In this document: one piece after another, positions 1 through 64,000 of the stretch | Layout: the number at the start of each line of letters is the position of its first letter | How positions within the stretch are numbered: the first letter of the stretch is position 1 | Virus record (IMG/VR): IMGVR_UViG_3300006923_000016 | Span: 1 to 64,000 of that record | From: an uncultured virus (IMG/VR IMGVR_UViG_3300006923_000016) | Lineage: Duplodnaviria; Heunggongvirae; Uroviricota; Caudoviricetes | Length of the DNA: 64,000 bases | Direction: 5' to 3' (one strand) | Position numbers and translations under genes: made by a program | Notes under the pieces: generated by a model | Told to the model about the DNA's origin: nothing | Databases searched by the model: none | The model's input: only the letters and a program-made list of their open reading frames with translations

Positions 1-56
1 TAGGACATTGGTTTTTCAAGCCAAGAATAGGGGTTCGATTCCCCTACGAAGGACCA
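1..56 (+). tRNA. tRNA-Glu(TTC), 5'-truncated by the window edge
   Basis: Anticodon stem TTGGT/GCCAA with loop TT-TTC-AA, T arm AGGGG-TTCGATT-CCCCT, encoded 3' CCA at 54-56. Confidence 0.9.
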
Positions 57-64
57 AGCATCAT

Positions 65-140
65 GGGCATGTAGCTTAGCGGCCAAAGCACTGGTATTAC
101 AAACCAGACATCGTGGGTTCGAGTCCCCCCATGCCCACCA
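65..140 (+). tRNA. tRNA-Val(TAC)
   Basis: Acceptor GGGCATG/CATGCCC, D arm TAGCTTAGCGGCCAAAGC, anticodon stem CTGGT/ACCAG with loop AT-TAC-AA, GTTCGAGTC T loop, 3' ACCA. Confidence 0.92.
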
Positions 141-146
141 AACAAC

Positions 147-380
147 ATGCTACTAATAAGCTCAGCTCCAGAAGCAGAAGAGAAAGCTTTCGCAAGCTCA
201 GACTATGCACACACGGATGTAGCCGTGGCCGTAGCTGCTGACTCTCGGAAGTTTTATTCGCTCTACATCCACCTCCACGAAAAAGTTCTCTACAGCGTTA
301 CTCCCCGTAAGGTGGGCGATACTATCGTCTTCCGTTGGAGACTACCACCTACGATAAAGGAAAAACACTTTGCAAATTAA
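147..380 (+). CDS. Small hypothetical protein, MLLIS N-terminal family
   Basis: 77 aa ORF filling the gap between tRNA-Val and groES; begins MLLISSAPEA. Confidence 0.6.
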   Translation: MLLISSAPEAEEKAFASSDYAHTDVAVAVAADSRKFYSLYIHLHEKVLYSVTPRKVGDTIVFRWRLPPTIKEKHFAN

Positions 381-657
381 GCCAAAAGGTCCTTACATCC
401 TAGTTCAGCTTGACACTGTCCCCGATCAAACCGCTTCTGGTCTTTACCTAGGCAGCTCAGCCCGTAAGATGAAGCAATGCAAGGGAATTGTTACTGCTAT
501 TGGCACTGCCGTATTTGATGTAGAACTAGGAGACAGAGTAATTCTCACTGTTGACTACGAACCTAGCTTCTGTGTCACCAACGATGAACAAGAAGAATTC
601 GTTATCGTTGACGAAGAAGACGTCTGTGCAATCCTAACAGAAGAAGGGTCAAATTGA
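370..657 (+). CDS. groES: Co-chaperonin GroES (Cpn10)
   Basis: MQIKP-G-YILV...QTASGLYL...GIVTAIG...VELGDRV...IVDEEDVCAIL pattern; TTG start after AAGGA. Confidence 0.88.
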   Translation: MQIKPKGPYILVQLDTVPDQTASGLYLGSSARKMKQCKGIVTAIGTAVFDVELGDRVILTVDYEPSFCVTNDEQEEFVIVDEEDVCAILTEEGSN

Positions 658-917
658 TTTACTTTGCTATTAGGCATAAAACAACCGGACTATTCATGGT
701 TGGTAGCTCTAGATATAGTTCATGGAGTCCCATAGGAAGGACATGGGCTAATCCTTCTTCAGCCAAAGGACACATAACTCGGGTAAGAAATCTCATTCCA
801 GGATTTAAGAAAAGACTAAACAGGGGGGCGATGAAGTGGCAAATTGATCAAGCTAACCTTAACCCCAGTGAATGGGAAATTGTTAAGGTTAAAATGATTG
901 TAGACGACACGGTTTAG
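654..917 (+). CDS. Hypothetical protein
   Basis: 87 aa ORF coupled to the groES stop; FAIRHKTTGLFM start is typical of small phage proteins. Confidence 0.7.
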   Translation: MIYFAIRHKTTGLFMVGSSRYSSWSPIGRTWANPSSAKGHITRVRNLIPGFKKRLNRGAMKWQIDQANLNPSEWEIVKVKMIVDDTV

Positions 918-980
918 TAGTAAGATAGACACGAACCCTGGATAGACCGGAGTTCAGACTTCCCAAAGGTGGAGGACAAC

Positions 981-2072
981 ATGAAGAAATATTCTCTCGG
1001 CGTCGTAATCGGACGCTTTCAGCCCGTACACCAGGGGCACATCGAAAACATACTGGTGCCTGCACTTGAGCAATGCGATAGAGTCCTAGTGACTCTCGGC
1101 TCGTGCCATAAGCCACGAACAATTAAAAATCCTTTCACTGCTATTCAGCGTGAAGGTATGATCCTTGAAGCTCTTCGTAGTCACTATGACTACCCCCAAC
1201 GAGCAGAATTCACCAGCTTGTCGTTCAGGGACGCACGTGACTTCCCTTACGACAACAACAGATGGCGTGCTCAGATCCTGAGATTCGCTCATGAATTTGA
1301 AGACAACGACTCGAAGATTGCTCTCTTCGGAGCAGAGAAGGATCATTCATCCTTCTACCTCAAGTTCTTCCCGCTATGGGCTCTGGTTGAGCCTGAAGGG
1401 CTTGGTAACGGTTACAGTTCGACTGTTATCCGAGAGTACTTCTTCAGCGATTCTTTCAAGATGGATGCTCTTCATGCTCCGGCTGACTTGTTCACGAAGA
1501 ACATGGTCAATCGAGGCCTTCCCTCTTGTAATATCGTAACTCTGAGTAACTGGGTCTTCACCGAGGAAGGTAAAAGACTTAAGACTGAGTACGATCACAT
1601 CAAGAAGTACAAAGCTCAGTTCGAATCCTACCCCTATCCACCCATCTTCCACACCGTAGATAATGTAGTCCTATACAACGGACACATTCTCCTGGTGCAG
1701 CGTGGAGCCATGCCTGGCAAGGGCCTGTGGGCTCTCCCAGGTGGCTTCCTTAACGCCAATGAGTGGGCATTCCAAGGAGCAATGCGTGAGCTTGCCGAAG
1801 AAACAGGGCTCAAGCCCAAGCCCGAATGGTATAACCCCGAACCAAAAACGTTCGATCACCCCGGCCGATCTCTTAGAGGCCGAACGATCACTACAGCTTT
1901 CCTCTGTGTTGTCCCCTCTAGGTTTCCCGCACCCTCTGTTAAGGGAATGGACGACGCCGATCGAGCCTCTTGGATCCCAATGGATAGAGTACTTGGGGAT
2001 TCCCCAGCTTATTCAAACATAATGTTCGAAGATCACATCGATATCATCAGAGAGATGGTGGAGAGGGCGTGA
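981..2072 (+). CDS. nadM: Bifunctional NMN adenylyltransferase / ADP-ribose pyrophosphatase (NadM-Nudix)
   Basis: GRFQPVHQGH (HxGH) motif, KNPFT, SST-IR, C-terminal Nudix box GGFLNANEWAFQGAMRELAEETG, DHPGRSLRGRTIT; ATG 981 follows GGAGGA. Confidence 0.93.
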   Translation: MKKYSLGVVIGRFQPVHQGHIENILVPALEQCDRVLVTLGSCHKPRTIKNPFTAIQREGMILEALRSHYDYPQRAEFTSLSFRDARDFPYDNNRWRAQILRFAHEFEDNDSKIALFGAEKDHSSFYLKFFPLWALVEPEGLGNGYSSTVIREYFFSDSFKMDALHAPADLFTKNMVNRGLPSCNIVTLSNWVFTEEGKRLKTEYDHIKKYKAQFESYPYPPIFHTVDNVVLYNGHILLVQRGAMPGKGLWALPGGFLNANEWAFQGAMRELAEETGLKPKPEWYNPEPKTFDHPGRSLRGRTITTAFLCVVPSRFPAPSVKGMDDADRASWIPMDRVLGDSPAYSNIMFEDHIDIIREMVERA

Positions 2073-2299
2073 TTCTAATAAGCAATGCACCTGAGGCTAG
2101 TCTTCAAGAACTTTGCTTTATAATGCCTCGGTTTTTGCCAAGAAAAAATGAACCCATCTTTCTCGCAGTCTACTTGCCGTGTCAAAAGAGGCCAACAACA
2201 GATGTTGAATGGTTTACTTTCAGCGTCTTAATCTCTAAAAAGTTTTGGAAAGCAGAAGACGTCCCTCATACCCAAGGCGATAGACGCCAAGGAGAATGA
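2069..2299 (+). CDS. Small hypothetical protein, MLLIS N-terminal family
   Basis: 76 aa, GTG start overlapping the nadM stop and stop overlapping the nadV start; begins MILISNAPEA. Confidence 0.65.
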   Translation: MILISNAPEASLQELCFIMPRFLPRKNEPIFLAVYLPCQKRPTTDVEWFTFSVLISKKFWKAEDVPHTQGDRRQGE

Positions 2300-3813
2300 C
2301 AAAAATGTTCATTCATGAAATCCCAATTGCAGTATTATCTGATAGTTACAAGGCAGGGCACCCTCGCCAGTACCCCGACAACATCAAGCAAGCAACAGCC
2401 TACGGAGAGTTCCGTAAGGCTATGTTCGGCAACGATCATCGGATCGTGTTCTTCGGAGGCCGCTACTATACAGAGACATTCCTTAATCGGCAGTGGACGA
2501 TGGAAGATATAGATGCAGCAGCATTGTTCTACTCCACTCACAATGTTCCCTTCACCCCCTATCCCTTTCCAGAAGAACTGTTCAGAAAATTCGTCCGAGA
2601 AAACGATGGTTATTTCCCAGTTAAGGTGGAGATGATTCCAGATGGTACTGTTATCTACCCACACGTGCCTGTGTACCAAATCACCGCGTCTGATGATTAT
2701 TCACGGCTCGTCACTTTCATCGAAACGGTACTTACGATGGTATGGCACCCGACCAGCGTTGCGACTCTCGCGGCCCACACCAGGAATGCGATTGTTTCAT
2801 CGTTTGGACGTAGCGCTGACGAGGAATCGTCCTGGAAGATAGATTCAAGGCTTCATGATTTTGGTTTCCGAGGCACTTCTTCAATCGAAAGTGCAATATT
2901 GGGAGGTATGGGTCACCTACTCAGCTTTACAGGCAGTGACACCATGGCCGCCGCTTACTATGCTCAGATGGCATACAACGATGGGCGACCAGTGGCTATG
3001 TCAATCCCTGCCACAGAACATAGTGTAATGACAAGCTGGCCTGATGAACTCAGTGCCGTGCGAAACATGTTCAAGCGGTTCCCAGGAGGCTTGCTCGCCA
3101 CTGTGGGCGACTCCTATGACTGGAAGGGCTTCCTAGACACAGTCGTTCCCATCATGGCTAAGGAGAAGCCTGAGGACCTCTTCTGGGTAATTAGACCAGA
3201 CTCTGGTGACCCTCTTAAGTGTGTCCTTCAAGGGCTAGAAGCATTGGAGAAGAACTTTGATACTACTATCAACTCAAAGGGTTATAAGGTCATCAACGGA
3301 GCTGGGATCCTTCAAGGTGATGGCCTGGACATATCATCACTCCTCAAAATCCTATATGGAGTGGAGGCTGCTGGCTTCTCTGTCGAAAACGTCGCATTCG
3401 GAATGGGTGGTGGGCTTCTCCAGAAGCATAACCGAGACACGATGGCTTTCGCCACCAAGCTATCCCAAGTGGTACTTGACGACGGCACTATCGTGGACAA
3501 GATGAAGTACCCCAAGACAGACAAAGACAAAGCTTCCATGCCGGGTAGACTCAAGGTCATCACCATGGCTGGTCATCCCGTGACTGTTCCTGAAGAATTC
3601 CATGTCTGGAGTGACTACGCTATTGAGACTAATCTCCTTAGGGTTGTCTACGATCATGGACCAGTAGAGGTTGAGCATCTCACCTTTGATGAAATGCGGG
3701 CAAGTCTTCTCATCCAGTGGGATCGATGCAAAGATGGCTATAATGCCATCCACCCCAGCCTTAAACGGAAGATGGAAACAATCATGGAGGCACACCGTGC
3801 TAACGGAAATTAA
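2296..3813 (+). CDS. nadV: Nicotinamide phosphoribosyltransferase (Nampt)
   Basis: SDSYKAGH, LHDFGFRG, SIPATEHSVMTSW, IRPDSGDP, QGDG, AFGMGGGLLQK-NRDT motifs. Confidence 0.95.
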   Translation: MTKMFIHEIPIAVLSDSYKAGHPRQYPDNIKQATAYGEFRKAMFGNDHRIVFFGGRYYTETFLNRQWTMEDIDAAALFYSTHNVPFTPYPFPEELFRKFVRENDGYFPVKVEMIPDGTVIYPHVPVYQITASDDYSRLVTFIETVLTMVWHPTSVATLAAHTRNAIVSSFGRSADEESSWKIDSRLHDFGFRGTSSIESAILGGMGHLLSFTGSDTMAAAYYAQMAYNDGRPVAMSIPATEHSVMTSWPDELSAVRNMFKRFPGGLLATVGDSYDWKGFLDTVVPIMAKEKPEDLFWVIRPDSGDPLKCVLQGLEALEKNFDTTINSKGYKVINGAGILQGDGLDISSLLKILYGVEAAGFSVENVAFGMGGGLLQKHNRDTMAFATKLSQVVLDDGTIVDKMKYPKTDKDKASMPGRLKVITMAGHPVTVPEEFHVWSDYAIETNLLRVVYDHGPVEVEHLTFDEMRASLLIQWDRCKDGYNAIHPSLKRKMETIMEAHRANGN

Positions 3814-4351
3814 AAGCCTTCTTAGTTCTAATCATAAGCTTAGTGCAACCATCTCTGGTGGTGGTATTGGTTTTTTCTCTAAACTATTAGTTCATGGAGG
3901 AGGGAGTGCTCTTCTTGTAAGAGGCCACATCCCCTACGGAACATCAACACTACACACAGCAGCTGCACCATGGCAACACGGTCAAGGGGCAGTCAGCCAA
4001 AGGACGGCTGAGAACGTTACAATTAATCTAGAACAAACATCTCATTGGCTTGATCCCAACGAGAGAGTTAATCATGTTTCCCTTTGTTGCACAGCAACTA
4101 TGAAATCAGAAAGAGAACGTCAGGGAAGAGAGCATCGAGCTTGGATTTCCCTACGTGGAGACAAGAAGCCTAACAAAAGCCTTAAGATCTCCCTATCTCA
4201 CTATCTCACTCGTGAAGAGCAAGAAGATTTGCTTTCAGAACTACTCCTAAAATTACTCGCTGAGTATGTTGGAGTTAGTTCAGAAGGTAATGCTCTTGTC
4301 GAAGCGAAGAAGCAAGACAGCAACATCGTAGAACATAAGTCTCTAGAATAG
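3797..4351 (+). CDS. CinA/PncC-like (NMN deamidase fold) protein
   Basis: SGGG...LL-HGGGS-LL-RG-IPY, AVSQRTA, CTATM...GREHRAWI resemble the CinA C-terminal fold; follows nadV; GTG 3797 after GGAGG. Confidence 0.55.
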   Translation: MLTEIKSLLSSNHKLSATISGGGIGFFSKLLVHGGGSALLVRGHIPYGTSTLHTAAAPWQHGQGAVSQRTAENVTINLEQTSHWLDPNERVNHVSLCCTATMKSERERQGREHRAWISLRGDKKPNKSLKISLSHYLTREEQEDLLSELLLKLLAEYVGVSSEGNALVEAKKQDSNIVEHKSLE

Positions 4352-4366
4352 GCATCAGCGTAAACA

Positions 4367-5266
4367 ATGGAACAAAAATATCTTGATCTTTTAGAAAACA
4401 TTTTAGAGAACGGAACAGATAAAGGTGATCGAACGGGGACTGGCACTCGAAGCTTATTCGGGCGTCAGCTCCGTTTTGATCTGTCGGAAGGGTTCCCACT
4501 CCTTACCACCAAGAAGATGTTCATGCGTGGGATTAAAGAGGAGCTGCTTTGGATTCTAAGTGGCTCAACAGACAATAGAAAGCTACAAGAAAAGAATGTA
4601 AACATCTGGAATGAATGGGCTACTGAAGAACAGTGTGCTAAGTTCGCTAGACAAGAAGGAGACCTAGGTCCAGTCTATGGACACCAGTGGCGTAACTTTG
4701 GAGCTAACTGGGACCCTACGGGTGATCAACCAGAAAAAGAATGGTATGACTACAAAGCTCAGCGCTGGGTTAATCCAGTCTACATGTCAGATGGCATGGA
4801 TCAGATAAGCAATGCCATTGATCTCATCAAAAACAATCCCAACTCTAGACGTATCATCGTCAACGGTTGGAATCCAAGTGAAGCAACGCAGGTCGCGCTA
4901 CCTCCTTGTCATACCCTTTTCCAATTCTATGTCATTGAGGGTAAGCTTTCAGGCCAGCTCTACCAGCGGAGTGGAGATGTGTTCCTTGGGGTTCCGTTCA
5001 ACATCGCATCCTACGCTCTTCTGCTTCACCTCACCGCTCAAGCGACAAACCTGGAAGCTGGTGACTTTGTCCATACGTTCGGTGACGTTCACATCTATAA
5101 CAACCACTTCAAGCAAGTAGAAGAGCAGCTCAGTCGCACACCGCTAGAACTACCTACACTCTGGCTTAATCCAGAGGTAGATGACATCTTTAACTTCACT
5201 AGTGAAGACATTAAGATTGTTAACTACAATTCTTATAAGTCAATCAAAGCACCAGTAGCAGTATGA
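4367..5266 (+). CDS. thyA: Thymidylate synthase
   Basis: [58 protein letters not shown]. Confidence 0.98.
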
Positions 5267-5330
5267 GATTTCAAGGTCAGTTGGTGAGTAGCCTCACTGG
5301 TCCCCTTCCTACTGGTATCACTTATTGCAC

Positions 5331-6281
5331 TTATCCGTTAGGTAAGTTGTCGATAATGTAACCCATCTCAACTAGAGTCCCTGCTTCAGGAATTATATCG
5401 AAGAAAATCGTGTTAGTAGTCTCATCGTAATGCCAATATGGGAACTCTAGCGCATCTTCAAAAACGATAATACTATCTGGGACTGGTACAAACTCAAGCT
5501 CCCATGACTCATAAGGTTCTAACTGAACAGTAGCTTCGGCTACGCCAGGTGACCAATCAGTATCCATAATATCGATCATGACACCACCGAAGTGGTCTAC
5601 TACTTCTACATACCCAGCGTTGTCGTTGGGATTAGTAATTGCTGCTGCAAATGTAGACCCCTCAGGGCGGAGTCCCTCATACCAGGAAATCCATTCATTT
5701 AAAGGCATTGAAGACTGATCGTACTCGTCGCTAACAAAAACGGTTAGCAGGGTAACATCATCGCGCATCCATTCCCAAGAAGCCGGATTATTCTCAATGT
5801 ATTCGTAAGCAGAATCTCGTCCCGACTCCCACTGCCCTTGCATAATGGAGTTGTACATATCAAGAGCTTCGTCGATACCATCACCTGGTACAAGAGGGAA
5901 CTGGAAGGGTTCGTTAGCCGCATTGGACGGGGTAGCACTAATCATCATTAGTCGCCAACCGTGCGGCGGCAAAGCATTTATCATTGCTTCAATACCTGCT
6001 AGGACTCTTCCGGCATCGTTGTTCATAGAGCCAGAGAAGTCCAACACCCATAAAATATCAGTGCCATTAGAAGTAGATGGTTGGATAAAATGCTCAACCC
6101 AGACATCACCTTGAGGATCACCATTGGGAATCTCAACTTCAACCTCAACAATTACCTTAACAGGGACCTCAACAGGCACTTCAATATATTCAGTTTCCCC
6201 ACCATAAATAGCATAATCACTACAACCAATTAATATAAGAGGGATAAGGATTGTAAACAGTTTATTTAATAGACGCTTCAT
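5331..6281 (-). CDS. vWA-domain lipoprotein
   Basis: Signal peptide with lipobox LIG-C, MIDAS motif DILWVLDFSGSM, FVSDEYD; ATG 6281 after GAGGAGG. Confidence 0.75.
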   Translation of the reverse strand: MKRLLNKLFTILIPLILIGCSDYAIYGGETEYIEVPVEVPVKVIVEVEVEIPNGDPQGDVWVEHFIQPSTSNGTDILWVLDFSGSMNNDAGRVLAGIEAMINALPPHGWRLMMISATPSNAANEPFQFPLVPGDGIDEALDMYNSIMQGQWESGRDSAYEYIENNPASWEWMRDDVTLLTVFVSDEYDQSSMPLNEWISWYEGLRPEGSTFAAAITNPNDNAGYVEVVDHFGGVMIDIMDTDWSPGVAEATVQLEPYESWELEFVPVPDSIIVFEDALEFPYWHYDETTNTIFFDIIPEAGTLVEMGYIIDNLPNG

Positions 6282-7119
6282 CTGACTGTGCCTCCTCGAG
6301 TATCTTTTCAAGCTCAATAATTTTTAGGACCTGACTTAAAAAGTCTCTAATTCTATGTGCTGGTTCAGCAATAGAAATCTCAGACCAATCACTACCATTG
6401 GTACTTACAATAGCGATAAGCATCCCAATTATTTCACCGTCCTTGATTACAGGACTACCTGATGAGCCTTGAGCAGCAGGTAAGCTTAAGAAATAATCAC
6501 CGGTAAGAGGATCAACAAAGGAGAAGCTACCTTCCTTTTTAATGGGAAAGATACCAAAGGGTGCCTGAATACTGATGATTCTGTCATCAAATCGAGGTGT
6601 ATAGTTATCGCTGATTGGGTATGCTGGAAGACTAGTTTCAACCTCAAAGATACATAGATCAGGGTTAAGGTTAAACCAAATAACCTTACCTTCAGAGGTT
6701 GTGTCTAGCACAGTACGAATCTCAATAAACTCATGAGCTAGCTTAGTCAAGGGATTTACACATACATGCCCAGCGGTAAGCATGAGAGTCTTGCCGTTAG
6801 GCTGTAGCTTAACAGCCGTAGCTGTGCCACTGCCTCTAAGTGGAAGCTCTCCTGGTATAGTGTTACTTCTTACACGAACTAATGCCGTGCTTAAAGCTAA
6901 AGGGTTGCTTGTAGCTTGGGTTAGTGTTAGAGTATCTTCTACTTTAGGGGCCATCGCCTGGACTAAGCTTTCATCTGCAATGAAGGCTAAGTCCATCATA
7001 GGGACCAAAAGCAGTGCTACCAACACGCTTAAGAATTTCCTTTTCAATTTCGTCTCCTTTTCAGGGGCGGTACCCCTTATACTTAGCATATCATGGTCAA
7101 CCAAGAACTTACCAGCCAA
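6262..7119 (-). CDS. Trypsin-like serine protease with N-terminal membrane anchor or signal
   Basis: Catalytic triad motifs LTAGHVC, DLCI, GSSGSPV; hydrophobic N-terminal segment; true start may be downstream. Confidence 0.85.
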   Translation of the reverse strand: MAGKFLVDHDMLSIRGTAPEKETKLKRKFLSVLVALLLVPMMDLAFIADESLVQAMAPKVEDTLTLTQATSNPLALSTALVRVRSNTIPGELPLRGSGTATAVKLQPNGKTLMLTAGHVCVNPLTKLAHEFIEIRTVLDTTSEGKVIWFNLNPDLCIFEVETSLPAYPISDNYTPRFDDRIISIQAPFGIFPIKKEGSFSFVDPLTGDYFLSLPAAQGSSGSPVIKDGEIIGMLIAIVSTNGSDWSEISIAEPAHRIRDFLSQVLKIIELEKILEEAQSDEASIK

Positions 7120-7626
7120 CTATCTTTTTGGGACAGTATCCACGATGGGTATTACATTGCTGTAACCAGCGGAGGCTTTGATCCCCTACATGTAGGGCAC
7201 CTACGGTCTATCATCAATATGAAGCTCGCAGTTAGAGACTATCTTGTCCTTAAAAAAAAGAAAATCGACAAAATAGATAGGCCTATTCTTTCTGTTGTCA
7301 TTGTCAACGGACCCAATTTCTTAGCTCAGAAAAAGGGATATGAATTCATGCCTCTTGTAGAACGCATGGAAATCATCAAGAACCTCCAAGGTGTAGATTA
7401 TGTAGTCCCTTGGGATCAAGTAGGTGATGACTCTACTGTTATCAACGCTCTCTCCATTATTAAGCCTCACTTCTTTTGCAAGGGTGGAGACCGCACCAAA
7501 GAATCCGGACTAGCTGAACAAGCAGTGTGTGATAGTTTGGAGTGTGAAATCATATATAATGTAGGAGGCGGGAAGATTCAAAGCTCTTCCTGGTTAGTAG
7601 ATGCTGCTGATAAGCACAAAACTTAG
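7093..7626 (+). CDS. Cytidylyltransferase-family nucleotidyltransferase (HldC/RfaE2/TagD-like)
   Basis: SGGFDPLHVGH, KKG-FMPL-ER-EI, GVDYV, KGGDR, GGGKIQSSS. Confidence 0.88.
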   Translation: MVNQELTSQLSFWDSIHDGYYIAVTSGGFDPLHVGHLRSIINMKLAVRDYLVLKKKKIDKIDRPILSVVIVNGPNFLAQKKGYEFMPLVERMEIIKNLQGVDYVVPWDQVGDDSTVINALSIIKPHFFCKGGDRTKESGLAEQAVCDSLECEIIYNVGGGKIQSSSWLVDAADKHKT

Positions 7627-7807
7627 CTATCAAACCCTACCAAATGAACCACTAATCGCCTGGACTATTCGCCTAGATAAAGACCTTGTTCTTTTATTTG
7701 CTCGCCTTCATAAGGGGAGATGGTATGGTGAAAAAATCAGGAACTATCATATATGGAATAGAAAGCGGTCTAGACAACCAAGCTTGCTCCATGGCGACAA
7801 GGCCTAG
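7601..7807 (+). CDS. Small hypothetical protein, MLLIS N-terminal family
   Basis: 68 aa, begins MLLIST; start overlaps the upstream gene by 26 nt. Confidence 0.45.
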   Translation: MLLISTKLSYQTLPNEPLIAWTIRLDKDLVLLFARLHKGRWYGEKIRNYHIWNRKRSRQPSLLHGDKA

Positions 7808-7866
7808 GCCTAAAAGTGAATATCCTTCATGGATTAAACGCCTTCCCCTTGCTCATAGGAAAAGAT

Positions 7867-8103
7867 ATGCTGTTGATATCCCAAGAGATGAGAATCTCTA
7901 AGCCTTGGTACACACGAATCTCTTTCATCCTAGGGGTTGATGATTATTGGATAGATACTTGGGAAGTCAATGCACTCTTTGCCTTCCTAGATATCACCGT
8001 AAGATCAGAGTGTGAAGACTCCCCCATAGATGTGTTCACTCTCGTACTCGAAGAGGACCACCCAATTCATGCAAAAAATAAAATTAGTAAAGTCAACCGA
8101 TAA
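7867..8103 (+). CDS. Small hypothetical protein, MLLIS N-terminal family
   Basis: In-frame ATG at 7867 (MLLISQ) within track ORF 7816..8103, preceded by AGGA. Confidence 0.55.
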   Translation: MLLISQEMRISKPWYTRISFILGVDDYWIDTWEVNALFAFLDITVRSECEDSPIDVFTLVLEEDHPIHAKNKISKVNR

Positions 8104-8695
8104 GATTCTGTCTACTCCGACAGAAATTGTTACCGACATAAGTACTCAAGTCATTCCCTACATTGCCACCATGAGGACCATCATGAGACAAAACAGTGGA
8201 GTAGCTATTGCTGCTAACCAAGTAGGATTGCCTTATCGATTCTTCCTTGACAGGGGTGAAATTTATATCAACCCTACAATTGAAGTAATTGATGCTACAG
8301 AAATCCAAGGACAAGAAGGATGTCTCTCCTTCCCTGGAGGCGCCTGGCTTTGTAAAAGATTCACAGCCATAGCCTTAACCTATGAGACAACCAAAGGGAA
8401 AGAGAAAATCATTACGGTTCGCCTTCCTGATATAGTTAAAACTAGAGCAGATCAAGCTACTGTCTCTAAATTACTCTCTTTCCAACATGAGGTAGACCAT
8501 TTAAATGGCATCCTCTTAACAAATCATGGAGAAAAAATTAAGCGCACCTTTGGTGAGCCTGAAGAGGAGCCTATCTCTTTGGTAGACGCTCGAAAACTTC
8601 CCGTGGTATCCTTGGCTCAGCTACAGAGGCTAATGGTAAGAGATAAAAAGCTTGCTGCACAAGCACAAGCAGCAGCAGCAGACAAAGACGAGTAA
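8069..8695 (+). CDS. def: Peptide deformylase
   Basis: GVAIAANQVG, EGCLS and QHEVDHLNG motifs. Confidence 0.93.
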   Translation: MQKIKLVKSTDKILSTPTEIVTDISTQVIPYIATMRTIMRQNSGVAIAANQVGLPYRFFLDRGEIYINPTIEVIDATEIQGQEGCLSFPGGAWLCKRFTAIALTYETTKGKEKIITVRLPDIVKTRADQATVSKLLSFQHEVDHLNGILLTNHGEKIKRTFGEPEEEPISLVDARKLPVVSLAQLQRLMVRDKKLAAQAQAAAADKDE

Positions 8696-8701
8696 TAACA
8701 T

Positions 8702-8775
8702 CCCCGTATAGCTTAGCGGCTTAAAGCGCTTGCTCGACACGCAAGAGATCGGTGGTTTAGATCCACCTATGGGGA
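8702..8775 (+). tRNA. Atypical or degenerate tRNA-Val(GAC)
   Basis: Acceptor CCCCGTA/TATGGGG, D arm near-identical to tRNA-Val(TAC), anticodon stem CTTGC/GCAAG with loop TC-GAC-AC, T stem GGTGG/CCACC; but C33, T loop TTTAGAT and no encoded CCA. Confidence 0.72.
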
Positions 8776-8784
8776 ACATAAACA

Positions 8785-8961
8785 ATGCTTGTCATTTATC
8801 TAGTTTTAGTTACACTACTCGTTGCAGTAAGCGGTATTACGATTTGGCTTCGTGAAGATACAACCGAAGAGGAAATCTTTTGGACCCAATTACTCTATTG
8901 GCAGACCATACTTTTGATGGTGTTGGCTATAGCATTAGCTATCGTGATATTGCTAGCCTAA
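8785..8961 (+). CDS. Small two-TM membrane protein (58 aa, not in ORF track)
   Basis: Manual translation MLVIYLVLVTLLVAVSGITIWLREDTTEEEIFWTQLLYWQTILLMVLAIALAIVILLA. Confidence 0.65.
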   Translation: MLVIYLVLVTLLVAVSGITIWLREDTTEEEIFWTQLLYWQTILLMVLAIALAIVILLA

Positions 8962-8977
8962 ACCTAAAAGGTATAAT

Positions 8978-9310
8978 ATGGATGATAAAGAAGAACTAGG
9001 TCCGAAGATACACAGTAGAAGAGCCCCTTCGGGTATGCGAATCTTCACTGTCTGTCGACAAGCGGACGAAACAGGCGTTAGCGGTGAAGGAATCATCGCT
9101 GAAGGAGTAGAGTGGGGAGACGGTAGTGTAAGCCTTAGATGGTTGACACCGTGGCCCAAAGGAAGCATCGTCTATTGGCATACAATGCAAGACTTTCTTT
9201 CCGTTCACATCCTCCCTCACATGTCTAATGGAACTATCATTACCTTTGCCGACGGCGAACAGGTAGTGTATGGAACTCCACCTAAAGAAGAAGTTCCTCC
9301 GGAAGAATAA
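8978..9310 (+). CDS. Hypothetical phage protein
   Basis: R--DETGVSGEG-IAEGVEW-DG-V-LRW pattern, which I recall from phage hypotheticals. Confidence 0.75.
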   Translation: MDDKEELGPKIHSRRAPSGMRIFTVCRQADETGVSGEGIIAEGVEWGDGSVSLRWLTPWPKGSIVYWHTMQDFLSVHILPHMSNGTIITFADGEQVVYGTPPKEEVPPEE

Positions 9311-9627
9311 TGTTCCTAGTCTCAGCTCCAATGCCTCAGCGATCACCTAGAACAATCTTTAGGCCTATCATCGTTGATCTAAACTGGCTAAGAGCAAGGG
9401 TAGGAGACAATACTCCTTGGGTTAACGCCTCAACTAGCTACAGATGGAAAATCTTGGAGATTGATACAGGGGAAACCCAGGTTGATTTCCTTGACATTAT
9501 TTTGTTAGCTTTTGAAATAGGTGCAGAGTTAAAGAACTGTACCTTAGAAATCGATGAAACCACAGAGACATTGGTCCTTGGAATTCACCGTCCTCCTATT
9601 CCCTGGCGTCCAGTCAGACATAAGTAG
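9310..9627 (+). CDS. Hypothetical protein, MLLIS-like N-terminus (MFLVS)
   Basis: 105 aa; TAATG coupling with the upstream stop. Confidence 0.65.
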   Translation: MFLVSAPMPQRSPRTIFRPIIVDLNWLRARVGDNTPWVNASTSYRWKILEIDTGETQVDFLDIILLAFEIGAELKNCTLEIDETTETLVLGIHRPPIPWRPVRHK

Positions 9628-9654
9628 CTTTGCCCAAAGCAGAAAGAAGTTATC

Positions 9655-9975
9655 ATGACTATAAAGTTTAACCATCGTAACGTCGCTGGTGGTTACATCA
9701 CTATCGCATTCAACGAAACAGGCTCTGATACAGTTGAATATGGAGTTGCCTTCTGTTCTCCAGAAGACCATTCCAATTTCCGACGAGCTAAGGGTCGTAT
9801 GATTGCAACTAATCGCCTTGAATCCCGCAAGCGTATTGGAATCATTCCTATTCCAGAAGACACTGACCTGATTGTTGAATCCATCATTCAAGACATCGAG
9901 TCAGGCAATTATCAAACTCCTGCCTATAGGGAAGGTGAAGACCTAGCTCCAAAGTGGTTCTTCGGTACATTTTAA
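9655..9975 (+). CDS. Hypothetical phage protein
   Basis: 106 aa; GVAFCSPED-F-RAKGR-IA-RL pattern. Confidence 0.75.
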   Translation: MTIKFNHRNVAGGYITIAFNETGSDTVEYGVAFCSPEDHSNFRRAKGRMIATNRLESRKRIGIIPIPEDTDLIVESIIQDIESGNYQTPAYREGEDLAPKWFFGTF

Positions 9976-9977
9976 GA

Positions 9978-10054
9978 GGCCGCCTAGCCCAACTGGCAGA
10001 GGCAACGTTTTCAAACAACGTACAGTCCGAGTTCGAACCTCGGGGCGGCTACCA
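9978..10054 (+). tRNA. tRNA-Leu(CAA) with short variable loop
   Basis: Acceptor GGCCGCC/GGCGGCT, anticodon stem ACGTT/AACGT with loop TT-CAA-AC, T arm CCGAG-TTCGAAC-CTCGG, 3' ACCA. Confidence 0.9.
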
Positions 10055-10078
10055 TTCTTTTAACTAGAGGTAATAGCC

Positions 10079-10888
10079 ATGACCCGCATCGCCGTCTTCG
10101 GTGATGTCCACGGACATCTGCCAGTACTAGAAGTACTGTTTGACCGAGTAAATTCAAAGTACAAGCCTGATCAATGGTATAGCTGTGGTGATCTCTGTGA
10201 TAGAGGTCCAGACACTCCTGGCGTGGTTCAGTTCTGCATCGACAATAAGATCGAAGCAGTCTTAGGTAACCACGATGAGTGGCTACTGTCCGCCATCCGT
10301 AATGGCTTCAATGATCATATGCTTACAAGCACATGGTTGTATCCCTCTAATGGTGGACGTGAAACCGTAACCCAATACGGAGGGAACATCGTCATAGGCG
10401 GTAACGCCTGGGGTGGCCTTACTTATGGGGTCCATGACTTCAAGGTCCCCTCATCACATGAAGAGTACCTCTTCACCAGACCCACAGTCATTGAGACTGA
10501 GTATGGGTATGTTCTTCACGGAGGTATTGGTCCACAGCATGTCAAGCAAGCAGCCAATCAGATAAGAATGAAGCTTCGCAACCAGGGGCAGATCATTGAT
10601 AGACCAGAGGCTATGAAACTTGTTACTCCGTTTGATTGTGAAGAAGACACTATCAGATGGTTTAACCCAGGAAGGAACGCAGCCTACAAGGCTGTACACT
10701 ACTGGCACTTCGATAAGCCTCAGATTGTTGGCCACATTGGGGTCGACAAGCCAGTAATCAGTGACAATCATATTGCCCTAGACACAGGCTGCTCCTGGGA
10801 TGATGGAGCACTCACTGCCATAATTCTGCCCGAACGTAAGTTCGTGACAGTAACCAAGGAAGAAATCTATGGAAACCCCACAGCATAA
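10079..10888 (+). CDS. Calcineurin-like metallophosphoesterase (Ser/Thr protein phosphatase / ApaH family)
   Basis: GDVHG, GDLCDRG, GNHD, HGG, VGH, LDTG motifs. Confidence 0.92.
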   Translation: MTRIAVFGDVHGHLPVLEVLFDRVNSKYKPDQWYSCGDLCDRGPDTPGVVQFCIDNKIEAVLGNHDEWLLSAIRNGFNDHMLTSTWLYPSNGGRETVTQYGGNIVIGGNAWGGLTYGVHDFKVPSSHEEYLFTRPTVIETEYGYVLHGGIGPQHVKQAANQIRMKLRNQGQIIDRPEAMKLVTPFDCEEDTIRWFNPGRNAAYKAVHYWHFDKPQIVGHIGVDKPVISDNHIALDTGCSWDDGALTAIILPERKFVTVTKEEIYGNPTA

Positions 10889-12074
10889 TATCCTTGGTAG
10901 CCAAGGAATAGATACTTATCCTCCCTATAAAGATACTATTCCACCCCTGATACGGGGAACCGCCAGTTTCGTTAAAGAGGCTGGCGGTTTCTTGTATCTA
11001 GTGGGAGGCTGCGTACGTGACCTACTATGGGACAAGTCTCCCTATGACTGGGACTGTGAAGCCTTTGGCCTAACCGAAGATCAGCTTGAGCTTGTCCTTA
11101 AGAACGTCGCCGCTTACTACCTTGGCAACATCAAGAAGCTCCAACGAGTAGGAAAGCTCTTTCCCGTATGGAAGCTAAGTGCCATGGACATTGCCCTTCC
11201 ACGTAAGGAGCGCAAGATTGCTGCTGGACATACTGGCTTTGACATTGAAGTAGATCCTTTCATGTCTCTAAGAAGCGCAGCTGAACGCAGAGACCTAACG
11301 GTCAATGCTATCTACCTTGATCCTCTCACAGGTGAAATACATGACCCAGTTGGTGGGAGACAAGATCTCTTCAACCATCTGGCTAGGCCTGTGTCTCCTA
11401 GGTTTAAAGAAGACCCTCTTCGAGTCATGAGAGCAGCTCAGTTCTGCTCTAGGTTTAGCCTACTCCCAACACAAGACCTAATTGGATACTCTATTGAGCT
11501 TCAAGAAGAATTTGATTCTCTTTCTATAGAACGTATCCATACCGAATGGGACAAGCTCCTACAACAGGGAGCACACCCATCCTATGGACTTCTTTTTCTA
11601 CAGAAATGTGGGTGGTCTAAGTTCTTCTGGAAGGGTAAGGTAAGCTATCAGCCTCCTAACCCATTCCACACTGCTAGAGATCATCTAGCTATGCTCTATG
11701 GGTCGGCTAACTCAGTCAATGTACCGTTCATTACTGCACGTACTTCAGATCTAAAGTTCATAACAGCACTAAGTAGTGCCTATTCAGCCCTTGAGGTTGG
11801 TGAGTATGACTGCAAGTTTGCTATAGCCCTTAGGCTTTGTTCTAAAGCCATAGACAACGTCTCTCTTCTGAAATGTTGGGCTATAGCCAAGGAACAAAAC
11901 ATTTCCGTATGGCTAGAGATGCTACATGAAGAAAAGATCTGGCGATCCTCTCACCCACCCAAGACCAACGGGACAGTTCTTGTGGACATGGGTTTCAAAG
12001 GGTCAGCAATTAAAAAAGAACTAGATAGACTCTATGTTCAGCAAATGGAGGCCCTCGATGATGTGTCAATGTGA
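10869..12074 (+). CDS. cca: tRNA nucleotidyltransferase (class II CCA-adding enzyme)
   Basis: YLVGGCVRD, DWD, ALPRKERK..GHTGF loop, RRDLTVNA, EDPLRVMRA, ERI--EW-K. Confidence 0.9.
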   Translation: METPQHNILGSQGIDTYPPYKDTIPPLIRGTASFVKEAGGFLYLVGGCVRDLLWDKSPYDWDCEAFGLTEDQLELVLKNVAAYYLGNIKKLQRVGKLFPVWKLSAMDIALPRKERKIAAGHTGFDIEVDPFMSLRSAAERRDLTVNAIYLDPLTGEIHDPVGGRQDLFNHLARPVSPRFKEDPLRVMRAAQFCSRFSLLPTQDLIGYSIELQEEFDSLSIERIHTEWDKLLQQGAHPSYGLLFLQKCGWSKFFWKGKVSYQPPNPFHTARDHLAMLYGSANSVNVPFITARTSDLKFITALSSAYSALEVGEYDCKFAIALRLCSKAIDNVSLLKCWAIAKEQNISVWLEMLHEEKIWRSSHPPKTNGTVLVDMGFKGSAIKKELDRLYVQQMEALDDVSM

Positions 12075-12267
12075 CTGTCTAACTTGTCGTGATGATATCC
12101 TATGGCTTCAACGAGCCGTTCGTCGCCTTGACGAAAGAATTTCAAATCTTATAGATAACACCTCTTTTACTCAAATTCCCAAAGGTGTACAGGCTGCTGC
12201 TGTTGAAGCACCAGATATCGGAGTAAAGCATGTGGACCCGTTCAGCATCCCCAACAAAGAATCCTGA
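12058..12267 (+). CDS. Hypothetical protein
   Basis: Short ORF with CxCxxC start and a coiled segment. Confidence 0.5.
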   Translation: MMCQCDCLTCRDDILWLQRAVRRLDERISNLIDNTSFTQIPKGVQAAAVEAPDIGVKHVDPFSIPNKES

Positions 12268-13072
12268 TCCTTGGGACTGTGGGGACTATGATGACACCAC
12301 GCACTGGCCCATGGGACAAGACTTTGTTCTTGTCTCAGAGAACGATGGCATCTATACCTATCTAGCAGAGTTCACCCCAGGAATGGTATGGGACCCTACA
12401 TGGATAGGTAAAAGACACCTCGTTATGGGCTTGTGGGAAACACTCTCTCATGTCACAGACAAACTGCCAGATAACCTATCTCTTAAGGTTATAGGTAATG
12501 CAGCAAACTCCTATGTCTTTAACTCTAATCAAGAGGTTCTAGACTTTGATGTGTTGTTGTACAAAAGAGTTAATTCTGATCAAGAAATCTCACTCTTTAA
12601 CCTTGAAGGAATCATGACATCTGTTGCTAGGGGACTCTCTGATGAGTCAGCCTTCGTAAGAAACAGGGCTGTCAGTTGGACCAAGAGTGGTTTCGATGGA
12701 AGCTATGTCATTGAGTGGACGTGTAAGGGTCTTCCCCGACCCGTTCAAATTCGCATTCTTCCTCACAATGGTACACTTAAAGAGTACATGACTGCCTGTC
12801 AATGGGGAGAAGACTCCATAGCCTTAGCTATTAAGGAGCTTCCTCCTAAGGGCAACCTCTATTTCATGTCAACACTTAAAGTAGATGCACTCCTTCATGG
12901 ACAGTGGCTTCATCTTACTGATGCCCACGAACCTGACCCGTCTGTGACTATTTCAGCAGGCATGGAACTTTGCAAACTATCAGGGAAAAGAATTCACATG
13001 GATGACTTCAATACCCTAGTCGGACTAGTAGGACTACAACATGACGAAGGACTCGAATTCATCGGAACCTAA
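12230..13072 (+). CDS. Hypothetical protein, possible divergent nucleotidyltransferase fold
   Basis: 280 aa; VIGNAA...DFDVL resembles the hG[G/S]...DxD motif. Confidence 0.6.
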   Translation: MWTRSASPTKNPDPWDCGDYDDTTHWPMGQDFVLVSENDGIYTYLAEFTPGMVWDPTWIGKRHLVMGLWETLSHVTDKLPDNLSLKVIGNAANSYVFNSNQEVLDFDVLLYKRVNSDQEISLFNLEGIMTSVARGLSDESAFVRNRAVSWTKSGFDGSYVIEWTCKGLPRPVQIRILPHNGTLKEYMTACQWGEDSIALAIKELPPKGNLYFMSTLKVDALLHGQWLHLTDAHEPDPSVTISAGMELCKLSGKRIHMDDFNTLVGLVGLQHDEGLEFIGT

Positions 13073-13739
13073 GAAGCCTAACCTTCCTGAAGGAATGGAG
13101 TTGGTTCCGGCAGATGGTTTTACTATTCCCATACGAAAACATCTTGATGCAATTGATGACATCGAGTATCTCCTAGCAGGTCCAGGTTTAACTAGCGATG
13201 TCTATGACATTAGTGCCCTTCCAAACACAGGCAAGATGTATTTTCTATTCACCAAAGACGTGGATAAAGTAGTAACATACTTTAATGATCTTGATGAGTT
13301 CACAGCCGGTAAGACACGAGATATCTTTAACGCATTTTTCGCTTGCGATGCTTATGTTTTCGGAGTCTTGGACCCCAGTACGAAAATTCCTCAAGGCTTT
13401 AGGCAAGAGAATCTTAGACCAACAAGCGCTGACTGCCTCGCAAGATTCACCAAGGTTGATGACGTCGAGCAACTCATGGTCCTCAAGCCAATCACCATCC
13501 CCACAACTGTAGGGTGGTCAAACCTAGTCTTAAGTAAAGACTATCTTAAGCTATTCTTTATGTCATTTATTCAAATGACGATCAAAAGCTTAGCAAGGAT
13601 GGGTTATGCCTTGGATGAAAAACTGTTAAGGGACATCTTCACCTATAGATGTTCTCTTCAGTATGTAGAACCAACCCCCAGGATGTGGCAAGCATTCCTT
13701 AAAGAATTTCCAGTAGAAAGGGTAACTCAAATTTCATGA
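13041..13739 (+). CDS. Hypothetical protein
   Basis: 232 aa ORF coupled to neighbours. Confidence 0.75.
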   Translation: MTKDSNSSEPKKPNLPEGMELVPADGFTIPIRKHLDAIDDIEYLLAGPGLTSDVYDISALPNTGKMYFLFTKDVDKVVTYFNDLDEFTAGKTRDIFNAFFACDAYVFGVLDPSTKIPQGFRQENLRPTSADCLARFTKVDDVEQLMVLKPITIPTTVGWSNLVLSKDYLKLFFMSFIQMTIKSLARMGYALDEKLLRDIFTYRCSLQYVEPTPRMWQAFLKEFPVERVTQIS

Positions 13740-14887
13740 AGCTTTCAGATTTCAAAAAGATCGCACAAGTCTGTATTACCGCTGATGTTCCATGCAGAGT
13801 GTGGGGTCCAGGCGGAATCGGCAAGTCACAACTACTCCAACAGCTAGCCGAAGAGCTAGGTATGAATTTCGAAGACCTTCGTCTCGCTACCCAAGAGGTA
13901 GGTGACCTTATTGGTCTTCCAGAAATTATTGTCATGGGTGACGACAAGCACGTCACTAGCTGGGCACAGCCATCATGGCTTGCTAAGATTTGGACCCTCC
14001 ACCACCAAGGCGTAGCAACAATCCTAGCCTTGGAAGAGAAAGCACGAGCACCCAAAGAGGTAACTCAGGCAGCTTTCCAAATCCTCACAGAGAAGAAGCT
14101 TCACCAGTATGAACTTCCTCCCGACTGTAGACTCTTCGCCTTGGACAATCCTCCAACAGAAGAATACCAAGTCACACCAGCTGACAGAGCAGAGAATACT
14201 CGTTGGGCAAATGTCTACGTCACAGCAGACGCTATTGACTGGATTGAAAACTACGGAGTTCTCCATGCTTCCGAAGAGCTAACCGCTTTTATCGCAGGCA
14301 ACAAGGAAGCCCTTTGCGCCAAGGACAAGAAGCAATGGAACGTCGAAACAGTCATCTACAATGTACCCAGAACGTGGGTACTTGCTGACCGCATCTGGAA
14401 AACCATCAAGCCTAATCTTGATCCAGATGACGAAGGACAACACATCCTTCTACTCACCGCTATTGGAGCTTGCGTAGGTAGTGGCCCAGCCACACTGTTC
14501 GTTGACTCTCTTGTCAATGAATGGGTTTCTATGGAAGAACTCCTTACTGGAGAAAAGACCTACGAAGATGTCAGAGACAAGCCAGAGCTGAGAGTTCGGG
14601 CCTTCCACCAGTTCCTTCACTTCCTTGACGATAAGGACCTTCTCCTAGAGAGTGGTCAAATGGATAAGGAACGTATCACTCGCTTTGGAGAGTTCATCGT
14701 TGGACTAGACAGCGAAGGGTATAGAGATCTATCCGTGAGCCTACTCAAGAAGTTCATGAGCAAGAAAACTACCGAAGGTAAGAGCTCTAACATCGTTAAG
14801 ATGCTCTTCAAATATGGACCTAAGTCCATTACCAAGCTAGTGATTGACACTGGCAACGATATCTCTAATTCGAACGAGGACTACTAA
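13736..14887 (+). CDS. MoxR-like AAA+ ATPase
   Basis: Walker A GPGGIGKS, DLRL...GDLIGLP, variant Walker B LALEE; next to a DUF2201/vWA gene. Confidence 0.85.
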   Translation: MKLSDFKKIAQVCITADVPCRVWGPGGIGKSQLLQQLAEELGMNFEDLRLATQEVGDLIGLPEIIVMGDDKHVTSWAQPSWLAKIWTLHHQGVATILALEEKARAPKEVTQAAFQILTEKKLHQYELPPDCRLFALDNPPTEEYQVTPADRAENTRWANVYVTADAIDWIENYGVLHASEELTAFIAGNKEALCAKDKKQWNVETVIYNVPRTWVLADRIWKTIKPNLDPDDEGQHILLLTAIGACVGSGPATLFVDSLVNEWVSMEELLTGEKTYEDVRDKPELRVRAFHQFLHFLDDKDLLLESGQMDKERITRFGEFIVGLDSEGYRDLSVSLLKKFMSKKTTEGKSSNIVKMLFKYGPKSITKLVIDTGNDISNSNEDY

Positions 14888-16089
14888 TGTCTTTAGACGA
14901 AGCAACAAGCAAGGTTCGATCTGCTATCGCGCAGCTCCTTATGTCTAAGGAAACCAACTGGTGGGGTTTCTTGCTGTGTAGTTTCGATCTAGAAGCAACC
15001 AATAGTTGTCCTACCATGGGTATTACATTCAATCTGAATACCCTTCGACCAAAAATCATATTCTCTCCACACTTTGTCCTACAGCTACCAACAGGAGAAG
15101 TGGGAGGTGTCCTCATACATGAGGCTCTCCACTATCTTCAGATGGTTTTCTTAAGACAAGGATTGAGAGAAATGAAAGAATGGAATGTCGCAGCAGACAT
15201 GCCCATCAACTGGCAAATCGACACCATCCTAGGTGAACATGCCAAGACTGACTGGGGCAAGAAGATTCGACTGCCCAACACATGGACCAATGAAAAAGGT
15301 GAAGAATGCAAGCCAGTCCGCGTACCAGACTCTATCGCAAACAATGAGCGTTATGCTGAGTGGCTCTATGCCAACATGAATGAGCATGAAGACCTCAAGG
15401 AGACAATGAGCAAGGTGGGAACTGAATACTTCCTTGTCGATGATCATTCCCTATGGGGTGACTTCAACAAGATTCCAGAGGAAGTTCTCAAGAGCGGTAT
15501 CGTTAAGTCAATCAATGATGCATCCAACACCGCAGGCACTATGCCAGGTGGAGTTAAACAAATCTTAGACCGTCTTCTTGACAGTAAAGTTTCATGGAAC
15601 CAAGAATTAAAAGATTTCGTTGGTCAGAACCAAGTCATCGGCAAGAGACAGAGTTGGAAGAAAACATCCCGTAGGTTTGGTAAGAGACAGCCAGGGAAGC
15701 TTGTGCTTCGATCTGGGGTCATTGTATTCATAATGGATACCTCAGCGTCAATGTCAGAAGAAGAGCTCGAACAGGGCCTTGCAGAAGCTGATGCGCTATC
15801 AACGATGTTCGACGTATGGATTGTTGACTGCGACACCAAGGTTCAGAGGGTCTATAAATACAGGCGAGGGCTTGAACTATCAGTCAAGGGAGGAGGAGGG
15901 ACAAACGTTAACCCTGCCCTTAAGCACGCAGACATAAAACTAAGAGCCGACATGATTATCTGTTTCACAGATGGCGGACTCTTTGAAAAGCCTATCGATA
16001 CTAGAGCCAAGCAGCTGTATGTCATCACGAAAGGAGGCACTACTTCCTATGTCGAGAACAAGCGACACGTCAAAATTGAGGATGATTAA
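14887..16089 (+). CDS. DUF2201-type metallopeptidase-vWA protein
   Basis: HEALH (HExxH), WNVAADMPIN, C-terminal MDTSASM MIDAS, GGGGT, FTDG. Confidence 0.87.
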   Translation: MSLDEATSKVRSAIAQLLMSKETNWWGFLLCSFDLEATNSCPTMGITFNLNTLRPKIIFSPHFVLQLPTGEVGGVLIHEALHYLQMVFLRQGLREMKEWNVAADMPINWQIDTILGEHAKTDWGKKIRLPNTWTNEKGEECKPVRVPDSIANNERYAEWLYANMNEHEDLKETMSKVGTEYFLVDDHSLWGDFNKIPEEVLKSGIVKSINDASNTAGTMPGGVKQILDRLLDSKVSWNQELKDFVGQNQVIGKRQSWKKTSRRFGKRQPGKLVLRSGVIVFIMDTSASMSEEELEQGLAEADALSTMFDVWIVDCDTKVQRVYKYRRGLELSVKGGGGTNVNPALKHADIKLRADMIICFTDGGLFEKPIDTRAKQLYVITKGGTTSYVENKRHVKIEDD

Positions 16090-16708
16090 AAGTACAGAAG
16101 CTTTCCTCCAAGAAGACAAACGCCCCAAGAAGAGAACTCTTCAATTAGCTTACTATGAGAAAGTCGCTCTCTTTTCTGGTTTTGAACCAATACATGTATT
16201 AGACATGCCAAGCGCCAACGTCCAGTTAAGCATGGAGATGATGAATGATTCTGGTATCAGCTTCGATAGCTACACAGCTGTTGAATACGACCCGGCAGTC
16301 GCAAAGAGGATTACTAGGGAAGTTAATCATCTGGCACAAGACCGAGGGATTCGACGGGTATCCACACAGACCGGTGATGTACTGGAGGTACTTGATTCGA
16401 GATGCTGTACCAAGAATAATAATGCACCGATTGGATTCTTCAACTTGGATTTCTGCGGGGCGATGGGAAAGAGCTGGAGGTCATTCATGCTCCCACATCT
16501 TCTTGATAAAAATGGATCCGACAAGTTCGCCCTTGCCCTCACCTTTTGTCCTAGGTCGCCGTCTAGACCTGTCAAAAAAGCCGACCATGCCCTTAGGGTT
16601 ATCGCCCCAGAGTTCTATGGGCTCGACTTAGTCTATTTGGAGCAAAATAACTACAGTGATACGTCTGCGATGTGTAGTTGGCTAGTGTTCTATAAAAAGA
16701 GGAAATAA
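16082..16708 (+). CDS. Possible SAM-dependent methyltransferase-fold protein
   Basis: VLDMPS, YTAVEYD, TGDVLE, FNLDFCG spacing; ATG 16082 after GAGG. Confidence 0.5.
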   Translation: MIKSTEAFLQEDKRPKKRTLQLAYYEKVALFSGFEPIHVLDMPSANVQLSMEMMNDSGISFDSYTAVEYDPAVAKRITREVNHLAQDRGIRRVSTQTGDVLEVLDSRCCTKNNNAPIGFFNLDFCGAMGKSWRSFMLPHLLDKNGSDKFALALTFCPRSPSRPVKKADHALRVIAPEFYGLDLVYLEQNNYSDTSAMCSWLVFYKKRK

Positions 16709-17277
16709 TGTCAGAAGAAAAGACCGATCTCTTGAAAGAGATCAAAGAAAAAGCAGCTTCAGAAGCCGTCAGCTCCATCTGGAACAGCAATATTGAAGTT
16801 CCAATGATAGGAGAAGAGGACGCCCATAGCTATAGACTCACCAATCCACCACACTATGCAATCATGACCTATGTGTTGTATAACGACACGGCTGTGATTG
16901 GTTTGTTCCCTAACATTAACCCTCATGACCCGGAGGATAAGACCTCTACCATTGCGGTGTCTCCCACCAATGTAAGTCATGAAGGGCTAGTAGCAATATT
17001 CGAAGCTTTGTTAGAAGTTAAACCTAATGAAGTAGTCGACGCATCCATCGTTCACTTGAGCGAGGAACAGCTTGCAACGGTTCTAGCTTGTGAGCTAGAC
17101 CAAGACCAAGTTTTCAGTTTCATCTATGCTGGCGAAGGCGAGCGAAACAAATGTTTCGACATGACGACGCTAGTCACTGTGGTGAAAAATATAGAAGACA
17201 TCCCCAAGGAGGAGCTTGATGCTATTTTGTCTCAACAACGTAGTTTACTCAGTAACATCACTGAGCCAAGTAGCTAA
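16708..17277 (+). CDS. Hypothetical acidic protein
   Basis: 189 aa, TAATG coupling, GAGG RBS. Confidence 0.75.
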   Translation: MSEEKTDLLKEIKEKAASEAVSSIWNSNIEVPMIGEEDAHSYRLTNPPHYAIMTYVLYNDTAVIGLFPNINPHDPEDKTSTIAVSPTNVSHEGLVAIFEALLEVKPNEVVDASIVHLSEEQLATVLACELDQDQVFSFIYAGEGERNKCFDMTTLVTVVKNIEDIPKEELDAILSQQRSLLSNITEPSS

Positions 17278-17575
17278 AGCCTTAGGCCTTGAGGATGAGG
17301 ACTATACCATTGTCCTTAGTGTTATCTATGTGACAACGAGCAAAGCTCTTACAGCCAATACGGATACTCTATTGACCTTAGGAATCCACACCGGTGAACT
17401 AGAAAGGGAACAGGGTAACATCCTCACCGAAACCCAAGGCTTTAGAGAATTTTTAACAGCTGTAGAAGCTCAATACCCAACAGTACTTCTTGAAGCCTAT
17501 CAAGTTATGGAGGATGCCAAAGACGGCAAACTCTTACTCGATGGCGGGAAGATTGTTGTTATATCGGAGAAATAA
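17216..17575 (+). CDS. Hypothetical protein
   Basis: About 119 aa ORF, AAGGAGG upstream. Confidence 0.6.
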   Translation: MMLFCLNNVVYSVTSLSQVAKALGLEDEDYTIVLSVIYVTTSKALTANTDTLLTLGIHTGELEREQGNILTETQGFREFLTAVEAQYPTVLLEAYQVMEDAKDGKLLLDGGKIVVISEK

Positions 17576-17577
17576 TT

Positions 17578-17805
17578 TTGTCAAACTACAAGACAATGAG
17601 TGCAGGGCAAAAGGCTGCATTCACCCGAAAGGCACGGCAGAATGCGCGTGCTAACTACCCTATTGGTTACCAAGTTGCTGTACTTATGGCAAATGGAGCC
17701 GATACGGCTTCTTCAATCGTATCTACTCTTGGCCTTACCGACTACCAGGCCAGGGGTTACATGACGCGAGTTCGGAGAGGAGATTTTGACGACTGTAGGC
17801 TTTAA
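17578..17805 (+). CDS. Small putative DNA-binding protein
   Basis: SAGQKAAFTRKAR basic motif and an HTH-like C-terminus. Confidence 0.6.
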   Translation: MSNYKTMSAGQKAAFTRKARQNARANYPIGYQVAVLMANGADTASSIVSTLGLTDYQARGYMTRVRRGDFDDCRL

Positions 17806-17807
17806 GC

Positions 17808-17972
17808 TGACTGTTGTCTTAATCTTAATGGCTGGCTTAGCGGCCTGGTCTGCATCAGACCTAAAACGCTAAGGCGGTAGTCACCGAGGGGGTCTGGGTA
17901 TTTTCAATGCCCGACCCCCGACGTGCCCCAAGTCTGGTAGACTTTAAGGGATGGTCTGAGCAATTAGGCTCA
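17808..17972 (+). ncRNA. Candidate structured RNA or cis-regulatory element upstream of phoH
   Basis: GC-rich intergenic region with consecutive hairpins: CTTAGCG/CGCTAAG enclosing GGTCTG/CAGACC; GGGGGTC-GGGTATT/AATGCCC-GACCCCC; AAGTCT/AGACTT; TGAGC/GCTCA. Confidence 0.5.
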
Positions 17973-17985
17973 ACTCTCTATACAT

Positions 17986-18894
17986 ATGAGGACAATTATT
18001 TTGTCTATACAGGTTGATACACTGAGGACACTCGATGGAGTAGATCCTCAACTGATCAACGACTTGTACCACTCCAAGTCAATACCAGCTGAGCGCTTAA
18101 ATGGGAACGCTCCAAAGTTTCCGCACTCTGCAATCATTCTCAAGAATGGTTCCCAGTCTGTAATCGCAACTTTGTCAGGAGATTCGAAAACGATCAACCT
18201 TCTAACTAAGGTACAGGTCGGAAGCATCGAACCTAGAAATGCAGAACAGTCAGTCTTTGCTAGGCAGCTAATGGACCCCACCATTCCTATCAATATAGGA
18301 ATTGGTCGTGCAGGTACAGGTAAGACACTTCTAGCTTTGGCTGCTGCTTTAGAATTGACTATGGGAAAGGATAGAATCTATGATAGAATCCTTCTCTGTA
18401 AGCCACTTCACACTGTAACTGGACGAAATCTAGGAGCACTGCCTGGTGAGCTTAAAGACAAGATGGACCCCTACATGCAGTCCTATATGGACCAAGTAGA
18501 AGTCATTCTTGGAGCAAGAGGAAAGGGCTGGGTCAAGGGAATGCTTTTCCAAGGACAGTTAGAGTTCATTCCTTTTGAGTACATGCGAGGACGTTCTTTA
18601 AGAAACTCCTTTATCATTGGTGACGAGCTCCAGAACCTAGACAATCACGAGATGGAAACATTTGGTTCACGTCTAAGTGAGGGCAGCAAACTTGTTTTGC
18701 TTGGTGATTTGGGACAAAGAGACAATCTCAATCATAGAAAACCAGGAAGCCGCATCCTTCTTGAACATTGTGGACTTAACACAATGATTACCTCTCCCCA
18801 TGTTCAACAGTCGAGCCTTAGCTCTGTCTGTGTATTGGTGAAGAATGAGAGAAGCGATGTATCTGATCTCATCTACAAGGTTTTCAACGAATAA
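17986..18894 (+). CDS. phoH: PhoH family ATPase
   Basis: PRNAEQ, GRAGTGKTLLA, LGALPG-L-DKM-PY, YMRGRS, DELQN, LLGDLGQRD. Confidence 0.92.
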   Translation: MRTIILSIQVDTLRTLDGVDPQLINDLYHSKSIPAERLNGNAPKFPHSAIILKNGSQSVIATLSGDSKTINLLTKVQVGSIEPRNAEQSVFARQLMDPTIPINIGIGRAGTGKTLLALAAALELTMGKDRIYDRILLCKPLHTVTGRNLGALPGELKDKMDPYMQSYMDQVEVILGARGKGWVKGMLFQGQLEFIPFEYMRGRSLRNSFIIGDELQNLDNHEMETFGSRLSEGSKLVLLGDLGQRDNLNHRKPGSRILLEHCGLNTMITSPHVQQSSLSSVCVLVKNERSDVSDLIYKVFNE

Positions 18895-19105
18895 CGTATG
18901 GTGGGGTGTCATTCAACATATTAGAATGGTTCCTTGTCAATTTGCTTACGCTGAAATCGGCTTCAATAAAAAACCTATTGTTTTATTAACTTCTAAGGAA
19001 AGACCCCTTCACGAAGGGAACCTCATCCTTAGCATTCCAATACGGAGTCTTGTTAGAAATGCTATAGACAGATTTTTCTACGACAAAGAATTCACGAAAG
19101 GATAA
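18857..19105 (+). CDS. Small hypothetical protein (MYLIS start)
   Basis: Fills the phoH-HNH gap; start uncertain and overlaps the phoH 3' end. Confidence 0.5.
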   Translation: MYLISSTRFSTNNVWWGVIQHIRMVPCQFAYAEIGFNKKPIVLLTSKERPLHEGNLILSIPIRSLVRNAIDRFFYDKEFTKG

Positions 19106-19112
19106 GAAAGCC

Positions 19113-19679
19113 ATGACTGCGAACCTCATCAAACTTAATAGGGTTCGAGTTCTAGTCCTTAACTCAACCTATGAACCGTTTAAGTTTCAAGACTGGATCA
19201 CAACCATCCATAATCTCTATGAGGAAGTTGCTGTTCCTATGGAACTCACTCACGACGGCGAAATAATTGCCGCTCGTAGCGCGAGAAACGAATGGGCCAT
19301 CCCTAGTGTAATTCGTCTGAAGAACTATGCACCAATCCCTCGTGGAAAGGTTGCTCCCTACACTCCACAAAACATTTACGTTCGTGATAACTGGCAGTGC
19401 CAGTTAAGAGTAAAGGATGTCTGTACAGCTCCTCTAGTAGGAGACCTCAAGTTCCAGAAGCGGACTATTGACCACGTCATTAGTCAATACTATGGTGGTG
19501 CAACTAACTTTACAAACTGTGTAGCTAGCTGCTCAGCATGTAATCAGTACAAGAAGTACCACCTAAGCATTAAGCCACGGAAAGTACCACACGTTCCGTC
19601 TTGGATGTCCATCTATCACAAGAAGTACATCAAGACTGCTACCGGTCCTGAAGAATGGGAAATATGGCTAGGGGATTAA
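19113..19679 (+). CDS. HNH endonuclease (McrA-like)
   Basis: VLVLN-TYEP, PSVIRL, RDNWQCQ, TIDHV, N-VASC-ACN--K. Confidence 0.9.
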   Translation: MTANLIKLNRVRVLVLNSTYEPFKFQDWITTIHNLYEEVAVPMELTHDGEIIAARSARNEWAIPSVIRLKNYAPIPRGKVAPYTPQNIYVRDNWQCQLRVKDVCTAPLVGDLKFQKRTIDHVISQYYGGATNFTNCVASCSACNQYKKYHLSIKPRKVPHVPSWMSIYHKKYIKTATGPEEWEIWLGD

Positions 19680-19766
19680 GCATAAAATCAAGGAGAAGTG
19701 GAATGATAATGACACTTAATGATGCAATTAAACACGCAGAAGAAAAATCTGAAGAAGGCAACCAGC

Positions 19767-20024
19767 ATGATCGTTAAGTTCAACGTAGATCACGCCTCCT
19801 ATGTCGGGAACGACGAGGATGGCTGCTACTACCAGACGGCTGGAACTGATGAGAGCTGGTACGTCACGGTGATCGTCGATTGCAGGTCGGCAAACTTCAC
19901 AGCTGATTATCTAGTCGACGAAGGTCCCTTCGACACCGAGCAAGAGGCCGAACTCGCAGGTGAGTCAGCCGCACAAGAGTGGTGCATCAACAACGAGGTG
20001 GATTGGAATAGAGATGACGGATAG
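19767..20024 (+). CDS. Hypothetical acidic protein (GC-rich insert)
   Basis: ORF with mostly C/G-ending codons. Confidence 0.65.
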   Translation: MIVKFNVDHASYVGNDEDGCYYQTAGTDESWYVTVIVDCRSANFTADYLVDEGPFDTEQEAELAGESAAQEWCINNEVDWNRDDG

Positions 20025-20214
20025 CCAGAAGAAGCAGGCCCCTGTTGATGCCCAAACGATGTGCTGGGGATGTGGGAAGTGGTCGACAACCTTGTACTGC
20101 GAAAAGTGCTTCAAGGAGGCCAAGTGCTCCCATGACAAGAAGATCGAGGACTGTGACACCTGCTACGTAGCAGGTGATCTGGCCTTCGACGCAGGGAGAG
20201 AACGTGGAAGGTAA
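20014..20214 (+). CDS. Small Cys-rich (Zn-binding) protein
   Basis: CWGC, CEKC, CSH, CDTC pairs. Confidence 0.65.
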   Translation: MTDSQKKQAPVDAQTMCWGCGKWSTTLYCEKCFKEAKCSHDKKIEDCDTCYVAGDLAFDAGRERGR

Positions 20215-20394
20215 ACAAACCACAAAGTTCGTAACCTTCACAGGCCGGAACGTCAGGTTTTAATACCTGGCAAGACCGAGATCGTCTGGGACGACATCAT
20301 TTTCGCTCTGGGCAACGAGTGCAGGTTCAATGGGCACGTTCCTTGGACAGTGCTGCAGCACACGGGCTTGGTGATCAAATGGTCAAATAACTGA
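20204..20394 (+). pseudogene. Frameshifted and truncated HD-domain phosphohydrolase (YfbR-like) remnant
   Basis: Frame 1 GTG-EGKQTTKFVTFTGRNVRF-stop; -1 frame continues LIPGKTEIVWDDIIFALGNECRFNGHVPWTVLQHTGLV, matching the 'DIAHALS--CRFNGH---YSVAQHS' N-terminus, then stops before the HD motif. Confidence 0.7.
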
Positions 20395-20483
20395 AATTGA
20401 GAGGCGCTTGTGTCTCTCTTTCTTTGTTTTAAGACTATCAATGTTTGAAGAGATGTTGTTTAAAATTAAGTTCGGAGGTTTGA

Positions 20484-20831
20484 ATGGGGCTTTCTAAGAG
20501 AGAGAAGCTTGTAAATGTCATACATGCTATAATTAAGGATGAGCGAATGTCTCTACCAGAGGTATTGCTAGCTCTTAGTCAAGTCATGACAGACATTGGA
20601 CTAACACTGTGGAACTTTAGAGGATCATCGCAAGGTTTGAAGACAACCTTAGACGTTGAGCTACTGAAGCACATAGAGCAAAAGCACTACGAGAACCCTG
20701 GAATAGACAGCGCACTTATACTACAAGCCGCACTTATGGTGACCTGGGCTGAAGATTGGATGAAGAGATTAAGAGAGGAGAAGAAGAAAGAAGATGCAGG
20801 CACTACAGTTCCGAAGGCTAAAGGTAAGTGA
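20484..20831 (+). CDS. Hypothetical protein
   Basis: 115 aa, GGAGG RBS. Confidence 0.75.
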   Translation: MGLSKREKLVNVIHAIIKDERMSLPEVLLALSQVMTDIGLTLWNFRGSSQGLKTTLDVELLKHIEQKHYENPGIDSALILQAALMVTWAEDWMKRLREEKKKEDAGTTVPKAKGK

Positions 20832-21459
20832 TCAACTAACTCACTTGGTTGAAGAAGCATGTTTGAAGCTGGAAATGTTCGGCTTCACTGGTGTTAGTCT
20901 TATTGTCAAAATGGGTGGGCACAAATATCACATCGTAGTAGACAGTCTCTATCTTCATAGCATAAAAGACTCGTCCTACCTCACTAGCATTAGAAAAGCC
21001 AAAGAAGTATGTCTCCGTCGAATTAAGATCGATGGAGAAGACTGTAAAGTCTTGCAATCCAAACGTCTCAGTTGGGTGGAAACCAATGCCCTACAGCCAT
21101 TCTGGAAGAAGGTTGGAGGGAAAAAGGAAACAACCTGGGGAATGTTCTTCAAACGAGTTAGCTCTATCAAGCTAGACAAGTATAAAGCTCGCGACAACTG
21201 CTTCCTTATTGTTAATGGCACCAAGTGCTATGGGAAAAACAACACTCGTAATGCAGTCATTGCATTGCTATCCAAATTTTTAGTTCAGCTAGACGCTGAA
21301 AAGTTTAGCTATCTCGTAGAGGTGGTTGACTATTACGACGCATTCATTGCGTTATCCGAAGGCAGCTTAACTAAACTGCCAAACTGTAAACTATCTAAGA
21401 AATATCTAGATCAAGGAGAGGAAAATGAGCGAAGACAAGTATCTAAAGGAACCAGTTAA
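20794..21459 (+). CDS. Hypothetical basic protein
   Basis: 221 aa ORF in operon context. Confidence 0.7.
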   Translation: MQALQFRRLKVSDQLTHLVEEACLKLEMFGFTGVSLIVKMGGHKYHIVVDSLYLHSIKDSSYLTSIRKAKEVCLRRIKIDGEDCKVLQSKRLSWVETNALQPFWKKVGGKKETTWGMFFKRVSSIKLDKYKARDNCFLIVNGTKCYGKNNTRNAVIALLSKFLVQLDAEKFSYLVEVVDYYDAFIALSEGSLTKLPNCKLSKKYLDQGEENERRQVSKGTS

Positions 21460-21910
21460 GTACTGCATCTACAAGGGCATGGGCGGAAAGAATGGAGCAG
21501 CACAGTTCCAGCTAATTCGCTTCAGCCCTCGTCGTGAGTACAACGGTAAGGCAAAGCCTCAGGGCGGTGTCCTCCTAGAGATGGCCCCCACTAGTGGAAA
21601 GAACCTCTATGACTGGAGTAAGAAGGTAAGTTTCTGGATGACCCCAGAAGATTGTGCAGCCTTTCTTATCTTCAAGACCATGACCAGTGACGACCCCAAT
21701 AACAAGGGAATCTTTCACAAGCATGGTGATGTAAACAAGAAGCTCAACATTTGTAAGGGCAACATCCGTGATGGACTACCAACTTGGATGCTAAGCCTAA
21801 GGTCAGGTGAACAGGTGGCCGTACCAATTAGCGCTGTTGAAATGACAGTACTAAGTAAGCTTCTCGAAGCTGCTATCCCAGCAATGTTGGGTTGGCATAC
21901 AGAGGAATAG
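21425..21910 (+). CDS. Whirly-like single-stranded DNA-binding protein
   Basis: YCIYKG...AA, G-VLLEMAP, YDWSKK-F, IFH, VPIS-VE-VL, IPAMLGW parallel the plant Whirly motifs (YSIYKGKAAL, LLQFAP, YDWSRKQ-F, IP-T-AEF-VL, P-LLGW). Confidence 0.72.
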   Translation: MSEDKYLKEPVKYCIYKGMGGKNGAAQFQLIRFSPRREYNGKAKPQGGVLLEMAPTSGKNLYDWSKKVSFWMTPEDCAAFLIFKTMTSDDPNNKGIFHKHGDVNKKLNICKGNIRDGLPTWMLSLRSGEQVAVPISAVEMTVLSKLLEAAIPAMLGWHTEE

Positions 21911-21912
21911 TA

Positions 21913-22149
21913 ATGGCAGCATACACGGTCTGGATTCGAGAAGTCCAGGCGGTTCCAGTTAAGGTTGAAGCAGAAAATGTTCACGATGCAGTAAATAGCG
22001 TATGGATGGGTAGTTTTGAAGCCAACTATAACCGTGCTGTTTGGTGTAATCGTCTTGACTCCAAGACATGGAGTGTTGATCTTCCAGATGGAAGAGAGAT
22101 TTACTGTGATAACCTTGACAACTTTGTTGAAGGAGATTCAAATGAGTAA
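21913..22149 (+). CDS. Hypothetical protein
   Basis: YTVWI-E...V-VEAEN-DAV pattern; GAGG RBS. Confidence 0.7.
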   Translation: MAAYTVWIREVQAVPVKVEAENVHDAVNSVWMGSFEANYNRAVWCNRLDSKTWSVDLPDGREIYCDNLDNFVEGDSNE

Positions 22150-22552
22150 GAAGCATCCATTCAATTGCTATTCCTTTATTAAAAGAGAGGGTGGTAATTG
22201 GGTAAGCCTAGGCTTAATTCAAGATGAAACCGTTGGAGACTTCCAAAGGTTTGACTACACGCTTCCTATGAGTGGTGGGCTAGACCGTACCAGAGCAGAA
22301 GCTCTTGCACTGAGCATGCTTGCAGACACCGCAAAACTTAGCTTTCCCGTACAGGGAATTAATAACATCAAGGTGTCCTGGCGAGTCAGCTCTGATGCAA
22401 CCAGAAACTGCGTTCTTAACGATGGAGACATCCTAGCTAAGCTTGGAATGGCTTCCCCCTATTGGGATGTATGTTTGATGTCAGCTGAGCAGCAGGAAGT
22501 TTTTGAAAAGGAAATTTCAGATGAAGCAAACACTGACAGTGAAACGGAGTGA
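22142..22552 (+). CDS. Hypothetical protein
   Basis: ATG 22142 after AAGGAG. Confidence 0.7.
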   Translation: MSKKHPFNCYSFIKREGGNWVSLGLIQDETVGDFQRFDYTLPMSGGLDRTRAEALALSMLADTAKLSFPVQGINNIKVSWRVSSDATRNCVLNDGDILAKLGMASPYWDVCLMSAEQQEVFEKEISDEANTDSETE

Positions 22553-22889
22553 TGGGACTGAAGTCAATCTTCATTCCCTTACAAAGAAAGTCTTAGAAAA
22601 GGCTTTAAATAATCCTCAAGATGAGGTAATGTTGCTAGCAATGGAATCAGGGACTATGGCTATGGGAGCTGTGATCTCAAAAGATCCAAAATTGCAAGCA
22701 GCCTTGTTACTAGGTGGGCAGGATCTCGCTGACTGGTTCCTCAATTTTTATTTGTTGGGGACAATGATGGCACAAACCATTGAACGTAATGGGTTAGACC
22801 TTGAAGTTGTCAACGAGGATGTGAATGAGCATAGTTCTAAAGAAACTAGTGACAGAGACAGTCAAACTAACAGTACCAGTACTGATTGA
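22521..22889 (+). CDS. Hypothetical protein
   Basis: ATG 22521 after AAGGA. Confidence 0.7.
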   Translation: MKQTLTVKRSDGTEVNLHSLTKKVLEKALNNPQDEVMLLAMESGTMAMGAVISKDPKLQAALLLGGQDLADWFLNFYLLGTMMAQTIERNGLDLEVVNEDVNEHSSKETSDRDSQTNSTSTD

Positions 22890-22982
22890 TTGGCTATACA
22901 GAAAACATAAAGATCGTAAGTACAAAATGGAACACACGATCAGCTACAGTGAACTCAAAAAAGAGAGTAAGAGGTAAGAAAG

Positions 22983-23345
22983 ATGAACGGACTAAAGGTA
23001 ACCAGAGTTTTCTTCAAGGAAGTGGGCGGCAGCAGCTCGCTAAAGGCATTTGCAGACGTACAGTTTAACGGTTGTATGACTATTCGAGGATTTAAGGTCT
23101 TCGAAAGTCGATACGGACCCTTCATTAAGGAGCCTTCCGAGGCCTATGAGAAGGATGGCGAGACTAAGTACTCGTCTCGTATTGGATTCCCAGATGACTG
23201 GTATGGCAGGGATAATACTAACCCTGTGTTTGACGCCGTCCTTGAAGAGTGGACAGCACATTCTGGTTCAGGGGCTAAGAAGCCCGCTGCGGGAAAGGGT
23301 AAGTCCTCTTCCGGTAACAGCGAATACTCTGACATGCCGTACTAA
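22983..23345 (+). CDS. SpoVG-like nucleic-acid-binding protein
   Basis: KVTRV, LKAFADVQF, IRGFKVFE---GPFI--PS; SSB-like acidic tail ending SDMPY. Confidence 0.8.
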   Translation: MNGLKVTRVFFKEVGGSSSLKAFADVQFNGCMTIRGFKVFESRYGPFIKEPSEAYEKDGETKYSSRIGFPDDWYGRDNTNPVFDAVLEEWTAHSGSGAKKPAAGKGKSSSGNSEYSDMPY

Positions 23346-23364
23346 TAAGGACGAGGAGTAAAGT

Positions 23365-23409
23365 TGCCAGTGGGGATTGTAACAAATCCTCACTGGCATT
23401 CTTATCTTT
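23365..23409 (+). terminator. Rho-independent terminator-like hairpin
   Basis: TGCCAGTGGGGATT/AATCCTCACTGGCA 14-bp stem followed by TTCTTATCTTT. Confidence 0.7.
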
Positions 23410-23420
23410 AGGAGACAAAC

Positions 23421-23996
23421 ATGTCTGATACAGATGCCATTGGAGCTGTTAGCTCCGATCAAAAGACACTAAATGAACTTGTAAATCGACTCAAAACTGG
23501 TAAGCATCTCATGGAACTTGTTTCCGCACACATGGATGAATACTTTCAGGTTGACGGTCGAACACTCAAACAGTGGCGAATATATTTTGACATCAAGCTT
23601 CCCAAAAGCGAGATGCTCAACCCAGAAAACCTAGCTGAAGCTAATACAAAACTTTGTGACGCAATCAATGAGGCAGGGTTCTGGCATGCACGAGCTCTTC
23701 TTATCGAGCAGTCTATTCGTAGTGGTGCTCAAGGTAAGTTTGATGAAGCTTTCTCCCTTTTAGTGGAAGACTATCGTGCCAAGGGAACCGGAAAACTTCC
23801 AGCAGAAGCAACATTGAGAACTCTCTCACAAGCTAACGGTGGAGGTTTGAAGTCAGCAATTGCAACAGCCGCTACTCGAGCCAAGTTCTGGAAGTCTATT
23901 GTTGAAACTCTAGACAGTCAACGCAAGTCACTCGAACAGCAGCGTTGGATCATGTACACTCAGCTGAAGCTTGATACCGACGGACTTACAACTTAA
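23421..23996 (+). CDS. Hypothetical alpha-helical protein
   Basis: 191 aa, AGGAG RBS. Confidence 0.75.
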   Translation: MSDTDAIGAVSSDQKTLNELVNRLKTGKHLMELVSAHMDEYFQVDGRTLKQWRIYFDIKLPKSEMLNPENLAEANTKLCDAINEAGFWHARALLIEQSIRSGAQGKFDEAFSLLVEDYRAKGTGKLPAEATLRTLSQANGGGLKSAIATAATRAKFWKSIVETLDSQRKSLEQQRWIMYTQLKLDTDGLTT

Positions 23997-24007
23997 AAGG
24001 AATACCA

Positions 24008-24292
24008 ATGACAGATACCGAAAAGAAAGAAACAGCCTTCACCGTTAGGTTTGCGGAAGGTGAGGGGTTTAACCTCGATAACCTTGGAGCTAACCTACAG
24101 ATGGCTGAGATGGTAGCTATGATGGATGCTTGTGGACGACAGATGCTACACAGCCGCCTATCTACAATAGAAAAGGCTCTCCAGCTACACTCTGGGCTGC
24201 TTAAGCAAGTCCTTGCCCTCATTAATCCTCCTGAGACTGAAGATGATGTCCTACCTCCTTCAGAGACTGAAGAGGTAACTAAGGAAGAATAA
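24008..24292 (+). CDS. Hypothetical protein
   Basis: 94 aa, AAGGA RBS. Confidence 0.7.
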   Translation: MTDTEKKETAFTVRFAEGEGFNLDNLGANLQMAEMVAMMDACGRQMLHSRLSTIEKALQLHSGLLKQVLALINPPETEDDVLPPSETEEVTKEE

Positions 24293-26268
24293 TGGGAAGA
24301 TTTGATGGCTTTCGTTTATCTGACAATTTCCTAGCAAGGTTTGAAGGCAAACAACCCCAATGGGGACCGCTAGGATACGTTACCTTTAAGAGAACCTACG
24401 CACGTAGGCTCCCTAAGGGTGGAACAGAAGAGTTCTGGCAAACATGCAAGAGGGTCGTTGAAGGAACCTATTCAGTTCAACGAAACCACTGCAAGCAGCT
24501 AGGTCTTCCATGGAATGGACACAAGGCTCAGCATTCAGCACAACGAATGTTTGATCTGATGTGGCAAATGAAATGGCTTCCTCCGGGTCGGGGACTGTGG
24601 ATGATGGGGACTGAGTTCATTGAAAAACATGGCTCAGCAGCCTTAAACAACTGCGGTTTTATTAGCACAAGAGATATCAAGAGCGACTTCTCGTTTCCAT
24701 TTATTTGGTTAATGGACATGTCCATGTTGGGCGTAGGGGTTGGTAGCGATACAAGAGGTGCAGGAACCGTAACTATTAGGGAACCCAAGCGTACCGATGA
24801 GATTTTTCTCATTCCAGATACGCGTGAAGGGTGGTACGAGGCAGTAAGAATTGTCCTCAATGCCTATGTCGGTAAAGGAACAATCCCAAGCTTCGATTAC
24901 ACCGCCATCCGTAAGGCTGGAGAACTCATCCACGGGTTTGGCGGAATTGCCGCAGGCCCAGGCCCACTAAAGCAGCTAATTGAGATTGACATCTCCTATG
25001 TCTTGGATCAATTGCCTGGAAAACTTATCACCTCTGAAGCTATCACTGACCTTCTCAACTATATTGGGAAGTGTGTGGTAAGTGGAAATGTGCGACGTAG
25101 TGCTGAATTAGTTCTAGGTAACCCTGAAGACAAGAACTTCTTGTCTCTTAAGGACCCCGAGACTAATGGAAAAGCACTAGCAGACAGGCGATGGGCATCA
25201 AACAATTCTGTCATCGTTAATACTTTGACAGACTTCTCGGATCTCGCTTGGCGTACCCAGAAGAATGGAGAGCCTGGTTACTACTGGCTAAACAATGCAC
25301 GAGCCTTTGGGCGAATGATTGATATGCCAGACTATAGAGATCATCGAGTAATGGGAGCCAACCCTTGTGTTGAGCAACCCCTAGAACACGGTGAGCTTTG
25401 TAACCTTGTTGAAAACTTCATGGCTAGGTGTGACTCTCAGGAAGAATTCCTTGAGGTGTTGAAGTATTCCTATCTCTATGCAAAGACTGTTACTCTCATT
25501 CCCACACATTGGGAGATAACTAATGCAGTTATGCTTCGCAATAGACGTATTGGTTGTAGCCTCAGTGGCATCACAAGAGCAAAGAATAAGCTAGGCACAG
25601 GAAAGTTTATCCAATGGCTAGACAAGGGCTATAATCGCATCAGAGAGCTCGATAAGATCTACTCTGAATGGTTGTGTTGTCCTGAATCTATTAAGGTCAC
25701 TAGCGTTAAGCCTTCCGGAACTGTGAGTCTGCTACCTGGTGAACCGCCCGGTGTTCACTACCCACATTCTGAATACTACAATCGAATCATTCGTATTGGA
25801 GTTCAGTCTCCCCTCATCCCAAAGCTGGAGGCTGCGGGATATTATATGGAGCCAGACACCTATGCTCCTAATTCTATCTGTGTTTACTTCCCTGTAAGGG
25901 AACAGGACTTTGATAGGTCTAAGACTGAGGTGTCTATGTGGGAACAGTTAGAGCTTGTAGCATTGCTGCAGTCTTTCTGGGCAGACAATATGGTTTCAGC
26001 TACTGTTACATTCAATGAGGTAGAAGGCAAGCAGATGAAGCATGCCTTGGAGATGTTTAGTCATAGACTCAAATCAATCTCCTTCCTGCCATTGAAGGAC
26101 CACCAATATGAGCAAGCTCCCTATCAGGAGATTACTGGAGAGCAGTATCTCTCTTTTATCAAGAGCTTGGATCGTTTGGATCTAGATGACAGCGTTCATG
26201 AACACACTGAACGTTTCTGTGATACTGATGTTTGTGAGATTAAGGCCTTTACATTACAGAATCGTTAG
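24292..26268 (+). CDS. nrdJ: Class II (B12-dependent) ribonucleoside-triphosphate reductase
   Basis: RTYAR, PPGRGLW, LNNCGF, GNVRRSAE, NPCVEQ-L--GELCNLVE, TSVKPSGTVS, C-terminal FCDTDVC. Confidence 0.95.
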   Translation: MGRFDGFRLSDNFLARFEGKQPQWGPLGYVTFKRTYARRLPKGGTEEFWQTCKRVVEGTYSVQRNHCKQLGLPWNGHKAQHSAQRMFDLMWQMKWLPPGRGLWMMGTEFIEKHGSAALNNCGFISTRDIKSDFSFPFIWLMDMSMLGVGVGSDTRGAGTVTIREPKRTDEIFLIPDTREGWYEAVRIVLNAYVGKGTIPSFDYTAIRKAGELIHGFGGIAAGPGPLKQLIEIDISYVLDQLPGKLITSEAITDLLNYIGKCVVSGNVRRSAELVLGNPEDKNFLSLKDPETNGKALADRRWASNNSVIVNTLTDFSDLAWRTQKNGEPGYYWLNNARAFGRMIDMPDYRDHRVMGANPCVEQPLEHGELCNLVENFMARCDSQEEFLEVLKYSYLYAKTVTLIPTHWEITNAVMLRNRRIGCSLSGITRAKNKLGTGKFIQWLDKGYNRIRELDKIYSEWLCCPESIKVTSVKPSGTVSLLPGEPPGVHYPHSEYYNRIIRIGVQSPLIPKLEAAGYYMEPDTYAPNSICVYFPVREQDFDRSKTEVSMWEQLELVALLQSFWADNMVSATVTFNEVEGKQMKHALEMFSHRLKSISFLPLKDHQYEQAPYQEITGEQYLSFIKSLDRLDLDDSVHEHTERFCDTDVCEIKAFTLQNR

Positions 26269-26293
26269 GTGGTTGAAAGAGTCTAGCTAAGCC

Positions 26294-26324
26294 AAGAGGG
26301 AGTAGGTTATGCCTGCTCCCTTTT
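26294..26324 (+). terminator. Rho-independent terminator
   Basis: GGGAGTAGGT/GCCTGCTCCC stem followed by TTTT after nrdJ. Confidence 0.7.
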
Positions 26325-26334
26325 GGTATGTTAA

Positions 26335-27084
26335 ATGGGCATGATTATTTATGAAGGGCCATCAAGGCTCGATAAAAACCCCATCGTAGTTATAGCAACC
26401 AAGAAATCTAACAACTCCAAAACAGGTAATATGATTCAGACTTGGATCATTCGCTCAGACATTAAGCCATCTGAAGCTATTCAGCAGGGGCTTGACAGTA
26501 CCGTTTGTGGAGACTGTCCTTCTCGTCCCATTATGAAGAAGCTAGACAAAGGTCCGGGCGATTGCTACGTTACCATGATGGCACCTGCTGCTATCTATAA
26601 AACCTATAAAGAGAATCGCTACACGAAAGCACTTCTTAATTCAGAAATCTCTTCCTTTGCCAAGGGGAGAGTAGTAAGGTTGGGAGCCTATGGTGACCCA
26701 GCTGCTGTTCCAGTCAAAGTTTGGAAGGCACTGCTTGCAGAAGCTAGTGGCTACACAGGCTATACACATCAGTGGGAAAACAAGGTTGCCAAAGACCTTA
26801 AGCCACTGTGTATGGCTTCTTGTGACTCATTCGAAGACTGGGGAAAGGCAACGGCTCAAGGATGGAGAACCTTTAGGGTTGTTCGAGACACTGCCACTAT
26901 TGGCAAGAGAGAATTCCGATGCCCATCGGACCCACTACTAGCAACAGCCATTCCTTGCGCAAAGTGCAAGGCGTGCGATGGAGCTGACATCAACAAACCA
27001 CTAAAAGGGTCTCCCTACATCGTGGCACACGGCTATCGAAGTAAGAAGGTCCAGAGAAGAACAGCAAAATTAATGGTCTTATGA
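26335..27084 (+). CDS. Cys-rich phage protein (gp88-like, possibly Fe-S binding)
   Basis: N-KTG-MIQTWI, VCGDCP...CYV, RLGAYGDP, GYTHQW, C-terminal C--C-AC, HG. Confidence 0.7.
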   Translation: MGMIIYEGPSRLDKNPIVVIATKKSNNSKTGNMIQTWIIRSDIKPSEAIQQGLDSTVCGDCPSRPIMKKLDKGPGDCYVTMMAPAAIYKTYKENRYTKALLNSEISSFAKGRVVRLGAYGDPAAVPVKVWKALLAEASGYTGYTHQWENKVAKDLKPLCMASCDSFEDWGKATAQGWRTFRVVRDTATIGKREFRCPSDPLLATAIPCAKCKACDGADINKPLKGSPYIVAHGYRSKKVQRRTAKLMVL

Positions 27085-27509
27085 GTACAGAAGAATATCT
27101 AAATGAACTAACAGGCCCTCTGATAAGGTCCTTCATATGGAACAATAAAACGTTCTATGTGGTAAGCGCTGAGTGTACGATTGCAGACACAGCAAAGCTT
27201 ATGACAGAAATCATTCACCAAGCTGTGAAAGATTTTGAGCGACTAGCTCTACCGTCAGCCCGTAAGGATAAGGCTAGTCGAGAGAACTGGACCACAGCAC
27301 GTGGACTCCTATTTGAAGACGACTACACAATTGACTACGGAGACATCCCAGTTACATTCAAAGACATGCTTGAGTTTATCTCAACAGACGGAAGCTTTAG
27401 CGTGTCTTCGATGAGAAAGTCTCTGATAACACAAACCTTTGGATACTGGAAAATTAAAGGCGAACAATTAGAGGAAGAATTTTGGAAACAGGAGCAACAG
27501 AAACAATGA
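27081..27509 (+). CDS. Hypothetical protein
   Basis: 142 aa, coupled at both ends. Confidence 0.7.
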
Positions 27510-28591
27510 GCCCAGCCCCATTCAACAACGCAAACATTATGAGAACCCCAAAAGAGGTTGCCCAAGACCAAGCTTCTATTGACCTTATCTTTAAGGTAAT
27601 CAATAAGGAGTTTGGAAAAGGAACGATTGGAATACTAGGGAACTATGAAGTAGTCCCCTGCCCCACCATCTCTACTGGTTCTATTGGTCTTGACCTAGCT
27701 ACCGGTGTTGGCGGGATTCCTAGAGGACGTATCATAGAAATCTATGGACCTGAATCTAGTGGTAAGACAACCCTATCTCTACAAATCATTGCAGAAGCTC
27801 AGAAAAGAGGTGGACGGTGTGCATTCATTGACGCTGAGCACGCACTTGATGTTGAATATGCACAAAAGCTTGGAGTTCACCTAGAGGGTCTCACTATCCA
27901 CCAGCCAGACTGGGGAGAGATGGGTTTGAACGTAACCGAAAAGCTAACAACCACTGGTGCTTTCGACATCATTGTCATCGACTCTGTCGCTAACCTTGTT
28001 CCTAAGAAGGAACTTGAAGCAGACATGGGCAAGCAGCTACCAGGTCTGCAAGCAAGGATGATGGCCCAGGCCCTTAGAAAGCTTACTGCTATTGCAGAGA
28101 AAACCAACACCACTATCATCTTCATCAATCAGATTCGATACAAGATTGGTGTGATGTTTGGTAGTCCAGAAACTACTCCAGGCGGTAATGCCCTTAAGTT
28201 CTACTGTTCTATGCGTCTAGATATTAGGCGTACAGGAAAGATTCAGAAGGACGGAGAGTTCCTTGGATGTAGTACCAAGGTGACTATTGTGAAGAACAAG
28301 GTGGCCGCACCATTTAAGAAGGCTGAGTTCAACATTCTCTTTGGTCAGGGAGTCGATCGAACAGCTGAACTAATTGACTTGGCTATTGAAAACAATGTAG
28401 TCAAGAAGAGCGGTAGCTGGTTCTCCTATAATGGAGCACAGCTAGGACAAGGCTCCGAAAAGGTTAAGGCTCTCTTCCTTAGTCAGCCTGACATCCGTGA
28501 AGAAATTGAGACCAAGGTCTTCAATATCCTATTCCCCTCTCCAACAGGAGTGAGCAATGACAAAGAAGAGGCCACAGCGACCGGAAGTTAA
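27506..28591 (+). CDS. recA: Recombinase RecA
   Basis: [64 protein letters not shown]. Confidence 0.98.
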
Positions 28592-29363
28592 AGACTGTTC
28601 AAAGTTGATATGTAGCTGGCTTGATGAATTTAGGGCTGTGGTTGGTGTCGAAGAAGACATCGCCACACACCCTAGGCCATTTTATCCTTCACTACCTATT
28701 ACAGCATGGACTGGACCTATTCTAGGAAGCTGGTCTGACAGTCCAGAACATATGTTTTTCTCTATCTCTAAGCGTATGGTTAGGGGAAAGACAGGACGCA
28801 TAAAGTTCCAAGCCAAAAGGTTAAAGGAAGTAACTGCTCGTAATTATAGGCCAACATGGATTCTAGAATACATTCTGGCTTCTCTATATCAAAATGAAGG
28901 ACAAGCCCACATGATTAGACCTAACTCGAAGACTAATCTTCGAATAGGTTTGACTAAAGGTTTCAGCCTGACTGACATGTCCCTCTATATCTATTCTGTT
29001 TATGAAAACATGAGAGATGCAGAGAATAATGACTACATGCTAACCCTGAAAGAAGAATATGATGGACCACCCCGTAGCCCTAGAGTCTACGGTCACTGGA
29101 CAATCTATCCTGCACTTCTTAATGACCACACTCACCCCTATGTTTTGGATGAGATTCGTAGAAGAGTTAAGGGGAGCGTAAAGCGTTTCATTCTCCTCCA
29201 CGCAATCAACCTACACAGAACAGAAAGACGATTTTTTAATTGGATAGAGCGACACGGAGCTATGGAAGTTCTCGCTATGGATGATGACATCATCACCAAG
29301 ACACTAGCCAAAGGTTTGAAGTCCTTTGTCGAGGAATGTGAAGTCTATGACAGACCGAAGTAA
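28557..29363 (+). CDS. Hypothetical protein
   Basis: 268 aa ORF. Confidence 0.75.
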
Positions 29364-29376
29364 TTGGAAAGAATAG

Positions 29377-30387
29377 ATGTTAAATATTATTGATAAGGAA
29401 TACCTTACTTTTGATGATGTCATGATGCTCCCTCAAACAAGTGATATTTCTTCACGAAGCCTAGTCGATGTATCTACTAAAGTAGGGCCGCTTGAACTGA
29501 ATAATCCTATCATCTCTGCCAACATGGATACTATTACTGGACCAGTAATGTTAGAAGCAATGCAAAAGGCTGGAGGATGGGGCTATCTGCATAGATTTGT
29601 AGACGAGACTACTCGTAAGCAATGGGCCTGTACACGTCGTCGCCCCGTCACCGTTGGCGTAGGAGAGGGAGAGCGTGAGTTCCTAAGGCAAATTATGGAC
29701 TTTGACATCAGTCATTTTCTTATCGATATCGCTCACGGTGACTCTAGGCAAACCATGGACATGATTAAGTTCATTCGATATGACTGGCCCGATGCAATCA
29801 TCTGTGCGGGCAACGTAGCTACAGCTAATGCTGCCCTTATGTTAGCCGAAACAGGAGCTGACATTATCAAGGTAGGAGTAGGTCCAGGCAGTGTATGTAT
29901 TACACGCTCTGTTACGGGCCATGGGGTCCCACAGTTAACAGCGATTGCAGACGTTGCTGAAGCCCTCAGGCCTCTCAACGTGGGCATTATTGCTGACGGA
30001 GGGATCCGGACATCAGGAGACATTGTAAAGGCCTTAGCTGCCGGTGCAGACGCTGTAATGATAGGGGGATTGTTCGCTGGCTGCGTGGAGACACCTGGTG
30101 AAAACATTATCACCCCTAGTGGAAATTTTAAGGTCTATCGAGGCATGGCATCTAAGGAAGCCTATGCTGATAACCCTAATCGTAAAAGTAAGCATCCAAC
30201 AGCAGAAGGAATCAACACCATGGTCCCCTCCAATGGACCAGCACAAGAAGTAGTTAGCAGATTAGTAGGTGGTATTCAATCAGGACTGACTTACTCTGGT
30301 GTAGCTAATCTTACTGCCCTTAGAGAAAAGGCACAATTCATTCGGGTAACTCCCACTACATTGATTGAATCAGGAGTAAGACTATGA
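29377..30387 (+). CDS. guaB: IMP dehydrogenase / GMP reductase (no CBS domains)
   Basis: [50 protein letters not shown]. Confidence 0.9.
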
Positions 30388-30422
30388 AAGTACCAATGAG
30401 TGTCGACACGCGAGGCTAAACA

Positions 30423-30866
30423 ATGAAGAAATACACACTAGGCTTTGCCTTCATACCAAAAGTTGAGCTAATGGTGATGATTCATAAGAACCGAGGACCC
30501 CGTGGGGTAAAGGGACTATGGAATGGATTAGGCGGTAAGCTTGAAGAAGGTGAAACCCTACACGAATGCATGACTAGAGAGTTCCAAGAAGAGTGCGGTC
30601 TTTATATACCAGAGGAAGACTGGAGTCACTTCGCCACATTTGGTGACGGTGAAACCTGGGAAGTTTACTGCTTTAAGACGGTACTGCCTGAAGGGCATGC
30701 CAACCCACAAACAATGGAGGACGAAGAGGTCGATTATCAAGCTGTATGGGATGATGTTGTTTTAAATGAATGCATTACCACATCTCGACACTTCAAGTAC
30801 CTAACCTTGCTAGCGAAAGACAGCAGGCTAGTTAATCCACCTCCATACTTTAGATTCAATTTCTAA
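30423..30866 (+). CDS. Nudix hydrolase (MutT-like)
   Basis: WNGLGGKLEEGET--ECM-REFQEECG Nudix box. Confidence 0.88.
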   Translation: MKKYTLGFAFIPKVELMVMIHKNRGPRGVKGLWNGLGGKLEEGETLHECMTREFQEECGLYIPEEDWSHFATFGDGETWEVYCFKTVLPEGHANPQTMEDEEVDYQAVWDDVVLNECITTSRHFKYLTLLAKDSRLVNPPPYFRFNF

Positions 30867-30877
30867 GAGGAAAGATC

Positions 30878-31489
30878 ATGGGAGCACACGATTACACCGT
30901 AACCTACGGACCAATGAGCAAGAGCAAAGTCAGAAAAGAATGGGCCCTACAGATCGAAGACGATCGTGCTGAGACTGGAGGCGGTGCTTACGCAGGAAAC
31001 GCCACGACAATGCATGGTCCTGTTTGGTTTGAAGACCGAAAGTTTGCTTCCTACAACAGGGCCGTGGACTTTGTCCTAGACAACCACCAGAAATGGACAG
31101 GCCCAATTGCCTGCTCCTATGCCATTGCCTATGCCCCTACCGACAGAGAGCTAGCCAAACGGCAGAAGCTTAGCGATGCAGTCAGAGCCAGCCAGCAGAA
31201 ACTGGTTGATATGAGACAGAAGATGACAAAGGACTTCTATGAAAGGAAGTCTAGGTTTGTTGGTTGTCAAGAGTGTAAGTCAAGGATAAGCATTGACTAT
31301 ATGCAGAAGAAAAAACACAGCCTTAGCTGTCCTGTGTGTGGACACTCATTCATTAGCAAGACCAATCAAGATAAACTAACCGCTGCCGATATTAAGGTAG
31401 CCAAAGCAAACGACAGACTAGCTCTCGCAAACAAGCCAAGACCAAGCAAGGAGTTTGGTTGGGTTGTAGGCGGCTGGGCAGCCTGTTAA
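30878..31489 (+). CDS. Hypothetical protein with Zn ribbon
   Basis: CQEC...CPVC pair. Confidence 0.75.
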   Translation: MGAHDYTVTYGPMSKSKVRKEWALQIEDDRAETGGGAYAGNATTMHGPVWFEDRKFASYNRAVDFVLDNHQKWTGPIACSYAIAYAPTDRELAKRQKLSDAVRASQQKLVDMRQKMTKDFYERKSRFVGCQECKSRISIDYMQKKKHSLSCPVCGHSFISKTNQDKLTAADIKVAKANDRLALANKPRPSKEFGWVVGGWAAC

Positions 31490-31538
31490 ATCATAACTAG
31501 CTGCCATCTAGTTTTATCAACTGGCATCAGGAGATAGC

Positions 31539-34500
31539 ATGAGCTTCGTACATCTACACAATCACACAGAGTATTCTCTTCTTGACGGGATCACCCGTAT
31601 CAGCGAGCTCCCTTCGGCTGTAAAGGAAATGGGAATGCCAGCCATCAGTATTACTGATCATGGTTCCCTAGCAGGAACACTCAGGTTTTATGACGAGTGT
31701 GTTAAGGCTAATATCAAGCCCATCATAGGGCTTGAAGCATACTTCAGTGAAGAGCGTTCCTTAAGGGCTGTTGATGAATTAGAAAAGTCATTCTATCACC
31801 TGGTGCTACTTGCTAAGACCGAGCAAGGCTTTCGCAATCTAATCAAAATGAACTCCCTAGGTTGGGAGACGGGCTTCTATAAGAAGGGCCGTATTGATGA
31901 CAAACTCCTTGAAGAGTACGGTGATGGGATCATTGCTACTTCAGCCTGTCTGGGTGGACGGATAGCTCAGCTGTTCCGCCGTGGCTCCAGAAAAGCTGCA
32001 GAGCATAAGATTCTCTATTACCGTGAACTCTTCAGGGAGAATTTCTTTCTAGAGATTCAGGACCACGACATCCCTGAACAAGTAGAGCTGAATAAGTTCC
32101 TTCTAGAAATTGGAGCCAAGTATGACATTCCTCCTATCCTTACAGGAGACTGTCACTATCTAAACCGTGTTGACGGTGGCGGTACTGACTCACCCCATGA
32201 GTTACTGCTTGGTGTTCAGACAAACAAGACAGTTAACGATCCTAAGAAGTTCTCCTTCGACCAAAGGGAGCACTGGGTTAAGTCTCCAAGAGAAATCCAA
32301 GAGGTAATCGACCGTAATGGTTGGCCTCAGGATCTCATGACGAACACGTTATCTATTGCCAACATGTGTGACGGAGATTACTTCGGGACCATTCGAGGCA
32401 ACTACATGCCCAAGGTGGAGGACTTCACCAAGTGGCCTAAGTTCCTCAAGAAGGATGCCAGTAAGATTCTAGAGTACGAAGCCAAGTGTGGATTAGTGAA
32501 GCGCTTTGGTGATGTTAGCTCTATTCCTGACAAATATAAGGAACGACTTAACTATGAGCTTGGAGTTATCTCTGAGCTTGGATACTCTGACTATTTCCTC
32601 ATCGTACAGGACTATACCGAGTGGGCCAAGGAACGAGAAATCCAAATTGGCCCTGGTCGAGGTAGTGTTGGGGGTAGCCTGGTGGCATGGGCTCTTGCCC
32701 TTACCTCCAGGGCTTGTGATCCTATTAAGAATGGTCTCTACTTTGAGAGGTTCCTCAACAAGTCACGAGTAAGTCCCCCAGATATTGACTCTGACTTTCA
32801 GAGGTCTAGACGAGAAGAGGTCTTGGAATATGTCCGCTCCAAGTATGGAGAAGATTATGTTGCTCATATCGGGACAAACGGAACGTTCCATCCTCGATCC
32901 GCAGCTAAAGACATGGCGCGTATTTACGGAATGTCCAGCTACGACATTAAGCAGTTGCAGGACGGTATTCCAGAGACGTGGCGAGGACTCCCTCCTACTA
33001 TTGAAGATTGTGAACGGCAGTTTCCAGCTCTCACCACCGGTAAGTTCTCAGAGATCTGGGCCAAGGCTGTTAGAATCGTCGGCCTACCGCGCACTGCGGG
33101 AAGTCATGCAAGCGGAGTTGTTATTGGAACGGGTGCACCTCTTAGGGATGTAGTCCCCATGTACAAAAGAGCCAAAGGCAAGATGATGATCACCGAGTTC
33201 GACATGAACGAACTCGAAGACCTAGGCTTTTTCAAATTTGACTTCCTTGGACTCAAGAACCTCGATGTCGTTGACAAGAGCCTTGAATTCATTGAGCAAA
33301 ATCATGGAAAGAGAATTGATCTAGATGCTGTTAGTCACAAAGACCCCGCAGTCTTCGACCTTATGTGTCGTGGAAAACTCAGTGGGGTTTTTCAGTTGGA
33401 GAAATCCCTTCGTAATATCACGATCAGAGTCCAGCCAAGAAGTCTTGATCATCTTTCTGCTATCAATGCACTTGGAAGGCCGGGACCACGAGACGCGGGT
33501 CTTGTCGAACAATACGTATCAAATAGACACGCTGCTAGCTATGAACTCCCCTACTCTGAGAAACTCTCTGAAGTTCTTCGGCCCATTCTTGAAGAATCTT
33601 TTGGGGTGATGGCCTATCAGGAACAAATCATGCGCATGGCTCAGGAGATTAGTGGCTTCTCATTGGTAGAAGCTGACAATCTTCGTAAAGCTATTGGCAA
33701 GAAGAAGCGTGACCTCATGGATAAGATGAGGTTCCAGTTTGTAGAAGGTGCCGTAGATAACGGACACAACCGAAAAGAAGTAGAAACCCTTTGGGGTAGT
33801 CGAGATGAAGTCACAGGCAAGGGTAGTGGCATCGTTGGCTTCGCTGACTATTGCTTTAACAAAGCTCACTCCTTTGCTTACAGCATCCTCTCCTACAGAG
33901 AGGCATGGCTTAAGTGCTTCTATCCTGCTGAATTCATGGCAGCTCTTATGTCCTATGAAGAGAATCATGACCTTATCAGTGCCTATGTCGCAGAAGCTAA
34001 GTCTCTTGACGTAGAGGTGAGAGGCCCCAGTGTTAACATCTCTAGGAACGGCTTCACATTCGATAACCAAAGAGCTATCGTCTTTGGTCTTGACTCTATC
34101 AAGGGGCTAGGCAAGCAAGCCGTAGCCGCTATTGTCAAGGCTAGGGGGAAGAAGGGATTTAGTTCCTTCGAGGACTTCTACGGTAGGGTTGACCAACGTA
34201 AGGTTAACCGTGGAGTCATTGAGAAGCTCATCTTTGCAGGAGCTTTCGATGAGTTCAAGTACTCTAGGCAAACACTGCTTGACCATCTCGATGGACATAA
34301 TAAATATTATTCAGACGTAGTCAAATATCATGAAAGACTGTTAGAGTGTGCAAAGCGTGATGATGAAGTTGCAATTGCAAAAGGTAAACTCTTTGAAATT
34401 GAGGCCGCTATGGCATTAATTCCAATGAGGAGAAAGGACAAGGTTACCAAGTCTCCAGACGATCAGGAAACCTTTGACGCCCTAAGAGCAAAGAAAATGC

Positions 34501-34961
34501 TTTGGAGAAAGGCAAGACCGCTAAAAGTTCCAGAGCAGCCAGTCCTTGAGACTATTCCTGTTCACTCAGGACCCAGACCAATCACCCTTGACCTATTGGG
34601 CAAGGAACGAGAGGTACTTGGGTATTATGTCTCTTTGCATCCAACTGACTTTATTACAACAGACAACCAAACTAACCACATCAACGAGATCCTGTCCGGT
34701 GACACTGGCATTTGTAACGGTGTGATTACAAGCATTAAGCGAATTATTACAAAGAGAACACGTCAACCGATGTGCTTCTTAACCATTGAGGATGCCACAG
34801 GGATGGCGGAAGTCGTAGTCTTCTCCTCTCTGTATGTGAAGTGTGCAAATAGTTTAGAAGTTGGTAGGGTAGTTCGGCTCATTTTTGATGCTGAAACTGA
34901 AGATATTCAGCCTATCAAGCTGAAAGCAAAGAGCATTCGCCTAGTGGAAGTGGAGGACTAG
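31539..34961 (+). CDS. dnaE: DNA polymerase III alpha subunit
   Basis: PHP domain HLHNHTEYSLLDG, TDHG, GRGS, PPDIDSDF, HASGV, KFDFLGL, FNKAH, C-terminal OB fold. Confidence 0.98.
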   Translation: MSFVHLHNHTEYSLLDGITRISELPSAVKEMGMPAISITDHGSLAGTLRFYDECVKANIKPIIGLEAYFSEERSLRAVDELEKSFYHLVLLAKTEQGFRNLIKMNSLGWETGFYKKGRIDDKLLEEYGDGIIATSACLGGRIAQLFRRGSRKAAEHKILYYRELFRENFFLEIQDHDIPEQVELNKFLLEIGAKYDIPPILTGDCHYLNRVDGGGTDSPHELLLGVQTNKTVNDPKKFSFDQREHWVKSPREIQEVIDRNGWPQDLMTNTLSIANMCDGDYFGTIRGNYMPKVEDFTKWPKFLKKDASKILEYEAKCGLVKRFGDVSSIPDKYKERLNYELGVISELGYSDYFLIVQDYTEWAKEREIQIGPGRGSVGGSLVAWALALTSRACDPIKNGLYFERFLNKSRVSPPDIDSDFQRSRREEVLEYVRSKYGEDYVAHIGTNGTFHPRSAAKDMARIYGMSSYDIKQLQDGIPETWRGLPPTIEDCERQFPALTTGKFSEIWAKAVRIVGLPRTAGSHASGVVIGTGAPLRDVVPMYKRAKGKMMITEFDMNELEDLGFFKFDFLGLKNLDVVDKSLEFIEQNHGKRIDLDAVSHKDPAVFDLMCRGKLSGVFQLEKSLRNITIRVQPRSLDHLSAINALGRPGPRDAGLVEQYVSNRHAASYELPYSEKLSEVLRPILEESFGVMAYQEQIMRMAQEISGFSLVEADNLRKAIGKKKRDLMDKMRFQFVEGAVDNGHNRKEVETLWGSRDEVTGKGSGIVGFADYCFNKAHSFAYSILSYREAWLKCFYPAEFMAALMSYEENHDLISAYVAEAKSLDVEVRGPSVNISRNGFTFDNQRAIVFGLDSIKGLGKQAVAAIVKARGKKGFSSFEDFYGRVDQRKVNRGVIEKLIFAGAFDEFKYSRQTLLDHLDGHNKYYSDVVKYHERLLECAKRDDEVAIAKGKLFEIEAAMALIPMRRKDKVTKSPDDQETFDALRAKKMLWRKARPLKVPEQPVLETIPVHSGPRPITLDLLGKEREVLGYYVSLHPTDFITTDNQTNHINEILSGDTGICNGVITSIKRIITKRTRQPMCFLTIEDATGMAEVVVFSSLYVKCANSLEVGRVVRLIFDAETEDIQPIKLKAKSIRLVEVED

Positions 34962-34995
34962 GGGTTAACCCCTAGTTCCTCCCAAAGGAATATAT

Positions 34996-36141
34996 ATGGC
35001 TAAAAGTAAGTTTAGATTTTGGACAAAGGAAGAAGACACCGTTGTTATTGATAACAGAGATACCCACACAGATGCAGAAATCGTGGTGCTCCTTGCATCG
35101 GAAGGCTATATGCGGAGTAGAGATGCAGTGGGACGCCGCGCAAGACGCCTCGGGCTCAATTCGGCCAGTGTCCAAGCGGTGGCTACTGACTCTGGATTCG
35201 GGGTGGCGGCTGTTAAGCCTCCTACGAAGCTCGAACTCAAAAGAATCGAAGTAGCCAAGGACATTGATGTTCAGTGGAAGAAAATCCTTGAGATGAGTAA
35301 GACCTTTAAGGAGTACCCAGTTAATAGGACGAGGGGATTTGCCCAGCCACAGCGACGTATCGTCAGCTTGTCTGATATTCACTTCCCCTTCCAGCATGAC
35401 GAATTCCTTGAGGAAGCTGTCGACATGGCCAAGGGCTGTGACGTACTGGTACTTAATGGTGACATCTTTGACTGCTATGGAATCTCTACCTTCAAGAAGG
35501 CTAAGAAAATCCCTCTGCTTAGAGAGTATGCAATCGTTCTTGAGTTCCTAAAGGGCCTAGTCAATCAGTTCCCTATTATTGTTCTCAATGCAGGCAATCA
35601 CGAAGAAAGGTTCTCTGGAACCTTACAGACAGCATTGCAGATGACAACTGAACCACCAGTAGGTGATGACCTTATGACTCGCCTAGCTCGTGGAGATATT
35701 TACGATGAGGACGGAACTCTTGCAGGAAACTACAACTGGGACAACGTCATCTACAATCCTCTACAGTCATGGTGGACTAAGATTGGCAAGACAATCTTCT
35801 GTCACCCAAGGAACTTCTCTCGTCGTCCAGGAGCCACCGTTAAACAAGCAGCTGACTGGTTCCATCAGGTAGATCATGTGGGAGAGTGGGACTCAATCGT
35901 AATGGGTCATACTCACCAGGCAGCAAAGTTCATCTATGAGGGACGTCTCATGATGGAGCAAGCTTGTCTCACCGCAGTCCACGCCTATCAGTGGGCATCA
36001 CACATTCGCTATGTTGGACAAGCCAACGGCTTCGCTGAAGTCTGGCAAGACAAGGACGGCAATACAAACTATGACAAGTCTAGGATTATTTATCTTGGAC
36101 AGCAGAGTCCACCAGCGACAAAGGTAATATTAGATGACTAA
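34996..36141 (+). CDS. Metallophosphoesterase with N-terminal HTH-like domain
   Basis: SDIH, NGDIFD, GNHE, GHTH; N-terminal WT-EED...RSRDAV-RRARRLGL. Confidence 0.82.
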   Translation: MAKSKFRFWTKEEDTVVIDNRDTHTDAEIVVLLASEGYMRSRDAVGRRARRLGLNSASVQAVATDSGFGVAAVKPPTKLELKRIEVAKDIDVQWKKILEMSKTFKEYPVNRTRGFAQPQRRIVSLSDIHFPFQHDEFLEEAVDMAKGCDVLVLNGDIFDCYGISTFKKAKKIPLLREYAIVLEFLKGLVNQFPIIVLNAGNHEERFSGTLQTALQMTTEPPVGDDLMTRLARGDIYDEDGTLAGNYNWDNVIYNPLQSWWTKIGKTIFCHPRNFSRRPGATVKQAADWFHQVDHVGEWDSIVMGHTHQAAKFIYEGRLMMEQACLTAVHAYQWASHIRYVGQANGFAEVWQDKDGNTNYDKSRIIYLGQQSPPATKVILDD

Positions 36142-36418
36142 AGACGGATTTAAAGACCTCCTAGGCATGGTAAATGCCACAGATGAAAAGATTGATGACC
36201 TGGCCTTCGCCGTGAGGGAGTCTATAACTGCCTTGGGCGGAGACGCTGTGAAGATGGCTGTTCAGATTGTCACCATCTATCGTCTGCTATTGGAACTAGA
36301 CTTAACAACGGAAGAGAAATTTAAGGAGATGTTCCTTAACACAGCAGCAACTATGCAAGAGCAAAACCTCGCCAACACAGCGCAGGAAACAGACGAGCTA
36401 TCAGACATTAGTGTCTAA
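36134..36418 (+). CDS. Hypothetical protein
   Basis: 94 aa ORF. Confidence 0.7.
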   Translation: MTKDGFKDLLGMVNATDEKIDDLAFAVRESITALGGDAVKMAVQIVTIYRLLLELDLTTEEKFKEMFLNTAATMQEQNLANTAQETDELSDISV

Positions 36419-36431
36419 GGAATAAGGAAAC

Positions 36432-37436
36432 ATGGGAGAAATATTTGACGTACTCGACCAATCGAAAATGAGCCGTGGTCCCATCAAGGGGGACTACACA
36501 ACAAACCTTTACCCAAGTGAAGGCGCGGCTGAGGTGGGAGGCGTAGTCTATGGCAAGTGTATGCGTGCCTGCTTCTTCCGTTACATGGGAAGTACCGGAC
36601 AGGAAGTAAAGCTTGAAGACGGTACAGTGGCTGTTCCACAGTCAACAAGACCTGGGCCCAAGGCACAGTGGATCTTTAAAGCAGGCAACATGTTTGAGGA
36701 TGCAATCCTTGAAGCTGCCCGAGATGCACGTATTCTTTTACAGGGTCATCTCAAAATCTCTATCCCTATTGCTGGACTTAAGCTTAACGGTGAAGTCGAC
36801 ATGGTCTTTCAAGATAAGAACGGAGACCCAGTAGGGATTGAAGTTAAGTCTGTTCATGGATCTATGGCTGAGTCTCATATCATTGGGACTGCAGGAATGA
36901 GGCGGAAGGGGCTCAAGGGTGAGCCTAAGCCTGAGCACGTCATCCAGACTGCTATCTATGCTTGGCATTTACGTGAGCAAATCCCAAGGTTCAAGCTTCT
37001 CTACATTATGAGAGGTAAATGTTTCAGGGAAGAGTTTGAGGTCATAGTTAAGAAGGACGCAGAGGGACGTCGTCAGATTTATATCGACGGCAAGCTCTGG
37101 AAGTACTTCAATCTTGACGATGTCTTTGACAGGTATAAGAAGCTTGCTTTCAACATCAATTCAGGTAAGTTGCCTGGTCGCGACTACACTCTTCTTTATG
37201 ATGATGATGCCATGAACCAGCTACTCAAGGATGGAAAGCTTACTCGTGGAGTCAAGGCCGACTGGACCAAGTACTGGGGCAGAGAGACGGACCATGCTAA
37301 GTGGACCGAGGCTGATAAAGAACTAAGAGGCAAAGAGCCTCGCAGACTGAAGCGCCCCCTAAAGGGAGACTGGCAATGTAGTTACTGCGACTTCCAAAGC
37401 CTATGCTGGAAGAAGGACGCTTCACCAAGGAAATAA
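36432..37436 (+). CDS. Cas4-like PD-(D/E)XK exonuclease
   Basis: YPSE...C-R, GEVD...IEVKS, Q-AIY, C-terminal WQCSYCDF---C. Confidence 0.82.
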   Translation: MGEIFDVLDQSKMSRGPIKGDYTTNLYPSEGAAEVGGVVYGKCMRACFFRYMGSTGQEVKLEDGTVAVPQSTRPGPKAQWIFKAGNMFEDAILEAARDARILLQGHLKISIPIAGLKLNGEVDMVFQDKNGDPVGIEVKSVHGSMAESHIIGTAGMRRKGLKGEPKPEHVIQTAIYAWHLREQIPRFKLLYIMRGKCFREEFEVIVKKDAEGRRQIYIDGKLWKYFNLDDVFDRYKKLAFNINSGKLPGRDYTLLYDDDAMNQLLKDGKLTRGVKADWTKYWGRETDHAKWTEADKELRGKEPRRLKRPLKGDWQCSYCDFQSLCWKKDASPRK

Positions 37437-37438
37437 AG

Positions 37439-37654
37439 ATGCTTCAAGCGAATGATCTACCTAGCCTCGCCCTTACCGTTAAGAGACCACAAACTCCAAT
37501 CTGTCATGGAGGAAAACTTGTGGAATTCATGACAGGCAGAACGAGCTACTACATTAACGATGATCTTGTTAGTGAAGACACCTTCCGTAAAGTCAGCTTC
37601 TATGTTCAGGTAGCTTATGACTCTTGTGGAGGCGATGATAATGCAGAGACTTAG
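37439..37654 (+). CDS. Hypothetical protein
   Basis: ATG 37439 after AAGGA; YYIND--VS motif resembles ORF 50210. Confidence 0.55.
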   Translation: MLQANDLPSLALTVKRPQTPICHGGKLVEFMTGRTSYYINDDLVSEDTFRKVSFYVQVAYDSCGGDDNAET

Positions 37655-37943
37655 ACGAACACAGCTTGTCTTTGATGATATCGAAGACCTAACAGCAATT
37701 ATAATTGAAGTTATTGTTGAAGCTATGGATATCTTTGGTGAACTTGATGGTCGAGACCCAGACGTTGTTGACTTGATCGAAGACCTAACAGACCTAGAGG
37801 TGTGGGAGGTCGTTGAGATTTTCAAGGGACTGCTCGAAGCAAATGAAGACATGTTTTTGTTTGAATTTGAAGCTCTCACACGGTGGGAGGTTGTCGACCC
37901 AGACTTCCATGAACGGGTAGTTGATTGTCTTGATGACGAATAA
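37617..37943 (+). CDS. Hypothetical acidic protein
   Basis: About 100 aa, GGAGG before 37641. Confidence 0.65.
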   Translation: MTLVEAMIMQRLRRTQLVFDDIEDLTAIIIEVIVEAMDIFGELDGRDPDVVDLIEDLTDLEVWEVVEIFKGLLEANEDMFLFEFEALTRWEVVDPDFHERVVDCLDDE

Positions 37944-38214
37944 GCTCCACTATCATGAAGTTTTATTTTATCGCCTAAAGTGGCCAGTTAAACAAGAGCT
38001 GATGCGTTTGTTTGGTTGGAAAACAGTAGAAGAAGCTGCGCAGGAATTTGATTTCCTACCTCAAGACTACCTGCCATACATACTAACAACTCCTCCCATA
38101 TGGGAGGGAGACATTCTCTACTATGAAGGTGACATCTTCATGAGTAGGTACAAAGGAAAGACACATGATCTCACGCAATCAGCTGACAGATTATCTTCGA
38201 ACACACTGGATTAA
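37933..38214 (+). CDS. Hypothetical protein
   Basis: ATG 37933 overlapping the upstream stop. Confidence 0.6.
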   Translation: MTNKLHYHEVLFYRLKWPVKQELMRLFGWKTVEEAAQEFDFLPQDYLPYILTTPPIWEGDILYYEGDIFMSRYKGKTHDLTQSADRLSSNTLD

Positions 38215-38632
38215 TGACGTTGACAGCGTAGCTACGGGCATTCAGGCCTGGCTAAGCACTATTAACGTTCCCGCTAAGACAGTGGTAACACATACAACAA
38301 CCCCAAGCACTTCTCGTTCTGAAGCTGGTCGGAAGGCAGCTGCAACGCGTACAGCAGCTCGAACTTGGGTCTCCAGAGACGGTAAGAGCTACGTAGTATT
38401 CTCTCGTGATGACACCAATGGTGTGAGAGTTCCGCGTACTTTTGTTCGGGACCGTCTGGGTGCAAGCCCTGGTGACAATGTATTAATCGTTGGAACTAAG
38501 GGAATCAGTTCAACCTCCTTAACCGTTAGACGTGATGGTAGCCTGTACGTAGGCTCTAGCATTATTAACGGATTTAAGAACTTGAGCTTCCGGTTCCGGA
38601 CAGACAACGGTAAGCTTGTAATCAAGGCGTAA
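38165..38632 (+). CDS. Putative DNA-binding protein (AbrB-like C-terminus)
   Basis: RSEAGRKAAATR; VRVPRTFVRDRLGASPGDNV resembles the AbrB/MazE fold. Confidence 0.55.
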   Translation: MISRNQLTDYLRTHWINDVDSVATGIQAWLSTINVPAKTVVTHTTTPSTSRSEAGRKAAATRTAARTWVSRDGKSYVVFSRDDTNGVRVPRTFVRDRLGASPGDNVLIVGTKGISSTSLTVRRDGSLYVGSSIINGFKNLSFRFRTDNGKLVIKA

Positions 38633-39183
38633 TGACAAAGATTGGGATCTTCTTAGACCGGGATGGTGTGTTGAATATCAACACCCATTACCCACACCTT
38701 ATTGAAGATTGTTACCCGGCACCTACGGCCAAGAAGGCTATGGAACGAATCCTCGCGGACGATAGGTTTATTCCTATTGTGGTAACAAACCAAGGAGGAG
38801 TGGGTCAGGGGCACTACTCTAAAAGGGACTGCTTTAGCTTTCAGCTAGAGCTAATGAGGCAGCTTGACTGCACGATCCCTCGAAGACAGTGGTATCACAG
38901 CTGGGCCACAGAAGATAATCACTTCCTAAGGAAGCCCAATCCAGGCATGTTGTTGAGGGCTGCCCAGGATCATGATATTGATCTTGGGCAGTCCGCTATG
39001 TTTGGGGATAAAGAGTCGGACATGCTAGCTGGAATAAAAGCTGGCTGTTGTGCGGTATACTTAATAGGAGAGGGACGACCGTCTCTCTTTTCACAAGTAG
39101 ACGCATTCATGGAGGCCACATGTCAGACTACGAACGACCTCACCTCAGACTCCCGGTACCCGAAAGGAAGATTACCGAGGTAG
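38632..39183 (+). CDS. gmhB: D,D-heptose 1,7-bisphosphate phosphatase (HAD)
   Basis: FLDRDGVLN, VVTNQGGV, RKPNPGML, GDKESD--AG. Confidence 0.85.
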   Translation: MTKIGIFLDRDGVLNINTHYPHLIEDCYPAPTAKKAMERILADDRFIPIVVTNQGGVGQGHYSKRDCFSFQLELMRQLDCTIPRRQWYHSWATEDNHFLRKPNPGMLLRAAQDHDIDLGQSAMFGDKESDMLAGIKAGCCAVYLIGEGRPSLFSQVDAFMEATCQTTNDLTSDSRYPKGRLPR

Positions 39184-39314
39184 CAGACAACAGGGAAACT
39201 ATCCCTGATAAGGCTGTTATCGAAAAGAATACATTTGTTGTTGACCTTACAGTCGACTTCGATGCTTACGGAGAGTACGACGCCAACAATGGGAAGAACG
39301 TATTCGATATGTAG
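39120..39314 (+). CDS. Hypothetical protein
   Basis: ATG 39120 after GGAGG. Confidence 0.55.
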   Translation: MSDYERPHLRLPVPERKITEVADNRETIPDKAVIEKNTFVVDLTVDFDAYGEYDANNGKNVFDM

Positions 39315-39322
39315 GACACACC

Positions 39323-39604
39323 ATGGAAGAATCTAACGACCTTAACGTCACTGAAAAGCTAGCCGAGCTTGATGACGCAATGGAGAGCCTTGGCTTTCAC
39401 CAAGCAAACTCAGTAGAAGAAGCTCTTGAAGCTGCTCCTGAGCAAGCCCCAGTACCAGAGAAGTCTAACTTCACACCTATTCCTAAGAAGATGAACGGTG
39501 TTTACTTTCAGCTAAAGAGAGTAAGCCCAAACCGAACTGAGATCTTCATGCATGGGCCTGACGGTGATGCATTCCCTACAGGTGTTGGTTGGGATAAGAG
39601 ATAG
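39323..39604 (+). CDS. Hypothetical protein
   Basis: 93 aa, AGGA RBS. Confidence 0.65.
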   Translation: MEESNDLNVTEKLAELDDAMESLGFHQANSVEEALEAAPEQAPVPEKSNFTPIPKKMNGVYFQLKRVSPNRTEIFMHGPDGDAFPTGVGWDKR

Positions 39605-39891
39605 TGAGTATCCTTAATGAGGTTAATGGGTGGGGTGAACCTGCTCCTATTCGCAACGAACTACCTGGCTGTTGGCAAGCTGTCATTGAAGACATGAAAA
39701 GCCGAGACAGGTTTGGTCGAGAAAAGTATGGAACACCACTTCAACCTAACAATGGAAGGAATGCCTTGCAGGATGCATACGAAGAAGTCCTTGACTTAGC
39801 TGTGTATTTGAAGCAAAAGATTATGGAAGAGGAGATGAAAGATGCTGAAAGAAAAGGGACCAAAGCCGTGGGAAACCCAAGTACTGATTGA
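39604..39891 (+). CDS. Putative all-alpha NTP pyrophosphohydrolase-like protein
   Basis: R---G-EKYGT-L...LQDAYEE-LD-AVYL. Confidence 0.6.
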   Translation: MSILNEVNGWGEPAPIRNELPGCWQAVIEDMKSRDRFGREKYGTPLQPNNGRNALQDAYEEVLDLAVYLKQKIMEEEMKDAERKGTKAVGNPSTD

Positions 39892-40387
39892 TTGTGATGG
39901 AGTTCTAGCAGAACTCATCATTCCAGCAGAGTTCTTTGCTGGAGATCGCAATCGGCCTGAACTCAAGCCACTAGACGAACCAAACTGGGCCTATGCAATG
40001 AATCCAGTAAAGGGGAGTCGTGAGCTTATCGACTCTATCGAAGAGATGGGGCTTGAAACAACCGTACTCACCTCACCCTGGGACACTAGCATGACCTGGG
40101 ACTGGGACCGTAAGAGATGGCTACTTCAGATATATGGGATTGATAAGTACCACGTTATTTTTGCTAAGCAGAAATGGCTAGTGGGTGGACTAACCCTCAT
40201 AGAGGACAAGGCAGAGAATGCTAACTGGTGGTCGGAACAACACAACCGTCCATCCATCCTAATCAACCAATATTGGAATGTAGAAGAAGAACTAGACCCT
40301 AGAGTTATTCGAGTGGATAACCTAGAGGAGGCTACTGCAGCCGTAAGGAGCCTACATGCTTGGCATCATTGTCGCAGTAAGCGATAA
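39842..40387 (+). CDS. 5'(3')-deoxyribonucleotidase (HAD, NT5C-like)
   Basis: LIDCDGVLA, LTSPW, KRWL, LIEDK, YWN. Confidence 0.8.
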   Translation: MLKEKGPKPWETQVLIDCDGVLAELIIPAEFFAGDRNRPELKPLDEPNWAYAMNPVKGSRELIDSIEEMGLETTVLTSPWDTSMTWDWDRKRWLLQIYGIDKYHVIFAKQKWLVGGLTLIEDKAENANWWSEQHNRPSILINQYWNVEEELDPRVIRVDNLEEATAAVRSLHAWHHCRSKR

Positions 40388-40841
40388 CAACGTCATTGGG
40401 AAGAACAATGAAATTCCTTGGGACTGTCCAGAAGACATGGCAAGATTTGTTACCATCACCAAGCGCCACCCTATTATCATGGGAAGACGAACGTTTAAGT
40501 CTATTGGTAAACCTCTCCCAGGACGCATTAACATCGTTGTGACTAGAAAGTACATCGATTTGATTAATGTCCACTCCGTAAACAGCTTGGAGAACGCCCT
40601 AAGGGTTGCTGAGTCCTTTTCTCCAATGATGCCTTTCGTCATTGGTGGGACTAGGCTTTATGCCGAAGCTCTACCTATCGCAACACACTTGTTCTTTACT
40701 AGAATCCATCAAGAAGTAGAGGGAGATACTTTCTTCCCACCAATCGAATGGACTCACTGGGAACAAACAGAAGAAGAGAAGCATACCAGCTTTACCTTCT
40801 CCACTTGGGAGCATAAAGATCCATGGGACATCGAATACTAG
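40356..40841 (+). CDS. folA: Dihydrofolate reductase
   Basis: IVAVSDNNVIG-NN-IPW--PED---F, IMGRRTF-SIGKPLPGR-NIV, VIGG, EGDTFFP. Confidence 0.96.
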   Translation: MLGIIVAVSDNNVIGKNNEIPWDCPEDMARFVTITKRHPIIMGRRTFKSIGKPLPGRINIVVTRKYIDLINVHSVNSLENALRVAESFSPMMPFVIGGTRLYAEALPIATHLFFTRIHQEVEGDTFFPPIEWTHWEQTEEEKHTSFTFSTWEHKDPWDIEY

Positions 40842-41593
40842 TTGTAGGTGATCATATCTATGATGACTACATTCAGGGCACAATTGATGAAGCTAATGAG
40901 GGTGGCCCAAGGTTCAGGGCAAACGAATATCTAGCGAGAACAGAACAGGGAGGCGCGGCGTTCGTTAGAGACGCTGTGGCCTCCTTTTCTCATGTTAATC
41001 ACTCCAACGTTGACTACATTAGAACGTCTATCAGTCGCATTAAGCGCTTTCAGAATCAAGAGACAAAGGAAACTCTCCTTACTGTTGATGACTTTGAAGA
41101 TCACTACTTCGAGACTGATAAGTGTAGAGGTTATACACATGACGCAGCTATTGTATGGGATGACAGCAGGTGTGAAGATTCATACCCGTGGGGAGACGCC
41201 CTAACTACTCTTCACCCTGAGGCCTTAACCGTAGTTGATAGCGTCCGCGCCAAGAGCTGGGACACACCCTTCACCTGCTACATTAAGATGACACTAAGTG
41301 ACTGGGATGGATACAGGCCCAAGCATGCAACATTAATTCTAACTAGCTCTAGAGCTGTCTCTCTTTATGAGCCTCGCAAACCTCTTCGAGTCTATAATGT
41401 AAATGAAATCGACCCCATTGATCCTATTGGAGCAGGCGATGTGTTCCTTAGTGTGTTTGTAACCATACTTCTCGAAGGATGGGGCGAGGATAAGGCAATT
41501 CGAGAAGCCATACATTATGCCAGTAAGTCAGTGACTTACCATGGCTGCCGTATCCCGAGGCGAGACCGTGCCAGAACATTTAGTACTGTTTGA
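40823..41593 (+). CDS. PfkB-family sugar kinase (HldA/RfaE1-like)
   Basis: ILVVGD-IYDDY, GGAA-V, DPIGAGDVF anion-hole motif. Confidence 0.78.
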   Translation: MGHRILVVGDHIYDDYIQGTIDEANEGGPRFRANEYLARTEQGGAAFVRDAVASFSHVNHSNVDYIRTSISRIKRFQNQETKETLLTVDDFEDHYFETDKCRGYTHDAAIVWDDSRCEDSYPWGDALTTLHPEALTVVDSVRAKSWDTPFTCYIKMTLSDWDGYRPKHATLILTSSRAVSLYEPRKPLRVYNVNEIDPIDPIGAGDVFLSVFVTILLEGWGEDKAIREAIHYASKSVTYHGCRIPRRDRARTFSTV

Positions 41594-42395
41594 TTTTGAC
41601 GGAACTCTTACCCTGCCTAGAGAAGCAATAGATTCAGCTGCGCTCAAAGCTCTTTATAAGCTTTGGGAAGCTTGTTCTACTGGAATCGTTACTGGTTCCA
41701 CTATTGAACATGTTGAAGAACAACTAGGTAGCTACCTTAAAGACCCCAAATATACAGAAATGTGGGAAGACATGCTCTTCCTGCCATGTAATGGAACCCA
41801 GCAATGGGGTTGGGAAGCTGATGTTCAAGAGTTCAGGCTCATTAGAGGTGCCAACATGATTGATAAGCTAGGTGAGTATAACTATAGACGTCTCATTAGC
41901 TATGTCCTAGAGCTTCAGTGTACTCTCATCCGAAGGAATGAATCCGTACCCCTTACTGGAGAGTTCATCCAGTATAGAGACTCAATGGTGAACTGGTGTC
42001 CCATTGGTAGAGCAGCTGGTACTGCCTACCGTAAGCAGTTCAAAGAGCTTGACGCTAAGCATAACATCAGGACTCAATACCTCCGAGACCTTAATGCTTG
42101 GCTTGCCAAAAGAGAAATCGAAGTAACCTGTGCTCGTGGGGGAAATACTTCATTTGACATTTATCCTACTGGCTGGAATAAGTCTTATGTTCTAGATCAC
42201 TTAGACGGTGGGGACTATGATATCTGGTTCGTAGGGGACAGATGTACCGGTGACGGCAACGATAAGGCCCTGTATGATGTCCTTCCAGAGGGTCGTCGTT
42301 GGGAAACAACAGGCCCTAAGAACACAGTAAATATCATCTTGAAAGAGATACTCCCAAGAGTAGAAAATAATGAAACAACATCCTTCGATTACTAG
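41568..42395 (+). CDS. Eukaryotic-type phosphomannomutase (HAD IIB, PMM2/Sec53-like)
   Basis: LFDFDGTLT-PR, VTGS, NG, FIQYR-SM-N-CPIGR, GGNTSFDIYP-GWNK-Y, FVGD....GND. Confidence 0.88.
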   Translation: MPEHLVLFDFDGTLTLPREAIDSAALKALYKLWEACSTGIVTGSTIEHVEEQLGSYLKDPKYTEMWEDMLFLPCNGTQQWGWEADVQEFRLIRGANMIDKLGEYNYRRLISYVLELQCTLIRRNESVPLTGEFIQYRDSMVNWCPIGRAAGTAYRKQFKELDAKHNIRTQYLRDLNAWLAKREIEVTCARGGNTSFDIYPTGWNKSYVLDHLDGGDYDIWFVGDRCTGDGNDKALYDVLPEGRRWETTGPKNTVNIILKEILPRVENNETTSFDY

Positions 42396-42774
42396 AGACG
42401 ATAAGCAAACAAGAGTAAAGAAAACATGGGGAGAAGAAGTTTGGCTTGCCAACTCTCCCCTCTATTGTGGAAAGAGGCTATTCATCCGTAAGGGATATGG
42501 ATCAAGCATGCACTTCCACGTACTCAAGACTGAAACTATAAGTGTAGAGAGCGGTTCTTTGGAACTGAAAATACTGGAAGAAGGGGAGGAGGCCCGGTAC
42601 ATCTTATATTCTGGTGATTCAATCTTGATAACACCAGGGCTTATGCATCAGCTTATAGCTAAGACCGAGGATGTCGTTCTATATGAGTTTTCTACTCAGC
42701 ACTTCGATACGGATTCATACAGAGTCAGGCTTCATGCCCCTCTTGCTTCCCGTAACGTTAGCGCCGACTTATAA
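42370..42774 (+). CDS. Cupin-fold sugar isomerase-like protein
   Basis: K-WG-E-WL-N--YCGK-L, SMHFH--KTET, PG-MHQ, EFSTQHFD-DSYR. Confidence 0.82.
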   Translation: MKQHPSITRDDKQTRVKKTWGEEVWLANSPLYCGKRLFIRKGYGSSMHFHVLKTETISVESGSLELKILEEGEEARYILYSGDSILITPGLMHQLIAKTEDVVLYEFSTQHFDTDSYRVRLHAPLASRNVSADL

Positions 42775-42952
42775 GGTTACACTTCCACTAACCCCACCAA
42801 TACCAAAATCAGATTACTGTCTCGTTTACGTGGCCTGGCCCCAAGGGGAAAGGACAGCGGTGGGAGAGTATTACTATCTTCGGGTCGAAAGCGATATGCT
42901 CGTACCCAATGGACGATTACTAAGGGAGCCGTATGCGTATAGAAAACATTGA
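42734..42952 (+). CDS. Small hypothetical protein
   Basis: Fills the cupin-primase gap; start uncertain. Confidence 0.4.
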   Translation: MPLLLPVTLAPTYKVTLPLTPPIPKSDYCLVYVAWPQGERTAVGEYYYLRVESDMLVPNGRLLREPYAYRKH

Positions 42953-45428
42953 TGAGGTCATGGGAAAGCTTAAGGGTAAGCTCTCCGAATACATGACACA
43001 TCTCCTGGGCAGAGACCCAGGTAAGAGCAAATTCATTTGTCCACACCCAGACCACGACGACCACAACCCCAGTGCATGCCTGAATCATCATGAAGACTTT
43101 ACCGAGGGGAAGTGCTTCACCTGTGGTGCTAACTTTGACATCTTTACTGTCGCTCACTGGAATGAAGGGCTCCCTGCAGAAGGACCAGAGTTCTTCGAGA
43201 TAACCGTCAGAGAGCTTGCTGACCGCTTCGGAATTACTCTAGTAGAGGCAGAGCTGACGGACGCAGAAAAGAAGCTCTACGGAACCTACAGGGCTCTCAG
43301 GAGAGCCTCTGAATATGTAGCTAGCTTTGACCATGGAACATGGCCAGAAGCTACTCTAGAATATATTGAAGAACGAAACTGGACCAAGCAAGAACTCCAT
43401 GACCAAGGCATTGGCGTAGGCGATAGAGAAGGTCTCATCAACTACATGAATGACTATGGCTATAGTCCTGAATACCTCCACCAGCTGGGGCTAGTTAGTA
43501 TTGCTTCAGGTGATGGTGTTCCACAAGTTATTGACGATGGACGGCTTATCTTTACTCTACACAACCATGTAGGTAGGGTGGTAGCGTTTGCGTCTAGAGG
43601 ATTTGGCGGAGTCGGTCCCAAGTACCTGAATTCATCAGCATCCATGAATCTCTACAACAAGTCAGAGCTTCTCTATGGATTGAACGTAGCCCGTAAGGTC
43701 AAGAGGAAGCCCCTCTACCTATTTGAAGGCTATGGTGATGTAGTCACCGCCCGTAAGGGTGGATTACAGAACTGTGCAGCGGTATGTGGCACAGCCCTTA
43801 CTGTTGATCAGGTCCTACAGGCTAAGCAGCTTGGGTTCCAGACAATCATCCTTGCATTTGATTTCGATGATGCAGGCAGAAAGGCTACCGACAGAGCTGT
43901 AGTTAACATTTGCGACGTCGTTCGTGACTTAAGCCTTAAGATCCTTCAGCCAACTACCGACTACAATGACCCAGATGAATACATCAGAGCTAATGATATC
44001 TCTAAGTTCATCCTTGAAGAAACTGAAAGTACATTCTCATGGACCCTTAGGCGTAAGAAAGAAGAAGGCCTGGGCAATGAAGAACTAGCTAACCTTATGG
44101 TAAGCGTGATTGCTGCAGAGCCTAACGCCATCTCTAGAGAGGTCCAGATTCGAGAGCTTTCAGACGTTACGTCTGTTCCGTTCCATGCTATTGAGATTGA
44201 AGTCTTGAAGAAGACCGATATCAAGCTAGATGAGCGGCGCTTACGACAGAACGCTGTAGTCAAGCGGCTAGCAATGGACATCGATAACGATCCCAACGCA
44301 GCCCTTATGTCTACGCACGAGGCTCTTCTAGAGTTCGAGAAGATTAGTCAAGAAGTAGACGCAGACGCTGTCACTAACAAGTCCTTCATTACAATGATCG
44401 AGCTTCAGCAGAAGCAAGAGCAGGTAAGGCTTGAGGAAGGGGCTTCTATAGGTTTCAACCTGCCGCTTATGAAAGACTTCCAGACTATTCTGGATGGTGG
44501 TGACGATTGGTCCTTCCAGAACCTATGGCTTTTGGGTGGACTAGAAAACACTGGCAAGTCCAGCTTCCTTAGCTGGATGGGTGCCAACATCATCAGTGAT
44601 GACATGAACGATGCTATGTGGATTTGTTTCACTATCGATGATACAGGTCAGCAGATTCTACCTAAGATTGTAACTTCGTTGGACTCAATCATCAATGGAG
44701 CTTATTTCCCATCAGATCCACTAACTATCGGTAATGTAAGAAACCCTAGAACCATCCAAACTCCAACACTTGCAAAAAGAAGAGCTGCAGCGTATGATGT
44801 ACTGGAAGGCCTGGCAGCCGACGAGAGAATCATCCTTAAAGACGCCAAGGAGGGTAATACCCTGTCTTATCTTGAGAATGTCGTACGTCATTACAGACGA
44901 AGGTATCCTTCGAGAAGAATCTTCATTACAGTAGACAACACACACAACCTCGGTGACTTTGGTCACATGGATGATAGGTCAGAGCGCTACAAGCGTCTTG
45001 CTAACGTCGAAAAGGGTATTGTAAACAAGTATGACGCAATGATGCTTGCAACCGTTGAGTACAAAAAGGTTGGCCTCAGAGAGAATTCTGACATCCGTAA
45101 GATGATGCCCCAGAATGATGACATCGCTGAGACCAGAGCCCTCAAGTACTTGGCAAACTTCATTGGTCACCTTTACAACGATATTCATTCTCGCCCTAAC
45201 ATCTTTGACACTTTCCATATAGACCCAAGAACCGGACAAAAGCTCCCTCGAATCATGATGAACGTAGGTAAGACTAAGTTCAATGACTACAAGGGTGCAG
45301 TCTCGTTTGACTTCTTTCCAGGGTCCTCTACGTTCTTGCCTGTGAGCAACACAGACGTTAAGCTACAAAGAGAAAGGTTTCTTAAGGATAGAGACGAAGG
45401 CGACGAGATGAAGGACGAGAAATGGTAA
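42933..45428 (+). CDS. DnaG-type primase fused to DnaB-like helicase
   Basis: CPHPDH...CFTC Zn finger, KYLNS, TOPRIM EGYGD...DFDDAG, DPD; C-terminal GGLENTGKSS Walker A, VDN, helicase-like motifs. Confidence 0.9.
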   Translation: MRIENIDEVMGKLKGKLSEYMTHLLGRDPGKSKFICPHPDHDDHNPSACLNHHEDFTEGKCFTCGANFDIFTVAHWNEGLPAEGPEFFEITVRELADRFGITLVEAELTDAEKKLYGTYRALRRASEYVASFDHGTWPEATLEYIEERNWTKQELHDQGIGVGDREGLINYMNDYGYSPEYLHQLGLVSIASGDGVPQVIDDGRLIFTLHNHVGRVVAFASRGFGGVGPKYLNSSASMNLYNKSELLYGLNVARKVKRKPLYLFEGYGDVVTARKGGLQNCAAVCGTALTVDQVLQAKQLGFQTIILAFDFDDAGRKATDRAVVNICDVVRDLSLKILQPTTDYNDPDEYIRANDISKFILEETESTFSWTLRRKKEEGLGNEELANLMVSVIAAEPNAISREVQIRELSDVTSVPFHAIEIEVLKKTDIKLDERRLRQNAVVKRLAMDIDNDPNAALMSTHEALLEFEKISQEVDADAVTNKSFITMIELQQKQEQVRLEEGASIGFNLPLMKDFQTILDGGDDWSFQNLWLLGGLENTGKSSFLSWMGANIISDDMNDAMWICFTIDDTGQQILPKIVTSLDSIINGAYFPSDPLTIGNVRNPRTIQTPTLAKRRAAAYDVLEGLAADERIILKDAKEGNTLSYLENVVRHYRRRYPSRRIFITVDNTHNLGDFGHMDDRSERYKRLANVEKGIVNKYDAMMLATVEYKKVGLRENSDIRKMMPQNDDIAETRALKYLANFIGHLYNDIHSRPNIFDTFHIDPRTGQKLPRIMMNVGKTKFNDYKGAVSFDFFPGSSTFLPVSNTDVKLQRERFLKDRDEGDEMKDEKW

Positions 45429-46438
45429 CGAAAGCTAAAGGTTTGCTTCGTAAGCCCGCATTCTGGCTTACTGTGGCCCTAATCATTTTCCTATCAGCTA
45501 ATGCTGTACAGGCATTTGTTCACTACAACAAAGCTAGGTTGTTTAAAGATCAAATAACAGAGCTTACAGATTCAAGCCTTAACCTTTCCGAAAACCTTGC
45601 CCGAAGCAAGGCCGTACACGTAACCGTAGTAGACCTAAAGGATGCTATCGATGACCTCATTGAAGATAACCAAGCGCTTCGAGCAGATCTTGCTGAGCTT
45701 AAGGCAAAGCCGACGTCAGTCACATATGTCCTCGGCTCCACAGGTGAAGAAACTACCGAGACTTTCAGGCCTAACCCTGGTGACACAACCTCATCCGACC
45801 TACTTGCCTGGGTGCCGGATATATATGAGTACCGTACTCCTAACGGACTACCTGTTGCACGGCACGAGCTGGACAGAGAACGGCAAACGTTCGATGCTAC
45901 AACGGCTGAGCTTCAATTTGAATCTACAACAGTTCTTTCAGCGAGAGAAGATGATAGTCAAGTCGCGCATACTCAGGTCCGTGTTGTCTCTTCACTCGAC
46001 CCCGAAAATATGGTCACATTAGATACAATCGAAAGCGAGACTAAATTTGTCGATACTCTTAAGCGCAGCATGCGAGTCGCACCTCACCTTAATCTTGGGG
46101 CTTCAGTCGGGGGAAACTTCGCCGCACCGCCTGGGCTTACAGTGGGAGTCCAAGCAGGGGTTAGCCCTTTTGCTTATGGCAGAACTGATAGAGATAACAC
46201 ACTCAGGTTCGTTAACATCCGTGGCGAAGTGGGCAGTCAAGTTGGCGTGGGCGATGGACAGAGTAGGCCCTACATCGGAGTCGGCATTGATCCAGTCCTT
46301 GTTAACATTGGGGAATTCCTCCCACTACTTGATGACCTGTGGCTTGGGATTGGCCCAACCGTTGACATCATCCCTGGAACTGAAGGTGTACCCACCATCG
46401 GAGCCGGACTCAGCTTCGGAATTACTTCCACCATTTGA
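45422..46438 (+). CDS. Membrane-anchored or exported protein with coiled coil and beta-rich C-terminus
   Basis: N-terminal hydrophobic helix, heptads, Gly-rich amphipathic strands. Confidence 0.7.
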   Translation: MVTKAKGLLRKPAFWLTVALIIFLSANAVQAFVHYNKARLFKDQITELTDSSLNLSENLARSKAVHVTVVDLKDAIDDLIEDNQALRADLAELKAKPTSVTYVLGSTGEETTETFRPNPGDTTSSDLLAWVPDIYEYRTPNGLPVARHELDRERQTFDATTAELQFESTTVLSAREDDSQVAHTQVRVVSSLDPENMVTLDTIESETKFVDTLKRSMRVAPHLNLGASVGGNFAAPPGLTVGVQAGVSPFAYGRTDRDNTLRFVNIRGEVGSQVGVGDGQSRPYIGVGIDPVLVNIGEFLPLLDDLWLGIGPTVDIIPGTEGVPTIGAGLSFGITSTI

Positions 46439-46527
46439 GATTAACTTCTTCAGAGGGTTTTATCATTGGGGGAAGGCCTCACCATGGGAGTTTCGTTACG
46501 CTAGAAAGATCGTAAAAGGAAAATAAC

Positions 46528-47037
46528 ATGAGCACTATCACAAGAATCGGAGAAGGAAGAGGCTACTCTCAAAGAGAGGCCCTTCTTGACTGGCTAACCA
46601 ATGATGAAACCCTACGGGCTGAAGGCATTTCCTTTGGACAAGAGGCTCTCGTCACAACTGAGCCTATTACTGTAGAGGAGCTTGTCTCTCCCCGTAGAGC
46701 TAAGCGTATTCACACGGATACTTTCCCTCAAAAGGGACAGCGTAAGTTTGTCACCTCCTATTACGTATGGGACAATGTGGTTGAGAGCAAAGTTGAGTTC
46801 AATCTCGATTGTAATCTCCACCTCAACATAGCCACAGACAAAGTCAATACTGGTGTCTACTTTAGGCGTCAAATGGATGCTATTGCAGCGGCCAAAGAGC
46901 TGTCTAAGCACACTCACCAATCTTATGAAATCATCATTGCTAAGGTCCTTGTTAGCGGTAACTCAACCGTTGCTAAGATAACCCCAGGCAAGTCACGACC
47001 AGGAACATACAAGTTCACAGGTCAATTCAAATACTAG
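46528..47037 (+). CDS. Hypothetical protein
   Basis: 169 aa, AAGGA RBS. Confidence 0.75.
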   Translation: MSTITRIGEGRGYSQREALLDWLTNDETLRAEGISFGQEALVTTEPITVEELVSPRRAKRIHTDTFPQKGQRKFVTSYYVWDNVVESKVEFNLDCNLHLNIATDKVNTGVYFRRQMDAIAAAKELSKHTHQSYEIIIAKVLVSGNSTVAKITPGKSRPGTYKFTGQFKY

Positions 47038-47048
47038 GAACCATATCA

Positions 47049-47318
47049 ATGGGACGCAGAATCGTTAAACCACTACAAGGCTTACCTAAAGTAGACCCCC
47101 GACGTGGAGGTAAAGATATTACCAATAGGCTTGAGGCAGAGAAGCTTTTCTTCAAGGAAGGAAGCAAGGAGGCTCGCCTTGTTGTCAAGGCAATTCCAGT
47201 GTTAAGGCTACTTCAGCGCACTGAAACTATGCTGAAGTCCCTTGCGGGAGCTACTGCTGAGGAAAGACAATTAATCGATGAGCTCGGCAAGATGCTGGAC
47301 TATATCGAATTCGGATAG
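47049..47318 (+). CDS. Hypothetical protein
   Basis: 89 aa, AGGA RBS. Confidence 0.7.
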   Translation: MGRRIVKPLQGLPKVDPRRGGKDITNRLEAEKLFFKEGSKEARLVVKAIPVLRLLQRTETMLKSLAGATAEERQLIDELGKMLDYIEFG

Positions 47319-47321
47319 CCT

Positions 47322-47501
47322 ATGATCTACGAGTACAAATGTAAAGACATCACCTGCGGGACAATCTTTGAGCTTATTCGTAAGCTATCAGAGAAGGACG
47401 AACCTGCAGAGTGTCCTACTTGTGGGAAAGATGATTGTCGAAAACTTCTGTCTATCTTTGGGAAGCATTTAAGCTGGTCACAATGGCGAGCATTGGACTA
47501 G
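47322..47501 (+). CDS. FmdB-family zinc-ribbon protein (59 aa, not in ORF track)
   Basis: Manual translation MIYEYKCKDITCGTIFELIRKLSEKDEPAECPTCGKDDCRKLLS... Confidence 0.85.
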   Translation: MIYEYKCKDITCGTIFELIRKLSEKDEPAECPTCGKDDCRKLLSIFGKHLSWSQWRALD

Positions 47502-47568
47502 AGTACGGCTTCATACAGGGATTCGTTGGAGGATACAAGGGGACGGGCATTACCATTGGACTAGACAT

Positions 47569-48276
47569 ATGTTGGTATCAGAAACCGACCTCGCCCTCTT
47601 CAGGGAATGCCCTGCAGGGTATGAAAAATATAAAATGGGTAAGCCTAATAGACAATTGGGGAGCTTTTCGGCGGGCATTATCCTTGAAACTCCAGTCCAA
47701 GCAGTCACAAGATGGCTCTGGGCTAGCCAACTGCGCACTGGTTTCCAGTCAACCCTGCGCGCTACTAAGCATAAGTGGGGACAACTAGTTACACAATGGG
47801 GTACAGAGTGTGGACTAGCACACCGTCAAACGAGAGATTACCTGACATTACACATGTCCGCTCTCATTGCCTATCACCACTTCTACCTCACATCAGGATG
47901 TGTACCACTGTCAGTGGGGAATCCTACTCGGGTGAAGGTGGGAAGGCACACACTCATAACTCTACCCCAAGCAGTAGTCGCCTCAGGCGACACACCCTTA
48001 TTGCTTAACACTAGCTGTGATTCTTCTAACAGGGATACCTCGAATAACTTCGTCTACAGGGCACGGTTGCACGCTGTGGTTCATTTATCAAAACGACCTA
48101 TGGCAATGCTCAGCCATAGATTTGCAGGAAGACTGGAGTCTGCAGGATTTCGACACAGCCATATGTGTAGTGAGGGGTTTCTTAACAACCTTGAGCTTAC
48201 ATTGGACTTAATGGAAGCAGGTTTCAATGCACCTTCTGTTATATGTAAAAGTAAGTGCCCCTGTAAGGAGAGCTAA
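47569..48276 (+). CDS. Hypothetical protein, possibly an inactive PD-(D/E)XK fold
   Basis: S-TDL--FRECP--Y start and C-terminal Cys cluster; catalytic acids not evident. Confidence 0.6.
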   Translation: MLVSETDLALFRECPAGYEKYKMGKPNRQLGSFSAGIILETPVQAVTRWLWASQLRTGFQSTLRATKHKWGQLVTQWGTECGLAHRQTRDYLTLHMSALIAYHHFYLTSGCVPLSVGNPTRVKVGRHTLITLPQAVVASGDTPLLLNTSCDSSNRDTSNNFVYRARLHAVVHLSKRPMAMLSHRFAGRLESAGFRHSHMCSEGFLNNLELTLDLMEAGFNAPSVICKSKCPCKES

Positions 48277-48491
48277 TGAAATACCTAGGTGAAGCAGTGG
48301 TAACTGTAGCACTAGCAACAATCACCGGTGTCGTGACATGGATCAAGACACAACAGTACCAAAAACGGAGAGAAGAATACTATGCCAATAGAACAAATGA
48401 TCAGCATTTGCGAATGCAAGAAGTGCAAGAGCACCCTGTTCGAATCAGTCGAGGCGGCTATTATCCAGCAGAACGAGAACGGGACGTATAA
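48276..48491 (+). CDS. Small membrane protein
   Basis: N-terminal TM segment; AAGGAG RBS. Confidence 0.55.
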   Translation: MKYLGEAVVTVALATITGVVTWIKTQQYQKRREEYYANRTNDQHLRMQEVQEHPVRISRGGYYPAERERDV

Positions 48492-48741
48492 CTCTGTTAT
48501 TACCACCCTTGTCTATAGGTGTTTGGACTGTGGCATGATGCTTAAGCCTAAGCGTATCATTGGTCAAGGCCAGGTAAGCTCTATCAAGCGTACAATCCAT
48601 GGACTTCTGCCCGAAGACGCTACCGATGAGCCAGGCTCTAAGCGTGTTGATTTGGGTGTGCTGACTGGGACGAGGAAGAAGCCTCTAAGAGTCCCTGGAG
48701 GCCTCACAGGAGCTAACATGGGCTTCCCCAGCGCCAAGTAA
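48382..48741 (+). CDS. Zn-ribbon hypothetical protein
   Basis: CKKC...CLDCG. Confidence 0.65.
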   Translation: MPIEQMISICECKKCKSTLFESVEAAIIQQNENGTYNSVITTLVYRCLDCGMMLKPKRIIGQGQVSSIKRTIHGLLPEDATDEPGSKRVDLGVLTGTRKKPLRVPGGLTGANMGFPSAK

Positions 48742-48986
48742 TGATCTTAGTCTCACAGTCACCCCTAGCGAATAAGGCAAACCTAGTCTCCCACAAGTGG
48801 GAACGCTACATAGGGGGTAAAATAGCGCTTTGTATTGGGACAAATCCTTTGGGGATTCTCTTTAATGAGCCCTTCACTAGTCAGGATATGATTGACAGTT
48901 TCGTCAAGATGTCCAAGGTAAAGCTAAGGCCTCAAGCCACCATTATCCACCCTAAACAGTGGAAACTCTTCACCAGTGGCCTCTAA
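48741..48986 (+). CDS. Small hypothetical protein, MLLIS-like N-terminus (MILVS)
   Basis: 81 aa, TAATG coupling. Confidence 0.6.
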   Translation: MILVSQSPLANKANLVSHKWERYIGGKIALCIGTNPLGILFNEPFTSQDMIDSFVKMSKVKLRPQATIIHPKQWKLFTSGL

Positions 48987-49563
48987 AAGACACAAGAAAG
49001 TAGGGGAACTCCTCGATTCTATACCCCTTACTGCCAACATGCAGAAGAAGGAAGAGGTAAGCGTTAAAGAGCTAGTCCCCAGCTTTCCAGGCGGTAGAAA
49101 GAAGATTGATTGGTATGTTAAAGAGTTAAAGTTAGTAATTGAAGTTCATGGTCGACAACATTATGAACCCGTAGCATTCGGTAATAGAGGAGACGCCAAG
49201 TTTCAATATGGGAAGCAAGTAAGACATGATATTGATAAGCAAAACGCCCTCCTCGGAGCAGGGTATCTTTACCTCGAAATACCGTACTGGATTAAACTCA
49301 CCAAAGATTGGTTCCTTCAGGCGATCACAGAGCTGGAACACGAATCACGTACCAAGCCTGATGTTGGGCCTACAGCTAAGCCTGTTCGACAACCTAGAGT
49401 TGGTAATAAACTCCTATCTAGGGGGTTTGAACCTCCCTCAAAGCACAATCTTCTGTCAGGAAATCGTCTCAGATCTAGAGGTTTTCCGAAGAAAGATACT
49501 CCTAAAGACACCTGGAAGCAGGATTTAGAAAAAATAAAGGATACGCATGATCTCAATGACTGA
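48976..49563 (+). CDS. DUF559/Vsr-like endonuclease
   Basis: IDWY---LKLVIEVHGRQHY, D--K---L--G--YLEIPYW. Confidence 0.78.
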   Translation: MASKRHKKVGELLDSIPLTANMQKKEEVSVKELVPSFPGGRKKIDWYVKELKLVIEVHGRQHYEPVAFGNRGDAKFQYGKQVRHDIDKQNALLGAGYLYLEIPYWIKLTKDWFLQAITELEHESRTKPDVGPTAKPVRQPRVGNKLLSRGFEPPSKHNLLSGNRLRSRGFPKKDTPKDTWKQDLEKIKDTHDLND

Positions 49564-50206
49564 TGCGGAAGCGACAGAAACACTTCCAGAAGAAATGGAC
49601 ATCATGTCCTTTGAAGCTGGTGGGTTACCACCAGAACTACTCAAGGCTCTCAGTGAGAGCGGAAAAGATAATAGAATCATTGGCCTATTTGGCGATATTG
49701 GACCAGAGATCTCATCTGCTGTGTTAAGTGCACTTGTTTCACTACAGATGGAGAGTCCTGACGAAGAAATAACTATCTTCATTAATTCAGGTGGCGGTAA
49801 TGTTACCGACGCTCTTGCTATATGGGATGCAATTGAAGCCTGTACTTGCCCTATCGTCATGGTTGGCGTTGGAAGAGTCATGAGCGCAGCTGCTTTCCTT
49901 ATGTATGCAGGAGATAAGGGACGGCGCTACCTTTCCCCCAACACACTGGTTATGGCTCACCAAGTAAGTTATGGAGCTATGGGAACATACTCTGAAATGA
50001 AGGTTCAGCACCGTGCAGCAAGCATGCTCAAGGAAAGAATGATTGACCTCATGGCAAAGAGAGCTAACCTTAAGGGTTCTATTGTCTCTCGTAGGAAGAA
50101 GCTCGCAAAGGTTTGGGAAGATGCACATGACCAGTATTTCTGGCCCGAAGAGGGCATCGAGGCACTAGGCCTAGCAGATAATATCGGCCTGCCTCACTCG
50201 GAATAA
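49547..50206 (+). CDS. clpP: ClpP-family protease
   Basis: IFINSGGG-V, AIWDAI, G-VMSAA (catalytic Ser), M-HQ, DQYF---E----GLAD. Confidence 0.9.
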   Translation: MISMTDAEATETLPEEMDIMSFEAGGLPPELLKALSESGKDNRIIGLFGDIGPEISSAVLSALVSLQMESPDEEITIFINSGGGNVTDALAIWDAIEACTCPIVMVGVGRVMSAAAFLMYAGDKGRRYLSPNTLVMAHQVSYGAMGTYSEMKVQHRAASMLKERMIDLMAKRANLKGSIVSRRKKLAKVWEDAHDQYFWPEEGIEALGLADNIGLPHSE

Positions 50207-50209
50207 CAC

Positions 50210-50410
50210 ATGCACCTTAAGTCATACGTTGAAACAAGCCATGTCTGGGACGAGGACACTCAGAAGTTTGTCCCCGTCCCCACTGAAACCTACTATATCG
50301 ATGGACAAGAAGTAACTCGTGATACCTACATGGAGAAAATCGCAGAGTGGGAGAGCACGCTTCTTCTAACCGATCCAATTGAGGATAATGAGCAATCCAA
50401 AGCAGATTAA
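50210..50410 (+). CDS. Hypothetical protein
   Basis: 66 aa; YYIDGQEVT. Confidence 0.6.
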   Translation: MHLKSYVETSHVWDEDTQKFVPVPTETYYIDGQEVTRDTYMEKIAEWESTLLLTDPIEDNEQSKAD

Positions 50411-50939
50411 GGTAGTCCACTACGGTGAGCCAATTACCAAAAGTAATGCTCACCACTATAAGTGGAACCATAGAAAGAAGAAGATGGATGTTTTCATCGA
50501 CACCCCTAAGGTGGAGTATGAGAATGCCCTTCGGGAGACCGCTATCAAAACGGTAGAGGCCTTGGGACTGACGGAGCCAATAGCTGGACCAGTTATCATC
50601 TCTATCCGATACTTTCTAGGGTCACGACGTGCGAAAGACCTGACGAACCTTCCGAAAACAACCTGTGATGCCCTAAATGGAGTGGTCTACGATGATGACT
50701 CGATGATCGTCAAGGCTACCCTCGCCAAATATTATGATAAAAACAATCCGCGAGTCGAGATCGTAGTCACTCCAGCTAAGGACCTTAAAACACATGAATG
50801 GCCTATCGCAGAACGTTTCCTTGGTGAGAACCCAGATCGTGCAAAGTCTCGAAGAGCAACTGAAGTTAATTCTGCCCCCAAACCAGCCTATAAGCCCAAG
50901 CGTAAGCGAACTTATAAGCGAAAGCTTAAGAAACGTTAA
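50388..50939 (+). CDS. rusA: RusA-family Holliday junction resolvase
   Basis: GEP--KS, DLTNLPK---DALNG-VYDDDS-IV, NPRVEI. Confidence 0.87.
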   Translation: MSNPKQIKVVHYGEPITKSNAHHYKWNHRKKKMDVFIDTPKVEYENALRETAIKTVEALGLTEPIAGPVIISIRYFLGSRRAKDLTNLPKTTCDALNGVVYDDDSMIVKATLAKYYDKNNPRVEIVVTPAKDLKTHEWPIAERFLGENPDRAKSRRATEVNSAPKPAYKPKRKRTYKRKLKKR

Positions 50940-51330
50940 TACAGAGTCAGTTGAAGATGACTTCCAGATTATTGTAACTAAAATCTGGGAGCTGTTGTCT
51001 CTGTATCGAGGAAACCGAAGCCAAGCATATGAATACATTTGCAGGCATCTTTCTACCTTCATTTCCACATTTTCTAATTCTAGCGATCCTTGTCTCTGTG
51101 TTTATTCTCCTAGCGAGAGTAAAAAGCAATTGACACCACCTCCAATGGAGGCTATTATAGACCTATGGTACATGCATCCGTGGGATCAGTATCTTTTGTG
51201 GCAATACAACGTCGAAGAACGCAGTGTCCGAGACATTCAAAAACTAACTAGTGTTAGTAAAACACTAATAGCTAGAGATTTAAGGAATATACATGGCTAT
51301 TCTGAGAAAAAACATTTCCAAGGGCTATGA
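50794..51330 (+). CDS. Sigma-70 region-4-like HTH protein
   Basis: C-terminal YNVEERSVRDIQKLTSVSKTLIARDL HTH; start uncertain. Confidence 0.5.
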   Translation: MNGLSQNVSLVRTQIVQSLEEQLKLILPPNQPISPSVSELISESLRNVNTESVEDDFQIIVTKIWELLSLYRGNRSQAYEYICRHLSTFISTFSNSSDPCLCVYSPSESKKQLTPPPMEAIIDLWYMHPWDQYLLWQYNVEERSVRDIQKLTSVSKTLIARDLRNIHGYSEKKHFQGL

Positions 51331-51757
51331 GCCCCAGACCCAGGCAGACATTGTCGCCCAAAAGTTCCCACGAGAGGACACTAGAATCGCTACCTTTAAG
51401 GCAGAGCACAACACAGATATGGGCATTGGCAGTTTGCCAGCCCTGAGTGGTGATTTTAACGACGAAGACCAGTTCACGGCATTCACTATTAACACGATGA
51501 GAATGAGACGGTGCTATGAATGGCAGTATACGGCCTGTGACCCTGGTAAGGAGCTTCAGTGGCGATCTGTTTTGAATGCACGCTCAGCTTCACGACTCGA
51601 CCTACAGGCACAGGCAGAAAAAGCAGCCGACGTTATCTTCTCCCAGGAAAATTGTTTGGGTATTAGAATTAGTGTCGAGAATGGAATTGAAGCAGCCTTC
51701 AGTAATGAAGTGCCAGCAGAGGACCCAACCCTGGTCCTCACATACCGTAGAATCTAA
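51293..51757 (+). CDS. Hypothetical protein
   Basis: 154 aa, AAGGA RBS. Confidence 0.75.
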   Translation: MAILRKNISKGYEPQTQADIVAQKFPREDTRIATFKAEHNTDMGIGSLPALSGDFNDEDQFTAFTINTMRMRRCYEWQYTACDPGKELQWRSVLNARSASRLDLQAQAEKAADVIFSQENCLGIRISVENGIEAAFSNEVPAEDPTLVLTYRRI

Positions 51758-51786
51758 TCCCCCTTAGACATCTACTACTCCCTGGA

Positions 51787-51818
51787 AGGTCATCTCGGCA
51801 TAGCTGAGGTGGCCTTTT
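51787..51818 (+). terminator. Rho-independent terminator
   Basis: AAGGTCATCTCGGC/GCTGAGGTGGCCTT stem with G-U pairs, followed by T-rich sequence. Confidence 0.7.
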
Positions 51819-51840
51819 CTAGTTTCCTTTAGGGGTTCTT

Positions 51841-52059
51841 ATGATAATGCTGAGCAACAAGACAGAATTTAGACCAGTAGTAGCGTTAGTCTGGGAGATG
51901 GGTGTGCAGCACGGTGCTGAAAACCCTGTCTCAGCAGCTATGTGGGTCATACCTACCAAGCTCGAATGCTCCTACCATTCATGGATGCCTAGCCCTCCTG
52001 AGAAGGTTCATCTATGCTGGGGAAATAAGGATCTTCACGAGGGAATGTGCTCTTTATAA
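51841..52059 (+). CDS. Small protein, tandem MLLIS-like array member 1 (MIMLS)
   Basis: 72 aa, first of five consecutive small ORFs. Confidence 0.6.
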   Translation: MIMLSNKTEFRPVVALVWEMGVQHGAENPVSAAMWVIPTKLECSYHSWMPSPPEKVHLCWGNKDLHEGMCSL

Positions 52060-52241
52060 GCCACAATCCTACCTACAGGATAATACCCCTAGAGGAGTGG
52101 AGTCGGTGGAGCTTCAAGGCTATGGGACTCGAACGCTACCTCTACTTTTACGACACTATCTACAAACGCCATCCTCTTATCTCTCATCTTTACCTTACAT
52201 TGAGAGCCCGTGCTGGTTACGATCTTCTAGGTCGCTGGTAG
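52047..52241 (+). CDS. Small protein, array member 2 (MLFIS)
   Basis: 64 aa, GTG after GAGGGA. Confidence 0.6.
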   Translation: MLFISHNPTYRIIPLEEWSRWSFKAMGLERYLYFYDTIYKRHPLISHLYLTLRARAGYDLLGRW

Positions 52242-52266
52242 AGTCTGATACACTATAAGGACATGT

Positions 52267-52452
52267 ATGTTATTCATGACTTTAGATAAACCAACCTCTC
52301 CTTCAATCAGGCTACGATGGGGCCGCTTTGATTGGTGGGAGAACGATAAGATTGTATGGCACATTCCTTTGAATGAACATGGAGTCATATGCTTTAAAAA
52401 CATCCATCTCAACTACGCAAAATATCGGTTGGTACTGGCCATATATAAATGA
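52267..52452 (+). CDS. Small protein, array member 3 (MLFMT)
   Basis: 61 aa, AAGGA RBS. Confidence 0.6.
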   Translation: MLFMTLDKPTSPSIRLRWGRFDWWENDKIVWHIPLNEHGVICFKNIHLNYAKYRLVLAIYK

Positions 52453-52673
52453 TCTTACTGACTTGTGGGCGACCAATTTATACCCCGGCAAAGCTGGGTA
52501 AATTCACCTTTTACCCTGGCACAGCTAAGCCTCGTGAGTTCATCCACCGCTTTAGATTCAAGACAGATGTGTGCTTCGAGATCAATTCCTGTAAAGACAT
52601 TGTCTATGATCAACACATCTTCACTTTTACCCGGCATTTGCATCTACGCTGCGTGAATGATCTTCCTATCTAA
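52449..52673 (+). CDS. Small protein, array member 4 (MILLT)
   Basis: 74 aa, ATGA coupling. Confidence 0.65.
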   Translation: MILLTCGRPIYTPAKLGKFTFYPGTAKPREFIHRFRFKTDVCFEINSCKDIVYDQHIFTFTRHLHLRCVNDLPI

Positions 52674-52872
52674 CACACTTAAGCGCGCGCCGACGTTAGT
52701 CGGACGCTACACTTGGGCCTCAGGCTCATCTAGAGTTACGACTCACCACTTCAAGGCTCATGAGCACTGCATCTGCTGGGATATAGAGACTGAGGTTCAG
52801 ATCGCAATAACCCTGGGTGCTCTTGTGCTTACTAAGCATCTTCACTTCTACCTAGGAGCCATCAATGATTGA
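52657..52872 (+). CDS. Small protein, array member 5 (MIFLS)
   Basis: 71 aa; paralogous to member 4. Confidence 0.65.
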   Translation: MIFLSNTLKRAPTLVGRYTWASGSSRVTTHHFKAHEHCICWDIETEVQIAITLGALVLTKHLHFYLGAIND

Positions 52873-53353
52873 TTTATATACTTCCGAAGGTTACTTTACG
52901 CAGACTCGACGAGTCCTTGATCTACTATCAAAAGGAAACACCGAAGAGCTCGCGAACTTTGAGCTAAGCCCTCTCAATCACCCCTATTGGTCTCCATACT
53001 TCCTTCCATTTGAGGATGAAGTCTATGCCATCAATTTTGCCAAGACTCACACCTATATTATCCTCGAAGAGACTGGTGAATTTACTTGGGCTCAAGCGCT
53101 TTGGGAACATGAACTCCCCACACGCAAAAAAGCTCCCCGTACCCACGAGGAGCCTTGCTTTTTGTGCATGCCAGGGCTTACGGTCTGGTCGAACCGATGG
53201 GTTGCTTCAGACCCCGATCAGTGTGCCTGGTACATAGGGATAAAGATTATGTCCGATGATAACTTTCTAGAATCGCGAGGCGTGCCTCTGTACCCGTTAG
53301 GCGTACAGAATGCTCTGCTACCTCCGTCTGCCGTAGCAAACCTAGTTGGGTAA
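52865..53353 (+). CDS. Hypothetical protein
   Basis: 162 aa, AGGAG RBS; last + strand gene. Confidence 0.7.
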   Translation: MIDLYTSEGYFTQTRRVLDLLSKGNTEELANFELSPLNHPYWSPYFLPFEDEVYAINFAKTHTYIILEETGEFTWAQALWEHELPTRKKAPRTHEEPCFLCMPGLTVWSNRWVASDPDQCAWYIGIKIMSDDNFLESRGVPLYPLGVQNALLPPSAVANLVG

Positions 53354-53462
53354 CTTGGTCTACTGTTACGAACTTCGTGATAGCAGTGAGAATGCTATTT
53401 ACAGCAGACTCTAGAGCCCTGACTCGTCTTTCTAAGTCTAGGTATTCATTAGTGGTTGGCAT
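53247..53462 (-). CDS. Small coiled-coil protein
   Basis: LERRVRALES...EARLAILES heptads; follows the upstream stop directly. Confidence 0.65.
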   Translation of the reverse strand: MPTTNEYLDLERRVRALESAVNSILTAITKFVTVDQVTQLGLLRQTEVAEHSVRLTGTEARLAILESYHRT

Positions 53463-53768
53463 TTATAGTAGGTCTCCATCGATCTCCTCTTCAGTGATCG
53501 TTATTGTTGCGCCTTGAGCATCAAGGTCGGCGTTGTATTGATGGTCAGGAAGGAAGCTGGTATGCTTTTCAACAACATTAGCTCCAAAATAAGCAGCCCA
53601 TAAAAGGGTAAGCACGGCAGCCCAAGTAGATTCCCCAATCAATACCCAAGTAAAGTTAACACCCAAAGCAACAGCACTAGCACTGGCTAACGTAGGAGCA
53701 ATAAGCATAGCAGTAGCAAGGCTAGTTAAAAGCCAAGCTGCTCTAAGCTTTCTATTCCCTCGTTTCAT
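53463..53768 (-). CDS. Membrane protein (holin-like)
   Basis: Two to three TM segments, basic N-terminus, YFGANV-EK, acidic tail. Confidence 0.6.
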   Translation of the reverse strand: MKRGNRKLRAAWLLTSLATAMLIAPTLASASAVALGVNFTWVLIGESTWAAVLTLLWAAYFGANVVEKHTSFLPDHQYNADLDAQGATITITEEEIDGDLL

Positions 53769-53770
53769 AG

Positions 53771-54100
53771 TTAAGATCTATCGTGTTGGTCCTTCATCAT
53801 CTGCTTAAGCTCAAGGAGCGTAGCTTCAATGTGAACAAGCCGAGAACTCACCTCTACAAAGGCTTCCTTTTTAACAGTGTGTTCTTCTAGGTTGGTAAAC
53901 TTTAATTCAAGTGCCTGAATCTTTAGATTTATCTTATTGTGAGTAGTAGTAGCATCCTTTTCATGCTTGTCTAGCTGTGTCTCAACAATAGCGTCCATGT
54001 CTGCCGTAAAGCTTGACTTAAGCCTGTAGTAGATTGTAAGCAAGCCGCCAAACAGTCCGACAAGACCAATAGCGCTAGTTCCGATTGTAATAGGCTCCAT
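53771..54100 (-). CDS. Single-TM coiled-coil protein
   Basis: N-terminal TM followed by heptads. Confidence 0.65.
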   Translation of the reverse strand: MEPITIGTSAIGLVGLFGGLLTIYYRLKSSFTADMDAIVETQLDKHEKDATTTHNKINLKIQALELKFTNLEEHTVKKEAFVEVSSRLVHIEATLLELKQMMKDQHDRS

Positions 54101-54123
54101 CTAGTATCCCCTCTGTAAGACGA

Positions 54124-54444
54124 TCAAGACCAACTCGAACCACATCTGCATGTTGTTTTCGCATTAGGGTTATTAAATTGAAACCCCTTACTGAAGGGCT
54201 CATCAATGTAATCAATCTCAGTGTCCTCTAACAAAGCATATGAATGACTATCCACACACACCGTCAGATCCCCGGCACTAAAGACTATATCCTCTTCGTC
54301 TGGCTCATCAAAATCTAATGCATAACTATATCCAGAACATCCACCACCCCTTACGGCTACCCGTAGGGCTTTCCCTTGGCATTCAGAATCTTCTTGCATT
54401 GTCTGTAAGATTGTTGTCGTTGCTATTTGAGTTAGGCTTATCAT
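54124..54444 (-). CDS. iscA: A-type Fe-S carrier (IscA/HesB/ErpA family)
   Basis: LRVAVRGGGCSGYSY, IDY, F-FNNPNAKTTCRCGSS. Confidence 0.93.
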   Translation of the reverse strand: MISLTQIATTTILQTMQEDSECQGKALRVAVRGGGCSGYSYALDFDEPDEEDIVFSAGDLTVCVDSHSYALLEDTEIDYIDEPFSKGFQFNNPNAKTTCRCGSSWS

Positions 54445-54450
54445 ATAATT

Positions 54451-55608
54451 TTATTCCTTAAGTAGGCGAGAAAGCTCTTCTAGTCTTTTTTCTGGACGTT
54501 TTAAGCCAGCTACTACCGTATAGACACGAAGCTTGCCCCTACCAGATTCATAGATTCCTCTGTGAACAAGCGCATCTCCGACAATATTAGCAGTCGTGTC
54601 GAAGCCAAATTCAATAGCATCCATTAATCCCTCAACTTCTGCGAAAAGATCTCTACCTCCGACGACTACAGTAGCTACGCCCTCAGCCGTACTAAGGTCA
54701 AAGCCTCCTGCAAGCAAAGTCTTTCCAAGGTTATCCTTCAGTGCCTTACTAATAGAGGTATGAGAAGATACATCCCTTACGGTAGTAATGCCTAATAGCA
54801 TACAACCACTTAGGGAGAGTAGGGAGTCGAAATCAGCAGGATCAAAAGACGTGTACTCACTGTTCTTGATTGTAATAACGTTAAGTGTATGGAAAAGTCC
54901 AGCCACAGTGTTATTGACGGTCGGCCAGAACTGCTTGACTGTCATACGAGGATAAAGCTTCTTAATCTTATCGTTATCAACAATTAATAGTGGAGCAATC
55001 TGACCTACTTCTGCCATAGTGCACAGATCAGTCACTAGATTCTTAGCATTCTGAGCTACTCTAGGAGAGGCACACTCTCCTGAGGTTGGTAGAGCAATCA
55101 CTACGCCAGTTCTTCGTTCAGCATCAACATGACCAATATAGCGTAAATATCTCTGAGCCAGGTCGATCAAAACTTTACAAGATCCACCGCCAGATCCACC
55201 GCCTGCTCCAGCAGCCACGAAGATCCTATCAACCTTACCGAAGGTCTTAAGCATTAGGTTGTAGATGTCCTGATCACAGGATTCAGCGGCCAGTCGACCA
55301 GCTTCCATGTTCTTTCCAGCACCCTTCAAGTCACCACCTAGATGAACCTTCTGATTCTCTGGTAGCTGTATGTGATGAAGGTCGTGCTTAGCTGTGTTGA
55401 CTACAAGAGCTTTCTTATATCCAAGCTTATAGAAAGCCTCTACTAAGCGACTACCACCCTGGCCACCACCTAGGAAGGCAATTTCAATAGAGCCACCATG
55501 AGTAGACTCAAGACCGATGTCCTCATCTTCAGGGATTTCAAAATCTTCAATAGGAAGATCAGGAATACCTAAATCAAAGTCATCTTCTTCGTTAAATTCT
55601 TCAGTCAT
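54451..55608 (-). CDS. Tubulin/FtsZ-family GTPase (PhuZ/CetZ-like)
   Basis: GGGQGGSRL, VNTA--DL, GAGKN---G, GAGGGSGGG signature loop, DND, FDPADF. Confidence 0.88.
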   Translation of the reverse strand: MTEEFNEEDDFDLGIPDLPIEDFEIPEDEDIGLESTHGGSIEIAFLGGGQGGSRLVEAFYKLGYKKALVVNTAKHDLHHIQLPENQKVHLGGDLKGAGKNMEAGRLAAESCDQDIYNLMLKTFGKVDRIFVAAGAGGGSGGGSCKVLIDLAQRYLRYIGHVDAERRTGVVIALPTSGECASPRVAQNAKNLVTDLCTMAEVGQIAPLLIVDNDKIKKLYPRMTVKQFWPTVNNTVAGLFHTLNVITIKNSEYTSFDPADFDSLLSLSGCMLLGITTVRDVSSHTSISKALKDNLGKTLLAGGFDLSTAEGVATVVVGGRDLFAEVEGLMDAIEFGFDTTANIVGDALVHRGIYESGRGKLRVYTVVAGLKRPEKRLEELSRLLKE

Positions 55609-55647
55609 AGTAGTGACTCCTTTTTGTAGAGTAGAGTAGAGCTCTTA

Positions 55648-56781
55648 TTATACCAGATCAGTCTCTATCATCATCTTTACTAAGTCGTCAACGGTGTGCG
55701 TTGCCTCCCAGCCTAGTACCTGGTTAATTTTAGTTGGATTGCCTAACAGATTGGGGACTTCAGATGGCCTCATGAAACGTGGATCGTAATCCACATACTT
55801 TTCCCAGGCCGAATCGTCCAATCCAGCGGATCGAATTGCACTGCGTAGGAAGTCTCGAACTGAGATGGACTTGCCTGTAGCAACAATGAACTCGTCTGGC
55901 TCATCTGCATCCAGCATAAGATCCATAGCCTGCACATAATCTCCAGCGAAACCCCAATCTCTTCGGGCGTCAATGTTTCCAAGGCTGATTGTTTCCGCCT
56001 TTCCCTGTGCGATTGCAGAAATTCCAAGAGTAATTTTTCTTGTAACGAAGTCGCTCCCACGACGAGGTGACTCATGATTGAAGAGAATCCCGTTGCAGGC
56101 AAAAAGACCATACGCTTCGCGGTAGTTTTTAACAGCCCAGTAGGCTGCAAGCTTAGCAACACCATAGGGACTCCTAGGGTAAAGAGGACTGTCTTCAGTG
56201 TAGCCAGTAGAGGGACAGTCAAGTCCACCAAATAGCTCACTAGTAGATGCCTGGTAGAACCTAGTCTCGGGAGAGTTCCTCCGAATGGAATCCAAGACTA
56301 CAATGACCGCTCTAGCATCTGTATCAAAAGTCTCTAAGGGTTCCTTAAAGGATTGCCCAACGTGAGATTGAGCAGCTAGATTGAAGTACTTCTCAGGCTT
56401 ATACTCTTGAACTATCCAGTTGATAAATGAGGCGTCCTTTATGTCTCCAAAGCAGGAGATGAAGGATGGGTGATCAGCAAAAAGGGTTGTATTTTCCCCC
56501 AGCCCAACCCGGGTACTTTTTCTCCTGTCGATCCCGACGACCGTATAGCCCTTGGCTAGAAGATGCTCGGCCAAATACGACCCGTCCTGACCCGAAATGC
56601 CTGTTATCACAGCTGTTTTCATTTTAATCTCCTTAGCAAGTAACCAAGCCTTAAACTCCTCTAAGCCAGAGCATCGCTTTCGAGAGAAATGAACACTAAG
56701 CCCCTGGAAAGTAGTGAAATGCTTGCCACAACAATCAAAACCATCCTGTCCACTGACTCCAGTTACTATTGCTGTCTTCAT
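55648..56781 (-). CDS. gmd: GDP-mannose 4,6-dehydratase with duplicated N-terminus (canonical start 56622)
   Basis: ITGISGQDGSYLAE-LL-KGY, NLAAQSHV--SF, YQASTSELFG, SPYGVAK, GILFNHESPRRG--FVTRKI, RDWG. Confidence 0.95.
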   Translation of the reverse strand: MKTAIVTGVSGQDGFDCCGKHFTTFQGLSVHFSRKRCSGLEEFKAWLLAKEIKMKTAVITGISGQDGSYLAEHLLAKGYTVVGIDRRKSTRVGLGENTTLFADHPSFISCFGDIKDASFINWIVQEYKPEKYFNLAAQSHVGQSFKEPLETFDTDARAVIVVLDSIRRNSPETRFYQASTSELFGGLDCPSTGYTEDSPLYPRSPYGVAKLAAYWAVKNYREAYGLFACNGILFNHESPRRGSDFVTRKITLGISAIAQGKAETISLGNIDARRDWGFAGDYVQAMDLMLDADEPDEFIVATGKSISVRDFLRSAIRSAGLDDSAWEKYVDYDPRFMRPSEVPNLLGNPTKINQVLGWEATHTVDDLVKMMIETDLV

Positions 56782-57890
56782 TACTGACTCCTGTACGCTT
56801 CTACGGCTGCAATGACTTCATCAACCTGTTCATTGGTCATTGTTGGGAACACAGGCAGACTAAGGAGACGATCACAAAGATCTCGGGCCACCCTGAATCC
56901 TCCCTTATCCTTTGTAAGATAGGGAGTAGAGTCAGTGATAATCGATGGATAGTGTAAACCACAAGCAACACCAGCCTCACCTAGCCAAGCCATAAGGGCC
57001 TCTCTATCCTCCTTACTATCACACTTATACTCATACAAGTGAAAGACAGGAACAGCTATTGGATCAATGAATGGAGCCCTATTCCCAAAGGCTTTATCAT
57101 AACGCGCAGCAACCTCTCGTCGCCTAGCATTCCATGAATCCAAAGACTTAAGTGCATGTCTGAGCTGAGCAGCATGAATAGAGTCCAAGCGATGGTTATG
57201 TCCAATAATTACATGATCATATTTTGAAGCGCTTCCTTGGTTAATGATTTGTCGAGCAACTTCAGCCAAACCAGGGCTTTTGGTAATAATTGCTCCACCC
57301 TGTCCACAGGTTCCTAAATTCTTAGCCGGGTAAAAGGACGTACAAGCTATATCACTTAACTCACCCACCCCATAGCCCCCAGACCGGGCTCCAATCGCCT
57401 GTGCAGCATCTTCAATAAGAGCGACGCCGTAGTCCTTGGCTAGCTCTGCAAAGAGCTTCATATCAACCATCTGTCCATATAGATGAACGGGCATGATGGC
57501 CTTAATACTCTTCGCATCCTGTTTAGATAGTTCCTTGATACACCCATCAACACTCATTAGGTAGGTAGACGGATCTACATCCACAAACACAGGCGTAGCA
57601 CCTGCTGCGGTAATAGCAAAGGCGCTTGCAATGAAAGTGTTAACGGGAACAAGAACTCTATCCCCAGGCCCAATCTCCAAGGCGCGTAGAGCAACCTCTA
57701 GAGCTGATGTTCCACTACTACAACCAATAGCAAAATCTACACCCATGTATTCGGCAAACTCTTCTTCAAACTTATTCAAAAACGGACCACCAACAACCCA
57801 CCACGATCGAAGCACTTCTAGTACATCGTTTTCGATAGCTTGCTGAATGGGGAGATACTGACCCTTAAGGTCAACGAAGGGAACTGTCAT
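56781..57890 (-). CDS. DegT/DnrJ/EryC1/StrS sugar aminotransferase
   Basis: VPFVDL, SSGTSAL, PVHLYGQ, IEDAAQA-G, SFYPAKNLG--GQGG, LSLP. Confidence 0.95.
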   Translation of the reverse strand: MTVPFVDLKGQYLPIQQAIENDVLEVLRSWWVVGGPFLNKFEEEFAEYMGVDFAIGCSSGTSALEVALRALEIGPGDRVLVPVNTFIASAFAITAAGATPVFVDVDPSTYLMSVDGCIKELSKQDAKSIKAIMPVHLYGQMVDMKLFAELAKDYGVALIEDAAQAIGARSGGYGVGELSDIACTSFYPAKNLGTCGQGGAIITKSPGLAEVARQIINQGSASKYDHVIIGHNHRLDSIHAAQLRHALKSLDSWNARRREVAARYDKAFGNRAPFIDPIAVPVFHLYEYKCDSKEDREALMAWLGEAGVACGLHYPSIITDSTPYLTKDKGGFRVARDLCDRLLSLPVFPTMTNEQVDEVIAAVEAYRSQ

Positions 57891-58077
57891 TATAATAATT
57901 CCTTAATATGATACGAACCTTCTCGATAAGCTCTAAGTTAGCCCAAAGCTTACCTTTGGTTGCATCAATTGCTAATTGATTAAAAGGTCCTCTCAAGGGC
58001 AAGTTATGTCTTAGATACTTGCAAGCCATATCGGCAAACTCAACCAGCAGAGCAATTTCTTCAGGAGTGAGTTCCAA
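57871..58077 (-). CDS. Hypothetical protein
   Basis: 68 aa filling an operon gap. Confidence 0.55.
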   Translation of the reverse strand: MELTPEEIALLVEFADMACKYLRHNLPLRGPFNQLAIDATKGKLWANLELIEKVRIILRNYYNDSSLR

Positions 58078-58085
58078 AACTAATA

Positions 58086-58832
58086 CTACTTCTTATAGTC
58101 CCCAGTTCTTCCGGGGAGATTTCCGTAAAGGCCGAACTCATATCTAAAGTCCTCCGGCCAATACTCTCGATCAAGCATCCATGTTTGTGCATCGGTTGAA
58201 TGTTTAAAGTTTCGAGGGATAGGTGCTAATTCCATACCAGGACCTGGTCTACATTTCTTGGGACCAAAGCCATGATGGTAATGAACTAAATAATCATCAA
58301 CAACATGGGCAGGAATGGTTTCCCCATCTCCCATATCTGATGTTGGTAGGCAATGCCTATTAATTCCATCTGGAAATCTTACACCATTGTAGGCAGTCCT
58401 ATCAAATAATCTAAGCTGTGAATCTGGAAACCAAGTAGGAGCATAAGCCTTTCTTGAAAACAATGAATATCTAGGAAAACGATAAGCTGAAGATAACCCA
58501 CTTAGGGCTAGGGTGGAAAGGTTTGCGCTATCACTAAGGCATTCGTCAGCACCTAGGAGAAAAACCCAATCAGTGGAAGACATATCTATAAGAAGATTTA
58601 ATCGACCTGACTGATCCCAACTGTCATCATACATCCGGCGTACCTTTTGCGGCTTACTTATGTAGGTTACCCGAGAATCTTTCTCTGCAACTTCAGCTAG
58701 ATATTTTTCTGTTCCATCTGTACTACCGCCATCCAAAACTATTACATGGTGACAATGCCTTGTAGCATTATGTAATGATGCCCTAATATAAAACATCTCA
58801 TTCAACGTCAAAACTAGACCTGTAATTTTCAT
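58086..58832 (-). CDS. Glycosyltransferase family 2
   Basis: LTLNE, VLDGGSTDGT, DWVFLLGADE, PD-QLRLF. Confidence 0.85.
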   Translation of the reverse strand: MKITGLVLTLNEMFYIRASLHNATRHCHHVIVLDGGSTDGTEKYLAEVAEKDSRVTYISKPQKVRRMYDDSWDQSGRLNLLIDMSSTDWVFLLGADECLSDSANLSTLALSGLSSAYRFPRYSLFSRKAYAPTWFPDSQLRLFDRTAYNGVRFPDGINRHCLPTSDMGDGETIPAHVVDDYLVHYHHGFGPKKCRPGPGMELAPIPRNFKHSTDAQTWMLDREYWPEDFRYEFGLYGNLPGRTGDYKK

Positions 58833-59668
58833 ACTTGAGCCTCTAATATAGCCCACTCTTTGGGATGAGGGTTAATAGGAAACCACAAATCTTGAAAATG
58901 ATTAGGGTGTCGTCCGTTGTATCTTTTAAGATTAGGTAAGCTTTTCTTCATCTCGTAGTCGAACTCATTAAACTTTTCAGGAAGCTCTACTTCAAATTCT
59001 TTATCGTTCGTATACCAAGCCTTTCCTAGGATGCGTCTCATTCCCATAGCGCGAGCTGACCGTACCCATCCATAGTGCCAAAGTGGAATAGATAGGCTAA
59101 GCATTTCTTTACCCCCATAGTTATGAAGAGTAATCTCTTTTCCGTTAACCCTTCCAACTACATCACAAACAGGTCTACGGTTATCGTCTGTGCGGAAGTT
59201 CTTAACAGCAAAACCACTAGAACGATGACCTATTCGACAGTGACGCTTATAGAATGCAGGCCCCTGTGCAATATAGCGAGGCGTCCCATAAAAATGAGTA
59301 ACCGGAAGGGAGGCAAATTGTGTTCCCCCTTTTCCCAACTGGTCTTTAAGGGTAGCCATGTGGTCTTCATGAATACCCTCGTCAGCATCCACAGCAAAAA
59401 CCCAATCACAGGAACTCATCTGGAAGGCTACATCCCAGGCCTTCTCTTGCCAGTGACGATTAAATTCAAATCCATATACCTTATAGCGAATGCGTCCTCG
59501 ATACTTTGCTGCCAAATCTTCAACAATACCAACAGTATTATCTTGTGATAGGCCGACACTAATAGAAACCTCATCACAACCAACCAAGGCTTGCTCAATA
59601 GCAGCCTCCAGCCCGTAGTCCATAATTTCTACGTTCCGGGCTTTCATAATAGCTGTGATAGAAGTCAT
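58829..59668 (-). CDS. Glycosyltransferase family 2
   Basis: RN----DY, S-DNT, DWVFAVDADE, HFYG, HYGWVR. Confidence 0.85.
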   Translation of the reverse strand: MTSITAIMKARNVEIMDYGLEAAIEQALVGCDEVSISVGLSQDNTVGIVEDLAAKYRGRIRYKVYGFEFNRHWQEKAWDVAFQMSSCDWVFAVDADEGIHEDHMATLKDQLGKGGTQFASLPVTHFYGTPRYIAQGPAFYKRHCRIGHRSSGFAVKNFRTDDNRRPVCDVVGRVNGKEITLHNYGGKEMLSLSIPLWHYGWVRSARAMGMRRILGKAWYTNDKEFEVELPEKFNEFDYEMKKSLPNLKRYNGRHPNHFQDLWFPINPHPKEWAILEAQV

Positions 59669-59670
59669 AA

Positions 59671-60594
59671 TTAGATAGCACTCACTACAGCATATCCATG
59701 CTCAAAACTAATTCGGTTTACTTCCTCAGGATTAATCCCTGCAACTAGACTTAACCAAAAATCTAATTCGGCCCTGAGTGGCTCGGAGTGATCTTTTACT
59801 TCAAGAACCTTAAGAATACCAGGCTTATTTTCACCAATAATTCGTTGATCCCAGAAGGCTAACTCCTTAGGCTTAGACATGTCATACTCTATGATACCAT
59901 CAGTTCCTAGAATACTTATTTTTCTTACCTTTTCAGTATGAGCCCAACTGTAGTTAACAAGGGCATCAACCCCTGACGCCAGCCTATACAGAGAAGAGCC
60001 GGCCACCGAGATAGACTCATTGTCTAGCGATGTTCTTGACAAAAGAACAGGGTTATCTCCTGTAAGGTACTGGATAATACTAAGGTCATGAGGCAAGAGG
60101 TCTAGCTCTACACCACACTCTTGAAACTTACCCCAGTTAAGACGACTAATATTAATAGCCTTAACCTTTCCTACCTTTCCACTATCTATAAGCCTTTTAA
60201 GCTCAAGGATCTCAGGACTGAAAACGAAAATATGACCAACACAACAAGTAAGGTGACTAAAGGTTCGACTTAAAGAAAGCAACTGACTAGCATCACTATC
60301 AGACGCAGCAAGAGGCTTCTCTACAAAAATATGTTTACCCGCCATTAAGCAAAGCCTAGCGATAGCTAGGTGTGTGGACGGAGGGGTAACAATAGCTACA
60401 GCATTAACCGTATTGTCACTAAGGATTGTTTCAATAGAAGCAACCTCCACCCCTGGATATTTGTCAGCCTGAGCTTGGGCTAGATCTGGGTCCAGATCGC
60501 ATACATACTTAAGGTCAGATATAGTGTTAAGGTTTCGAGTAATGTTGGGGCCCCAATAGCCACAACCAATAACAGCAGTCCCTAGGTTTTTCAT
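59671..60594 (-). CDS. Gfo/Idh/MocA oxidoreductase
   Basis: VIGCGYWG-N--RN, TP--TH, GKHIFVEKP, VGH-F, DL-PHD. Confidence 0.92.
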   Translation of the reverse strand: MKNLGTAVIGCGYWGPNITRNLNTISDLKYVCDLDPDLAQAQADKYPGVEVASIETILSDNTVNAVAIVTPPSTHLAIARLCLMAGKHIFVEKPLAASDSDASQLLSLSRTFSHLTCCVGHIFVFSPEILELKRLIDSGKVGKVKAINISRLNWGKFQECGVELDLLPHDLSIIQYLTGDNPVLLSRTSLDNESISVAGSSLYRLASGVDALVNYSWAHTEKVRKISILGTDGIIEYDMSKPKELAFWDQRIIGENKPGILKVLEVKDHSEPLRAELDFWLSLVAGINPEEVNRISFEHGYAVVSAI

Positions 60595-61559
60595 AGACTG
60601 GTAGCTCCTTTAATTCTGTATTTACGCAAAAAGATCTTCATCATAGCTGAGATGACATGAGGCTTTACGTGACGATTATCATCTGTAAAGGGATCTTTGA
60701 TTGCTTGGGTAATAATGTCATACGATTCAAAATATGTTGTGTTGTTATAGCTTTGACAAAAATATTCAGCAGCGGTGCGTAACGTACACTTACTGAGCCC
60801 ATTAGCCACCCAGGTATTAACGTTACGGCGGAAAGTTGCATGTAGAGGAACAGGACTTACACTCAAAATAATCTGAGCTGAAGGGTTGTGCTCTTTAAGG
60901 AGCTCACGACACCGATTGAGATCACCCAAAACTTCATCAACCGTTTGAATATGGAACTCATGTATTTTTGGATCATAAAGCCCTATGCTAACTGGAGGCA
61001 TAAGACTAAAAGTAGAGTGATCTCTCGAATCCCTCCAAGTTTCCGTTAGTCCTAGGGTAAGAATAACTACCTTAGCTGTTGTAAGGGCCTTTCTAGAGGC
61101 ACTAACATGTTTTTGGAAGTCAATCTCTTTAGACTCCCAGTCATAGTATGAGTACTCTCTAAAAGGATCAATAGCCCTTTTATCAGGATGTCTCCACCAA
61201 CGCTGAACTGGATTAAAATTACCCAAAGAGTACTCAAAGATTTGTCTCATTGAAGCACTGTTGTAAACCCTATTCCATCCACAACTAGCATGGAGACAAT
61301 TGTGAGGTTCAGTTATCAAATAGTTGTATTTGGCTTTGCGCAAGAAGGTTGCAATATTTCTAGCGAAACAAGACCCCATACTTGTAATTGGGGTTCGCTG
61401 ATCAATTAGATGGCATCTTCCATACTTAGCAAACTGATGAATATCTATTTTCCCTGGATTAATAAGATCAGTCAACTGAAAACGACCACCAGAAAAAGGG
61501 ACAAGCCTATTACTCAGCTCTGTCGTCAACCCACTCTCCTCGCTTAATTGTAGTTTCAT
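60591..61559 (-). CDS. GSCFA-domain protein
   Basis: MGSCFA, LTLGLTE-W, LSVSPVPL-ATF, SK--LR, YF-SY, DNRHV. Confidence 0.9.
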   Translation of the reverse strand: MKLQLSEESGLTTELSNRLVPFSGGRFQLTDLINPGKIDIHQFAKYGRCHLIDQRTPITSMGSCFARNIATFLRKAKYNYLITEPHNCLHASCGWNRVYNSASMRQIFEYSLGNFNPVQRWWRHPDKRAIDPFREYSYYDWESKEIDFQKHVSASRKALTTAKVVILTLGLTETWRDSRDHSTFSLMPPVSIGLYDPKIHEFHIQTVDEVLGDLNRCRELLKEHNPSAQIILSVSPVPLHATFRRNVNTWVANGLSKCTLRTAAEYFCQSYNNTTYFESYDIITQAIKDPFTDDNRHVKPHVISAMMKIFLRKYRIKGATSL

Positions 61560-62262
61560 TTGATTGTCGAATTAGCTCAGTTAGCATTGTTGCTGTTAGC
61601 TGGTCTAGCAGTGGAAGGTTCTGCATAATGCAGTGTCCGCCAATAACACCAGGGAACTTATTCTGAATATCATAATCGCTAGCTTGAAGCTTCCAAATCT
61701 GACTAACAAAGTCATAGTCCGCCTGTGCCGTGTCGCATAGTTGTTGAGCCATTTGAGTCCAGGCAATGAGGTACCCAACCAAAGTTGTTTGGAGGATCTT
61801 AGCTAGCTCTGCGTTCTCTGGTTTGTTACCCATCCATCGTGGCTTAAACCCAGCAGCACTTAGCTTAGCCATAAGGTCAGGCTTAAAGTGGGTTCCACTA
61901 ATGAACTTAGGATACTTGAGCATGTCCGAAGTCATCTGATCATTAGCATGCTTTCCTAGTACTGGGGAATGGTATACGAAAGACTGGGTCTGTTCCTGAA
62001 TACGACGCGTAGTTCCAACGGGAACAGTAGCGTGAATAACTGTATAGAGGGGGGTATAGGTTCGAATATATTCTGAAACAATATTCTCAAATCCCTTTAA
62101 CTCTCCAGGGATACAGATATGCATGCAAAACACATTCTCATCCCTTTTGGGCGGATGAAAGCCCTGAGCTGGGTCGATAGCTTTTACGTCATCACAAGCA
62201 GCAGCTAGCAAATGATAAATAGGATTACCAATCTCGCCTAAACCAATAACAAGATGTTTCAT
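61510..62262 (-). CDS. UDP-glucose/GDP-mannose dehydrogenase-family protein (short form)
   Basis: VIGLGEIG, ATVPVGTT, AELAK, PGVIGGHC; lacks the C-terminal domain. Confidence 0.78.
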   Translation of the reverse strand: MKHLVIGLGEIGNPIYHLLAAACDDVKAIDPAQGFHPPKRDENVFCMHICIPGELKGFENIVSEYIRTYTPLYTVIHATVPVGTTRRIQEQTQSFVYHSPVLGKHANDQMTSDMLKYPKFISGTHFKPDLMAKLSAAGFKPRWMGNKPENAELAKILQTTLVGYLIAWTQMAQQLCDTAQADYDFVSQIWKLQASDYDIQNKFPGVIGGHCIMQNLPLLDQLTATMLTELIRQSNETTIKRGEWVDDRAE

Positions 62263-62897
62263 TAATAGCTCCTTCTATTGGGACGCCGACATTTCTCCCA
62301 CTCTGCTTCTAGTCCAGAAATGAAACTATCATCTCCACTAGGGAGATTCCACTTCTTAAAGCTATAAGTGTTCTGGCCTAGCGGCTTGCCGGGAATATAT
62401 TTAGCAAGGGGTGGAATGTCTTTAACTATTGTAGAGTTCATAGCAGTCATACTATAAGCGCCCACCGTAGTAAACTGATGAGTTATAACCCCAAGCCCAA
62501 CATTGGCTGCTCGCATGATGCGAGTCCAGCCTCCTAAGCATACGTTCGTACTTAAGATAGCGTATGGCTCTAAGTAACAATCGTGACTAATATGGCAACG
62601 AGCCATGACATAGCAATCATCCCCAATAAAGGTAAGGTCTTTCATTGGAGAGTTCACAGTCGTAAACTCCCTAATGACAATACGATCCCCAATAACAATC
62701 TTACCCGGAGATCTGTATACAGGATTAAGCTCATACTTATCACTAGAGTGCTCAGCCCATTGACCTATACTTACGTGTGGACCAATGTGACAATTTTCCC
62801 CAATGAACGTATTGCCTTCAATAACACAATAAGGACCGATATAGGTACTTCTAGGAACACTAATATGAGGAGCAACCAAAGCAGTAGAATGAATCAT
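62262..62897 (-). CDS. Hexapeptide-repeat acyltransferase (LpxA-like)
   Basis: IHSTALV, IGPYCVI, IREFTTV, HISHDC, HQF--VG. Confidence 0.88.
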   Translation of the reverse strand: MIHSTALVAPHISVPRSTYIGPYCVIEGNTFIGENCHIGPHVSIGQWAEHSSDKYELNPVYRSPGKIVIGDRIVIREFTTVNSPMKDLTFIGDDCYVMARCHISHDCYLEPYAILSTNVCLGGWTRIMRAANVGLGVITHQFTTVGAYSMTAMNSTIVKDIPPLAKYIPGKPLGQNTYSFKKWNLPSGDDSFISGLEAEWEKCRRPNRRSY

Positions 62898-62906
62898 AGT
62901 TTACCT

Positions 62907-64000
62907 TTAGGCTGTCAAATCTACTTCTTTTGTATCCCACCAGCGAACCATTTCAGTTACTAGGCCAAGCTGTCCTACAAATGAACCAGTCTTCTTTAAG
63001 TCTACAGTGAGGCGACCCTCTACAACTTCACCAACTTTAAGCTCCTTAGGCAATTCGTATAACCCATAGCTTGGATCAGACGCTTCCTTTCCGTTCTTAC
63101 CAACAGCTCTGCTGAACCGAACATGAAGCTTATTGTCGGAAGCGTAAACTTTTCCACTATCGTTTGTAACTTTGAAATAGATATAGCGCTTAGAGCTTCT
63201 CTTGGTAATCTTAATGATTTCGATTTTCATATAATTCTCTCCTTTAAGGATAGGCTTAGTCTCTTCTAAAATCACCAACCTATCTGGGACAGTGATATTC
63301 AGAAGGCTTTTAGCCGCTTGGTTATAGGTATTATTTTCCCGAATCCATTTCGCAGCAGCAAGCCCTACTTTATGGGCCTTGTCTTGCTCACGGTAAACCT
63401 GACGCATCTTCTGGGCCAGAGCGGGGACATCGATCTCTGCAAATTGTCCGAAAACTTCAGACCCATTATTCTCTGCCTGAAGCCAGCCAGGAATTCTAGC
63501 ATCCTGAAGACCCTTAGGATTAACCCAATAGCTTACACCCCTGATACAAATGTCTTCTAAAGCACTCCACTTACATAAAATAACTGGAAGTCCAGTAGAC
63601 ATTGCTTCACGGGGAGGAAGGCCGAAACCCTCCCCAGAAGAAGCAAAGACCAAACAGTCGACATTCTGCAACAAGCTTAGCATCTTAGGCTGGGATAGCC
63701 TCCCATCTATGATCTTTTCATTAGGCCTTAATCGAGGAACGTTTCCCCCAAAAGAAGTCTTAATGATAAGCTCCACATTTTTGTCTTTAGGAAACGCTGT
63801 CCGAAAAGCTTGAAGGGTAAGATCGGCGTTTTTTCTAGGACAATCCCATCGAGTATTGCTATAGAGTAAAAAGCGAAATGGTCTATCCTTAGTGAGCGAT
63901 CTCTTAAGTAGTGGCCAACGTTCAGGATCAACTCCAAGGGGTGAAACCTTAATAGGTATTCTTACTCCAGAGTCTTCAAAGACAGTCTTATTAAACTCAG
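62907..64000 (-). CDS. Glycosyltransferase family 4 (GT-B), 5'-truncated, with extra C-terminal domain
   Basis: Frame stays open to the window edge (EFNKTVF...PLGVDP...RKN...AF); GEGFGLPPREAM-TGLPVI. Confidence 0.9.
   Translation of the reverse strand, partial: EFNKTVFEDSGVRIPIKVSPLGVDPERWPLLKRSLTKDRPFRFLLYSNTRWDCPRKNADLTLQAFRTAFPKDKNVELIIKTSFGGNVPRLRPNEKIIDGRLSQPKMLSLLQNVDCLVFASSGEGFGLPPREAMSTGLPVILCKWSALEDICIRGVSYWVNPKGLQDARIPGWLQAENNGSEVFGQFAEIDVPALAQKMRQVYREQDKAHKVGLAAAKWIRENNTYNQAAKSLLNITVPDRLVILEETKPILKGENYMKIEIIKITKRSSKRYIYFKVTNDSGKVYASDNKLHVRFSRAVGKNGKEASDPSYGLYELPKELKVGEVVEGRLTVDLKKTGSFVGQLGLVTEMVRWWDTKEVDLTA

Follow-up and report, generated by a model that had tools for sequence, protein, structure and literature searches.

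Why do a dozen small genes of an uncultured marine phage, dissimilar in most other respects, begin with nearly the same five residues? The window, which is the whole 64,000-nucleotide stretch of DNA analysed, is part of the 190-kb genome of a marine myovirus whose occurrence is known from marine metagenomes only. A preliminary description of the window had listed 12 ORFs of 61-105 aa that start with Met, three hydrophobic residues and Ser or Thr, and had proposed that this tag is a modular address on a hypervariable repertoire of proteins. All 12 are present at the starts given there, with those first five residues and those lengths. For the present analysis, the motif was scanned over a 78,017-bp contig in a broad form (M-[ILVFMYW]x3-[ST]) and in the strict form of the earlier work (^M[ILFY][LFM][ILVM][ST]), with the plus strand of 1-53,400 as the main region.

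Setting and members of the tagged set

The tag-bearing region carries the early, replication and nucleotide-metabolism genes of the phage. Tag ORFs are clustered in three parts of it, beside genes of early/middle type and away from the head genes, and the cluster region also contains the phage's own ClpP gene (49547-50206). In the neighbouring 40 kb of the genome two of nine motif starts are long, which adds at most two more long members, so that the tag set is local. No near match of the phage was found in INPHARED (DnaE at most 40% identical) and no relative among the GTDB genomes. Searches for relatives with DNA returned the same genome only from IMG/VR and the same contig only from the JGI metagenomes. 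A relative's contig of roughly 142 kb encodes the proteins P0002, at 76% identity, and P0023, a member of the 90% cluster of 8978-9310.

All members lie on the plus strand. The ORF at 147-380 (o147; 77 aa, MLLISSAPEA) is free-standing and follows tRNA-Val (65-140). A second free-standing ORF, at 2069-2299 (76 aa, GTG start, MILISNAPEA), lies between the NUDIX/cytidylyltransferase and NAMPT genes, overlaps its upstream neighbour by 4 nt and, as had been noticed earlier, has eight of its first ten residues in common with o147. Two further free-standing ORFs, o9310 (9310-9627, 105 aa, MFLVSAPMPQ) and o48741 (48741-48986, 81 aa, MILVSQSPLA), each overlap the upstream neighbour by 1 nt. Five tandem tag ORFs of 61-74 aa occupy 51841-52872, with starts at 51841, 52047 (GTG), 52267, 52449 and 52657; upstream overlap is nil for 51841 and 52267, 4 nt for 52449, 13 nt for 52047 and 17 nt for 52657. 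The overlaps of 4 nt or less agree with the preliminary description.

The remaining members overlap other frames. The ORF at 7601-7807 (68 aa, MLLISTKLSY) has a 26-nt 5' overlap with its upstream gene and that at 18857-19105 (82 aa, MYLISSTRFS) a 38-nt overlap with the end of the PhoH gene; both are absent from the protein collection. The ORF at 7867-8103 (78 aa, MLLISQEMRI) starts at an internal ATG of the 7816-8103 frame and is the gene call of one pipeline. A GTG-started ORF at 48017-48211 (64 aa, MILLTGIPRI) lies within the 47569-48276 frame, which itself has no coding signal. Gene calls exist in the source data for 147, 7867, 9310, 48741, 51841, 52267, 52449 and 52657. Coding scores of the 12 listed ORFs are weakly positive (0.03-0.15; the median for real genes is 0.196), and Pfam and PHROG gave no family for any tag ORF.

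Stop-codon recoding, or a single broken long gene, was considered for the array at 51.8-52.9 kb and rejected, since TAA, TAG and TGA are mixed in all three frames. Structured RNA or tRNA-like units were also rejected, because the Rfam scan found tRNAs and no other structured RNA and the repeats within the array are short. DNA repeats among the tag sites were looked for and none were found.

Conservation of the tag in relatives had been set as a test, and both families with homologues retain it. The homologues of o9310 start MFLVSATQPQ (86% identity) and MLLISANTPF (39%), and the homologue of o48741 starts MILVSQTPLA, with 9/10 of the first ten residues identical at 59% identity overall. No homologue of o147 was found beyond its 90% cluster, and a query of the ESM Atlas with o9310 gave no usable match. 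The codons for Ser/Thr-5 are AGC, TCA, TCC, TCT and ACT across the members, a variety that had been taken to indicate conservation of protein and not of a DNA motif; the retention of the peptide in the homologues bears this out. The bodies have little in common. Profiles of o9310 and o48741 do not align (hhalign probability 0.5%) and show no similarity beyond the tag, and the sole pair with alignable bodies is 52449/52657, which are tandem paralogues (27% over 62 aa). In an AlphaFold model of o9310 (low confidence, mean pLDDT 54), residues 1-32 are unstructured and form no part of the beta-alpha core. Since the tag persists in the homologues of both families, on bodies that are unrelated, it is conserved as protein and not as a DNA word; at the level of sequence comparison, the alignments show the first eight or so residues to be kept by selection on the peptide, ahead of unrelated, fast-evolving bodies.

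Two strains differ at five positions in total over 78,017-nt sequences, and four of the five lie inside 147-380, all four non-synonymous. This variation of o147 between near-identical strains is, on the evidence of the sequences, arms-race behaviour. A diversity-generating retroelement at this hot spot was rejected, as a second copy of 141-400 is absent genome-wide. Contigs of four marine runs give sparse cover of 1-20,000 and few variants. The proposed hypervariable repertoire with a modular tag thus stands as to the otherwise unrelated bodies, and its hypervariability applies to at least one member, o147.

Open frames behind the motif

On the plus strand of 1-53,400 the broad motif occurs at 28 start codons, and 24 of these 28 head open frames of at least 54 codons (base rate 8-21%). 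Over the 78,017-bp contig the strict motif is found at 24 start codons, 22 of them on the plus strand of 1-53,400, where all 22 frames are open for at least 57 codons. The broad motif heads 0/44 large plus-strand genes vs 11/53 small free-standing ORFs (Fisher P = 8e-4), and 8/39 nested ORFs; the core genes of the phage begin with ordinary M-K/T/S/E sequences. Where three hydrophobic residues are followed by Ser or Thr, the frame is long in 10/10 starts outside large genes and in 11/14 starts in the +1 frame. In each partial class (zero to two hydrophobic residues, or no S/T) the proportion is 10-30%. Since the effect is absent from every partial class, the full motif is required. The enrichment check suggested at the outset came out clearly, and more strongly than the preliminary description had supposed: the full motif heads long frames far more often than the partial classes do and, in the +1 frame, far more often than in synonymous shuffles.

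The motif extends further. Codon 8 has A or C as its first base at 21/21 tag sites, and position 8 is Pro in 5/11 free-standing and 4/9 nested members, compared with 5.5% in the background (for the nested members, P = 9e-4). The position-8 pattern is an independent extension of the motif.

Several larger genes contain nested tag ORFs in their +1 frame. Three are in the NAMPT gene (within 2642-3505), at 2642-2842 (MVLLS), 2855-3028 (MILVS) and 3257-3505 (MILLS), and two in the DnaE gene (within 32857-33609), at 32857-33153 (MLLIS) and 33325-33609 (MLLVTKTP). Single ones occur at 13285-13512 (75 aa, MILMSSQP; gene 13041-13739), 16245-16631 (128 aa, MILVSASI; gene 15971-16708), 35042-35254 (70 aa, TTG start, MLLITEIP; phosphoesterase gene 34996-36141) and 49226-49528 (100 aa, MILISKTP; endonuclease-like gene 48976-49563). 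The starts at 2642, 2855, 13285, 32857, 33325, 35042 and, outside this group, 48017 are further members beyond the 12 first listed.

The preliminary description had cautioned that such frames could be shadows of the codon bias of the genome, a caveat that does not hold up. In 300 synonymous shuffles, long +1 ORFs with the strict motif number 0.07 expected vs 7 observed, with a shuffle maximum of 1; in 500 shuffles that keep the next base too, long motif starts number 0.75 expected vs 10 observed, with a maximum of 4. The late genes lack the effect, and the nested frames behave like members of the set. Local patches of T/C-ending codons that open the +1 frame were rejected as a cause, because third-position composition is the same within the nested ORFs as in the genes on average and runs of four NNT codons are about as frequent as expected (112 observed vs 98.8 +/- 11.7). 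The putative nested frames, about nine in all, are most likely part of one phenomenon with the free-standing set.

Whether they are translated is a separate matter. The nested products resemble ordinary off-frame translation, being rich in S/R/L/T and having a pI of 9.4-11.9 in 9/12 cases, and the codon score of the enclosing genes does not drop across the overlaps. SD-like sites precede 5/12 nested starts vs 21% background, an excess that is only suggestive. It is possible, if somewhat doubtful, that the approximately nine tagged +1 frames within essential enzymes are translated, as a systematic overprinting by which the early region would supply a second layer of tagged peptides in which the tag, and not the body, is the functional unit.

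Possible roles of the tag

The reading we tentatively prefer, with a little less than even confidence, takes the tag for a short recognition sequence at the N-terminus of accessory proteins that evolve fast, comparable to the T4 capsid-targeting sequence. On this view the early region would hold at least 11 small accessory genes as a lineage-specific set, whose predicted products start M-hydrophobic-L/F-hydrophobic-S/T, often followed by x-x-P. The tag may be a short linear motif for recognition that lies outside the folded core, and could pass varied small proteins on to a single machine of phage or host. As a working model, the T4 capsid-targeting sequence would come closest; through it diverse anti-defence internal proteins are loaded into the prohead. 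The main alternative for what may recognise the tag is regulated proteolysis by way of an N-terminal degron. Against the preferred reading, the tag genes lie apart from the head genes, their coding scores are only weakly positive, and no prohead protease or scaffold was recognised in the head module, where the two ORFs between the portal and the major head protein (610 and 439 aa) match no family.

An unlikely reading, though one with several points in its favour, is a translation-level module, in which the first codons or the nascent M-hydrophobic peptide raise initiation or early elongation where the SD is poor and coupling to the upstream gene is needed. The motif would then mark frames that are really translated, and not a destination. 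It coincides precisely with the start codon and goes together with the openness of the frame, which the ribosome alone reads, and most members overlap or abut the upstream stop codon. An SD-like site of -5 kcal/mol or lower precedes 36% of the free-standing members vs 62% of core genes, and the start regions fold weakly (-6.1 and -7.2 vs -9.2 kcal/mol for all +1 starts). According to an excerpt of PMC6920384, the identity of codons 3-5 can alter protein yield greatly; however, the same excerpt reports that yield is uncorrelated with hydrophobicity and that the favoured motifs are K/N followed by Y/I. The ordinary starts of the core genes also speak against such a module, and a ramp leaves the conserved S/T-5 and Pro-8 unexplained.

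Common descent, in which the members are diverged paralogues of one small gene with the N-terminus alone still recognisable, appears improbable. The tandem paralogues 52449/52657, the similar starts of 147 and 2069 and the clustering in three parts of the region are consistent with it, but other pairs align nowhere beyond the tag and nested members within conserved enzymes cannot be duplicated copies. Even among paralogues, retention of the N-terminus alone would point to its function.

A signal in DNA or RNA (a promoter, protein-binding site or recombination cassette) that happens to read as M-hydrophobic-hydrophobic-hydrophobic-S is disfavoured as very improbable. The 15-mer RTGNTNNTNATAAGC has five copies vs 0.05 expected, all on one strand and one inside a gene, yet it covers these five sites only and is absent from the other 125 kb of the genome. 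Ser-5 alternates between the unrelated codon families AGC and TCN, and third codon positions vary freely. Mean identity in the flanks, outside the motif, is 8.3/30 positions vs about 7.6 expected, and no upstream conservation was seen. The homologues preserve the peptide by conservative replacements (I/L/V/F), and a DNA signal cannot account for frames that stay open behind the tag.

Chance, or codon-bias shadows, is the least probable reading and has largely been refuted where the free-standing members are concerned. On this reading the small ORFs would be noise, and successive codons ending in T would produce ATG-NTN-NTN-NTN when read in the +1 frame. In its favour, the nested cases are without exception in that frame, in which NAT-GNT-NNT-NNT spells the motif, motif density among start codons is overall close to background (33 strict matches in the other 112 kb) and the finding was chosen out of very many windows, but the shuffles, the average third-position composition and the conserved homologues of free-standing members stand against it, and motif starts are seldom long in the controls (2/29 and 0/9 on the coding strand of the late modules of the same genome; 24/434 in 35 loci of unrelated AT-rich phages, which were found with an endonuclease alignment and served as control only).

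Comparison with known systems

Overprinted genes such as lambda Rz1, which lies inside Rz in the +1 frame, resemble the nested frames in being open beyond expectation and in the skewed composition of their products. Judged by openness beyond what the enclosing protein and codon usage explain, the frames here exceed expectation in both sets of shuffles. They differ in number and place, with about nine in 41 kb of coding sequence, all with one tag and inside enzymes such as NAMPT and DnaE. If they are real, genes born by overprinting would be unusually dense in this region for a large dsDNA phage.

N-terminal degrons (the N-motifs of ClpXP and the hydrophobic N-termini read by Lon/ClpAP) offer a possible analogy, as they too place a hydrophobic stretch directly after Met and are fold-independent, and the phage encodes its own ClpP in the cluster region. 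Known motifs of this kind include basic residues and are looser than the tag, and the window showed no gene for an adaptor or unfoldase.

The T4 capsid-targeting sequence is polar or acidic and ends in a protease site, the cleavage site of the T4 prohead protease being L/I-x-E. The tag here is unlike it in sequence. By eye, the first 12 residues hold no conserved Glu that would form such a site behind the tag; A-P-E occurs in 147 and 2069 only. Virion presence is putative here, and the head module yielded no recognisable T4-type prohead protease. Since its replication relies on DnaE and RecA, the phage is not T4-like. The likeness lies in organisation. As described in excerpts of PMC3012670, the T-even internal proteins (IPI, IPII, IPIII and polymorphic relatives) are small accessory proteins, unrelated and fast-evolving, that share a short conserved N-terminal targeting peptide. 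The same excerpts place their genes in variable regions, and some tag genes here adjoin tRNA genes; in both systems, as far as those excerpts go, near-identical strains differ in at least one member.

One tagged protein of this phage, o147, already shows such strain-level diversification. To our knowledge, T-even phages are in practice the only ones in which varied accessory proteins are known to carry a short N-terminal address tag; there the tag labels anti-defence proteins that are injected, and it has served to bring foreign cargo into capsids. If an uncultured marine myovirus has a second tag, unrelated to that one, its sequence would be a simple means of finding the host-interaction proteins of that phage, and could provide a new signal for loading or turnover.

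The N-terminal tag and its setting

The preliminary description had assigned an N-terminal tag (methionine, three hydrophobic residues, serine or threonine) to 12 small ORFs, and all 12 lie where it placed them and begin with the residues it read. Two of these, ORFs 2069 and 52047 (numbered by start position), use GTG as the start codon. A scan of each ATG, GTG and TTG in the contig with ^M[ILFY][LFM][ILVM][ST] gave 24 matches; of these, 22 are + strand matches in 1-53,400, and each heads an open frame of 57-128 codons. The motif leads long frames well above the base rate, which for frames of this length is 11% among +1-frame starts and 19% outside large genes. Because the data themselves had shaped these residue classes, the scan was repeated with M-[ILVFMYW]x3-[ST], giving 28 matches, 24 with at least 54 codons. 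On the + strand of the window, the full motif (three hydrophobic residues plus S/T) is followed by a long frame in 10/10 cases outside large genes and in 11/14 in the +1 frame; all partial motif classes give 10-30%, and the signal is all-or-none. When first starts of ORFs of at least 50 aa are counted, none of the 44 large genes begins with the motif, compared with 11/53 small free-standing ORFs and 8/39 nested ones. The tag observation is confirmed and extended.

The 64-kb window opens a 78,017-bp contig that matches, in reverse orientation, 71,277-149,293 of a viral record of 189,645 bp with a rating of complete. The phage comes from marine metagenomes and is identified as a myovirus by its terminase, portal, major head protein, tail sheath and baseplate wedge, and no near relative was found among deposited phages. 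By gene content, the + strand of 1-53,400 is a replication and nucleotide-metabolism region, including Cpn10, a NUDIX/cytidylyltransferase protein, NAMPT, ThyA, PDF, a MoxR-like ATPase with a vWA/metallopeptidase partner, PhoH, class II RNR, RecA, DnaE, primase, ClpP and RusA. It also encodes a Whirly-domain protein and a SpoVG-like protein (21425-21910 and 22983-23345); Whirly is a single-strand DNA binding family known best from plants. The vWA/metallopeptidase gene (14887-16089) shares 119 nt with the next ORF (15971-16708, 245 aa), whose true start may lie further downstream. There are three tRNA genes, Val-TAC, Val-GAC and Leu-CAA (65-140, 8701-8777 and 9978-10054), and a cut tRNA at 1-53; two tag ORFs, 147 and 9310, directly adjoin tRNA genes.

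From 53.4 kb onward coding switches to the - strand, with a tubulin of the TubZ type and a cluster for sugar modification. The TubZ/FtsZ-like gene (54451-55608), here in a DnaE/RecA-type myovirus, adjoins an IscA-like Fe-S protein and a GDP-mannose dehydratase/aminotransferase/glycosyltransferase cluster (55.6-64.8 kb). Homologues of an endonuclease-like protein (48976-49563; alignment invariants E56, H62, D85 and K88) share 76%, 50% and 49% identity with it, and 35 loci on unrelated AT-rich viral contigs contain distant copies (30-49%); the gene appears to be a mobile nuclease.

Free-standing tag ORFs

Homology is the decisive point for the free-standing tag ORFs probably being genes. Two homologues of ORF o9310 (9310..9627, +), 86% and 39% identical to it, and one of o48741 (48741..48986, +), 59% identical, all keep the tag (MFLVSATQPQ and MLLISANTPF for o9310, MILVSQTPLA for o48741). 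Eight free-standing tag ORFs are called as genes by the source pipelines, and none has a Pfam or PHROGs match. Codon scores of the tag ORFs are weakly positive, 0.03-0.15, with a real-gene median of 0.196 and -0.13 for the +1 frame. The bodies are unrelated; among free-standing members only the tandem pair 52449/52657 aligns, and the o9310 and o48741 family profiles gave no alignment. An open frame of 235 aa at 47569-48276 contains tag ORF 48017-48211 and a 77-aa GTG ORF (47775-48008); it shows neither a Pfam match nor a coding signal in any of the frames (codon score -0.004), and is doubtful as a gene.

As the preliminary description had proposed, conservation is at the level of protein and not of a DNA motif. 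Serine is encoded by AGC, TCA, TCC and TCT and threonine by ACT. Serine thus switches codon families, third positions are free, replacements are conservative and the flanks are not conserved, all of which places the constraint on the peptide. The one extractable DNA word, RTGNTNNTNATAAGC, covers 5 sites only and is absent elsewhere in the genome. Past the regex, codon 8 starts with A or C at 21/21 sites, and proline occupies position 8 in 5 of the 11 free-standing members. In the predicted proteins, these comparisons show a motif common to unrelated, partly fast-evolving small proteins.

The ORF o147 (147-380, +), a hypervariable member, has no homologue beyond its own 90% cluster. Comparison of the contig with the full-length record gives 5 differences in 78,017 positions. 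Four of these (244, 297, 300 and 361) fall in this 234-nt ORF, all non-synonymous (S33Y, V50F, T51A and E71G); the fifth, in the RNR gene, affects a third codon position. A third strain has E71G alone of the four. Such clustering fits either diversifying selection or recombination over a small patch. A diversity-generating retroelement is ruled out, since the genome contains no template repeat.

Tag-led frames nested in larger genes

Nine tag ORFs start in the +1 frame of real genes, at 2642, 2855, 3257, 13285, 16245, 32857, 33325, 35042 and 49226. The preliminary description took 3257, 16245 and 49226 for shadows of codon bias, a view overturned by shuffling. Synonymous shuffling within each gene predicts 0.07 long strict-motif +1 ORFs, against 7 observed (300 shuffles, at most one in any). 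With the next base held constant as well, shuffling predicts 8.8 motif starts, 0.75 of them long, against 14 and 10 observed (500 shuffles, at most four long in any). The third-position composition of the nested frames equals the gene average, general clustering of T-ending codons was not found, and in the late modules coding-strand motif starts are long in 2/29 and 0/9 cases, compared with 12/15 in the +1 frame and 10/11 outside on the window's + strand. The shuffles, the composition and the late-module control exclude codon bias as the source. Across 35 unrelated phage loci, a long frame follows 24 of the 434 motif starts. Proline at position 8, which was not used in selecting the nested frames, occurs in 4/9 versus a 5.5% background (P = 9e-4).

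The +1 frame of the NAMPT gene (2296-4351) is mostly open, with five successive ORFs (2315, 2642, 2855, 3257 and 3671), the last of which (226 aa) extends through the gap ahead of ThyA. Several observations count against gene status: the nested products resemble ordinary off-frame translation, codon scores of the host genes do not fall across the nested frames, the source pipelines call none, and only 2/9 motif starts are long in the adjoining 40 kb, a stretch of early-type genes outside what the preliminary description covered. SD-like sites (5/12 nested starts versus 21% background) and weaker start-region folding mildly favour translation. The nested set is regarded as probably real, yet without explanation. 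Upstream of the window, in its + orientation, G001 has tag-like starts at 152867, (MN)MLLVSNNQPS (80 aa), and at 161471, MILLSNAPSK (32 aa), the latter similar to the SNAPEA start of 2069.

Possible roles of the tag

The tag may be a recognition signal that one common machine reads. The earlier proposal of a modular address is partly supported, in that the shared tag is real. The chief rival is a translation-level role, which has the strength of tying the tag to the openness of its frames. However, the early-elongation motifs in PMC6920384 differ and hydrophobicity has no effect there, and such a role leaves S/T at position 5 and proline at position 8 unexplained. For a recognition signal, the main alternative reader would be one that treats the tag as an N-terminal degron, because the phage has its own ClpP.

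The best-documented analogue is the T-even capsid-targeting sequence, which PMC3012670 describes as the sole conserved part of diverse injected defence-countering proteins. In contrast to that system, no cleavage site, protease or scaffold partner is visible in this phage, and its tag genes sit among early-type genes.
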